Shown one piece after another: positions 1 through 64,000 of a stretch of 64,000 bases of DNA. Position numbers and translations under genes: made by a program. The DNA comes from Ginglymostoma cirratum. Lineage: Eukaryota. The notes beneath the pieces are model-generated. The model searched no databases. It was not told where the DNA came from and worked only from the letters and a program-made list of their open reading frames with translations. The stretch spans positions 52,211,260 through 52,275,259 of the forward strand of contig JAHRHZ010000018.1 of the NCBI GenBank assembly GCA_024137785.1. Reading direction: 5' to 3'. How positions within the stretch are numbered: position 1 is the first letter of the stretch; each line of letters starts with the position of its first letter.

Positions 1-11990: not shown

Positions 11991-14559
11991 ACCACCGCCT
12001 CCTCTCTCTCAAAGCCACTCCAACCCCGCTTCCCTCCACACCACTCCCAACTCTCTCTCTTTCTGTGCCAGCCCAAACTGCTTGCAACTCATGGGCACAA
12101 GGTTTACTGGCCAGATCCGGGCAAATGATCTGACATTTGTTCTGTACAACGCGTGCAGGACATCAGGAAGGGGAACGCACATGCAATCCGCGTTTGTTTT
12201 TGTGTCCCCGTTATGATTGCCAACCACGTCCAAAAACGAAAGGTTGACATTATTCATAAAGTTAATTATGTGTAGTGGTGGTAGGGGGAATAAACAAGGT
12301 TTGCAAAGTATTTTATGGTGTAAATAGCCAAATGAGTATTAGAATTTGCAGCCTACTGAAATTTCGATGGCGTACACGTGAGTCCAGACAGCTGGATAGA
12401 GCGTAGATATTTACATTTGTATATTATTTTAAATTAAAATCATAGATCAAGTCTACTGCCTTCTTTCACTTTCTATGACAAAAACGACTGCTCCTGAAGG
12501 TTGCTGACTCTTTCTGTGCTTATATGCTTTATAAACATAACGTTACATTATGTTTATTTTGTGGAATAAAAGGAAGTGTCCTCGACTATCTATTTCCTTG
12601 GCGTTACCTGTTAGTCGCATCTCTGCTGCTTTCAGTTACTTATTGGTGGATAATTCACAAGACTGTGGAACTGCTTGAAGTAACGTGAATATATAATATG
12701 AAGTGAAAATGTTAATCCTATTATTTTTCTACCCTTTGTGTCGCTCTTCTATACAGTATGTTAAACCGAGAACGGCTTGATAATTGATCTTCACACAGTT
12801 CATTCTCGTTTTTCAATGGATTTGCAGGTACTTTAGTTGCAGGTATTGGAGTTGAATGCAAATTATGTTTAAAATAGCAATGCTGCTTCTCATTTCAAGA
12901 TACATATACGGCCCTGTTCATTTATGCGAGGTGAGAAAAGGAGTTTTCGAGTAACCTTTGAAGATTTTGCACCTGCATCGACCGTTTTATTTTAAAAAAT
13001 GTAATAACATTTCAAAGCACACGATTTTTTAAAGGAAAATGATTTTATGTTAATTCTGTTGCCCTTGGTGATACTTGGATGGTTTGATTAAATGTGATGG
13101 CTGAAAGTCTAGTCAATCAATATAACATAAAACATTTTTTTAAAATCTGCCCTTCCATGTTTATTTAAAATAAAATCTGCACAACAAACTAGAAAAAAAA
13201 TCGTGTAACATATGTTTTGCAATTAGACAATCGTAAATAAGGAAGAATTTCGTCTCTCGAGTGCATGATTGAAGACTTCAGCGAGATAACTATTGGAACA
13301 GGTAGCTTAAAGAACCCTGTTTTTAAAACTTGTGCTGTACTATAAATCTGTGCTGATGCAACAGGAACTGTAGAATATGGAAGATTTCAGAGGCGTTTTA
13401 AGTCATTGTTTCCATGAAGTATGAGTGTTGTGCTCCCCAGACGTAACCTTGTGTATATGATGGTGCTTTTTTTTATGGAGTATAAATGCTTTTAGCTGGA
13501 GGGCCCTAGACGTGAATATGGCCAGCAAAACATTTCAGGCAGCAGAAGTGAAATTGAACTCATTGCGATCAATGGTACGATATGTTAACAGAAACTGCGC
13601 CATTTTTTTTCTTTTCACCAGCTGTAGCAAGTGGTTGAAGGGTTAACTATTTTTACTCTTAACACTCAACGATCAGATAAGATCTGCGGTTGCAGCTGTA
13701 CCGTCCCTCTCACACGAGGAAGTTAGGTTACTTAAAGTCATGGATGTAAAACAAAATGGTTTTATAACTCTTAACCCGAGGTGGATGGCACTTCTGTTAA
13801 AACGGTGAAAGTACATTTCCCATCTGCAAGGATTCCAAATGACTGTAGGTTGTTTTGTTTTCGAACCGTGCGGTTTTCTACAGGAAAAGGGTTCTGTAAA
13901 TTTATAGGGAGCGAGGGCAAAGCGCTGCCGAACTGCCAGAGCCAAGTTCCTTCCAGCAGACCTCCCCCACTTCTAATGCAAAATTATTTCTGATCTAATC
14001 TGCATCTGGAAGCTGGCTGCTAACCTGGTCGCCTTTTATCTTGTCCAGTAGTTAGTGAACTGAGTTCGCGAATCCAATTAATGCCAAGTCGCAGTCAAAT
14101 AAAAATGTACAGACACCCACCGCCCGCCCCCTTCCCCCCCGCCCCCCACACACACATATACATTCACCCCCTGCCCGCCGCCGCCGCGCGCCTATCCTCC
14201 ACGCTTTCCGGATTAAAACTACCGGCGCGGATATATAAGAGTAACTTTTGTGTGTAATGTCTGCCCAGTGAAACTCAGACCCAGCACAGAGATCCGATCG
14301 AGTGCCTGGAAGAGACTGGGGTGAGGGAGTTGGGGGGTGGGGTGGAGGGAGTATCGACGCATTCGGTTGCGAATTTCACGACCACTTCATGGACAAATCC
14401 GTAACGAAGGAATTAATTCCATCTTTTGATTAGCTCAGTGACAGTAACTTTATGTCATGTACCCAATGACTGGAGTTGGGTATTCGAAGTCAGACTGATG
14501 TGCTTAATAAAATGTTCCCAGCACCTATCTGCGCGTGTGTTTTCTCATGGAAGAATTTG

Positions 14560-15260
14560 GCTACTCGTTTTTAATGCATCCGAATAATTATTTTAGCATT
14601 CAGAGCAGCGTCGGAGCGTTTCACTTGTGACTCCTTTTATTCTCAGAAACCCCTATGGGTGCCTCCGAGCAAAGCGAGTCAACGATCTATCACGCAGCCG
14701 ATTCAATAGCAGGCTGAGCTAACCTTGACCTTTACCTAGACCTCGCTCCATCTGGTGCCAGGGTGTTTTTCATAATGTTGATGCCTTGCAGTCAAAATTG
14801 ATCAACGCGGAATCGACCGCCTGACCTCCTCAAGGGGCGTTGCGAGGTAACCTGGCTGCTTGAAAATCGAGAGAGCCATGTGCAAAACATGGGCAGGAAA
14901 ATTGAGTGTCCGCTTGGTCGCATTTCAATATGTAAATGATCAGACATTAGCAGTCTCGATCCATTCGCAAAATAAATCAAATCCTTCTGCCGCTTTGTCA
15001 TTTTTACCCCCCGTCTCTCAGATCATTCAGCAAATGTACTTTTTTTTAATATTAAACCTTTGTTTTCTGTCCGGGTCTTGCAGGAGTACCCCTAGCGCCG
15101 CCGCCAACCTTTGCTCGGTGATCAGCGCCTTGTTGTTGCTGATTGTAATCAAATGTTTTGCATAATCTACATAGCTTCTGCGGTCAGTGGTCAACAGCTT
15201 GCATAATTCGGAAGTTTAATTCAGTTGTCAAGAAGATAAAGTCAGAGTTTTTGGTTTGCA
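14560..15260. promoter_or_regulatory. Candidate upstream enhancer cluster
   Basis: Four tandem AGGTCA-like half-sites (14720-14743), a CTCF-like motif (14744-14760), ATAAATCA, TGATTGTAATCA and TTGCATAAT motifs; CpG-rich unique sequence. Confidence 0.45.
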
Positions 15261-18200
15261 ATGCTTGAGTAACTAATTGATCACCCTGTGACGTTTAACT
15301 TCGAAGCGTGTTTTGATATAAGAAAAGGGACAATAAATTTGAAGAAGCATTTGGAGGCAGTGGACAGTTGTGGCATGTGACTTCCACTATATTAAAGTGG
15401 CTGCACTGTTTGAAGTCTGTCTGTTGACAAGACGGATCTATTTGCAACACGAAACCACTTTCCTTCACATATTTTCTCTTTACCACAGTTCCAGCGAGCT
15501 TTATTGCACAGGTTCTTCGCAGTACCTATTGATAAAGGCGAATTTAGCGATGTTTTCAGTATTGTCTGCACCGTCTTGAAGACGTGCCAGCGCTTGCCAG
15601 TAAAAATGAGTGTCAATTACAAGCTTCCATATTCCATCCCACATATTAGGAGGCACTTGAGCAGAAAGCGTTCAGATGACGTTTGCACTATATTCAGAAG
15701 TGCAAATCGTGTAGGCTTTGTACCAAAACTAATCGCGAACAAAAGATCTGTGTCTTGGCATACAAAATTGAGTGAGAAAGTGTAGCGTTTGAAATGCCCC
15801 TGCTGTACAATCCAAACGTAATTGGTGGCATGCATGCTGTGTGTTATGTTATACATATGGATCTGGTGCTATAATATTCATTGCCTTTGTTCAAGATGAG
15901 ACAGGCAACCGAGAGGTAGTAGCACAACAAAGATTGTTTTGTCTGTAGCTGGATCTGTATTGCGTTCCCTCTCCCCTCCCCCGCCTTGCCGTCCAGGTGT
16001 GAAAAAAAACTAGTAAAACTGGATTTTGGCTTCCACCAAATGACATGAAAACAAGTACCTTTCATTAGTTTAGATATACATTGAGCATTCTGGTCCCCAC
16101 TACCAAAACCCAGAAATCATCTATTGCAAACTACAGCTACCTTAAAGAAACCTTACAACCAGTTGTACCATGCAGATTTTTTCTCATTTATTTTGTTTCC
16201 CTTAAATTGTTTAAAGGATTAGAGCCAAATACCAAAGCTGCTCTATATGTATCATTTAGATATTTTCTCGCGGCTGTTTATTTTGCAGAGATATAGCGAC
16301 TTGTACATATCCTCTATTACTCATCAGCTGATCTTGTGCTGTCTCCAGCACATAGCTGTCTTTACTGTAACCTAACGGCTGTGTACTTAATTGGACCTAT
16401 TATTTTATGTTTATGTGTATAATTTCCTGTGAGGAGTCATTTATTTTTGCCTCAAATTAAAGTTGTGCAACTTCGGTCACTTTTGAAAAAATGTCAAATC
16501 TAATTGACCTTCTTAATCCACTTAATTTGGGGGGATTTGAAAACGATTTTACTTTCCTTTTAATGTATAAGAACATCCTCTCATTTGTTATTTCCTCCAT
16601 GACAATTTATTTTACAGATGTTTTGTTGGCCCATAATTTCTGTAGGTGTAGGTTGAATTCTTCATTTAAGAAGACAGTCTCAACTATTTTGTGTTTATAA
16701 TTCTGTAATCCCCATGCATCACGGGAGAAGCCTCTCTTGCATATCATTTGAGTTTATTTTAATCCAACGGTCACTACAATGGTAAACACTTGAACGTTGA
16801 GTTAGACTTAATGCAGACCATTTCACCTTTTTGCGGCCAGACAGGAGCATACAAGGACCTATTGAATCTGTCTGGACTCAAGTGCAGACAGATGGACGGC
16901 GCACAGAGCCAAGAGGTTACGTTTGCCAAGCCCTGCATCGACCCTTTCAGGGGGACTGCACTCAGCCAGCCTGTTGTTAGAGTTGAATTATAGTCGTGCA
17001 CTGCCACACACACAAAAAAACATAGTTAATAACACTAACTGCATATTCTTAAATGGCCAGCTACCACTTTATGTAGGAGGTTAACTTGGAATTGCGTTAC
17101 TTGTTTGAAAACATGTTCCTGCTATTTGAAATGCTGGGTCAAAACGTGGAAGAAAGTATTTCCAGCCTTTTTTTATATACACGCAATAAATGAATCATGG
17201 ACCCTGCCATTGTAAGAGAAAAAGAAAACTTGATATTTGTTAGAACTTCTTTACATTGTTATATCAAGATGTAATGCCTGAAACACAGTCTGGCAAACAA
17301 TATTTTTGGGGGGTAGAACAGTAAAGACACTTTCATTTACAATCAGAATCTAAATTAATTGTATACACCCGCTAACCGCTACAGAAAGCATTGGAATCGT
17401 TCCAAATAACCAAAGCTCCTGAAGTCATTTAATTAAAAAAAACTTGAATTCTTCAGGAGTATTCAATGTAGCCCACCTGTCCGCACCTGGTAGTCAACCA
17501 TCTTTCGTAAGTTGCGTCGTGATGTTATATAATGCGCTGTTGTTTTCTAATAAACAGATCACTGGTGCTGCCCACATTAGTTATGAAACAATAACTGAAT
17601 AAAAGGTATTTACTGTGTTAATTGCGTTTTGTTAGAAATTCAATGGCTTAAAATCAAAGAAATATTAACTTAAAGTCCCATCTACGGCAGGATATATCTT
17701 TTTAAACACAATCGTCAGATCTAGCAATTCAATCATCAGCACAGGTTTAAATCGGCGGCTGACAATGAATATTAATGTGAGGATTTCGCACTGGGTATTA
17801 TCATACTGTGGAACGGGTGGGTCTATGATCCGCGTGTTGGCAAGCATTAGCAGTAATCAAAACGGATTACTTGACCAAAAAAAGTCTGAATAAATCTTAT
17901 GTTTTGTCCATTTCCTTTAATTCGTTTATAAAGTGCTTGTTGACAGGATTTGGAAGGAAGACGGAGGAATACGTTACACGTTCTCTCCTACCTTCCCGAA
18001 CGATAAACCGTATTACATTTGAAACATTTTAAGTGGGGAATACTGTTGTGTAATTAGTAAAAGTAAATTTCATACATTTCTTCCACATCACTTAAATGTA
18101 TTACACAGCGAAAGAATATTAATATGTAGAATGCTATTATTTGCAAAACCTAAAAGTGAATAGTAAGTTATGTTATACATAGCCACAAGTCATAAATTAA

Positions 18201-20479
18201 ACGTATGGAAATGCAGATACATATATTATACATAGATATACAACTTTCTGTTGCATTGTGCAAAATGCAGAAACCAGTGTGTGAATGTTGCTCAAGTTTA
18301 AAACAATGAATTTAAGATGATCAAACAAAATATACTTAGAAATTGACAGATACATTATTACTTAGTGCTCAGGCATTTACACGTCTTATATTTAACTGAT
18401 ATTGCAGAGCCGGGCATGTGAAAAGTCAATTAAACACGATGTATATTTTACGTTTGTTTTTTTTTAAATCGTTTGTTTCATACCATACTTAGCTGATTAT
18501 TGCTGCCCACTGTCCATCAATCTATCGTAATGCATGATCTTGTTTATAACTGGTGTAGTTAAGTTGTTGTTAATTTTACACTAAACGGTTGTTATGATGA
18601 CAAATGAGGAGGCTGTGATCACACACATGGGACCACAAATTTATCTCACGCGTGAAAAGTGGGATTTTGGTTCGGAAGCTTGGCGGTTCTTCGACATGTC
18701 TCGGGTGGGAGTTGGCTGAAGATCCCGCAACTTAAACCCAAATCCTTCACCTTTGGAATGTAGAGAACGGACAAATAAAAGTCAACCGAAGCAACTTCTC
18801 AAAAAAAAATTAAGCGTGTTGCAGCGCTGAGGTTCAAATGGAAACACGTAAATTGATATTCTGCATCGGCTACGTTGTATTTTAAATGAACCTCCAATGA
18901 TTTACGTTATTATGTATATTAGCATAGATACAATGATAACATTTCTGTTATAACTACAATTTATGTACACATATACGTACGCATATGTTCGGTCCATAAG
19001 ATTTAAACTTAGTTCTATTCCTCTGTAGTATCTGAAAATATTTAATACTGAATGTAGTTTAAAACAAAAGTTTGCTGATTATTGAAATTGTTTATTTTCT
19101 TTGTGACTACCTGTTTTTAAGAAGGGTTATACCCAATATAGGATTAGTTTTGAAAGGGTTCCGTGCTGAGTTGCTAATCAGGAATATTGCAGATCAAAGG
19201 GAGAAAGAGACAGCGAACGATAAAGATCGATTTCAATTTTATGCAGATAGATTGAATAAGTTATGCTTTAGATCAACTCAGATAAGGCATAAGCACGCTT
19301 TTCAGCGGTGAGCAGATTGGCAGAGGAAAAGAGGGGAGTTTGTATTTCTTTGTCAGAGGTGCTGCACTGTCCAGCAGTTTGTAATGAACGCGCGCCATCA
19401 ACAGGGCAAAGGCAGCACTATACATCCACACTACCCATAACGACACAATCAGGTCACAGAAGCGCACATCAACCACAATGCGTTAGACTCCTCGTCAAAC
19501 GCCAATCTACGGGAGGCCTGTTGCTAAGACAATCAGATCACAATAAAATATTGAAGATCTCTATATTAATGGTATCACAAAAGTTCATGTGCTTCAAATG
19601 TTCGAAGGAGTTATGGAAATTTTAACTCACGATTACAATTTCGATTATCTCATGCCGAATCAAATTCTTACCAAGTTGGTAATAATCATCAATTACCGAT
19701 ACATTAATAAACAGATTAGGAAGCTATAATAAGAAACACTTTTAGTTCACCTGAAGAAACAAATGATTTAAAATAAATTGGGTTTTACTGTAAATGTATG
19801 AGATTACAGAAACTATTTCTATTCGAAGTACAAAGAAATATAGCCCGTTTGATATTAGCTAAATATATATTATTACATATATATATATAATTCCAAACGT
19901 TTTCCCAGGAGATGCAAACATCACGTTGTAATGATTTGCCTGAGCAACTCACCGCTTTTTGCATGCCGCACACTGACCAAGGAACCAATCAAGATATATG
20001 AAGCTCAAAAAGAATGACACCAGGATAATATTAGACAGAAACGCCTTAAACAAATTGCCAAAGAATCCAAACACAAAGTTCAAAACCTGTGTTACTGCAA
20101 CGTATTTCTGCAACAAGTTCAGGAGATAACCTGGGGATGAGTGCTTTCTGAATTAAAATATGTAGAACTTCAGTATTTATAATGACTCCTGTATAGGAGA
20201 TGTACAGTAGGAAATATTAGTTATATTTACAAATATCCTTAACCTCAGAGAAGGCTGGTCTAGAATGGGGACTGTTATTTCTACAATTGGAAATAAAGCA
20301 GACAGCACATGTACTGGAATGATAACTAATACTGAATTAAGTTGGGTTCTCAAGAATTGTAGCACATTTGATGTTACTGAAGTGCTATTCCAGAACTGCA
20401 AATGCTGGAAATGCTCAGGAGTCTGGTAACATTTGGTGAGAGAGAATTAGAGTTGATGTTTGTGGTTGCATTTCAGTAA

Positions 20480-23240
20480 TACAGTGGTCTGGATTAATGC
20501 TCTCGAGGCCTGAATTTAAAATCGCATTGCAGCAGGTAGGGGATTTAATTCAGTAAATTAAATAAACCTGGATTAAAATGTTAGGTTGTTCATCTTGTTT
20601 ACTGATGTCATTGTACAGGAGACCTGTTTTATCCATTCTGACCAATATGTGGCCAGACTGACAGGAATGAAGCTGACTCTGAAATGACCTAGCAAACCAC
20701 TGCTATGAAAAAGTAAAAAAAAAACGAAACAGATGACACTGACCTAAGTATTGGATATGGCAAAGGCGCAGCCAGCTACGTTGACCCTGAAAAGTATTTT
20801 TCATTGATGTAGAGAATGTGCTAATATTGAAAGAGTTAGAAAATTGACAGACCATTCAACCAACAGCTCACTATAGTCATATGCGTAGAATCATACATTT
20901 CAGCTACCATCCCAGACTCATTCCTAATCATCCTGGGTACATCACAAGCAGGACAAACTCACCTGAGGAGATGATACAATACAGTGCTCTGTCATTGGGA
21001 GGGAATGTTCCTGGGTATCCTTAACATTGACTATACATACAGTGATGTCAGATAGCATCAGACCAAACAGTGGGTGAGGAAACCTCCTCCTGGTTACAAC
21101 ACATCCTTTCTGCCTCTGTGCATCCCAACCTCTCCGCTGAAGAAGCAGTGGTCTTCCACATTGAACATCACTTGGAAACGAGGGCAGCGCAGATGCAGAA
21201 TATACTTTGGATGGGGGATCTCAATGTTCCCAACAAGAATGGCTCAGTAATACTATTACTGGTTGACCTTGGCAAGTCCTAGAGATTTATCTGCCAGACT
21301 AGACCTGCAGCAGTTTGTAAGAAAATGAACAAGAGGGATAAAATTCTATGACCTCATTCTTTCTAATCTTTCACTGCAGATCCATCCATCCATAACAATA
21401 CTGGTTGGAGTTACCAGTGAACATTTCTGGTGGAGATGAAGTCCCGTCTTCACAAGATACCTTTCATCTTTGTTGTATGGCACTGCCATTGGCTAAATGG
21501 GATAGACTCAGAACAGACCTAACAGCTCAAAAGTAGGCACTCATGAAGTGCTGTAGACCATCAGTAACAATGAAATTGCATTCCACCACAACTTATAACC
21601 TCAGGGCCCAGTATATAAAGCACTCTATCATTACCATCAAATGATAGTTCAGCTATAACAGAATGAAGAAGGTAGGGAAGCTTGCCAGGAATACATTCAT
21701 GCATACCTAAAAATGAGCCAACCTGGTGAAGCTACAACAAAAGGACCGCATGCATTTTATACAGCAGGAACAGCATTCCATAGAGAGTGCTGAGCAATCC
21801 CACAACCAAAAGATCAGATCAAAACTCTGTAATCCTGCCATATCCAATGGCGAATGGTGATGGATATTTAAATAACTAACTAGAAGAGGAGCCTCCAGAA
21901 AGATCCTCAACCCCAGTGAAGCCAAGTTTGGAGTGTAAAAAGGTCAGATTGAAACATTTACAACCATCTTAAGCTAGAAATGCTGAGAGGATGATCGATC
22001 TCAATCACCTCCTAAGGTTTCCAGCATCAGTGATACCAGTCCCCAAACAATTTGGTTCACTCCACAGGATATCAAGAAGTAGCAAAGCACACAAAATACA
22101 GTAGAAGTTATGGGTCTGACAACAAACCAGTTGAAATGTTGATGACATGTGCTCCAGAGCTAACTATAACTGTAGCAAAGCTCTTTCAATATGGTACAAT
22201 ACGGGCAGTGATCTCACATAGTAGAAAATTGCCCAGCTACATCGAATTCACAAGATGCCAAAGAAATTAAACCTGGGGAAAGTAATAAAAGATGTCATCC
22301 ATAATGCCATCAGTGGTATTTACTCAGCAATGAATTACTTTCTGATGCTCAATTTGACCTCCACTGGAATCACTCAATTCCATACTTCATGACAGTTTTG
22401 GTCCAAAGATAGATTGAATTCCAGAGTTGTGGTGAGGTGAGGTGAGGGTAACTTCCTTAACATTAAGACTGTATTTGACTAAGCATAGCATTAGGGAGCT
22501 ATAGCAAAACTGAAGTCAATGGAAAACCAGTTAACATTCTCCACTGGTTGGATTCACACTAAGTACAAAGGAAAATGTTTGTGATTGTTTGAGGCCAGGT
22601 ATCTCAGCCTTAGGATTTCCTCAGATTAGTGTTCTAGGCCTAACCATCTTTAGCTGTTTCATCCATGACTTTCCTTCCATTATATGGTCAGACATGGAAA
22701 TGTTCACAAATGATTGCACAATATTCAGCACCAGTCCAACTCATCCATTGGTGTTCACATGCAAAATTCAGGGTCAGGCTGATAAATGACAAGTAGCATT
22801 TGCACCACATAAATGCTAGTAGATGATCATGGTAACAAGAGATAATCCAACCATCAGTTCTTCAGTATTCGGTAAGTTTGACACCAACCAGGACAAAGCA
22901 AATCATTTGATCAGCTCTACATCCACCATGTGAAGCATTTATTCCTTCCATACTGAAGCATAAAGGCAGCATTATGTACCATCTATATGATGTTTTGCAA
23001 TACCTCAGCAAATGTCCTTCAACAGCAATTTTTAACACATTTGTTCACCACTATCTACAAGTTCCTCTTAAAATTACGTACCATCCTGACGTGAAACTAT
23101 ATCACCATTCTTTCATTGTTGCTGTGTCAAAATCCTCGATGTCCCTCCATGAAAAGCACTTCGGGTGTACCTACATCACATAGACTGCAGTGATTCGAGG
23201 AGATGCTTCACCATCACCTTCTAAAGGGCAAGTGATGGCA
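20480..23240 (+). mobile_element. Old, near full-length CR1-group LINE (APE + RT remnants) with a SINE-like 5' segment
   Basis: APE motif ILWMGDLNV (~21200); RT remnants PQISVLGLTIFSCFIHDFP and MFTNDCT (~22620-22720); 3' end tcaccatcaccttctaaagggcaa at ~23210-23230. Many stops and frameshifts. Confidence 0.75.
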
Positions 23241-23529
23241 AGTGATGGCAAGAGAGAAACTAAACATCACCCTTTGATACTCATTGGCATTACAATCACT
23301 GAATCCCTCACAATCTGGGAGTTACCATTGACCAGAAACTGAACTGGACCATCCATTTAAATAATATGGCTACAAGGGTGGTCCAGGACAAAGAAGCCCA
23401 CTTAATTGGCACCCCATCCACCTTGGTCAAAATTAATTCCTTTCACCACTGAAGCCACTATCTGTGCTAATGGCTAGTGTGTACCATCTATAAGATGTGC
23501 TGCAGATACTCACCAATCTCCTCTTGACA

Positions 23530-24790
23530 GATTTTGGAAATACATCGTACAATCAGGAAAAATCAGCGCGGTTTCTTGAAGGAAAAATTATGCCTGACAA
23601 ATTTATTAGAATTAATTGAGGAGATAACAAGCAGGATAGATAAAGGGAAAGCAGTGGATGCACAGTGGCTCACAGCGCCAGGGACCCGGGTTCAATCCCG
23701 CCATCGGGTGACTGTCTGTGTGGAATTTGCACATTCTCCCTGTGTCTGTTTGGGTTTCCTCCCACAGTCCAAAGATGTGCAGGCTAGGTGGATTGGCCAT
23801 GGTAAATTGCCTGTAGTGTTCAGGGATGTATAGATTAGGTGGGTTATAGGGGGATCGGTCTGGGTGGGATTCCCTGAGGATCGGTGTGGACTTTTTGGGC
23901 CAAAGGGCCTGTTTCCACACTGTAGGGATTCTATGATAATATATTTGGATTTCCAGAAGGCATTTGATAAGGTACCACACGTTAGGCTACTTAATAATAT
24001 AATAGTCCATGGTATTTGGGCAGTATATTAGCATGTATAGTGGATTGGTGAATTGATATGATAGAGAGTTGGTTAATGGGGATGTTTTCAGAATGGCAGT
24101 ATCTGTGCCCTCAGGGATCAGTGCGGCAGTCACAAATATTTATAATAGATATTAATGACTTGAAAGAGGGAAGTGAACATACTATCACCAAGTTTGTGGA
24201 TGACACAAAAGTGTTTGGGAAAGTAAGTAGTGAAGAAGAGTCTGCAGGTCAAGCAAGGGGTCAAAAACTTGACAGATGGGACACAATTAGGGAAAATGGG
24301 AGGTTATGCACACTGGGAAGAAGAAGAGGAACTGAATATTACTTGAATAGAGAAACACTGCAGAAAGCTGCAGCACACAGGAATTTGGGAGTCTTCATAA
24401 ATAAATCACACCTGAAAAAGAATGAACAGTTTGTTCCCGTAATCCGAGGTAACATACACTGGCATTGGAAGTAATCCAGAGAAGTTTCACTAAGTTGATC
24501 CTGGATATGGGGGGATTGTCATACAAGGAGAGATTGAGAGAGAGTATGAAGAATGAGAGATGACATTATTGAAACATACTAGATTCTGTGGGGACTTGAC
24601 GGAACAGATGAAGTGAAGTTATCTCCCCTTGAGAGATAGTTAAGGACCAGAGTGCATAATCTCAAAGTAAGGGCTCACCTATCTGAGACAGAAATGAGGG
24701 GGAATTTCTTCTTTCAGTGGACAGTGAATTTGTGGAATTCTTTACCATGGAGGGATTGAGATGTTAGGTCGGTAGTATATTCAAGGCTAA
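23530..24790 (+). mobile_element. 5'-truncated CR1 LINE (RT and 3' part), interrupted by an HE1 SINE
   Basis: GFLKEKLCLTNLLE, VD|VIYLDFQKAFDKVPH, PQGSV, INDL and KFVDDTK motifs. Confidence 0.88.
23661..23936 (+). mobile_element. HE1-type V-SINE inserted in the CR1 RT
   Basis: tRNA-like head (B box GGTTCAATCCC), V-domain ctgtctgtgtggaatttgcacattctccc...ccacagtccaaagatgtgcagg, and tail ggcctgtttccacactgtagggattctatga. Confidence 0.88.
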
Positions 24791-24922
24791 TATATAATGC
24801 ATGCTATAACCCTAAAAACATTGAAAAATAAGGTTCTCAATTCACCAGGATACTATACACAAAATCTATATGTTTTCAAAATGTGAGTTCATACTGGAAT
24901 ATTACAATATGCAATGTGAAAT

Positions 24923-25021
24923 AAAAACAAAGTTGCTGGAAAAGGTCAGCAGATCTGGCAGCATCTGTCAAGGAAAAAACCCAGAGTTAATGTTTCGGGT
25001 CCGGTGACCCTTCCTCAGAAC
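24923..25021 (-). mobile_element. 99-bp PLE terminal-repeat insertion (family B) with a 13-bp TSD
   Basis: TGCAATGTGAAAT at 24910-24922 and 25022-25034; similar to the repeats at 48730-48865, 49285-49380 and 52392-52490. Confidence 0.85.
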
Positions 25022-25022
25022 T
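24985..25022 (-). ncRNA. Minimal type I hammerhead ribozyme-like motif (family B)
   Basis: agtt-CTGAGGA-a-GGGTC-accg-GACCC-GAAA-ca-TT-aact: core boxes, 5-bp stem II, 4-bp stem I; the ACGT palindrome has decayed to ACAT. Confidence 0.6.
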
Positions 25023-25132
25023 GCAATGTGAAATGACTGACTGAAATTGGTCACATCCACCAATGCAGTGTACTTTGTAGTTAAATCAACAACTTGATTC
25101 TTGGGCTTCACTCCCTCTTTTTGTTTTTAATA

Positions 25133-25463
25133 AATCCCTGCTGTGTGTGGAAACAGGCCATTTGGCCCAACAAGTCCACACCAACTCACCAAAGAGCATC
25201 CTACCTAGACTCATCCCCTACCCTATCAGCCTGCATTTCCCATGGATAATCCACCTAACCTACAAATCCCTGGACCCATTGGGCAATTTAGCATGACCAA
25301 TCCACCTAACCTGCACATCTTTGGCTGTGGGATGAAACCACAACATCCAAAGAAACCCACACAGACATGGGGAGAATGTGTGAAGTCCAAACAGACAGTC
25401 ACCGGAGGTTGGGATTGAAGCCAGGTCCCTGGTGCTGTGAGACAGCAGTGCAAATCACTGTGC
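25133..25463 (-). mobile_element. HE1-type V-SINE
   Basis: Reverse complement of the family seen at 23661-23936. Confidence 0.85.
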
Positions 25464-25630
25464 TGTTCCATATTAATGTACATCTGAAATCTTCACACAA
25501 CAATTCATAAACTGCAGCATAACCACAGCAAAAAAATTCTCATTAGGCTTAAAAAATACATGAAAGTATCAACATAAGAGCATGTTATAGAAACTTGCAC
25601 TAAATAGCTAAGACAGTAGAACACATGTCA

Positions 25631-25664
25631 TTTCTGATGAAGGGTCTAGGCCCGAAACGTCAAG
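25631..25664 (+). ncRNA. Minimal type I hammerhead ribozyme motif (family A)
   Basis: ttt-CTGATGA-a-GGGTCTAGGCCC-GAAA-CG-TC-aag; predicted GUC cleavage after 25661. Confidence 0.7.
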
Positions 25665-25727
25665 CTTTCCTGCTCCTATGATGCTGCTTGGCCTGCTGTG
25701 TTCATCCAGCTCCACACCTTGTTATCT
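25632..25727 (+). mobile_element. 96-bp PLE terminal-repeat insertion (family A) with a 10-bp TSD
   Basis: CACATGTCAT at 25622-25631 and 25728-25737; body nearly identical to the PLE terminus at 27143-27237. Confidence 0.88.
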
Positions 25728-26142
25728 CACATGTCATGTGTGTTCTGCCTGAAGGTTGCTTTGGCTCATTGTCTGCTTATGCTACATCTTGAACTGTTTT
25801 CTCAATGCTGTTTGTCAATGGTGGTTTGCCACAGTTTTCCACTGTCAGGAGTAGGGTGAGAAAGCAGGGCTCATGTCAATCTCAATCAGAACAGGAATTA
25901 AACACATATCGTTTGCATTATTCTAAACCACATGATAACCATCTAGCCAATTGGGTTAAACATTCCCCCACTCCCCAAATCCCCAGCCGTACCCAGGACC
26001 TCCCCCACAATGTACCCACCGCCATTGGCCACGAGGCCACTGTCAGAGAACCCACTGATGACGTCACATCCGCCACCGCCGGGCACCCCACTTCCGGGAC
26101 AGCAAACGCCGCAACTGCTGAAACCACCGCCTCCATCACCGA

Positions 26143-26889
26143 AACCACGCCCTCGACCGTGTCTCCCACATTTCCCGGAACACATCCCTCACGCCCCGTC
26201 CCCGCAACAATAACCAAAAAAGAATCCCCCTCGTCCTCACATACCACCCCACCAACCTCCGGATCCAACGCATCATCCTCCGACACTTCCGCCATCTGCA
26301 ATCAGACCCCACCACCAAAGACATTTTTCCCTCCCCACCCTTATCTGCCTTCCGGAGGGACCACTCCCTCCGTGACTCCCTTGTCCGCTCCACACTCCCC
26401 TCCAGCCCCACCACACCCGGCACTTTTCCTTGTAACCGCAGGAAGTGCTACAACTGCCCCCACACCTCCTCCCTCACCCCAATCCCAGGCCCCAAGAAGA
26501 CTTTCCACATCAGGCAGAGGTTCACCTGCACATCTGCCAATGTGGTATACTGCATCCGCTGTACCCGTTGTGGCTTCCTCTACATCGGAGAAACCAAGCG
26601 GAGGCTTGGGGACCGCTTTGCAGAACACCTGCGCTCAGTTCGCAACAAACAACTGCACCTCCCAGTCGCGAACCATTTCAACTCCCCCTCCCATTCCTCA
26701 GATGACATGTCCATCCTTGGCCTCCTGCAATGCCACAGTGATGCCACCCGAAGGCTGCAGGAACAGCAAATCATATTCAGCCTGGGAACCCTGCAGCCCA
26801 ATGGCATCAATGTGGATTTCACAAGCTTCAAAATCTCCCCTCCCCCAACCGCATCCCAAAACCAGCCCAGCTCATCTCCACCTCCCTAA
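26143..26889 (+). pseudogene. PLE ORF C-terminal part: RT-EN linker plus GIY-YIG endonuclease, uninterrupted frame but no start
   Basis: NHALDRVSHISRNTSL...RIPLVLTYHP...VVYCIRCTRCGFLYIGETKRRLGDRFAEH...PVANHFN...RRLQEQQIIFSLGTLQPNGINVDF; no stop between 26143 and 26886. Confidence 0.9.
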
Positions 26890-27140
26890 CCTGTTTTTCC
26901 TCTCACCTCAAGCCACACCTCCATCTCCTATCTACTAACATCATCCCGCCCCCTTGACCTGTCCGTCCTCCCTGGACTGACCTATCTCCTCCCTACCCCC
27001 CTACCTACACTCACCTTTCCTGGCTCCATCCCCGCCTCTTCGACTTGTCTGCCTCCTCTCCACCTATCCTCTCCTCTATCCATCCTCTATCCGCCTCCCC
27101 CTCTCTCCCTATTTATTTCAGAACCCTCTTCCCCTCCCCC

Positions 27141-27176
27141 ATTTCTGATGAAGGGTTTAGGCCCGAAACGTCAAGT
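27141..27176 (+). ncRNA. Minimal type I hammerhead ribozyme motif in the PLE terminal repeat
   Basis: attt-CTGATGA-a-GGGTTTAGGCCC-GAAA-CG-TC-aagt; stem I ATTT/AAGT; palindromic ACGT in place of stem III. Confidence 0.72.
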
Positions 27177-27805
27177 TTTCCTGCTCCTATGATGCTGCTT
27201 GACCTGCTGTGTTCATCCAGCCCCATGCTTGTTATCTCGGATTCTCCAGCATCTGCAGTACCTTTTATCTTTAATTAGCAACATGATGGTGTATAAATGT
27301 TAATTACCAAAAGGATCAACTACTATCAAAAAGCAAGCCTTAAATTATAGCAAACCAAGCAAAATATGAAAGACAGGAGGGGTAAATTCCTGTTCTAGAA
27401 CAAAGAGGACAGAAGTGAAATTCTTGAGAATGGTGAACTGTAGACCATCTAAGAAAAATATTAAAAATGAATGGCCAGAGGCACAATGCACTATGCCTGA
27501 GAATTCCTATATGGTGAATGCTAAAATTTGGTACTGCCTAATACCTTTCAGTGCTTAAACTACCTATGAGTTTGAAACAATAGGGATGGTGAGGAAGTAT
27601 TTGCTGGGTTGAACAATAATGCAATTCACTATTAATATACTAGAAAAAGTAGCAGTAAAACCTTTTTAACTGATGGACAAATAAACTTTGATAGACAATA
27701 TATTTCAGCTGGTATTACTTGGTAAGCAATTAAGGGCGCAAAAGGAAGAGCAAACAACATATTTCACTAGAATGTAGAATTTTATTCAATTCACAGTTCC
27801 ATTTC

Positions 27806-30800
27806 TGTGGTACTTGATAAAAGGACGATGCACCTGTTCCTCTTGATTTAGTCTAAGGGGAAATTTGGTTCACAGTGCCAGAGGAATAGCTGCAAGCGAG
27901 TCTTAACAAGAAGAAGCCTTTGTCTTAACAAGATCTAATACATTTTATGACAGCAAATAATTTACATTAGCCAGTGAGATATTGTTACTAAGACTGTTGG
28001 AAAATAGAGATAACACGAGACCCCAAGCTATTCTACTGATTTCCACACCCAAGACTATATGACATCATTAGATTAAGTGGAGCTTAATGCAGATCCTAAT
28101 ATTAACCCTTACAGAAAAACTACCTTGTAAAAAAATCTCCCCTCAGCCTTTTCCCCTTGTTGTTAATATTTATATATTTATGTATAACATTACATTTACC
28201 ACTATCCCATCTCCCCTCCAGTCTCTGATTTCACACATCTAACCAGTCATCAGACTTGAAAGAGTGTTAGGTCTTTAGCATGATGACTTTTGACCTTGAG
28301 TCAGATCATATTGTTAATTCTGATCTTGACTTTCCATCGTCTGCAGAATGTCCTTATTATGATGTTGCTCATTGGGTTTGCCTCAATCAATCATTGATGA
28401 ACAGTTTCTCTGTAAGGGAATAGGTTCCTGTCATTCCTCCATAAACCTCCGTCAGTTGTATGGACAAGGTGTAATTGCTGCTGGTCCACTGCCTCATGAA
28501 TGACCATGTTATTCCTTTTAAACCATGAAGCATGCTGATAGTTTATTATAATGAATAGCTTTCTGCTCCTAGTGAGACTATTCCTTCTTACAAACATTCT
28601 TATAGTTGGTAGACTCAACTGTGAAGTTGACTATTTGGTTTTCTACCCAGCAGTAATTCTGCTGGTGACAAGTCATGATGGAGTGGGGTGAACTAATAGT
28701 TTAACAAGGCTATTGAAATGTCAACATTTTTCTATAAAAGGAATTCAACTATCTGAACCCCATGCTCAACTTCTCCACTCAGCTGTGGCTATCACAGTGA
28801 GCTTGGTACATGTTCAAGCCCAGGGACTGGCTGCAAACTAGATGTAACTCATAAATAAATCATCTAATATGTGACACAAACTCATCAGGGATTCCATGTG
28901 TAGTGAATATTTCATGCAAAGCCCTGATAACAGCTTCTGATGTGATATATAACTTTTTCACCTCAGTCCAACAAGAATGGGTTTATCATGTAAACAGGTT
29001 CCCATTCATCCCCACAGTCTATTGGGGCTGGGAGTGGGGATCAGTCATTCTGTGCTTAGCCCTATGAATAGTGTAAATTTCACAGTCAGCTATGAGGTCC
29101 TCCAGCTCTTTTGTGATCCCTACACAGACAACCAAAACATGGCATTGCACTGGGTAATCTCCAAAAATCTAGGATATCTTGCCATGCAAGCTGGAATGAC
29201 CAGTCTTTAATCAAACACCAGCAAGTCGTCTGCAATTGTGAAACACTGTTGATGCTCAAAACAGGGCTTAATAACCAACCCAGAGATAGTAAGAACTGCC
29301 CATGCTGGAGTCAGAGATAACACAGTGTGGAGCTGGAGGAACACAGCGGTTGCAGAGAAAGGTGCCGGGGTGGTGGGGCTAGTGGGGAGTGTGGAGCAGA
29401 CGAGGGAGTTGCAGAGGTTAATAACCGATTATTAATAACGAATATTAATAACCAACCCAATGGGCCTATGGTCTGTCAACCTTCAATGCAATATCAATGA
29501 ATGCCAACACATTACCAGTTCTTCTTTTGTTTGATTGAGCACATTTTGGGTTGCTGACCACAGTACCACTATGACCTGAGTATATCATTCAATCTCATTA
29601 ACAAATCCCTCCTCACATGTTGTAAAGCTGTTAACTACCATCTGCAGCTTCACCTACATGCTTTGTTTCCAATGCCTCCCAATGCAAAACTAGAGTCAGA
29701 ATCTCTGTATTCAGGGAGCCAAATTTCCAAACACTTTCTCATCAAAAAGGGAGGCCAATATTTATGGTCCATTTCTATTAGCACTTTCAAGCGAAAGATA
29801 TACTTTGAAATCTTTCACATGCCCATGTGACCAAGAAAGCTGGTTTCTCTGTAATTGTGTAATGTGTCTCCATGTCTGACAATGCTTTGGAGACTTAATT
29901 CATCAGTTTCTAATGTCCATCCCATTGCTCCTGAAAGAGCACTACTCCTATGCCTTGAGCTAGGGCATTTTCAGCTAAGATACTTATTTGGATTGTATGG
30001 GCCAGAATGTCAGCATGTCCTTGATTTTTGGAAAGCATCTTCATGAAATGAGTTCCTGCACCATCCTTGTTGACTCAAGTGTTCAGTTGTAATTGCCTAG
30101 TGAGGCAAAACTTCACCAGCTAGTTTACAATGCCTAGAAATCTTGACAAATCATGAAATGATTTCCAGTTGGAAAACTGCTTAACAGCCTTAATTTTTTG
30201 AGGGTCTGACACAAATCCATTCTTATCAATGACATTTCCTAACAAGTGAATGGATCCCAAATGGCAGTCAATTGAAGCAAAATCATCCAAATGGAATGAT
30301 AAAGATACCATATATTTTTGATTGTTATCTAAAGGCATCTGTATAGTACCATTGGGTGGTGCTCCCTTGCTGTAGCCTCATTGAGCTCTGTTGCATCAAT
30401 GCATATTCTGATAGACCGTAGGATTTGGGTACAGTGACTACATCTGAACACCATTTGGCTGTGTCATGTGGGAATTAATGCCCTTTCTGATCATTTCCTC
30501 AAGTTGCTTCTGAACTTGATTCTAGAGAGAATGTTTCTGGATGCACAGAGACAAAGTTTAGCATCCTTCTTCAATGTGAAGCCATACTCAGCACTGCATT
30601 TCCCTCATTCTGTAAAGAATTTAGGCCAACTTTTCTTAAAAGCACTTTTATTCCTGCACTGTTCAACATTTTCACCTTTGAAGAAAACGGAAGGAAAAAT
30701 CTGCAATCTTGCTCAAGAGTGAGGTTTCTTCATTTTGAATTATGCATACATTATCCACCATCCGGCACCCTTTGTCCTCCCATGATAAGACAGTCCTTCT

Positions 30801-32727
30801 CTTGTCAGGATTTGACTGTTCTTCTTCCTGGTTTCTGCTTCTAGCACAATTTGAATAGTTTTCTCCAAAATCAAATATTCTTTGGACAGTAATAAATCTG
30901 CCAAAGGTCATCAATAAATCCAATATCAATTCTGTCTCTTATGAACGCTGTTTTCAAATCTCCATAACTAAATTTCCACTAATCTTTAGGGATCACATAT
31001 TAAATTTTTTATGGATTCCCTTGAATACCGAACTGTTCTGTTAAATCTTGCTTTCTTAAGATTTTTATTCATTTTCAGATTAAAGTAAATAGAATATAAT
31101 ATCTTTTATTGTCATAAGCAAATGTTAAAAGCTTGAAGATCTTCAGAATGTATATGCAACTTTAGTTATGTTTTGGTAATTGCTATTGAATGCAGTGTAT
31201 TTACTTTGCCTGCTTGTGATTTAATATTCAAGCTTCAAGCAGTTCTGTATCTTAAGGACTGTTTTCTCCAAGATGTCTAATTCTATATTCTATTTGGCTC
31301 ATCTCTCATATTTAATTTTGCAGGTAATATTATTTTTTCCACCATAGCTTCCTAATGTAATTATTTATTTTCTCCTTTAAATCTTTAATTTTGCAGTATC
31401 TCAATCTGCAGATGTAATTGCTATTCACGTCTGAAAATAGCAATTTTATTTTCTTTCTCTAAGGAATTTAATTCTGTTAAATAGTAGTTTTGCATCATTG
31501 TATTGCTTACTGGGGGTTTTCCTGGGTTTTTGCAGTCAAAATGGAGATTTCACATCTTCTCATAGTCAAAAATGATTATTTCCCACCCTTCTTGGCCTAA
31601 TAAAAAATGCAGCTTTTTTTCTCCAAATAAAGCCTTGTGCCTGAGGTGTTAATGAATTTTTCATGGCAGAATCACAGTTTAAATTATAGATCACCTGCTC
31701 TAATCACACTCAAAGTTCTTGCAACTACCTTCCTCTGTTAGGCTGTTGGCTTTAGCTTTTAAATGATCACTTTTATGGTCTTAATTTCACTTTGCAACAT
31801 TCCTGCTACTACGACTTCCGTATAAAACACCGATGACCCTTGATTTTCCTACTCTATCTGTTCCTCTTGATATCCATTTACTATGGCAGTAATGTTATTG
31901 ATGAACTGTAAAAACCCCTATTTGTATTTCTAGCCTTCTCAGCCTGTATTTTGTACAAATAATTTAAAGGCTTCCCCCTTGACCAATAGGGATTTTTAAC
32001 TTTACTCATGAGATTTTGATACTTTCGTTTTCTGTCTGAATGGCTGACTGGAAATGCTCCAACAGATCCTCACTTCTTGACGAAATCTATAACTGTCAGG
32101 TATAACTACTCTTTAAGCTCTCTCTACTGCATACTGCTTCTTGTCATATCAGGTCTGAATTAATGTTTTTAGTCTGGAGTGCAGTTTCTCTCTTTTTGGT
32201 TTTTTCATGAGTTCCTGTTGCTTGCTTGTTAGTTAAAGAGCTTGCAACTGCTGATTGCCTGCATGAATACTTCCTAAAGCTAAAATACCCATCAAGTCTG
32301 TAAGGTTGTAAACTCATTTAATCTTATATAATTCCTTCACTTGGGCCTGATGGATTTTTTTCACAGCTGTACCTTCTGGTATTAAGCAATGACTCCCACT
32401 TTTGATGAATGTGTGATAGTTATGGTAAAAGGTTTCTGCCACCATTCGTCTTGCCTTGACTGAATTTAATATTTGGTTCACAGTAGGCAAGAATAATCAT
32501 TGGTGGGAAGATGCTTGCGTCTTCACAAGATTAAGCATTTTTATGATAGCAATTATGTACAAGTTACATTAGCCAATTAGGTATTATTACTATGATCACT
32601 GGGAAAGATAGACCACATACCTGTCTCCTTTAAGATCCAGAGTTATTCTCCGATTTCCCTACCGAAGATTGTATGACATCATTAGACTAGATGGAGCTTA
32701 ATTCAGTCATCAACATTAACTTTTTCA
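27806..32727 (-). mobile_element. Decayed Gypsy-type LTR retrotransposon with two diverged LTRs (~27806-28113 and ~32412-32727)
   Basis: The LTRs share tttggttcacagt, ttacattagcca and tatgacatcattaga...tggagcttaat. Internal RT/RNase H remnant LLGNVIDKNGFVSDPQKIKAVKQF...LSRFLGIVN lies within the ORF at 30120-30338. Confidence 0.75.
29283..29444 (-). mobile_element. Short deleted PLE insertion inside the Gypsy element, 15-bp TSD
   Basis: TTAATAACCAACCCA at 29268-29282 and 29445-29459; PLE terminal repeat end joined to a fragment of the PLE linker region. Confidence 0.8.
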
Positions 32728-33227
32728 GGGCCATTAACTTATACAACAATTTCAAAATAATATCTTAAATTCCTGTCCGTTGTCTACGTCTTAAATTTTA
32801 CTTTGGACCAAAGTGTGCAGTGTGAAGTCTGTACATGAATTTGGATACACATAGTGTTCTACATGCCCCAACTTATTAGCTTCCTGGGAAAATAAGCTTT
32901 TATAAAGGAAACTTCCATATTTGCTTTAACGTGCTTACCAACATAAAGGAAGGTCTAATGAGTAGTTTTTGACAATTAAGTAAAGCTATCAATCAAAAAA
33001 TAGCTTTCAAATATTCATAGGTTCCCTAACAAGTCAGCAGCAAAACAATTCATAATTAGGATATACTTAGACTGAGTGAATCGTATTTGCAGAACCTTTA
33101 ATTAAACAAAGCAAGACCATTTGCTGATCTAAGCAATTGATGACCTGATAAAAATCAAGTACTTTCATCACTTGGCTGGAATTGACAACTATTTCCACAT
33201 TTTTCTTCAGGCCTTTGACAACATCAG

Positions 33228-33392
33228 CAACAACACCAACTTGCATTTTATACTGTTCAGAATGTAGTAGAGTGTCCTAAAGAGCTTTACAGGAGCGTGA
33301 TAAAACAATATTTGATGCCTAACCACATGAAGAAATATTAGAAGACCAAAAGTTTGGTCATTGAGGGGGGTTTTAACACACATCTTAAAGCG
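33228..33392 (-). mobile_element. L2-type LINE/SINE 3' tail fragment
   Basis: caacaacaccaacttgcattttata...agctttacaggagc...gaccaaaagtttggtc...ttttaa, the reverse of the L2 3' end type also seen at 62260-62560. Confidence 0.55.
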
Positions 33393-35499
33393 CATATTGA
33401 GTTTGAGAGCCACATTTAGCACAAGATAGGCAAAGTTAGAACACTCTGGAAGAAGACTAAGACAATCTAGTCTGGAACTTGACACTAAACAAAACCAGAC
33501 TACAACACGTACACAAGAAGAAGGTAGATTAACACTCACTTAATGTAACTTTAAGTCAGAGACTTGTATACTTATAATTGCCATGCATAACAATGTTTAG
33601 TATTAATGTATAATGAATAATTTTACTTTGTAGTCTAAGATCATAGGCAGTTCTTTGCCTTTTCTTTGATCATTCTGACATATTACCAAATTCATAGTAT
33701 GGCATCAAACCACACGACAGAAGATAGAACTGTGGGATGCATTGCCTAGGAAATTGTGGCAACAGTGAAGATCATGAAAGAGACCCAAAATTGTCTAGAG
33801 AAGTGAGGTATTTTTAAATTTTTTTTTCAAGGAATTGTTGTTACAGCTTTAAGGCTAGCTAGGAGCTCCAAGGGAAAAAGCCTCAGAGCTCAGCAGCTGC
33901 TGTAAAGGAAACATTCCTGGACAGAAATTTCCGTCAGAGAAACCATCAGAATACTGTTAGCATCAAATATAAAATCAAAAGTCGTGGTGAAACTCGGCAG
34001 GTCTGTCGTCAGCTGTGCAGACAGAAACAAAGTCAATGTTTCGAGTCCAATGATTCTACCTCAGAATTTCTTCATAAGTGCCAAAAAGCCTGTTATAGCC
34101 AGCAGTAGAGGAAACAAGCTTTTAAGAAGACAGTGAGAGCATAAAAATTCACTAATAGCTAAGGGAACAAATCCAAATTGAATACCTATGTAAAGAGGCA
34201 AATTCTCAGACATCCAAAGTAGATTTGATCTCTTCATGGAAGGAACAAAGAATTTTAATTTCCATGTGAAAAACAAGGCTGCAAAGTCAAGTCAAGATTT
34301 CTACAGAGAGTTAATAAATTTCCAAACTATTTGCTCAATGACAAATTTAACAATAGCAATTTAAGATGATTTTTCTGTTTAAAGAACATGATTGCAAAAG
34401 GAAAATAAAATCAATAGTAAAAGTTGCTGTTGTTTTTCAAAGTATCAGTGAAGATAATGACGCCTCTAAAATTTCAATGATTTGAATGACAAATTCAAAG
34501 TTTTATTCAACAAATAAGTAATTTTATCAATTTTATTATATAAAATATGAAAAGATGATAAAGAAATATTTTGCAAGCCTGATCATGTGGTCTTGAATTC
34601 ACTCCAAAATACCTCAGACACAGAAAAAATTGGAGCCAACGATGTCAGAGAAGTTATCTTTGATACAAACAAAACACTTTCAAATCATATTGAAGCCATT
34701 TTGCTAAGTTTCTGCCTATAGACCTTTGGGAAATCCTTCAGACATCTTAAAAAGGAATATTTTCAATTCACCTCTATGAAGAAGCCATACTGTAAAAGAC
34801 AAACTGAAATTTATTGAAATCATCATTTAAAACAGCATAAACTTTCAGAACTTTCAGTTTTAGTACAACAACAATATTCATTACAAAATAAAGATTCGAC
34901 AGCTTTAATCGACAAATATACCAAGGTAACAAAATGAGTGTAGCACAAAGAGATCAAAATCATAATATTCATCTTCCAAATGAAGAAAATAATTAACAAG
35001 TTCAAGGTCCTATCAACAATGAACCAATACAAAAAAAAATTGATACAGGTCTTTCCACCAGAAAAATTCAAATTTTTGATCCATTTGATAGGTCAACAAA
35101 TTAGCATTTGTGGAAAGCACAATTCCTAAGTTTACAAAATGTTTCAGCACTGGAAACCAAATTCAATACAGAATTGGTTAGCACACTTCTCTGTATATGG
35201 GAAAAATGTCAGATCACGTGCTGTAAAGACAACGGATCAGTATGGAACAAATTGAAATTTGACAACTTCATAACTGGTTTTGATCAATAGTTCACTTCAA
35301 AAGCAAATAAGGCACTGGTGAAATCATGCCTCAATAATGCGTATAACCTCCAGGAGTGTCTCTAGACAATACATTCAGGTCATTAATGAAATAATCTGAA
35401 CCATGCAACCAGGAAAATCACAACAACAGCTCATTTGTAACAGCAAAGTTATTAGCTTCTTATACAAATCACTGAACTTCTTAAATCAAAAGAAGAAAT

Positions 35500-36585
35500 C
35501 AAAATACCTTGGAACCTCGAAATCTGAAATGGAAATAGAAAATGGTATAGAGACTCAAGAGGTTTGGCAGCATCTGTGGAGAGAGAAACTGAGTCCAGTA
35601 TGAGACTTCTCCAGACACAATTATTTGGAGCTCCATGGAAGAGTCATGTTGAACTTGAAGTGTTAACTCTATTTCTGTCTATAGATGTTGCCAGACCTGC
35701 GGGATTTTTTTCACTTTCTGTTTTTGTTATGTGTATTCATATCTTTGAACAAAACCTTGAAGAATAGGTTAACACTGCAAGAGAACAAGCTTAACATGAA
35801 AAAGAACAACACATCAATGGACTACTTCATTTTTCCTAGGGGAAGCAAAAGAGGATCTCACTCTAGCATAAGCAATCCAAACTGCAGTGGTTTGGTGCAG
35901 AATCTAAGGAGCTGTTCAAGAAGCAATTTATGCAAAAGTTCAATTGAATGCAAAACATTCTACAAAATATGTTGTCTCCTTAAAGCACAGACAGGGGAAA
36001 CAGACCTCTCATCTGAACAATATACCACATGTGACACACCATCAGCACAAATGCCAAAGCAATCTAATGCTACTGCATCTTGTCCCTGCTGAGGTTCCAA
36101 AAGCCCACATCAGCAAAGACAAAATTGTTCAGCCTTCCACTGACTACTCATTGTAACAAAAATAAGCCACTTCTAGGAGATATGCTATAGTCTGAAAAAC
36201 TAAACAATAAATTAAATCATTCACAAATCGACATGTATATTAATGTAAAAGCAAAATACCATGGAACATGAAAATCTGAAATGAAAATAGAAAATGCTGT
36301 AGAGACTCAGGAGGTCTGGCAGCATCTATTGAGAGAGAAACAGAATTAACATTTCAAGTCCAGCTTCTCCAGAACACAATTATTTGGACCTGTAAAGAAG
36401 AGTCTTATTGGATTTTAAGTGTTAACTCTGTTTCTCTCCACAGATGCTGCCAGACCGATTGCTTCCTTCAGCACTTTCTGTTGTTATTATGTGTATTTGT
36501 GCCTTGGAACAATACCTTAAAGAATAGATTAACAGTACAAGAGAACAACACACATCAATGGATTACTTCATTTTTTCTAGGGAAG
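35500..36585. repeat. Old local duplication (~35500-35845 and ~36250-36585), each copy with an inverted pair of PLE termini plus shared flank
   Basis: Shared acacaattatttgga spacer, aagaatag(g/a)ttaaca and acacatcaatgga(c/t)tacttcattttt...ctaggg. Confidence 0.8.
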
Positions 36586-36901
36586 TTAACAATTGTATCC
36601 AACACGGATACTGGAACAGAAGAATTGTAATCACTTCACAATTCTTACGCAGTCCTGAAGTTACATCACTGTAAATTCTTTCAATCAGATTAATTGAATC
36701 TCTGATCTAATGGAAGCCAGCAGAGAACAAACAAAATCACCAACTTTAGCTCACGTATTTCAATAGCAGGTCATAGACTTTCCTAATCTACCTACTAAAA
36801 CAAAAGCATCAAGTCTAAGACTTGGGGAGAGTTAGGAGAGATAAGGAAAAATATATGGAAAATTTAAAAAATTACATAACTCAGTTGAGAAACTATACGA
36901 C

Positions 36902-37990
36902 TGTTAAGCAATGTTTATGACAGGGAAAGATGATTGTCCATGGGTGTTGTGTAACAATATCAGGACCCTGGAGCAACCTTGCAATGATCCCACTGAGTAT
37001 AAATGCCACAGAGTGGGTAGGGTTAGAACTTTCTGAAAGAAGGCTTCCACAGTCTCGTATGGAACTCAGTACAAGATCAGACTCTAACATGGGGATGAAT
37101 GCATGAAGAAGATAGATTATGTAATGTGACAATAAGTCAACGTTTGTTATGTCTAATGATTCCCAAGTATAGCAGCATTTAGTATTAACACATAACAAAT
37201 ATTGTTGTGTTGTCAAGCAACCATGGACTCAAAATTGGACATTCTAATTTGATGCACAGCCAGAGAAATCAGGCCTGACCAAAAACTGACCAAACGATAT
37301 CAAACTGCAGCCAGCAGCTATCGGCTACAGAGAATGAAGGAATTCAAGATCAAAGAGGTTACAAAAGTTGAAGGAAAACCAATTACAATCAGCCTGAGGG
37401 TTATGTATTGGAGAAGTGTCAATCAGATGTTATGGCACCTTTACTATCTGTGTATGTACACTTTACATCTCTCCGCATAGCAACACCATTGGATGATTTG
37501 AACCCAGTTCATGACCCCATTGGCCACAAAACATTTCGAAGGGCCTGTGTAAGGTGGGGGGATTGGGGAAATCAATGAAGACTCAGTGAACACTTGCAGG
37601 GAAGACTCACAGCAAGACTCCAGGCGGAAAACCATTCAGCGATTCGAGAAGACCCAGGAGAAAATTTGCCCTGACCTGTGAGACCTATCTTCATGGAGGA
37701 GAGCCAGTCCTTTTTCAAGAGGAAGGATATTTCAACAGCCCAGCTCAAACATGTGGATTGTTGCGAGTTATATCTTTTCTCAGATGGACAGAGTTAGGTA
37801 CAGACTAAATATTATAGGAATTTGGGAAATACCGAGTTGGTGTTTTTAATGTGGAATGTTTTTGTTAATAAAACTAAGTTGAACCACAAACCAAATTTTG
37901 TGTTCCTTTGTTCTGCCTCACTAACAAGAGCGCTCAGGTAAGGTATTTTTAACACAGAAACTGTTCAAAGGTCCCAATGCACAGACAACA
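36902..37990 (+). mobile_element. Probable 5' LTR of the retrovirus-like element (left boundary uncertain)
   Basis: AATAAA at 37867-37872, ends ...ACAACA at 37990, followed by a PBS-like TGGCATCGTGGATTGG at 37992 and then gag-like sequence. Confidence 0.55.
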
Positions 37991-38099
37991 TTGGCATCGT
38001 GGATTGGCCTTCAATTAGAAGTATTTGTCCAACTTCCAGAGTCAAAACCCACCAACCTTGAACTCTCGGACATCCAGCCTGCGTGTAATTAAGAGGGCA

Positions 38100-39732
38100 G
38101 CTGCCCCACATGACAACCAGGATTCAAATGGGTTAAAGAGGTTGAAGGTTTCCGACCAGTGATTGGGCCATAAGCCAAACATTCGTAATGTGAGGAGTAC
38201 AAACAGATGAAGTTAGTACAGACCCGGGGAACAATGGTAAAGGAAATCTAGCATGGTTAGTACATTGTAGGGGACTCACAGAAAACAAAGGCAAGGAAGC
38301 TGATTATAAGTGAGAAGCCAGATATTAAGGTCAGGGACATACAAGATAAGAGAAAGAGAAAAGGGGCAGAGACCCAGAGTCACAGAGAAGTGAAAAAACA
38401 ACTAATATAGGATCAAAGACCCATGAGATAGAGAGAGAGAGATCAATAAATTAAAGGGAAGCATGAGGAGAAATGACACAGTACACAGAGTACAAGCCCT
38501 CAGAGTGTCCACCATTGCAGTGAGTAAATATCTGATCCAGGACCCACAGGACAGAAATGCTGGGAGGTGACGTGGAAGCCTGAAAGGAAGTTCATTTTAA
38601 ACCTTAGCAAGATTGTAAGGATAGTCAGCTGCTTGGAGCAGCTGCAAGGGAGAGAATGGGAGAAGTTGGAGCTAAGTAAGGAGCTGGAGAAAGGGAAGCA
38701 GGAATTGCAGAAAATAAGAGTCAAAGCAGCAGAGCAGGACCAGAGGAACCAGGCAAACGTGGTACACTTGGGACAGTTTCAGACTCAGTACAATAGACCG
38801 TACCAGGAAGAGCAGCATACGGTCAGTGATCGGGGCACAGCCTGAAAACTGTTGGTGATCTGAACAAGAAATGCAAAAACCTACAGGTTGTGCTCAGAGT
38901 CCTACACCAGAAACGCAAAGAAAACCGAGTCTGGACTGTGGACCATTCAAAATACCAGTGTGAGATTGAAAAATTAAAGTCCCAACTTTCCGTGCAAAAT
39001 GGAAGTGATGTGAGAATTTGGGACATTAGAATCGGATGGGGACAGTGATTATGGGATAGACTATGGGAGGAGATGGAAGAACAAGCCCATAGATACACTG
39101 AGAGTGGTGCATTTTGGGGACTCCCACCTCCCCTGCCAGAGGGCGCTGCATGATCCATTCTGCCTTTCCCAGTCTTCAGAATGTCGGAGGAGGGGAAATC
39201 CAGGCCATGAAAATGACAATTCTAGCTGCTGCCGGACACGATAGGGGAGACAATGTGGAGGCGATTAAATTAGTGTAGGCAGCGAAAGGGAAAGCGCCCA
39301 GCTGCATTTGCCAGGCACCTATGGACACAGTTTTCAGAAGTCTTCAATAATGTAGATCAGACTGCACTGATGCTGCAAAACACAGTAAATTGGACCCAAA
39401 TGCTATCCTCAATTAACACTGACGCAGTGAGGAAAGCTTCTGTAAACATTGATCCCACAGACAGCACCCACACAGAACTGTGGGTGATAAGGAGGATGGC
39501 CTGGCTTGGGAGAAAAGGACATTCTTGAATCAGAGCGCCCCAGATCAGGCAAGGGGGAAATGCACTCAGTAAAAGCCCCAAACCCCAGTCCCATGTGGAC
39601 AAATCAGGGGGTCAATCAAAACAAGGGGAGTTATTAACAAAGACATCCACCTATATATGCCAATCCGGTAGTTAGAGATGGGGATCAGCAGCAGGGAAAT
39701 CTGAGGCAGCCTCCATCGCTGCAAGGCAAATG
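38100..39732 (+). pseudogene. Decayed gag of a retrovirus-like element, cut at the inversion breakpoint
   Basis: Coiled-coil remnant EWEKLELSKELEKGKQELQKIRVKAAEQ; ends CAA GGC AAA TG (QGK-C), which continues in frame at 55595 on the minus strand into a CCHC knuckle. Confidence 0.7.
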
Positions 39733-39845
39733 GCCAAAACTTGTTGGTCTTTCAGTGCAAGGAGTTGACCTTGACCGAATGTTGCAGATTGGCACATTCC
39801 AAAGTCCAGAACTACAGGCTGAGGCATGCACTAAAGATCGGGACT
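39733..39845 (+). mobile_element. Tx1-clade LINE ORF2 C-terminal fragment, displaced by the inversion
   Basis: LLVFQCKELTLTECCRLAHSKVQNYRLRHALKIG, the expected continuation of ...INSVKDALWS ending at 55596(-). Confidence 0.8.
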
Positions 39846-39854
39846 TTTTCACAC

Positions 39855-40112
39855 AGCAGTTGAGAGTTAATCATATTAACATGGGGCTGGAGCAACATGC
39901 AGGTTAGACTGGGTAAGGATTTCAGACTTTAATTTCTAAATCATTTCTCGTGAGCCAGACAAGATTTTACAAAATCAATTATAGATTTATGGCACCAAAA
40001 CCACAACCAGCTTTCAATTCCATATTTTTATCAATTGAGTTTAAATGCTACAAGCTATTGTGCATTAATCTGAATTTCTGGAATACTAGACTAGTGACAT
40101 TAGCACTATGCT
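39855..40112 (-). mobile_element. Degenerate SINE-like element related to the 5' segment at 20480-20700
   Basis: Reverse strand reads catagtgctaatgtcactagtctagtattccaga...atttaaactcaattga...ggaattgaaagctgg...tctggctcac...ccttacccagtct...tgattaactct. Confidence 0.55.
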
Positions 40113-40574
40113 GCAATCTCCTATGACTGTTGGCCTGATGAAGACTATTTTTACCAAATGAACTAATTGCAGAACAAAGCAAGTCACAGCAACAAAGTTC
40201 TCAATCGAAATACATCCATCTTTAATGGGTTTGACAAATGCAATGTAGTGATGCTGGAACTCTTTCCTCTCTCTTTAATTGAATTTGAAAGCTATAGATC
40301 TTGTTCACTGAAAATTGTGTATCTCAACTTGATTGCTGATGGAAACAGTAATTAAAATTTAAGTGACTGTTGGTTTCTTACACTTTGTCATTAAAATACC
40401 TGAGCTTACTTATTAGAACTGTGGCCAAAACTCCCTCTTCAAGACAGAATTATGTAATGCCTATTATCTTTGTTTAATATTTCACATTTTCTTTCACAAT
40501 GTAGTACATTCCAACACAATGGTCTGAGTTTTTTTTAGTAACGTTGGATAGAAACTAATGCTGATTCCCATTGA

Positions 40575-40790
40575 GGTTTGTCTGGCTTAGTTGGCTGCTT
40601 GGCTAGAGCGTGATGCAGAACGATAGGGGTTCAACTGCCATTCCACCGATGGTCATTCATGGAGGTCCCTCTTCTTGCCTTGATCCATGCTTATGGAATG
40701 ATGCCCCTCAAGCTATAGAAAAGCAATAGTCTCTCACTAATAGAGGGAGATGCCTATGGTCCTTTGTTGACTATGGCTAATTACTATACC
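40575..40790 (+). mobile_element. Degenerate tRNA-derived SINE
   Basis: A-box-like tggcttagttgg and B-box-like ggttcaactgcc; related reversed heads near 25885-25960 and 57020-57070. Confidence 0.5.
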
Positions 40791-41279
40791 GACTGCTGCT
40801 CCTGGGAGCAGGAAATGAGGTTGGCAGGGGGAACTTAATTGGATGGAGGTGGAAAGTCTGCTTCCTGACATTGGGATTGAAGTTGTGGATTGGAGGCAGG
40901 TCAGGGCTCCCAGCGGCAAGCAGCAGGAACCTACTTATCATGCAAACTCATTAAAACACATATTCACTGGATTAAATGGTACCTTTGTGATTAAGTTGGC
41001 AACAAATGAGAAACACATGCTTTCAGATTCCTAATTGGTTGCAGCAAGTGAGCTAGCTTTCCTGGTGGATTTGAACTGACAGGAGCAGCTGTACTCATAA
41101 GGGGTGCTGTTTTAGATTAGGGCCGAAAATGTTGAGCTCATGCACTCTCTGTCTGCAGAGGTTAGGCCAGGGCTGACCATAGAAGGGAAGAGCATAGATT
41201 GTCCAGAGAGGTCAGGGTATGGCAGTCTTTTGAAATGTGGGCTGAGAGAAGGATTAAATGTCATAAGGAAGCACACTGT

Positions 41280-42835
41280 GAAACCAGAACTGAAAATGCT
41301 GGAAATACTCAGCAGGTTAGGCAGCATCTGTGAAGCGGGAAACAAGATTGTCATGTCAGGTCAATGAACTAGAAGACAGGAGAGATCAATTGACAAAAAA
41401 GTTAGTCTTCCAGGGCCAAAGAGAATATAACTGGGTCAAGACAATAAAGAATCAAAAGACATGCTTCTTGTGTCATTATGTGAAAGCAAAATATGAAGAA
41501 AGAAACAAAATATCCAAAGATAAAGGAAAGAAAATGGACAGGCAGAATTTACAGCCTGAAATTGTGGAACTTAACATTGAGTCTGGAAGGCTGCAGCACA
41601 GTGGTTCCCAAAGGTTTTGCTCTCCTGGCCCCTATTTTGGTACTTCCAAAGGTTGCGAGACTCTAGGTCTGTGAGAGCTGGTGGTGGGATTGAGAGACCT
41701 GTAAAAGTGACAGGGAAGCAAGCTGTTGAATCCACAAGGTTTTTAAGGAAAAGGCACCCACCTTCCCAAAAGATGTTTTAGGACAGCATTCATGCCTATA
41801 CGATTGAGTAGTTAGGGCAGGCTGCTATTATAAAGCTGTGAGATTTAAAGGATCCATGCAGCAGGTAGCATGTGGTCAGAGATCCACAGTAGCCATTGCT
41901 TGGAGGTCATGACCCCAAACTGTGGCTGTCTACTTCACTGGGTTTCACGACCCAAGGTTTGGAACCCATCCACTGCTGTAAGATCGCTAAGCAAAAAATG
42001 AAATTCCGTTCCTCAAGCTAACAGTGAGCTTCACAGGAACAGTGCAGTGGGCCAAGGACAGAGATAACAATGTGAGAGCAGAGTGGAGAGTTAAAATGAC
42101 AGGGGTGCTGGAGGGTCCGGGTTATGCTTGCAGACTGAATTAAGGTGTTCTGCAAAAATGTCATCCAATTTGCTTTTGGAGTCCCTGGTATAGAGGGGAT
42201 CACATTGTGAGCAGCAAAAATGGTATGATAACTTGAACAAAATACATGTAAATCACTACTTCAATTGGAAGTAGTGTTTGGGCATTGGGAAAGAAAGACT
42301 GAGCAAGTAGAAGGGCATGTGTTGCACCTTCTGTGATTGCATTGAAAGGTGCTTTGGGAAGGCAGGGCTGCTGCTGTTAGTGACTTGACCTGGATATCAT
42401 TGAAGGAAAAGTCCTTTGGAAGGCTGAAAGGGGAGCAAAGTGAAGATGTGTTTGGTGACAACAATGCATTGGAGGTGATGGAACTAGTGGAAAATGATTT
42501 GTTGAACAGAATATCAAGGCTAAAGGAGCAGAAAGTACATACATGGTTTCTGGGAGGGAGGGGAAAGTGTGAGAGTAGAAGTAGAAATGTGAAGGACATT
42601 GTCGAAGGTCCTGATGTGACCGTGGTAGCGGAAGGAGAGAAAGTGTCGTTGGTTGAGGAGAAAAACAGATCTGTCAGAAATGCTGTTTGGAAGGTTATAT
42701 CATTGGAACAGATGCATAGAAAGTGGAGGCACTGACTGAATGGAATAGGGTCTTTACAGGGTATAGGGTGTGAGGAAGTGCAGATAATCTGGCTGTGGTA
42801 GTCAGTGGGCTTCTAATAAATATTGGTTGATAGCT
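41280..42835 (-). mobile_element. Older degenerate Penelope-like element
   Basis: Minus-strand STFQCNHRRCNTCP linker, GIY-YIG C-terminal remnant (HFNSPLCSH...VLGPLHCS) and a terminal repeat at ~41280-41370. Confidence 0.75.
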
Positions 42836-42949
42836 AAGATGATTGAATGTAATCTTAGTGAGTACGCATTCCTATGACAGCTAATGACACTTCCACAGAT
42901 GCACTGCCCTGTAACTTTCTCAGCATAGATTGGTATTTCCACACATTGC

Positions 42950-45900
42950 ATCCTCACGTTCTGTTCAGCACTGATGCCTTAAACACAAACTCCTACCCAC
43001 CATACGTCTCTATGTGCCCATAGATCTCACTCCATTCCTTCACAAGAGCCAATGATACCATGCCACTTCCCCTTGCTGAGTGCAGTAGGTCCTTGACCCT
43101 TGTCTGAGATCTTTCTGAGTATTGCTTGAGGACCCCATGCTGGCTTGTCTGGTTGGAGGGGCTTGTACCACTAGCACTGGTAAACAGGACCATCAGCTGT
43201 TCCTGCAGGCAGCATCCTGCACAGAGACATTTGTTCATTTTGTATGGGGTGACAACAGGCGATGGGGATCAAGAGGAGGGATGGGGGGAAGCTATTGGGA
43301 TCCAGGATGGGGAGGGGGTGACAGTACGTAGAGTTTGAAAACCTCGGCTCAGACAGCCAGGTGGATACTGCTAGCTTGCAGGGATTAGGGGCTGTTTAAG
43401 TAAGGCATCCTGACCTTTGACCCATGTGGTGACATCAGGGTTGGTGATTCCCATTGTCACATGATATACCAGGCCCCATGACACTGAATGTCCAGTTGGC
43501 TGGCCAATGTATGATATTACCTCCCAGTGGAAGTCCTGCTCATCTGTAGCCCTGCCATTGGGGCACTTGCTGCTGCAACAGAAGTTCCCCTATTATCTGT
43601 AATTTAAAGGAGATTTAGTTGAACTGCTGCCTTTGGAGATGTGGAGAACCATCTTAAGCTGATTGTTCATTCTGCTGTTTGTAACTTGGAAATGTAATTG
43701 CATTCTGACAAACCACTCATTGTGGTTTCTGTTTGTGGGCAGGGTGAGTAATCAGCTCGCACAGAAAGGCCAGAAGTGTTGGTCTTTGAACAGGTCATTT
43801 TTGACCATTGTGGTAGATTCGCTGCCAGAAATCACAAACTGTGGTCATGACTCTAAATGACTGCCCATGTACTGCTCTTTATGCTATTACTGGATCTGTG
43901 AAACTCATCCTGCAGTGCAATTAAAACAGGTTGCAGGGCAATGAGAGTCACAACATACTTCATTTAAGTCCTTGGGGGATATATACCACAAGAGTTAGAG
44001 TTTGAGTCTTTATAATGCCATAGAACAGAGACCAATATAGAACTGGCTGCAAACTTCACTCAAGTATTGAGCAGAATCTTACGTGGGCCTTAAGGATGTG
44101 GGCTACGGCTGGAATCAGGGAGAATCATGTGAGAAGTCCAACAAGGTCTTTTGTGATGTTAGGAGTGACCAGTAGCCTTTCCAATGGAGCCCCAAATGTT
44201 GACACAAGCTTCACAGTAGAGAGTGGCAAGAGGCTTATTGATGGGGATCAAGCACTGAGCTTATGGAATGGACCAGGCTGCATCTCAGGGCCCCTTGCTT
44301 GCTCTCTGAATGTACACTCACTTAGCATCTATTTGCATTCTCACAGCATCCCCTACCTTGCCTTGCTTTGCCATGCTTCGCCATGCCATTTAGTGCACTG
44401 ATCCCTCAGGCAGAGCTTAAAATCCCACTGTCTTTATTCTTCTGTCTTGACTTAACACAGTGTACATACAAAGACATACAGCATGTCTTGCTGGGCGTTA
44501 GTCCTCAGTCAAGAGGATGGACAGCTTGTTATACAGCACAGTGCTATGTCAATCTCATGTGCCAGCTATGTAGTGGCACATTGCATATGCTGTAAGTGAA
44601 TATCCATGCCTCAAGGGGAGCTGTCCTCACTGAAGGCAGAAAGGCCTCTGCCATCAGGGGCTCCTGGTACAGGATGTCAAGGAATTGGCTTTGGTACGAT
44701 GTCCAGTCTAGACACATGCGGTCATGGCGTCTGTACCTCTACAGTTCAGGAAGTGGGTCAGAATGTCCTGGGGGACCATTTACTGAAAGTCATGAGGGAG
44801 GGAACTTATCAAGGCCTGGTGTGTGTGGGAGGCAGACTGATGAACTTAATCTTGGATAGTGGGGTCTGAAGGCCGGGGTGCAAAGGTTTGTTGGGGTAAG
44901 GGGTTCCAGCTCAATATGTAAGGGAAGATGATACAACATGGGTAGGGAAAGGGTCATGTAGAAGGTTTGGGGAGTCAGTCATCACCAGTGATCAGAAACC
45001 TGACTTCCTGGGTGTTGTTTGGGGTGGGGGAATAGTGCATAACCACACATGGCATTATATGCCAGCTCAGATGCCTGGTGCTGGGAAGGAGCAGATGGAG
45101 AATCTGATAGAGGTGGGATGAAGTTGGTGGGGCTTGGGGAGGTGTGATGTCTCTGGAGTTGAAAGGTAGAGCTACCTGGAAGTGGAGTATTGATACTTGG
45201 AAGTGGAATATTGATATTTGGGGCTCATCTAGATGCAGAGATTGGAAGTAAGGAGCAGCATCAGTTGTCTTCAATTATTGCATAAATCGCAAGCGTGCAA
45301 TAGAAATGAAAACAGTTGCAACCACAACCGGAATGGGGCAGCTACGTGCATCGCTCTGATTGAGGAAGCTGCAAGTTCCAGCAATGTGAGGCCTGTCGAG
45401 GGGAAACAGCATTAGATACAGACTCATACCCTGTGGCATAGAATCCCTGGTAACACTTATGCATCCCTGGCACCTCCCTGCCCCAAGGATTTCAGACCAT
45501 TTCTTACTAGATTAAGACTGACCCAACTAGTATCTGTGATGCAACAGCAATCGCTATGCCCCGGTAAGAGAGCCAGGTTGCCTGTGAGGCAGCCATTGCC
45601 AACACATAGGTCACTTTACACCTTGGACAATGTAGGAGTAAGGATGGGTGGCTTCTTTGTCAGCTGCAGTTGTGCCTGTGTAGAGACTTGAAGAAACAGA
45701 TTATATTGAACAGTGCACATAGATATACAAATGTGAGCATTTATGATCAATGAAATGTCACTCGTGCCATCCATGTGCTCTCAAAATGTATTCTTCCTTT
45801 CCCTCCCACTGTGTCTTAGTGCAGTTCCAGCTTCTGCAGGTGGGCTGGAGGAACCCTGCCCCAAGCTGGAGCCTGTTGGCCTGGAGCCGTGGTTGGATGA

Positions 45901-47900
45901 CCCCAAGGGAGTGTTTCTAGAGGACTCAGGTACCCTGAATTCCTCCTGCTTAGAGGCAGGTACATCCTCCTTGGTCACAGAATTGTGGATGGCAGGCTGA
46001 GTGGAGGTGGAAGGCCCAGCCTCCTCTGGAGTGTCCTGAGAGGGGATTTCTAGAGGGGGCCAGCATGTGGTTGTCCCTCCAGCTGAGGGCGTACTGACAC
46101 CGCCCTGTTTCCTCATGAGGAAGGGACATCTGCACAGAGTCTCTGAACTTCCCGTGACCTTGCCTTTACTGCAGAGCATCAGTAGCTAGGATAATGGAGA
46201 CAGGTCCATTTGCACATCCAGCAGGCTCTGAGAGTGCTAGGCCTGGATCTCCATGACAGCCACCTGTCCAAAGAGGCAGCCAGACGCTCACAACCCTGAG
46301 GCAACAGAATCCACATCTCATCTCTGCAGGCCTGTGTCTGCTTGTGCATGTTGATCGTGTCCCGACATTATGGGGTCCTCTCCTGACTGGTCTCTGGCTG
46401 TCCTCTGAGGTGCTGGTGACGTGGGCCATTTCTTACTCGATGAGCTGCATGAGATGTGACAGTGACATGCTCACCAGCAGGTACTCCCGACTCCAATCTA
46501 GTTACAGCACGCACCAAGGCAGCAATATCTGAGCATAGGATGCAGCCTTTCCCCTGCTTCCTCTGAGGCCTCCGTACTCAGCTCTGGGGTAGTGCCAGAG
46601 GGAATATGCTGGCTCACCATGCTCTTGCCCTGCAAGTCCATGGACAGGCTGTGCAAGACATTAAAAAAAAGGTGTTGCAGCTAAGGTTAGAAGTTGTATC
46701 AAGTGAGAATGGAATTGATAGTGGCTTCATGTGAGATCCGCACTGTGAAGAATATGGTTTCTTAATTGATTGGCAGAATATGAATATCTTTGCATCTCTG
46801 TGAGCCCTGTCCTGGTCCTCTCTGGCCAGTGCCTGGATCTTTACCTCGTAGAGGGTGAAGAGATAGATGGTGGGCCTGTCCTGGCACCTACTGTGGGCTG
46901 TTTTCTCCTAGGCTAAAAGAAAAGGGGGGATTGAGTGAAATGAAAGTGGGTGACAAAACTCAAGTCAGTGCTGGTGCAGGTAGGTCAGGAGGGATGGGGT
47001 GGGAAGGGGTTGAGGGTGGTGGGGTAATGTGAGCCGTCCCAAGTGAGTCAATAGGCAGCACAGAGGCATGTAGGGTTGATGGGGGTGGTTTTGGGGTGGG
47101 TGACAGTGACTGAGGGAAGATACTGCAGTCAATGGTGAGAGTGGTGGAACATGAGCCTTTCTGAGACGTGGGTGCAGTAGCGGAAGTAGGGTGAGTGTGA
47201 AGTAGCAGAGAGATGATGGTCGCTTTCACCTTGGCAGACAGGGGAAGGTCGCTGACCTTCTTCATGCATTGTTGGGTGTTTTGCTGGACGGTGAAAATGG
47301 CATACTCATGGGTAGTGCCCCCAGACTAGGCTGGTAGGGTCTGAGAATGTGGTATACTTTGTTGGTCCTGGGGGTAGAGGATGGGCCACCATGGCCAACC
47401 CCTCCCAGGTCTGTGCTGGCAAATTGTGACGCTGATTTCCCCTTACAGCCAGGACCTCATGGAGTGTGTGCAACCAGTGCTCATCTGGGTGCCAGGCAGC
47501 CTCTTAAAGATGGCACCACTGCGAGGAATGCTGGAACATCCAGGCAGTGGCAAACAGTATTCCCTTTAATTTGCCTACTGTCTGCACTGGGTACCAAGGC
47601 CCATGTGTGGCAGTGACTTCCAGAACTGGAAACTATTGCCATGGTTGGTGCAGCGGTGCTGATCACTGTTCATGGAACATCAGAGGAGCTTCATGCACAC
47701 TCAGCAACATAACAAGAGGGAACGTTGTTCTCGCGTACTTTAGGCTGTGCCAAGCAGGAGAATGGGTCTATTGTAAGTTGAGGATGTTGCAGTGTTGATA
47801 TGGTTTGGTATTTAATGCAAGTTTGGGATGATAGTGTGAGAAAACTCATTAAGCTTTATAGACACAAGCTCTCCATGAAACACAAATTGACACTTAGCCA
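42950..47900 (-). mobile_element. PIF/Harbinger-like DNA transposon remnants (Myb/SANT-like partner ORF)
   Basis: Minus-strand TQQCMKKVSDLPLSAK followed by a GT donor (~47230-47280), and a second copy SQTRVKDLLHSAR (~43070-43110); both resemble the Myb/SANT-like QCxK(K/R)xNDL signature. GC-richer sequence. No clear transposase or TIR identified. Confidence 0.45.
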
Positions 47901-48726
47901 AAATATCATAAGATTCAGCCTTTTATTTTATATTTGTGAAGTTAGCCTTGATTATGTTCTTAAAAAGTTACTTTAGCGGCACTATTGACGACTATAACAT
48001 CACTATTTGTTTATGTGTTTGTAATGTATTTTTACCTGACTACGTTTGAGAGGCTAATGCATCTTCAGCCCCTTCAAATAATCTGGCCTATGTTGCTGCA
48101 ATAGATTCTGATGTGTCTGTCACTATTTGTATTCTTACGCGGCTACCTCTGCAGATTGAGGAAGACTCCCTTTATTTTCCTTTGCCTGAAGGCATACATC
48201 TCCTGTGGTCTCAACTACCATTTCTATGTGCTATTTTCAGTTCAAGTTCAGTTAATGAAAATGACTTTATAACAGTCTTTCTGTCCTCAAAACCTAATAT
48301 CCCATCCTTGCATCCAAGGCCCCAAAGGTTCAGTCCCACCAATATAATCTTCACCTTAATTCCAGACATTATTCCCTCTCTCTGATCTGTATTCAGTTCA
48401 TGGCATTTCTCTTTGACTACACGTCTCAGGTGCCACGTCCTATCAGGTATTTCTATCAACTACCAATAAGAAAGATTGACAGTTTCTCCTCTTTTCCTCC
48501 TAACTATTGGTTTGACCTATAAGATTGGAAACATTTCTTCCTGGTTTCATGTGAACTAGTACTCTGACTGTAATAAGCGTTTTATCATATATCTGCATGG
48601 CTCCATTCCAGGGTATGCCCTGTCATTTGGCTCCAGTTTGTTTAACTTACTGCTATGAAGCAAAAACAATAGTTGTTGAAAACTTAAATGTCTGCTAACA
48701 TTTGTGGGAAGATCAGATATGTTTGA

Positions 48727-49383
48727 ATAAAAACCAAAAGAACTGCGGACGCTGGAAATCAGAAACAAAAACAGAAATTGCTGGAAAAGCTGAGCAGGTC
48801 TGGCAGCATCTGTGGAGAGAAACCAGAGTTCACATTTTGAGTCCAGTGATCCTTCATCAGAACTGACAGTAGCTAGACACTTCAGCACATCACAGTTTCC
48901 TGACCAACATCTCTGTCTCAGGCTTGCTGTAGGGCTCCAGTGAAGCTCAGAGTAAGCTGGAAGAACAGCACTGTTTGGGAACCCTACAGCCTTCTAGATG
49001 CGATATCGAGTTCAACAATTTTGGGGCTTGAGGCACCTTCTCTCGTGTCCTTGCCCCAACCCCCACACACCAGGCCTTGTCATCAATGGTCTGTTATTAC
49101 ACACAACCTATTGTTAGCCACTAATTGTCCCTATTCATTCTCCCATGCCAATCGTTATCCACTCCATTATGTGTCCAACTATTCTTCTCGCTCTTTGCGT
49201 TCTATCTTTACCTATCATTTACTTATTATCCCCTCCTCCTACGCTAGTTTCTGCTTAAAAAGACATTTTCCTAGCTTCCATCAGTTCTGAGGAAGGGTCA
49301 CTGAAACGCTAACTTTGGTTTCTCTCCACAGATGCTACCAGACCTGCTGAGCTTTTCCAGCAATTTCTGTTTTTGTTTCAGAT
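48727..49383. mobile_element. PLE insertion with inverted terminal repeats (family B) around a GIY-YIG 3' fragment
   Basis: 48727-48865 is the reverse complement of the repeat at 49283-49383; internal KLEEQH...GTLQP-like remnant. Confidence 0.8.
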
Positions 49384-49439
49384 AAATTTGAGGTTCTCCT
49401 ACATACCCTTCTTCAAAAAAATACCTTTGGTCAGTCCAC

Positions 49440-50050
49440 AAGCATGACCCTGCGTTTTCAATGGCCTGTCATTTCATTCTCCTCTCTGCTCTCAGGCTGA
49501 TACCTTTGTTACAGGCCTGCTGCACTGCTCCAGTGAAGGTCAATCTGAACTTTAGGAAAAGCATCTCATCTTTCAGTTAGGGAGTTTTCAATCTTCTGGA
49601 GTCAATCGAGTTTTCTCATTTTAGATTGCAAACTCTGTTCCCATCCCAACCCTCTATTTTATTTTCGTTTCTTTGCGTTCTTTTTGGTTTCTTCTTTTAT
49701 TTTTATTTCCAATAATAGAATACCCACACTTGGCACACCTTTTGAGTCTTTTTTTTCCTTTTTAGCCTTGGGAGACTCACACTTCTGTCATTCAATCTCT
49801 TCTATCATGGATCACCCTTTAGTCCTTGTCCCAACCACCATTTGCTCAAAACTTATTATATCTTTAATTTTACCTATTTCTGGTTGAAATGTATCAACAT
49901 GAAATATTAATTTGTTTCTCTTGCCATAGAATCGTGCTGAGGATTTCCATGATTTTCTTTGTGCTTTCATTTAAGGGTAAAATATCAAATTGTTTGTTTT
50001 CTCCACTTGTTTACTTGTGTTTCAGATTTCCAGCATCTGCAATATTTTGC
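49440..50050 (+). mobile_element. Highly decayed PLE 3' fragment
   Basis: gcctgtcatttca...ggcctgctgcactgctccagtgaag...catctcatctttcagttagg (GIY-YIG end) and terminal tttcagatttccagcatctgca. Confidence 0.55.
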
Positions 50051-50489
50051 TTAAGTTTTGAAAGACAATTTTTTTGGTAATAATTGTGCAGTTATTTTCG
50101 CTGCACCTGAGTGTTGGTGAGAAAAGATCACTGTTGGACCAACACCAGTTTGATTCATTTATTCAGATCTACAAGAAGCCAAGGGAAATAGAAATTGTCC
50201 ATAATCCTTCAATTTTTTTTTAAGATACTGCAGCCAGAATTAAGATTTGAAGTTTTGTATTTTTTGTTCCATTTAAATGTACAAAATCCTTCTAAATTCT
50301 TCATGGTTCTCTATGGTTAGCTGACCAACACAAACATTTAACATGTTTGCAGCTTTTTACCAATGTTGATCTAAACCAAATTTTAGGAGAATGTCTGAAG
50401 GACAACTCTCTGACTCTCTGGTGTGATTCAGTTGACAACAATGAATATTTAACTTCTGAAGGGGGAAAGAAAACAGACAGTACTTTGAT

Positions 50490-51354
50490 ATAACAAGCAT
50501 GGGGCTGGATGAACACAGCAGGTCAAGCAGCATCATAGGAGCAGGAAAACTTGACGTTTCGGGCCTAAACCCTTCATCAACACAAGCCCTCCTCCTGGAC
50601 ACCACCCCAAGGCCTCCTACCCTCCCTCGACCTCTTCATCTCCAACTGCCGTCGAGACATCAATCGCCTCAACCTCTCTACCCCTCTCAAACACTCCAAC
50701 CTCTCCCCCGCAGAACGTGCAGCCCTCCACTCCCTCCGCTCCAATCCCAACCTCACCATAAAACCTGCGGACAAGGGAGGGCAGTCGTAGTATGGCACAC
50801 TGACCTCTACATTGCTGAGGCCAGGCGCCAACTCTCTGACACCTCCTCCTACCGCCCCCTGGATCATGACCCCACCCCCGAGCACCAAACCATCATCTCC
50901 CAAACCATCCACAACCTCATCACCTCAGGTGACCTCCCACCCACCGCCTCCAACCTCATCGTTCCCCAACCCCGCACCGCCCGCTTCTATCTCCTCCCCA
51001 AAATCCACAAACCTGAATGCCCTGGTCGACCCATTGTCTCCGCCTGCTCCTGCCCCACCGAACTCATCTCCACCTACCTACACTCCATTTTCACCCCCTT
51101 GGTCCAGGAACTCCCTACCTATGTCCGTGACACCACCCACGCCCTCCACCTCCTCCAGAACTTCCAATTCCCCTGTCCCCAGCACCTCATTTTTACTATG
51201 GACGTCCAGTCCCTAAAAAAGCATTTCTGATGAAGGGTTTAGGCCCGAAACGTCAAGTTTTCCTGCTCCTATGATGCTGCTTGACCTGCTGTGTTCATCC
51301 AGCCCCATGCTTGTTATCTCGGATTCTCCAGCATCTGCAGTACCTTTTATCTCG
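50490..51354 (+). mobile_element. Young PLE insertion: inverted terminal repeat + N-terminal RT fragment + direct terminal repeat, 14-bp TSD
   Basis: RT motifs IKPADKG, FYLLPKIHK, GRPIVS and FTMDVQSL (50581-51214); the two arms are identical over 90 nt; AGTACTTTGATATA at 50479-50492 and 51355-51368. Confidence 0.92.
51223..51258 (+). ncRNA. Minimal type I hammerhead ribozyme motif
   Basis: Identical to 27141-27176. Confidence 0.72.
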
Positions 51355-51929
51355 AGTACTTTGATATATGTGTATGCACAGTTCTGCTGCTTACTAGCCC
51401 TTATCTTTTCAATTCTACCTCTGTGGGTACAATTATCACATCCTCATAATATCTCCACGTACTTCAGAAGCAATTAAATGTCTTTTAAATGCAGTTACCA
51501 TTATGGGTGTAAACCAACAGCCAATTCCTCACACTGAGTCCATAAAAAATGGCAAATGAGATAAATAATCATCTGGTTTCTCCAACTGTCGCTTTAAGCC
51601 TGCTCACCTTCATTATTTCTCTTTTATCATGTAATTTAAACCCACTCTGAGTTTGTTATTATGACAGACTGGTCAAGGTGAAGGTAAGGTCAAGAACTTT
51701 CTTTGGGCTTAGACTTCAAAGCCACTGTTGTCTGTGCTTTGAACATTTCGAACAGTTTATGTATTAAAACACTTTACCCAAATGCAGGTGTCAATGAGGC
51801 AGACGACTCAGTTCAACTTGATTCTTCATTAAAAATACTATGTCAGCATTTCCCAAATTCCCACAATATTTACTCTCGATCTAGCTCTATTTGTCTGAGA
51901 AAAGTCATGACCAGTAACAATCCACCTGT

Positions 51930-54900
51930 TTGAGCTGGATGATTGGAATCTCCTTCCTCTCCAGTGTAGGGCTGGCTCTCTTCCAAAAAGGTGGGTCTTG
52001 CAGGTCAGACCAGATCTTTGTCTGGGTCTTCTGCCTTAATTCGTGCTGCAGGTTTTCCCTGCGAGTTGTCACTAAGTCTTTGCTGAGTCTTCATTGATCC
52101 TTCCTCACAACTTCCAGAACGTTCTGTAGCTTTTGGCCAATGGGGTCATATGCTGGGTTCAAATCATCCAATGGAGTCGCACTAATACCTTTCACTGTAG
52201 CCATTCCCAGAGGCAGAAGTGCGCATCCTCAGGTACTCAAGTTGCCAGAATGTCTGATTGACAATACAATACACTCAGCTGGTTATAATTGGTTCCCCTT
52301 GAACCTTTGTAACCTCTTTGACCTTGGTTCCACTGTTCTCTGTAACTAATAACTCATGCCTGCTGTTTAATTTAGTTTGACCTCAGAACTTTTCTGAGGA
52401 AGGGTCACCGGACCTGAAATGTTAACTCTGTTTTCTCCTCCACAGATGCTGCCAGACCGGCTGAGCTTTTCCAGCAACTTTGTTTTTGTTGCTTCACCAC
52501 AGTCTCTCCTGTGGATTCCTGTACATTTTCTAAAAGACGTTTCACAGTTTTCTTGTGGCAGAGGGTTTCAACCTCGGGCTCTGTCAAGTCCAGTCCTCTC
52601 ACGAGGTGTCTGCTTGTTAGAACGTGAGGGGGTGTTCAATCCATTTGAACTGAAGGGGAGTTCCTTATGACCATGAGGACAAAGGGTAAAACTATGTTCC
52701 TACTGCTTTGCTGGAAGATCTTTTGCAGCGTCCCTTTGAGGGTTTCCTTCATCCTCTCTACAATCCCACTGGATTGAGGATGGAAGGTGACATGGAACCT
52801 TTGGCTGGCACTAAATATATCCATCATTTCGTGCATTACCTAGGCTGTGAAATGGGTTCCCTGGTCTGAATCTGTACTACAGAGAAGCCTCCATCTAGTG
52901 AAAACATGCTGAATTAAGATATTTACTGCAACTTTAGTGGTGTCTGTTTGAATGAGGATCATCTCTATCCGTTTGCTAAAAATGTCCATGATGGCCTGGA
53001 TATATTTATGTCCCTTTTACAGGATGATAGGGGCCAACATTGTCTATTTCAAGAATAATCCACAGTCCTGCTACTGACCTGATTTGCCTTAACTCTCCTT
53101 TATTGGCAAACTTATTTAGATTAACATGGGCACAGTTAATACAATTCTTGATGTAATGTTTTATGTTGTTTCCCATTCCTGGCCATCAACACAATCCTGC
53201 AATTTTGCCAGTTGTGGCTTCTGTCGCTCGATGATTCTGGATTCACAGTATTGATAAATCACTTGATTTCAGTTATGGACTGCTATCATTTACCGCCCAT
53301 CTTTGAGAACAAATCTGAACTGAGTACTTAACCTGTTCTCCCATGTGCTTTATGAGATGGGTATCATTCCCTCCTGTACTTGCTTTAACGCAGCATCGCT
53401 GCTCTCAGCCTGTCCCAGATCTTTGACCTTGGTTTGGTCCGCAGCGATGGTAACTATTTGTTCTGGAACGGGGGGCTGCCATGTTTTTCCTTTGTGGGCA
53501 TCCTGCTGAGCCAATTCATCTGTCCATATGTCCCCAGCTGGGGAGGCACTAGCTTTAATGATGCCATATTTGTGGCATTGGGCATTTTGGAGAATAAATT
53601 TGAGCAGGGGTGTTTACGGTAATGGTTTCCTGTCTGCTGAGATGAATCCTCTACCTTCCCACAGTGACAGGAAGTGATTTCAACTGTTGCAGACATACGT
53701 GCTGTCTGAGTATCTGTCTGCTGGTGGGGGGATATTTTTCAGGGTGGCTGACCATGTAGATTCCAGCTGCTAGTGCTTATTTTGTTGGGAAGCTTCAGCA
53801 CTAACAGTATCAGAGGTTCCCCTCTGTGGTCCTCCAAATATACATTACATCCTGTCTTTCAGTCTCCATCCTCTACCGAAGAGCATCTGTCTGTTAATAT
53901 TCTTCTGGGGGTCCTCTCATTTGTTCCCAGGTTCCCTTGGGTCTTCCTCCCAGTTTATTTTGACACAGATAGTCCCTTGGGGACTTTTGTTGCCACTACC
54001 TGACACTCATGGGATTTTCCTCCGTAGCTCATATTCTTGGCGAGCAAGGTGGGCACTTTGGTACATTTGTCTATAATGTCGCGACCCTGTAACAATAGGT
54101 TCTGACAGTATCCCATTAAACCCAGAAAGGGACACAATGAGCGCACATTCCTGGGGGAGGGGCAAACGGATTATGGCTTTGATGCACTATTTCATGTTTC
54201 CCCCGGGCTGTTACAGTTTCTAAGTATGAGAGCTGGATCCTCATGATCTGTGCATTCTTGGGGTTAACTTTCAGTCCTGAGGGTGAATAGTTCCTTTTAC
54301 ACTGTTAACTAAATGTTTGGTCCTTGTACCTGTCCACATACCATACCAAGCAGTCTGGTCAGGAAACCTTCTCTAACCCTTTAGGCAGTGTCTGATAAAA
54401 TATTGATGGAGAATTGTGGATACCCTGCGACAAGCAGGTCCATGTGTATTGCTGACTCTGAAATGTGAAGATGAATTTATATTGTCAGTATCGGTGAAGG
54501 AGGGCCGGACTAAAATCCTTAACTAGTGTCTAGTATGGCGAAATATTTTGCTCATGAGGCCTGCCTCATCATGGTTTCAGGGCTAGTCACTACTGTTGGT
54601 GCAGTGATTGTGGTGTTTTATTGAGTTCCCTGTAATCAATGGTGGGCTGTCAAGAGCCGTCTGGTTTCTTAACTGGCCATACTAATGAGTTATTAGTCGA
54701 CATCGACGCTACAGGGTCTAGGACTCCTTGTTTTAACAAGCTGCTAATGACCTTGGCCACGTTCTCCTCTGCCTGCTTGGGGAATGTGTATTGTTTTTGT
54801 GGCTTTGGGTCCTGTCCGTCTATCATTACCTCACCATCTATAGGACCGCAGTTGTGTTTGTTACTGATGAACACTTGTGCTCTGTGAGAGTTTCCTGTGC

Positions 54901-55595
54901 TGCTGAGCCCTTTGTCATTCCAGAGCATCTAATCCACAACTTCCCCATGGAACACATTCCCTGTGTGTCTGTGCCTGGTGTAATCTCCACTGGGGCCTCA
55001 TCAAGCTCGGGCATTTGCAGAATATAGCAATCGCCCAGGTCAAAAGACAAATTACACTTCCTCATAAGATCCCAAGCCTAAAATGTAGTCAGGACCCATA
55101 TGGAGATTAACCAGCACAGCCGGGTGATGGCAGACTCTGTCTCCCAGTTTGAATTCTGTAGGTTCTGTCTGCACTCCGTCCTAAAGATATTCAGTAAATC
55201 TGTTCAGAAGAATTTTCTTAACGGGTTGTTGTCAAAATCTTGGGACGTGTTAAGTGTCATTCTAGATCATCCTGCATCCCTCAAAAACTCAACAGGGCAG
55301 CCTTCTACCTCTCCATCTACCAGGGGCTGTCCCACACTCTCCCATCTGGCACCACCCACGCATTGAGGAGAGAGGAGTGGCTCCGAGACGCTTTAGGGAG
55401 TGTATCCAACCAGGGATACAAGACGGTGGGATCTCCTCCACTAAATTTGGCTGCCGTTTCTCCCCCACCAAATTATCTGTTATTTGTCCCTCTGGTCCTT
55501 CCAGCAGCATGGACAGGGGTCTAAAGCCTTGCTCCTGCAGTGGCTCTAACCACTCGCAGTCCCCAACAAAACGGCCTGTGTGCCCACAAGTGTAA
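51930..55595 (-). pseudogene. Decayed retrovirus-like gag end / pro / RT / RNase H / integrase
   Basis: YTCGHTGRFVGDC knuckle; protease VEGCPVEFLRDAG; RT PQKQYTFPKQAEENVAKVISSLLKQGVL...VWPVKKPDGS*QPTIDYRELNK, KYFAILDTS*GF*S, QYTWTCLSQGIHNSP and YVD; RNase H YSDSTYVCN; integrase DSDQGTHFTA and HPQSSGIVER. Left boundary approximate. Confidence 0.88.
52381..52492 (+). mobile_element. PLE terminal repeat (family B) with a decayed hammerhead motif, inserted in the provirus
   Basis: ttCTGAGGAaGGGTCaccgGACCTGAAAtgttaactc, preceded by a short inverted remnant cctcagaact. Confidence 0.75.
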
Positions 55596-57000
55596 AGACC
55601 AAAGAGCATCTTTCACTGAGTTGATGGCCCTCCAGGTGCAGTCAATGTTTGTCTTGGTGTGCGTCCTGGGGAACAGACCGTAGAGCACTGAGCCCTACAA
55701 CACAGAACTGCTCTGGATAAACCTCAACAAAAATCATTGCATCACTGTCCAGGCTTCCTTTGCAAAAGCACATTACAGCAGGACATGTGTGACATTCTTT
55801 ATCCTGCCTCCATAGCCACTTCAACGGCAGCGTGTGGTGACAGAAAGAGCCCACTCATACATGAAGGATCTCACAGGTAATGTCCTTCTGACCACCAGCC
55901 AAATGATGTCTTGGTGCTTGTTGGAAAGTCCTCTTTTGTGGAGGTGGCACAGTGGCTCAGTGCTGCCTCACAGCACCAGGGACCCAGGTTCAATTCCACC
56001 CTTGGGCAACTGTCTGTGTGGAGTTCACACATTCTCCCTGTGTCTGTGTGAGTTTCCTCCAGGTGCTCTGGTTTCCTCCCACAGTCCAAAGATGTGCAGG
56101 CTAGGTGGATTGGTTATGTGAAATTGCCTATAGTGTTCAGGGATGTGTAGATTAGGTGGGTTATAGGGGGATGGGTGTGGGTGGGATGTTCTGAGGGTCA
56201 GTGTGGACTAGTTGGGCCAAAGTGCCTGTTTCCACCCTGGAGGGATTCTTTGAATCCTAGTGATGAGGCATTATGCCAAATGGCTTTAATAGTCTGTTCA
56301 AGGAACCATGCAACAGGATCCACCCTCTCCTTTTCCCTCAGGGTGTTGAGGATGCTATGTGCTGACCATTTCCCGATGGACTTGTGGTCAAAGATGTTTT
56401 TTTAAATAAATTTCACCACAAAGGACAGGTGATGTGGAATGGTTCAACTATTTGGAGTGTTCCGTAACTTTGAATCCAGTCTCTGCCTCACCTTGGTGAA
56501 ATGCTTCTTCCAAGTTTTTGCGTACGGCGAGGCTCCTCCAACCCATATTCCCAGTACCTTCAGGTAATCTGTCCTGAGGGTGAAACGGATAAAGGATTGA
56601 TCAGCCCAGATCCTAAAAGAACATGACCTCACCCTTGCCTCAAAGTACCTTGGCTCCCGAGGCCAGTTTGAACTGGCCGCGTATAGAAATGATTCTGCAC
56701 ACTAAAGACTGATCCGAGCAGAAAACAGCGAAGCCATCCACGTACTGGGAGGTTTTGATCTGCAGGCCTCTGCTACCTTGTACAGTTACCCCTCTCAGGC
56801 TCACATCCTTCCTGATGGACTCAGCAAAAGGCTCTATAGAGCACACAAAGAAGGCAGGATAGAATGGGCAGCCCTACCTGGCTCCAAATCTGATCAGGAA
56901 ACTTTTTGATTCCCACCCGTTGATTGAGGGTGCACATATTGGGCTGATTCCCTCCCCAGATTCCATTTTGGAGAACATGTCCCACATTAAACTTTCTCCA
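55596..57000 (-). mobile_element. Tx1-clade (L1 group) LINE ORF2 fragment, interrupted by an HE1 SINE
   Basis: CSIEPFAESIRKDVSLRGVTVQGSRGLQIKTSQYVDG, YLKVLGIW, LPVRSFMY...THVLL*CAFAKEAW and INSVKDALWS. Confidence 0.82.
55943..56256 (+). mobile_element. HE1-type V-SINE
   Basis: tRNA-like head, V-domain and tail as at 23661. Confidence 0.88.
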
Positions 57001-59090
57001 GCACTGCATCCAGGCTTTTGAGGTTAGATTTCTGTGCTGCCTGCATCTGAAGTGACTGGAATGGGTTAACCACACATCATCCTCCCCATGACTGTTGGGA
57101 AACCTTGTTGAGTTTCACAGTCAGAGTGATATTATAAATCTTTATTTTAAGTTTATTTATAGTCAAAATCATAGTTTGATAAAGTATTCTTCTGCCATTT
57201 TCCAAAATTTGGAAGGTCATATGAGAGCTTGTAATATATTCAGTAAGTCAAAAATGGTTAAAGGGTTTCCATTGACCTCACTGCATTACCAGATGTTGGA
57301 TGTGTAAAGGACCTCTATGGAACAAGGTTCACTTTGTTACAGGAGTGGCTTTTGGCACTAAACAAAAATAAATCTCATTAAAAGAATCTAAACAACAAAA
57401 TTTGGCATCAGAACCAAGAATTAGTCAACAGTGCTGCAATCTGAAGTAGGAAGGGAGGTAATAAACATTACATCCCGGTCTCAATATTGAGGGCTTTTTT
57501 TAATTATCAGAAATTGTTTTAAATTTAAATGTGAAGTTATGAGGCACTCTAATTGTTATAGATTGTGTTTGATTTGTGATGTTGACAAATCACTATCTCA
57601 ATTTATAGCTCTTATAACACTACATATCCAACACAATCAGCCAATCCTTCAGGAAAATAAACTCTTGACAAAGTAGAAATATCCACTTGAAACATCTCGT
57701 AACATGAAAACACTCTTTCCTCAAGACATGTCCACTGCATCCTTCATTTCAAAAATAGCTTCTGTCTGCATTTCAGCCACCCAAATGAGACACAAGCACT
57801 GAGCAAAGGACTTCTGTCACTTGGGACTCTAATTCTCATGCCTCTGAATTCTCCATGTGCTCCAAATCAGACTGTATTTCAATTCAAGAAATATGTGCAA
57901 CTGCACAGATACTGGCATTATATTTCTCCACAGTCACTGCCAGGTCACGCATACTTATTAAACAATGCGATTTGTGCCACATTGTTTTGTGCACAATCCT
58001 ACGCTGTTGGTATATCAGTGAGTGAAAAAGGAATGGAAAAATAAGTGAATAGGCAAGATACCACATCGACACCCTCAGGGAATCCTCTGACTTCAGCTTG
58101 CCCTCCTCCCTGATGTTCCATTAGCTCCAATACCATCCAGGATGGTCGACTTAGAGGAAATTAAAGTGTTCAAATTACGGGGACCACACCTCATCTGGTT
58201 TCCAGCTGTTATAGGGTCTTGGCTTGCAAGCCTAGAGGTTGTTTTGAGATTCTGAAACTTCAAAATGCATACAAAGCGACACGTAACATGACACCTGGTA
58301 TCCTTGTAATTGTGCTTTGATGTCAGAAAGGGACATGCTCCCTACATAACAGAAGAAAACCCAGTTGATCCATCCAGCACCACCCACACCATTCAAGGAA
58401 CACTCTATTTATGCAAAAGCAGCAGAAGTATGTCCCCCATAAAAAATTAGGTAATGTAACTAATTTGATTGGGACCATACCACGTAAATTTCTAAATTTT
58501 TTCCTATTCATCTGTTACACAAAACTTTTCTGCTTTGTCCCCAAAACAATCGAACAATCACACTCTATCAATGATGTTCCAAGATGAGCTTGGGTGGCAG
58601 ATTCTCAGGCAATCTATTTTTGAAAATGATAATAAAATGATCAGATAATTAAACAAGTTTGTCCCCAATACATCCTGCTCCCGCTCTCCACAATCAAATC
58701 AGAACATCCCTCTGAGCTTCGAAGCTTCATAGATTTGGTGACGTCCTCAACAGCACGTCTCTGTGTGCTTCACAAACTTCCGTTAGCCAACTAACACTGC
58801 AAGGTGATTCAGATCTCTTGGCTGTATTCAGAGAATTTTGGGTTAAAATTTGAATGCATTGGTAGAAGTACAACCCTTCAGATGAACGGTTAACCTGAGA
58901 TCCCTTTAGAATGTTTCAATGGCACAAGTGTATGTTAAATATTGCATCAAATCTCACAAACATTAGAGCTGCACTAATTCAGGCAAAGAGAAAATATTCC
59001 ACCCTACCGCTGTGCCTTGTAGATGGTGGGCAGACTTTGGTGAATCAGGAGGTTTACAGCCACAGTATTTAATCAGGCAGCCCAGTTAGG

Positions 59091-59988
59091 CTGAGATAAC
59101 AAGGTGTAAAGCTGGATGACAGCAGGCCAAGCAGCAGCAGAGGAGCAGGACGGCTGACGTTTCGGGCCTAGACCCTTCTTCAGAAATGGAGGAGGAGAAG
59201 GGGGTTCTGAAATAAATAGGGAGAGAGGGGGAGGCGGATAGAAGATGGATAGAGGAGGAGATAGGTGGAGAGGAGACAGACAGGTCAAAGAGGCGGGGAT
59301 GGAGCCAGTAAAGGTGAGTGTAGGTGGGGAGGAGATAGGTCAGTCCAGGGAGGACGGACAGGTCAAGGGGGCGGGATGAGGTTAGTAGGTAGGAGATGAG
59401 GTTGGGGCTAGAGGTGGGAGGAGGGAATAGGTGGGAGGAAGGACAGGTTAGGGAGGCGGGGACGAGCTGGGCTGGTTTTGGGATGTGGTAGGGGGAGGGG
59501 AGATTTTGAAGCTTGTGAAGTCCACATTGATACCATTGGGCTGCAGGGTTCCCAAGCGGAATATGAGTTGCTGTTCCCGCAACCTTCGGGCGGCATCGTT
59601 GTGGCACTGCAGGAGGCCCAGGCATGTCGTCTGAGGAATGGGAGGGGGAGTTGAAATGGTTCGCGACTGGAAGGTGCAGTTGTTTAGTGCGAACCGAGCA
59701 TAGGTGTTCTGCAAAGCGGTCTCCAAGCCTCCACTTGGTTTTCCCGATGTAGAGGAGGCCACAACGGGAACAGCGGATGCAGTTTCCCACATTAGCAGAT
59801 GTGCAGGTGAACATCTGCTTGATGCGAAAAGTCTTCTTGGGGCCTGGCATAGGAGTGAGGGGGGAGGTGTAGGGGCAGGTGTAACGTTTCCTGCGGTTGC
59901 AGGGACAAGTGCCAAGTGTGGTGGGGCTGGAGGGGAGTGTGGAGTGGACAAGGCACTTGTCCCTGCAACCGCAGGAAATGTTATACCT
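59091..59988 (-). mobile_element. 5'-truncated Penelope-like element (GIY-YIG + terminal repeat) with a short fold-back at its 5' end
   Basis: CIRCSRCGLLYIGKTKWRLGDRFAEH...PVANHFN; hammerhead motif at 59153-59187; 59952-59988 is an inverted copy of 59877-59913. Confidence 0.9.
59153..59187 (-). ncRNA. Minimal hammerhead ribozyme motif
   Basis: attt-CTGAAGA-a-GGGTCTAGGCCC-GAAA-CG-TC-agc. Confidence 0.62.
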
Positions 59989-60019
59989 ACAACTATGCTT
60001 CTAGTTTAGAATAAGTATT

Positions 60020-60608
60020 GATTTTAGCATAGAAAACCCAGAGATTCAAAGTTTTTAAGATACCTTTGGGGTCAGAAGCAAATATAGTTTCTCTCCTAGA
60101 AAGGAATATGGGACAGTTCAGGGAAAGAACCTTTGTGTAAACAATTAGCTTGTGAAAACTTCCAGATCAGAAGAGTTTGGTTAGAAGTTGGCAGCTTATT
60201 AAAAGATTGAGCAAGTATAAACTTTCAGTTTCATGTGTATTCAGGTAAGAAGACTTCACAGTTCACTCGACCAAACTGAGGAGAAACAGATAAGTCAAAC
60301 CTAAAGATTTGATAAAGAAGGATTGTGATCACTGTAAAGTGTTGATGTTGAGGAATAGATGAGACTTTGTTTTGCTGTCTGTTTTAAGATCTTTAAAATT
60401 GCGTTCTTTATTTAGAAAATTTGATTTGTTTCATTTTATTTGTTTAATAAACATCTGTTCTATTGTTAAAGAAAATTTGCAGCCTTGTGTGCCTATGTTT
60501 CAGTGAGTGACCTCCATGTTAAAATAAAAAATACATAAATGCTCTATCAAGTCAGATTTCATAATGGAAATAGGCGTGCTTGTAATAACATCAATCTGGA
60601 TTATAACA
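60020..60608 (+). mobile_element. Possible solo or partial LTR
   Basis: AATAAA at ~60446 after a T-rich tract, ending ...ggattataACA; resembles Gypsy-type LTR 3' ends. No partner LTR seen. Confidence 0.4.
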
Positions 60609-60844
60609 AAATGTTAAAACTTCTATGTAAGATGCTGGACATACAGCTGACCAAAAATGAACAATGACTGCAGAGTGCTATATATGGCATTTATAGGCAT
60701 TAAGGAAAAATAACACTTTGTCTGGTAGCCCCTCAACAAGGAAGGCTTCATTGGTTGTATGTCAGTAGTTGTCTTTAGAACAAGATCTGAACAGACAATC
60801 ACAACAGAGAGCAAGCCATTCATTTCACTTCAACAGAAGATTCA

Positions 60845-61204
60845 CAGAATCCTGACAGTGTGCAAACAAGCTATTTGGCCCATTGTATCCACACCAATCC
60901 TCTGAAGGGCATCCCACCCAGACCCACCCTCCCCTACCCTATCCCCGTAACCCTGCATTTCCCCTAGCTAATCCACCTAGTTTACACATTCCTGGACACT
61001 ATGGGCAATTTAGTATGGCCAATCCACCTAACCTGCACATCTTTGGACATCTTTGTGGGAGAAAACCAGAGCACCCGGAGGAAATCCACACAGACATGGG
61101 GAGAATGTGCAAACTCCACGCAGACAATCACCCAAGGCTGGAATCAGACCCAGGTCCCTGGCCCTGTGAGGCAACAGTGCTAACCACTGAGCCGCCATGC
61201 TGCC
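60845..61204 (-). mobile_element. HE1-type V-SINE, full length
   Basis: Reverse strand begins ggcagcatggcggctcagtggttagcactgttgcctcacagggccagggacctgggt, followed by the V-domain and tail. Confidence 0.9.
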
Positions 61205-61502
61205 CATGTTTGATAAATAGTTTTGGCAGTTTTTTTGAAATTGCCACCATATCCAATGAGCAGGTGCCCAGAAAAGCACAACATTAAGAGTTCCTCCATC
61301 AAGCAGGAGAGAGGAGAAGGGGCAGTTTGCACACAGGGGTCAGGGATTCATAAAGTACACACACTGCAGTATGTATGTACAAATTCAAATAAAAATCTTT
61401 GAAGAAATAGTTATTCATAAAACTTATTATTTACAAGAAATCACTATAATAATTAATTCTGATTATTAGTCAGTTGTGAAAAAGAAGCAACAATTGTATT
61501 CC

Positions 61503-61591
61503 TTAGAAGGGTTTAGGCCTGAAACGTCAAGTTTTCCTGCTCCTATGATGCTGCTTGACCTGCTGTGTTCATCCAGCCCCATGCTTGTTGT
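61503..61591 (+). mobile_element. 89-bp PLE terminal-repeat insertion (family A) with a 15-bp TSD
   Basis: CAACAATTGTATTCC at 61488-61502 and 61592-61606; starts inside the hammerhead core. Confidence 0.88.
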
Positions 61592-62259
61592 CAACAATTG
61601 TATTCCATCTGAATGGATGGGAAAAAGAATCATTAATATGAAGCAAACGAAATAAAACTGATAACTTCAACTACTGGTTATTAAAGACAGTGTCAATATG
61701 AATCAGAAAGGTGACTTGGGAATTGAGCTATCTGTAGAAATAGCAGGTAATTGTGGTCCAGTATTTCCTTAAATACATTACTGCTTGTATATTGTGCATT
61801 TTGTATGTTTTTAATTATCTTATAGTATTATTTCAAATTATTATATCACAACAATTAGAAGTGCAGGGATAATAAATTAATTTCTGAAACTTTCAACTAA
61901 TTTATTCCTCTGTGTGGCTGCAGTACTTGAGGGGAATACATTTTCATTTACAATGCATAATAAAGCTAAAACTCAAACCCTCTGTCTGAGCCACATGTAT
62001 TCCATAAAGTGAGGAGAACACTATTTATTCTATTTCACACAGAAATTGTTGCTGCTTTTATGAATTGTCTTTCTTTAAAATTGTTAACACAGATCAAATC
62101 ATAACTTTGAAACAAATATTTTATGTAAATTAATTTTCTTGACTTTTTTTTCCCCTCATTGTTCATTTTTGTTTTGTAACCTCTTTTCTTGGCTGTGATA
62201 GTTTTCCAATCACAGTTCCAACTTGGCAAGGTAAGCTGAGTTCTGTTTTAACACTTTTT

Positions 62260-62560
62260 TGACAGTTAGCAATTTGAATCCTTGTTTATAATCCCTCCAT
62301 GGCTCTGGTCTTCTTTATTTTTGTAACCTCCTCCAGCCCCATAGCACCCAAAGTATCTGTACTCTGATCTAATTGTGGCCCCTTGAGCATTCCCAATTTT
62401 AATCACCTCGTCACTGACTTTGGCTGTGAAGGCTCAAAACTCCGGAATTTTCTCCCTAAATCTCTCCAGCTCTCAACATTTCCTTTCTCCTTTAAGATGG
62501 TCCTTGAAATGTTGTTCTCCTTTGACCAAGCAGATGGCCACCCAATCTGATATTGCTTTT
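62260..62560 (+). mobile_element. L2 LINE 3' fragment
   Basis: tccctccatggc...tgtaacctcctccagccc...ctccggaattttctccctaaatctctcc...tcctttaagatggtccttgaaa...ctttgaccaagc. Confidence 0.65.
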
Positions 62561-62720
62561 GGCTGCGATTTATGGCCCCTGATGGCATAATTGAAGGTGG
62601 AGGGTGCTCACAAAATTAACTGGGTGGTCTTTCCATTGTCTTCTTTCGCACTCCTGGCTGTCTCCCACATTAGAGTGGGCAGGGAAGCCAGCAGCCAGTC
62701 TGCCCATCTTTAGGTCTGTT

Positions 62721-62807
62721 GAGATAACAAGGTGTAGAGCTGGATGAACACAGCAGGCCAAACAGCATCATAGGAGCAGGAAAGCTGACGTTTCGGGCCT
62801 AGACCCT
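62721..62807 (-). mobile_element. PLE terminal-repeat fragment (family A)
   Basis: Reverse complement of the 25641-25728 type repeat; truncated at hammerhead stem II. Confidence 0.82.
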
Positions 62808-63254
62808 GTGGCAAATTACTGGATTCTTAAAGACTTAATTCAGCCTCCACTGCTATTTTACATGCAGTAGGGGCACGTGAATGTAAGGCAGGGTAGTCTG
62901 GCAGTATTCACTGCATGGGTTACTTTCAAGCAAGCAGAGGAACCAATTCTAATAGAGCTAACAAGGTGTGGAGCTGAAGGAGTAGATCCTTCTGAAGAAG
63001 GCAGTTCCTACTATCTCGGAATTCAAATAGAGCCCTCTGTTCCCATTGGAAGCTGCCCCCCAAAATAAGAACCTCTTTAACCCTCAGCTATTCTCATTCA
63101 GTCCCACACCAGTCACACCCAGCCTAGGCTACCCGAAGTACCGAACTCACCTTAGATCCTGAGGAATACACCTCCACATAAAATCCAGCCCTTTATTCTT
63201 TGATAACATTCCTTTGAAACATCTTATTATTTTAAAAGCGCTATATAAATTCAA

Positions 63255-63452
63255 CAGGCCAGGCAGCATGAGAGTAGCAGGAAAGTTGACGTTTCGGCTC
63301 AGGAACCTTCTTCAGAAAAGGGTCCCTTCTGAAGAAGGGTCCTGACCCGAAACGTCAGCTTTCCTGCTACTCTCATGCTGCCTGGCCTGCTGTGTTCCTC
63401 CAGTTCCACACTCTATTATCTCTGACTCCAACATCGGCAGTTCTTACTATCC
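63255..63452. mobile_element. 198-bp palindromic PLE-derived insertion (head-to-head terminal repeats), 14-bp TSD
   Basis: 63255-63317 pairs with 63327-63389; CTATATAAATTCAA at 63241-63254 and 63453-63466. Confidence 0.9.
63326..63360 (+). ncRNA. Minimal hammerhead ribozyme motif (a mutated mirror copy lies on the minus strand at ~63284-63318)
   Basis: tt-CTGAAGA-a-GGGT-cctg-ACCC-GAAA-CG-TC-ag; stem I is weak. Confidence 0.58.
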
Positions 63453-64000
63453 CTATATAAATTCAAGTTGTTATTGAGCAGATTTTGGAACCTCCCATTA
63501 AATTCAATAACGTTATATTCTGACGGTTCTACTTTCACATCTCTATCAGTATATAGATATCATAGATAGTACCAAATCAATTAGTCTTTCACCATGCTGC
63601 TGAGATCTGTGCTGTAAGGTTAAAGGGTGAAATTTGAGTGAAGCTGAAGATTTTAATGTTACCTGCAATACTTTTCTGCTAGTCTAATTTAGGATGGCTG
63701 ATGCTTCTTGTTAGATATTAGTATCCATCCTTGCCATATGCAAAAAGAAATTATTAACTTATTTTATTTGCTCTTCAGTATCTTATTTTAAAGGGGATAT
63801 CAAGTTAACAGAATTTAAATCTGAAGTCCTAGCAGTTAGACAATCTAAAAACTGATACCCGAAAAATGGTGCTTCCAAATACCACTGATATTCCTATGTG
63901 CACCGCCAACTGCACTTTGCTTCACACAGGATCAGTTCTTCAAACTGACTGAAGCAGGCCAGTGCCTTCTGGGTAAGTGCAAGTACTACAAACTTGGCTA

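Follow-up and report, generated by a model that had tools for sequence, protein, structure and literature searches.

Hammerhead ribozymes (HHRs) of a minimal type I form are known from the pseudo-LTRs (pLTRs) of metazoan Penelope-like elements (PLEs), where, as far as the available text of the sources goes, they share a core, an extra nucleotide after A9, the pair G10.1-C11.1 and a palindromic tetramer (Cervera and De la Pena, 2014; PMC4209133). In fishes they were found in Xena, Poseidon and Neptune elements, mostly as single dispersed motifs ascribed to truncated PLEs, with some pairs lying 100-700 bp apart on opposite strands (PMC4209133). In vitro activity of the class is reported to be low (PMC4209133), and a review states that the minimal motifs act as dimers (PMC6765202). 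The available portions of PMC4209133 mention neither sharks nor target site duplications (TSDs) of solo motifs nor a fixed 5' edge.

Insertions of EN+ PLEs of the Neptune and Nematis clades have been described as head-to-head arms with a one-sided tail of 30-40 bp, palindromic seams, TSDs and solo pLTRs, and a CX2-5CxxC linker, common to Neptune and Nematis, precedes their C-terminal GIY-YIG endonuclease (PMC8557442; PMC3846280). For Poseidon PAc from Anolis carolinensis, according to the available text, both target strands are cut and extended, reverse transcription (RT) starts internally at two sites bracketing the tail, the length of the product tracks the template's 5' end, and HHR cleavage is not needed (Frangieh, 2024; PMC11167929). 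Non-LTR retrozymes, as far as described in the available text, are likewise protein-free, carry a type I HHR and are related to PLE pLTRs; they are tandem repeats with one HHR per unit, are expressed as circles and were reported in one chondrichthyan, with a mean consensus of 363 bp (PMC7229834; bioRxiv 10.64898/2026.07.22.740005).

The window analyzed here, 64,000 nucleotides from the shark Ginglymostoma cirratum, yielded 24 nhmmer matches, which we interpret as 17 insertion events comprising 22 arms, more than had been listed in an earlier sequence-only reading. None of the matches falls into bases 1-20000. Unlike the insertions in the available EN+ PLE reports, those found here consist mostly of the pLTR only and are very dense, with 17 events in 44 kb. 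Arm starts are given relative to the HHR core, and arm 3' ends lie at two fixed sites about 33 nt apart, termed the short site and the tail end:

20394..20461, minus strand: weak, decayed family-A piece (nhmmer E 0.008).
24923..25021, minus strand: solo pLTR stub of family A, starting at -5 to -3, ending at the short site, tetramer decayed; 13-bp exact direct repeat (24910-24922/25022-25034).
25632..25727, plus strand: solo pLTR stub of family B with an intact strict minimal HHR (core 25634), starting at -5 to -2 (3-nt overlap between start and TSD), ending at the short site; 10-bp exact direct repeat (25622-25631/25728-25737).
26122..26889, plus strand: 3' part of a PLE ORF encoding a CX4CxxC linker (26431) and, above the Pfam cut-off, a GIY-YIG endonuclease (PF01541, E 8e-6); TSD not found.
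27141..27176, plus strand: intact minimal type I hammerhead ending the coding copy; stem I 27141-27144/27173-27176, core 27145-27151, one extra A, stem II of 4 bp and the tetramer ACGU; cleavage is predicted after 27172.
27177..27270, plus strand: remainder of the pLTR module with short site at about 27238 and tail of about 33 nt (27239-27270), both finishing in the same TATCT(C) motif.
29284..29420, minus strand: tail-ended 3' piece of family D joined to a 73-bp piece of the ORF linker region; 9-bp exact TSD and micro-duplications.
33965..34066, minus strand: old family-A stub, starting at -2; convincing TSD absent.
35496..35729, no single strand: old inverted doublet that duplicates 36248-36494 (83% across 352 columns, flank included; both counted as a single event).
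36248..36494, no single strand: old inverted doublet; minus arm with tail, starting at -3, plus arm with short end.
41279..41360, minus strand: decayed piece of family A whose 5' end is uncertain (+37 according to the aligner).
48727..49383, no single strand: inverted insertion; minus arm 48727-48876 with tail and 5' end at -16, plus arm (about 48880-49383) comprising a decayed end of the endonuclease, 3' UTR and pLTR up to the short site; 14-bp TSD with 2 mismatches.
49440..50050, plus strand: old long copy with endonuclease remnant, 3' UTR and decayed pLTR; tail-like piece 50014-50048.
50492..51352, no single strand: inverted insertion; minus arm 50492-50579 (start +1, short end), frameshifted RT fragment 50583-51212 (DKG motif to MDV), 7 non-element letters, plus arm 51222-51352 (start -5, with tail, 131/131 identical to 27140-27270); 14-bp TSD.
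52392..52492, plus strand: family-A stub, starting at -2; just 5' of it, 7 nt of this start recur in inverted form; TSD not found.
59093..59990, minus strand: long copy truncated at the 5' end, with endonuclease, 3' UTR and a pLTR ending at the short site; identity with the 27k copy 86%; 5' fold-back.
61503..61591, plus strand: solo stub cut within the core, starting at +5, short end; 15-bp exact direct repeat (61488-61502/61592-61606).
62721..62807, minus strand: solo stub starting at +7, short end; TSD not found.
62955..63017, no single strand: minimal inverted doublet, a 22-nt short-end arm followed by an HHR start (-2 to +9) fused to the tail end; 14-bp TSD with 1 mismatch.
63255..63452, no single strand: inverted doublet of family D; minus arm about 63255-63318 (-3 to about +60), plus arm 63327-63452 (-2 to tail end), the arms differing at 3 positions, all inside the HHR; 14-bp exact direct repeat (63241-63254/63453-63466).

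The short inserts are confirmed as real, separately inserted, protein-free PLE end-pieces. All four stand-alone inserts with TSDs of 10-15 bp previously noted have exact duplications, while one of them, 63255-63452, is an inverted doublet and not a single unit; in 300 random 100-bp intervals given the same slop the longest repeat was 9. The duplicated stretches are 72% AT vs. 58% locally, and their lengths over all events (9-15 bp) compare with 8-10 bp in the available description of Adineta elements. A convincing TSD is absent for eight events, among them 20.4k and 49.5k; the search covered the other six (27k, 59k, 34k, 41k, 52k, and 62.7k).

With regard to the source of these pieces, the short arms agree with the terminal sequence of coding copies, in line with the PLE origin proposed earlier: the arms at 50.5k and 51.2k show 0 differences from the coding copy at 27.1k over 90-92 nt, and the arm at 61.5k shows 1 difference in 84. 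Copies on longer PLE pieces are also present as claimed, the coding copy at 27k, which probably starts near 25960, ending in an intact HHR. The units represent the terminal module (pLTR) of PLEs that, judged by protein motifs, appear to be of the Neptune type. The ORF of the window has a C-terminal GIY-YIG domain with CCHH and the CX2-5CxxC linker upstream, in the form CX4CxxC, which agrees with the Neptune-type partner suggested before; as a sequence character this linker rules out Penelope and Poseidon and leaves Nematis beside Neptune. Pfam gave no match for the frameshifted 210-codon RT piece, in which the DKG motif is kept, and a PDB sequence search with the endonuclease piece returned nothing significant. 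A pLTR with optional 30-40-bp tail, an inverted copy and TSDs, all features of EN+ PLEs, were found in the window, from which a full-length element with two pLTRs is absent.

The hammerhead itself is of the minimal type I kind described for PLEs, with CUGANGA and GAAA core, extra nucleotide, stem II, palindromic 15.2-16.2 and stem I, its stem II being 4-5 bp long vs. 7-8 bp in Schistosoma (PMC4209133, available text). A strict descriptor recovered three copies in the window (core C at 25634, 27145, and 51227; 0 matches in 200 shuffles) and a loose one eight (0 matches in 179 shuffles, 1 match in 21), while the bare CTGANGA..GAAA pattern is weakly above chance (14 vs. 7.3; 3/100 shuffles). The motif is real, though intact in the three copies only; among the four inserts named in the earlier reading, the strict descriptor accepts one (25632). 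Copies outside the strict set are mostly cut or decayed; insert 24923 has lost the palindromic tetramer, 61503 is without CUGA and the 5' strand of stem I, and stem I of both arms at 63k pairs over 2 bp only. The four stem II variants and the sequence position of the predicted cut after GUC at 27172 are as reported, and the stem I switch from ATTT/AAGT to AGTT/AACT is present as a single event between two families. Stem II is paired in 95.6% of cells (10 of 500 shuffles scored as high, a shuffle count and not a probability), and two of its four pairs show a two-sided change, each in one copy; the same check gave one one-sided family change, and independent events are too few. Rfam returned no match to these motifs, a degenerate HHR pattern run against metagenomes found 0 loci, and whole-unit folds were no better than shuffles (z -1.5 to +1.1). 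A 7-bp helix between pLTR body and tail, 82% paired in four copies and without two-sided change, is a lead only. Since a second copy is needed, the hammerhead of a lone stub is probably inactive.

As ribozymes or as an element class these copies are ordinary: dispersed minimal HHRs at PLE termini have been published, and the copies here are mostly broken. Solo motifs, tails and inverted pLTRs are likewise in print, where a fixed 5' edge was not found; the search covered the text of open-access papers. In the window, 12 of 22 arms start at -5 to +7 of the HHR core, the starts of 61503 and of the minus arm at 63k being set by TSD or seam and not by the aligner. The remaining ten comprise four long arms, one starting at -16, three decayed and uncertain and two very short ones. 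No arm among the 22 starts between -17 and about -400, and none of the well-preserved ones begins at the cut site (+28). The lengths are not smoothly distributed, so that the refuting outcome named in the earlier reading, a smooth distribution, did not occur, and truncation at a constant hazard would, in the best case (at most 0.087 per arm), produce this pattern with P=5e-8, or 1e-6 when 20 window placements are allowed.

Public contigs from three runs of one organism, stemming from two studies, have the same edge. Diverse flanks join at 27139, 27141, and 27142 in 14, 15, and 30 contigs of run X1, and at 27142 in 15 and 40 contigs of runs X2 and X4, the junctions (-6 to -3) being among the best 24 of 467 loose-end rows and the flanks agreeing at 0.38-0.42 over a median of 147-255 nt. 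A DNA run of a second organism (X13) contained no edge row among 6 rows. The surveys, which cover contigs, list no position where many molecules begin; none of the runs is on record as RNA, which has no bearing on expression. Summed contig depth, which is not copy number, climbs gradually across the 3' UTR and at the edge, so ordinary truncation also occurs. One X4 contig jumps back from 27140 to 27180, and another has a head-to-head join at 27140.

At the 3' side, diverse flanks join behind 27270 in 93, 94, and 455 contigs (X1, X2, and X18). The tail is present on exactly one arm in all five inverted pairs (P 0.007-0.03) and missing in 9 of 12 single-arm inserts. The seams of the five independent doublets are all different, and short inverted repeats were read by eye at the seams of 52392, 62990, and 63327. 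The inverted repeat 37291-37995 vs. 51721-52379 was considered as an empty site and rejected, as it ends short of the 52392 stub.

We consider it likely that the stubs are pLTR copies made by RT that was primed internally in the 5' pLTR and ran off the start of the element RNA, which would be why many of them begin at the front edge of the motif. The inserts would then be solo or inverted copies of a 95-130-nt terminal module of Neptune-type PLEs. The enzyme of the element would nick the target, copying would begin inside the RNA's 5' pLTR, at either of two sites, and RT would run off the RNA 5' end, predicted at the front edge of the hammerhead and taken to be the transcription start. A staggered double nick of 9-15 nt may account for the TSDs; priming from one strand would give a solo stub, from both a head-to-head doublet, and in the 3' pLTR long, variably truncated copies. 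The arm at 51222 runs to -5 and is followed by 7 foreign letters and RT-coding sequence, as expected if RT had reached the end of its template and jumped. A G precedes this junction, as well as those in two loose-end consensus rows and one joint; a cap-derived extra G is not claimed, a head-to-head join at -5 yielding the same letter. An initiator-like YYANWYY match with its +1 A at -4 (27141 in the 27k copy) is present in all three long copies tested, from two families, although the consensus is weak, each upstream stretch having 3-4 other matches. The Penelope promoter is internal to the pLTR and has Inr and DPE (PMC2377424). In Drosophila virilis, by contrast, the front edge of the HHR is, in the available text, the 3' end of a 75-bp intron and the start lies 46 bp upstream of that intron (PMC4209133; PMC2377424), which counts against the proposal in that the edge is not conserved as a start site. 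Poseidon PAc resembles the proposed process in its two RT starts bracketing the tail, the priming of both strands, AT-rich targets, and an uncleaved RNA template with no reads ending at the HHR cut; it belongs to a different clade, and there the RT start sites fall inside an ORF-internal, AC-rich stem-loop, whereas here the two sites are rich in U and the HHRs of the families share no conserved ORF start (PMC11167929, available text).

Rather than a new class of element, the stubs probably represent by-products, and most of them would be dead ends. The SINE- or retrozyme-like class put forward in the sequence-only reading is not borne out: arms match coding-copy ends, and cut-site starts of well-preserved arms, tandem arrays and a sense-strand A and B box pair were not found. 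The box scan covered five units at 1 mismatch and is weak, giving no pair in one of two SINE-like controls and doubtful pairs only in the other. It is unlikely, but the strongest of the alternatives, that stubs are partly a self-propagating non-autonomous family in which tail-bearing stubs and doublets are transcribed, from their own pLTR promoter or by read-through, and re-copied in trans. Discrete size and TSDs suit such a family, as does the absence from the window of a long copy of the 24923/52392 subfamily; the available text of the sources reports that in Adineta pLTRs alone suffice to mobilize unrelated DNA (PMC3846280) and that Chlamys PLEs include non-autonomous ones (PMC8557442). The copies at 35.5k and 36.2k share a doublet seam and about 110 bp of flank, the former with a 9-of-10 TSD-like match (2/1000 random placements as good), but their alignment extends about 25 bp beyond the tail end and the match comes from trying 11 placements, so that local duplication fits equally. 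Against self-propagation stand stubs of the youngest subfamily lying 0-1 nt from the end of the coding copy, the differing seams, and the mostly missing tails.

Slightly less probable still is a 5' boundary that is real but corresponds to a splice junction, a point where RT stalls or folds back, or T-rich microhomology to AT-rich targets. The D. virilis intron that finishes at helix I (PMC4209133, available text), a CAG directly before -2 in family A, the inverted repeats at three seams, and the position of the commonest junction (-3) inside a T run all point that way. Family B, however, is without AG at -4/-3, a shared upstream exon is not seen (upstream letters differ, with agreement of about 0.4), and a more AT-rich stretch 25-37 nt upstream has 0 of 22 junctions; a stall of RT is expected at the 3' side of a stem, which also counts against that variant. 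Recombination between direct pLTRs of complete insertions, suggested for some Adineta solo pLTRs (PMC3846280, available text), would yield TSD-flanked units with a fixed start and is very improbable here, as it leaves unexplained the inverted arms starting at the same edge, the jump into RT sequence at 51222, and the arms that begin at +1, +5, and +7. Moreover, a recombination target of about 100 bp is short. Spread of retrozyme-type elements via ribozyme-cut monomers or circular RNA can be given hardly any weight: a type I HHR does occur, an origin from pLTRs is argued for retrozymes in the available text, where their monomers are dispersed (bioRxiv 10.64898/2026.07.22.740005), and one X4 contig has a 41-nt tandem HHR repeat, but none of 13 TRF rows in the window is a tandem array of the unit, the units are single or inverted and neither cut-to-cut nor permuted, the HHR is minimal and not canonical, and the energy calculated for the active dimer (-5.1 kcal/mol) lies well above the minimum for the cofold (-28.8). 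Purely random 5' truncation of 3' ends, for all the long truncated copies present and the heavy truncation known for PLEs (PMC8557442, available text), is practically dismissed by the constant-hazard estimate and the sharp junction rows in public contigs.

How PLEs rebuild their pLTRs and produce inverted one-tailed insertions is acknowledged as an open question in the available text of PMC2377424 and PMC11167929. A far-reaching and rather doubtful extension is that in these fish the first HHR base is the PLE transcription start and the 130-nt module unites promoter, ribozyme half and RT landing site, regenerating the pLTR by run-off and scattering very many stubs, with a SINE-like Pol II class headed by a ribozyme arising as tail-bearing stubs and doublets are re-copied in trans, and with doublet arms sometimes stemming from two different RNAs. 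On the preferred reading of internally primed run-off copying, the abundant stubs with fixed ends would be a fossil read-out of pLTR rebuilding and inverted insertion, and with them go three predictions: an RNA start at -4, RT starts at about +93 and about +125, and uncut RNA as the template in vivo.

Copies of the terminal module (pLTR) of Penelope-like elements (PLEs) also terminate coding pieces within the window. The coding pieces and the arm discussed here are:

26122-26889, PLE coding piece with a CX4CxxC linker and a GIY-YIG domain, followed by a pyrimidine-rich 3' UTR and then by the pLTR module
50583-51212, reverse transcriptase (RT) piece with a DKG motif
51222-51352, arm with 131/131 identity to 27140-27270, the module of the coding copy at 27k
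59093-59990, long PLE copy, 86% identical to the 27k copy

Compared with the 27k module, the 50.5k arm differs at 0 nt and the 61.5k arm at 1 nt. The CX4CxxC linker points to Neptune or Nematis rather than to Penelope/Poseidon (PMC8557442). A very decayed PLE endonuclease remnant is present at 41976-42812 on the minus strand (tblastn E 2e-12), without a recognisable pLTR. The family is highly abundant: in four public runs, between 10,986 and 117,788 contigs per run cover 631 bases of it, a figure that does not equal copy number. A profile made from 12 window pieces gave 24 matches in the window, none of them in bases 1-20000. With the 35.5k/36.2k duplicate taken once, doublets (head-to-head inverted pairs of arms) split and the 49.4-50.05k pieces joined, we read these as 22 arms in 17 events, every one beyond 20 kb. 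Other features of the window are:

1059-1254, run of N (assembly gap)
6104-6427, minus strand, BCL11A exon (E 4e-14 to PDB BCL11A peptides)
23652-23936, 25133-25463, 55943-56256 and 60839-61196, a repeat of 300-350 bp present in four copies and resembling the shark HE1-type tRNA SINE
27910-28114 and 32507-32728, old dispersed repeat pair
37291-37995 and 51721-52379, old dispersed repeat pair, inverted, ~69-76% identity

The proposed stand-alone inserts at 24923, 25632, 61503 and 63255 are flanked by exact target site duplications (TSDs) of 13, 10, 15 and 14 bp, respectively, the maximum for random intervals being 9 (n=300). The stretch 63255-63452 had been taken as one insert and is indeed TSD-flanked as such, but it constitutes a head-to-head doublet. 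Among the four, the hammerhead motif is intact only in 25632. A strict descriptor of the minimal type I hammerhead (HHR) yielded three copies in the window (25634, 27145, 51227), against zero hits across 200 shuffles; a loose descriptor found eight. Stem II stays paired as claimed (95.6% of cells), and its two two-sided changes are suggestive of covariation, but thin, each being confined to one copy.

With regard to the 5' ends, offsets were counted from the hammerhead core C3 (27145 = 0), +28 being the first base past the predicted cut. Twelve of the 22 arms start at -5 to +7, the starts of 61503 and of the minus arm at 63k being fixed by TSD and seam and not by the aligner. Of the remaining ten, one starts at -16; three are decayed, with uncertain starts (+23, +33 and +37 by aligner), two are very short (+57, +69) and four are long (~-400 to -1200). 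None of the 22 starts between -17 and ~-400, and no well-preserved window arm starts at the predicted cut site. Under the most favourable constant-hazard truncation model, the clustering has P=5e-8, or 1e-6 allowing 20 window placements. In contigs from organism A (two studies; junction figures from 24 of 467 rows), long varied flanks join at -6, -4 and -3 (14, 15 and 30 contigs, run X1) and at -3 in runs X2 (15) and X4 (40); among the rows listed for the 100 bases upstream of the edge, those with long flanks hold just 1-2 contigs each and the others have short, element-like flanks. The edge row is absent among the six rows of organism B (X13). Because window starts cluster and public-contig junctions fall at -6 to -3, the smooth length distribution of randomly truncated PLEs, which would have spoken against the sequence-only reading, is not seen. 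The 5' boundary is the front edge of the ribozyme rather than its cut.

Two 3' end sites, ~+93 and ~+125, are seen in the two better-preserved family groups, the shorter being used by 9/12 single-arm inserts; the public runs X1, X2 and X18 contain 93, 94 and 455 contigs, respectively, in which varied flanks are joined behind 27270. The 33-nt interval between both sites is the known PLE tail; in Anolis Poseidon, RT has been shown to start internally at two sites, with the tail between them (PMC11167929). All five inverted insertions (36k, 48-49k, 50-51k, 62.9k, 63k) carry the tail on exactly one arm (P 0.007-0.03), and the 63k arm without it stops early, near +60.

As source of the solo inserts, or stubs, we favour run-off of reverse transcription. 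In support of this, the 51222 arm halts at -5 and is followed by 7 foreign letters and then by RT-coding sequence. A transcript beginning at the first hammerhead base would have one pLTR module at either end. Initiation in the 3' module would yield long, variably truncated copies, while RT initiating in the 5' module would run out of RNA template after 95 or 130 nt; a solo stub would result if one strand were primed and a doublet if both were. Public contigs contain one head-to-head join and one jump back at the same edge base (one contig each), and an initiator-like YYANWYY with A at -4 is present in both families tested, each with 3-4 further upstream matches. For the Anolis Poseidon element PAc, product length in vitro has been reported to be set by the template 5' end, HHR cleavage being dispensable (PMC11167929). 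Two points count against run-off: no RNA 5' end was seen, and the corresponding edge in D. virilis has been described as an intron end, with the start farther upstream (PMC4209133, PMC2377424). One Cys-linker-coding stretch (26367-26439, 29346-29417, 59874-59991) is both the jump target at 29k and the 5' fold-back point at 59k, and may be a second site at which RT pauses or jumps. Rfam matches resembling mir-92 and mir-2004 at 59874-59991 lie below gathering score and represent this fold-back at the 5' end of the 59k copy rather than a microRNA gene.

Between the two arms of the 63k doublet, 3/63 positions differ, all within the HHR, two of the differences changing a stem II G-C pair to U-G. 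This is a hint that two RNAs served as templates in a single event; unlike these arms, the 50-51k arms are identical across 90 nt. The 8-nt spacer of the 63k doublet echoes letters of the plus arm's stem II. The hammerhead of a lone stub is probably silent, since in the calculated minimum-energy fold of the monomer the core is buried (-9.3 vs -3.4 kcal/mol), and since the dimer in its active form lies far from the cofold minimum; these energies leave out tertiary contacts and protein help. An X4 contig contains a natural close tandem HHR, a 41-nt direct repeat (window 27140-27180) with one G between the copies.

Published work already covers dispersed single minimal HHRs of truncated PLEs as well as pairs on opposite strands; inverted pLTRs, tails on one side only and solo pLTRs have likewise been described (PMC4209133, PMC8557442, PMC3846280). 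The units behave like non-autonomous cargo of PLEs, being inserted by a PLE enzyme in trans or as by-products. That stubs give rise to further stubs as a self-propagating family is only hinted at by the one seam that the 35.5k/36.2k pair has in common. The two copies of this doublet (35464-35845 and 36223-36585) lie 750 bp apart and are 83% identical, ~110 bp of flanking sequence included; local duplication explains their common seam as well as re-copying of a protein-free doublet does. The proposed SINE/retrozyme-like class finds no support, as the definition of retrozymes rests on tandem units that each bear an HHR (PMC7229834; bioRxiv 10.64898/2026.07.22.740005), whereas none occur within the 64-kb window, nor did a weak scan find a Pol III box pair in the units. 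No description of the fixed 5' edge was found in the open-access literature searched. The stubs are real and abundant, and their 5' edge offers one useful, testable mechanistic clue.

Follow-up and report, generated by a model that had tools for sequence, protein, structure and literature searches.

Positions 39733-55595 of the stretch of Ginglymostoma cirratum DNA analysed here (64,000 nucleotides, hereafter the window) are inverted relative to the ancestral order. The inverted segment comprises 15,863 bp of mostly decayed repeats. At its left breakpoint (BP1, 39732|39733), the 5' piece of a gag gene abuts the 3' piece of a LINE. At its right breakpoint (BP2, 55595|55596), the 5' part of the LINE abuts the zinc-knuckle/pol piece of the element to which the gag belongs. 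Four lines of evidence bear on the inversion: the split LINE, the split gag, a pair of LTRs in opposed orientations, and a contig from a related genome. A first-pass annotation of the sequence had proposed a single reciprocal inversion with these breakpoints. The junction letters match those given there, the length is the same when recomputed, and protein-level tests of the LINE and gag, together with the inverted LTRs and the relative's contig, back the proposal. The inverted LTR pair, and the departure of the relative's contig from the window at 55594, are new to the present analysis. No Pfam family was detected in 39733-52400 (0/6 frames, with queries whose length lowers sensitivity), and no Rfam family across the window.

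The split LINE is a non-LTR retrotransposon that we take to be Tx1-like. The 5' part of its ORF2 occupies 55596..56987 on the minus strand and contains RT and zf-RVT regions (Pfam matches to PF13966, E 8.8e-6, and weakly to RVT_1), with an internal deletion and a high-copy insertion at 55943-56253. The 3' piece, of about 36 codons, occupies 39733..39842 on the plus strand and is itself truncated before the end of the ORF. This ORF2 resembles 27 shark and amphibian ORF2 homologues in which a non-LTR RT is followed by zf-RVT. When these homologues were compared with the window by using tblastn, their N-terminal parts matched the minus strand down to 55596, and the C-terminal parts of 11 of the 27 matched the plus strand (starting at 39729-39741 and ending at 39831-39842), and the residue numbers of the two parts adjoin. 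The LINE halves thus rejoin across the two breakpoints, as had been claimed. The other 16 homologues (one skate protein with an unrelated C-end and 15 amphibian proteins) gave no plus-strand match at E<=0.01. In contigs assembled from read sets, too, 39737 is connected to 55596 on the other strand, with no common letters, in all four runs (9, 7, 6 and 9 contigs); most of these contigs probably stem from further copies of this family. The four runs belong to a list of 17, nine of which contain query words of the window, none of them half or more.

The LINE comparison also locates a small irregularity. In homologue P0009, the match of residue 392 runs to 55596 and that of residue 394 begins at 39735, leaving 2 nt for residue 393; the one-base shortfall noticed on first reading is therefore seen with this homologue as well. 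The missing nucleotide is located within 39733-39736. Only one other frameshift is found in 386 aligned LINE codons, and the chance of a 1-nt loss so near BP1 is roughly 0.3-2%. Because such a loss is rare by chance, a repair scar would explain it better than a computational flip. As it lies off the terminal base, it may instead represent older decay. The inversion had been called blunt; the ends are indeed clean and reciprocal, but they are not exact, because 1 nt is gone within about 3 nt of BP1.

The gag 5' piece (38516..39732, plus strand) has coiled-coil and capsid-like parts and many stops and frameshifts, and it is broken at 39732. Residues 16-443 of a catshark gag homologue, P0035, map to plus-strand positions 38516-39504 (E 4.5e-17 to 2.4e-5); Pfam detected nothing in this piece (0/3 frames). 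The zinc knuckle of P0035 (residues 492-504; zf-CCHC, E 1.1e-7, Pfam) matches minus-strand positions 55594-55556. This match is not significant alone (E 6.4), and it has the highest ungapped score among 127,924 positions (42, with the next at 29), a placement made with one full-length gag homologue. The Cys-His knuckle at 55594-55556 is degenerate, and Pfam finds no zf-CCHC in the window's knuckle piece. The left gag frame that best fits the pre-knuckle linker of P0035 leaves 2 nt, complementing 1 nt on the other piece; this frame scores 37, and the other two 23 and 20, so the preference is weak. The claim that gag rejoins a knuckle leading into pro-pol is upheld: gag lies on the plus strand, the knuckle ranks first at minus-strand position 55594, and RT, a weak RNase H and integrase lie downstream. 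Neither zf-CCHC nor a protease is detected by Pfam. Searches for longer gag-pol forms by way of P0035 returned one irrelevant plant match among 1903 candidates, and searches by way of the RT piece returned two matches among 171 candidates, neither of them a gag-spanning protein. Another candidate gag homologue, P0037, was dropped as a low-complexity false match.

The gag belongs to a decayed retrovirus-like element whose 5' LTR is at 37208..37990 on the plus strand. This LTR has a 7-nt terminal inverted repeat, its start is less certain than its end, and it is followed by a primer-binding-like site, TGG, at 37992. The rest of the element (52550..55595) is on the minus strand and includes, after the knuckle, a protease-like motif near 55278 that was recognized by eye only, RT (about 54814-54344), a weak RNase H (about 53796-53497, E 0.05) and integrase (about 53236-52777). 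Pfam did not detect a protease, and found no relevant family in the knuckle/protease stretch. The 3' LTR, at 51726..52501 on the minus strand, carries a high-copy repeat inserted at 52392-52490 and is oriented opposite to the 5' LTR. Alignment of the pair scores 475 in inverted orientation and 24 in direct orientation, and the best of 100 shuffles scores 31.5. Over 620 ungapped columns, the LTRs show 76.3% identity (K2P 0.29). Their flanks, a candidate target-site duplication, agree at three of four bases, an agreement with a 5% probability by chance. A provirus architecture is thus present, with paired TG...CA LTRs, the primer-binding-like site and a gag-RT-RNase H-integrase order in which RNase H is weak. 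This copy is decayed, and the interval separating its integrase from the 3' LTR shows no env.

What was originally described as a transposon with gag is more exactly termed retrovirus-like. Among solved structures, those of foamy-virus RT come closest to its RT (E 1e-19, compared with 6e-13 for MLV), in a database, PDB, that lacks most retroelement lineages. The integrase comparison is a tie between PFV and Ty3. The RT-RNase H-integrase order and a match to PF17921 recall Ty3/Gypsy elements, whereas the RT scores higher with retroviral structures. Foamy-like endogenous retroviruses have been described from fishes and sharks (PMC5512871, PMC5210030, PMC10699275), and share with the window element an LTR-gag-pol-LTR layout and perhaps a foamy-near RT. 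However, the gag of the teleost members is described as having no Cys-His box (PMC5210030), whereas P0035 has a zinc knuckle and the window element a degenerate copy of one. The same layout occurs in lokiretroviruses, which are reported to have a tether plus RNase H and an env related to the paramyxovirus fusion protein (PMC7947760). The window's copy, which is decayed, shows no env, and a list of five host classes for lokiretroviruses in that report does not include sharks. More speculatively, the split LTR element may represent an undescribed shark lineage that combines a foamy-like RT with a zinc-knuckle gag.

In a relative about 4.4% diverged from the window, both split elements are already present. 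One of its contigs, of 1270 nt and at single-copy depth (9.5-14), aligns over its letters 1-839 to 54767-55594 with 5.3% difference, and does not continue into 55596 and beyond (three of four runs, two of three samples). The contig pieces listed have at least 447 letters, and the remaining 431 letters of this contig fall below that length; no gag-side joint from the relative was found among the pieces listed. The relative is thus without the window's BP2 adjacency and presumably holds the un-inverted order. Because its single-copy contig leaves the window at 55594, the inversion probably postdates the split between the two. The event would accordingly be bracketed: after insertion of the element (LTR divergence 0.29) and after the split at about 4.4% divergence.

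The two ends have no repeat in common, as the first-pass annotation had stated. Microhomology is zero both inward and outward, and the sequences up to 300 nt from each end have no 12-mer in common. There is no duplication at either end, the residues of P0009 adjoining without overlap, and no tandem repeat is near BP1 or BP2 (0/13 rows). The longest inverted match near the ends is 9 nt (plus-strand 39744-39752 and minus-strand 55602-55594) and straddles BP2. It was rejected as homology because its E value is 1.1, it is one of three such 9-mers, and it mostly reflects an internal LINE repeat. No G4 motif or long Z-type run is near the ends; G4 motifs come no closer than 3.5 kb and 0.56 kb, and Z-type runs do not exceed 7 nt. 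The 5-mer TACAC/GTGTA is reported as enriched at structural-variant breakpoints of cartilaginous fish (PMC13320814). Its occurrence at 55590-55594 was not counted as evidence, because the window contains 100 copies.

We consider it probable that this is a real germ-line, paracentric "cut-and-paste" inversion, in which two breaks were end-joined after the split from the relative. The window's lineage, once separated from the relative, would have suffered two double-strand breaks 15.9 kb apart, each inside a dead mobile element (one retrovirus-like, the other a LINE), and end-joining would have rejoined the broken ends crosswise, losing about 1 nt at the most. The mobile elements would have been passive, recording the inversion rather than causing it. 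The initial preference for end-joining over ectopic recombination holds firmly for its second term, since ends without homology exclude ectopic recombination; end-joining itself is the best reading of the repair, judged from the footprint. Both flies and humans already provide examples of such inversions. "Cut-and-paste" NHEJ inversions (Wesley and Eanes 1994, cited in PMC7584159) likewise have clean breaks, no end duplication and no flanking inverted repeats. They differ in that the window's ancestral order is read from split elements and an LTR pair, not from a second allele, and in that the window inversion misses 1 nt near one end. Among 183 resolved human balanced inversions, 51 are without flanking inverted repeats, and 23 of these have indels >50 bp or are complex (10.1101/2021.12.20.472354). 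The window inversion, from a shark rather than a human genome, is likewise kilobase-scale with no breakpoint homology and would join the remaining 28. Staggered breaks, which leave inverted duplications, also produce balanced internal flips, as does non-allelic homologous recombination (NAHR), which needs inverted repeats at the ends (PMC7584159), but the window's ends have neither feature. Twin-priming inversions occur within one LINE insertion and are under about 2 kb (10.1101/2021.12.20.472354), and were set aside because the present inversion is 15.9 kb long and spans unrelated elements and unique DNA.

Other explanations were weighed against end-joining. An error of assembly or curation, in which two cuts were made in a contig and the piece between them was flipped without gaps, is unlikely. 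Cutting and flipping by software would also give a near-perfect reciprocal join, with the near-zero loss seen at both ends, and the sole relative examined is without the BP2 adjacency. However, neither end has an N (the only N run in the window is 1059-1254), no repeat longer than the 9-nt inverted match is available to mislead an assembler, and the improbable 1-nt loss beside BP1 argues mildly against such an error. Slightly less likely again is a real inversion that arose through template switching during replication or through microhomology-mediated repair. Such a process could account for the 1-nt irregularity at BP1 and for the 9-mer straddling BP2, but in-register microhomology is zero at both ends, that 9-mer is unconvincing for the reasons given above, and no duplication, templated insertion or deletion >1 nt was found.

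Clean, reciprocal ends might also be expected if the breaks were not random but were (near-)blunt cuts by an enzyme such as a transposase, an integrase, topoisomerase II or a RAG-like protein. We regard this as improbable: the ends have no terminal repeat or duplication, no RAG heptamer is present within 200 nt, and both cuts fall within coding regions of the decayed elements rather than at their termini. It is very improbable that no inversion occurred and that chance juxtaposition, nested insertions or two unrelated rearrangements created the arrangement. The knuckle match is weak alone, but the two junctions are reciprocal save for at most 1 nt, the LTRs are inverted, and insertion alone cannot leave each of two elements with its halves on different strands. 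NAHR between inverted repeats is hardly credible here, even though it is the commonest human route (132 of 183 resolved balanced inversions; 10.1101/2021.12.20.472354). The ends are in unrelated elements that share no 12-mer, and the inverted LTRs, whose distances to the closest breakpoint are 1.7 kb and 3.1 kb, are a product of the flip. This route would require that a flanking repeat had later been deleted precisely at each end.

The inversion is upstream of BCL11A, whose first coding exon is at 11518..11572 on the minus strand (ATG at 11572) and whose ZnF0 exon, near 6334, encodes 27/27 residues identical to the BCL11A chain 9bv0_A. The distance, previously put at 28-44 kb, measures 28.2-44.0 kb. 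No gene is disrupted by the inversion, which is presumably neutral. Just inside BP1, a block at 39793..41310 is a possible constrained noncoding element: its divergence from the relative is 3.0%, compared with 4.6% (P ~0.009 after correction for eight stretches). We think it quite doubtful that the inversion is a lineage-specific or polymorphic cis-regulatory change, in which flipping this 1.5-kb block and shortening its distance to the start codon from about 43 to about 29 kb would have altered BCL11A expression in this shark lineage. If the moved block were a BCL11A enhancer, the inversion would matter more; as a neutral-looking and ordinary repair accident, its biologic weight is small. Its breakpoints are base-resolved, and one assembly suffices to tell the direction of the event, by way of the split elements and the LTR pair. 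The inversion is therefore usable as a phylogenetic marker among related sharks, or else as a precise test of the assembly.

The 15,863 bp segment at 39733-55595 is bounded by two junctions, 39732|39733 on the left and 55595|55596 on the right, whose letters and length, as read in the first-pass annotation, were borne out by the sequence and by recomputation. Two transposable elements are interrupted at these same points. One is a non-LTR retrotransposon (LINE), with the 5' part of its ORF2 on the minus strand from 55596 and a 3' piece on the plus strand from 39733; we take it to be Tx1-like, as did the first-pass annotation. The piece right of 55595|55596 has 27 homologous proteins among 474 candidates. 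When these were compared with the window by using tblastn, 11 (10 named shark proteins and one unnamed) matched the minus strand as far as 55596 (55593 in one case) and then the plus strand from 39729-39741 to 39831-39842, the residue numbering running on from one match to the next. The other 16, comprising one skate protein with an unrelated C-terminal end and 15 amphibian proteins, gave no plus-strand match at E ≤ 0.01.

Each LINE piece was also aligned separately, in a frameshift-aware manner, to three of the 27 homologues. In the homologue P0009, residue 392 ends at 55596 and residue 394 begins at 39735. A single base is therefore absent from the stretch 39733-39736, which agrees with the earlier reading that the join is one base short. 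The remainder of this copy has one frameshift in 386 codons aligned to another homologue, P0013. Separately, about 120 codons are deleted inside the LINE (56465-56474), a high-copy insertion lies at 55943-56253, and the ORF is without its final dozen codons.

The other interrupted element is a retrovirus-like LTR element, decayed along its whole length, with 37208-39732 on the plus strand and the rest, 51726-55595, on the minus strand. An exhaustive HMMER search among 1.84 billion representatives with the piece left of 39732|39733 returned three matches, of which two are real, both catshark proteins. Residues 16-443 of the catshark gag homologue P0035 (543 aa, zf-CCHC at 490-504) align to plus-strand 38516-39504, and its knuckle residues 492-504 match minus-strand 55594-55556 with the top ungapped score among 127,924 positions (42, versus 29 for the next). 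Behind the knuckle on the minus strand lie reverse transcriptase (RT), a weak RNase H, and integrase; a protease, near 55278, was seen by eye only. These matches support the previously proposed join of gag through a knuckle into pol, with the gag body on the plus strand and the best knuckle match, RT and integrase on the minus strand. The knuckle match by itself is not significant (E 6.4), and Pfam did not call the knuckle in the window.

Because an element carries its two LTRs as direct repeats, a break in gag followed by inversion predicts LTRs in opposite orientation. Self-comparison revealed such a pair: plus-strand 37291-37995 matches minus-strand 52379-51721, with 76.3% of the 620 ungapped columns identical and a K2P distance of 0.29. 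The alignment scores 475 inverted and 24 direct, compared with at most 31.5 in 100 shuffles, and both LTRs finish with the identical 10 bases. The plus-strand LTR has a 7-nt terminal inverted repeat from 37208 and is followed by a TGG primer-binding-like site, and the minus-strand LTR lies directly behind integrase. The outer flanks of the pair agree at three of four bases, for which the chance probability is 5%. At 52392-52550, the integrase ends before the C-terminal part that the Mustelus fragment P0033 contains, and the 3' LTR follows almost at once, suggesting that an internal stretch was deleted earlier; a high-copy repeat lies 11 bp from the probable start of this LTR.

Among public sequencing runs, none contained half of the query words; nine of the 17 listed, all from organism A, a relative, had 0.13-0.18. 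Four of its runs, from three samples, were aligned to 37000-56990. Contigs of single-copy depth, which differ from the window by 4.4% overall (415 of 9486 in eight listed stretches), span the 5' LTR, gag and pol, as well as the 3' piece of the LINE together with adjacent sequence and a large share of the interior, and therefore both elements are older than the split from organism A. One 1270-nt contig of the same depth (5.3% difference) aligns over letters 1-839 to 54767-55594; the remaining 431 letters do not follow the window from 55596 onward. Organism A thus is without the window's right-hand adjacency, and its contig departs no more than 1 nt from where an inversion would predict. This contig is listed in three of four runs and two of three samples, and is absent among the eight pieces shown for run X9. 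We infer that the 431 letters are the gag piece; this part is shorter than the shortest piece among those listed in those runs (447 letters). Contigs joining 39737 to 55596 on opposite strands occur in all four runs (9, 7, 6 and 9 contigs), no letters fit both sides, and most of these contigs probably derive from other members of the LINE family. The two LTRs have diverged about 6.6 times as far as the two species, which places the flip late in the history of the LTR element.

The main rival explanation is that the segment was flipped during assembly, which we consider unlikely. A cut made in software would also leave clean reciprocal ends, the sole relative compared is without the window's right-hand adjacency, and all comparison reads come from that relative, organism A. 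However, the ends have neither gaps nor a repeat, and one nucleotide is lost within about 3 nt of the left breakpoint, a coincidence that background decay would produce with a chance of about 0.3-2% (at a rate taken from one other event). The missing nucleotide is not the terminal one, however, and its loss could be older.

In-register microhomology is 0 on either side. Within 300 nt the two ends have no 12-mer in common, whether compared directly or inverted, and inverted matches reach 9 nt at most, consistent with the earlier statement that no repeat is shared there. Neither G4 motifs nor long Z-type runs were found near the breakpoints. In the scheme outlined in PMC7584159, nonallelic homologous recombination (NAHR) needs inverted repeats and staggered breaks yield inverted duplications, whereas clean "cut-and-paste" breaks have neither; the footprint here is the last of these. 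Its geometry is reciprocal, with no homology or duplication at the ends, which supports the original preference for end-joining over ectopic recombination. Quite probably, then, two breaks arose in the germ line and the broken ends would have been rejoined there by end-joining. The right breakpoint adjoins a TACAC/GTGTA 5-mer (55590-55594), which is named in PMC13320814 as enriched at structural-variant breakpoints of cartilaginous fish; since it is present 100 times in the window, it was given no weight.

In the human data summarized in 10.1101/2021.12.20.472354, 51 of 183 resolved balanced inversions are without inverted repeats, and 23 of those 51 have larger indels or complex structure. 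Inversions like the present one are thus a known minority class. Our search of literature on shark BCL11A or split-repeat inversions, in which subscription journals were thinly covered, found no report of this locus; the shark inversion upstream of BCL11A is a new instance of that known class.

The gene left of the inversion is BCL11A (start codon at 11572, minus strand); a zinc finger matches BCL11A chain 9bv0_A at every one of 27 residues. Relative to the start codon, the inverted segment is 28.2-44.0 kb upstream, in line with the earlier estimate of about 28-44 kb. The inversion cuts no genes, and a Pfam search of 39733-52400 found no family. Just inside the left breakpoint, the block at 39793-41310 has 46 differences from organism A in 1518 positions, with 70 expected (3.0% versus 4.6%; P 0.001, or 0.009 for eight stretches), and is possibly a constrained noncoding element. 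If this candidate is an enhancer, the flip would have brought it about 14 kb nearer BCL11A. Both breakpoints are free of N; the sole N run in the window (196 N, 1059-1254) falls within the BCL11A gene region and well away from the inverted segment. The first BCL11A exon (11518-11572, minus strand) encodes MSRRKQGNPQHLSKREFS. The eighth residue is K in human BCL11A and N in BCL11B, and the shark residue may therefore be the ancestral state.

The closest homologues of both the LTR element and the LINE are shark proteins. Among solved structures, the RT of the LTR element is nearest that of foamy virus, and its gag has both an N-terminal coiled coil and a zinc knuckle. A Cys-His box is present in the gag homologue but is lacking in teleost foamy-like endogenous retroviruses (ERVs; PMC5210030). 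Foamy-like ERVs of sharks are already known (PMC5512871, PMC10699275), and sharks are not in the host listing for lokiretroviruses in section 5 of PMC7947760. P0033, a Mustelus gene model named lysophosphatidylcholine symporter, begins with fragments of pol from this element's family and of another retroelement, and is probably a mis-annotation. Within the inverted segment, a young-looking element at 50487-51352, possibly Penelope-like, has 93-nt inverted ends that are 98.9% identical. It shares a 131-nt stretch, 100% identical, with 27140-27270, and related copies lie at 26379-27238 and 59093-59953.
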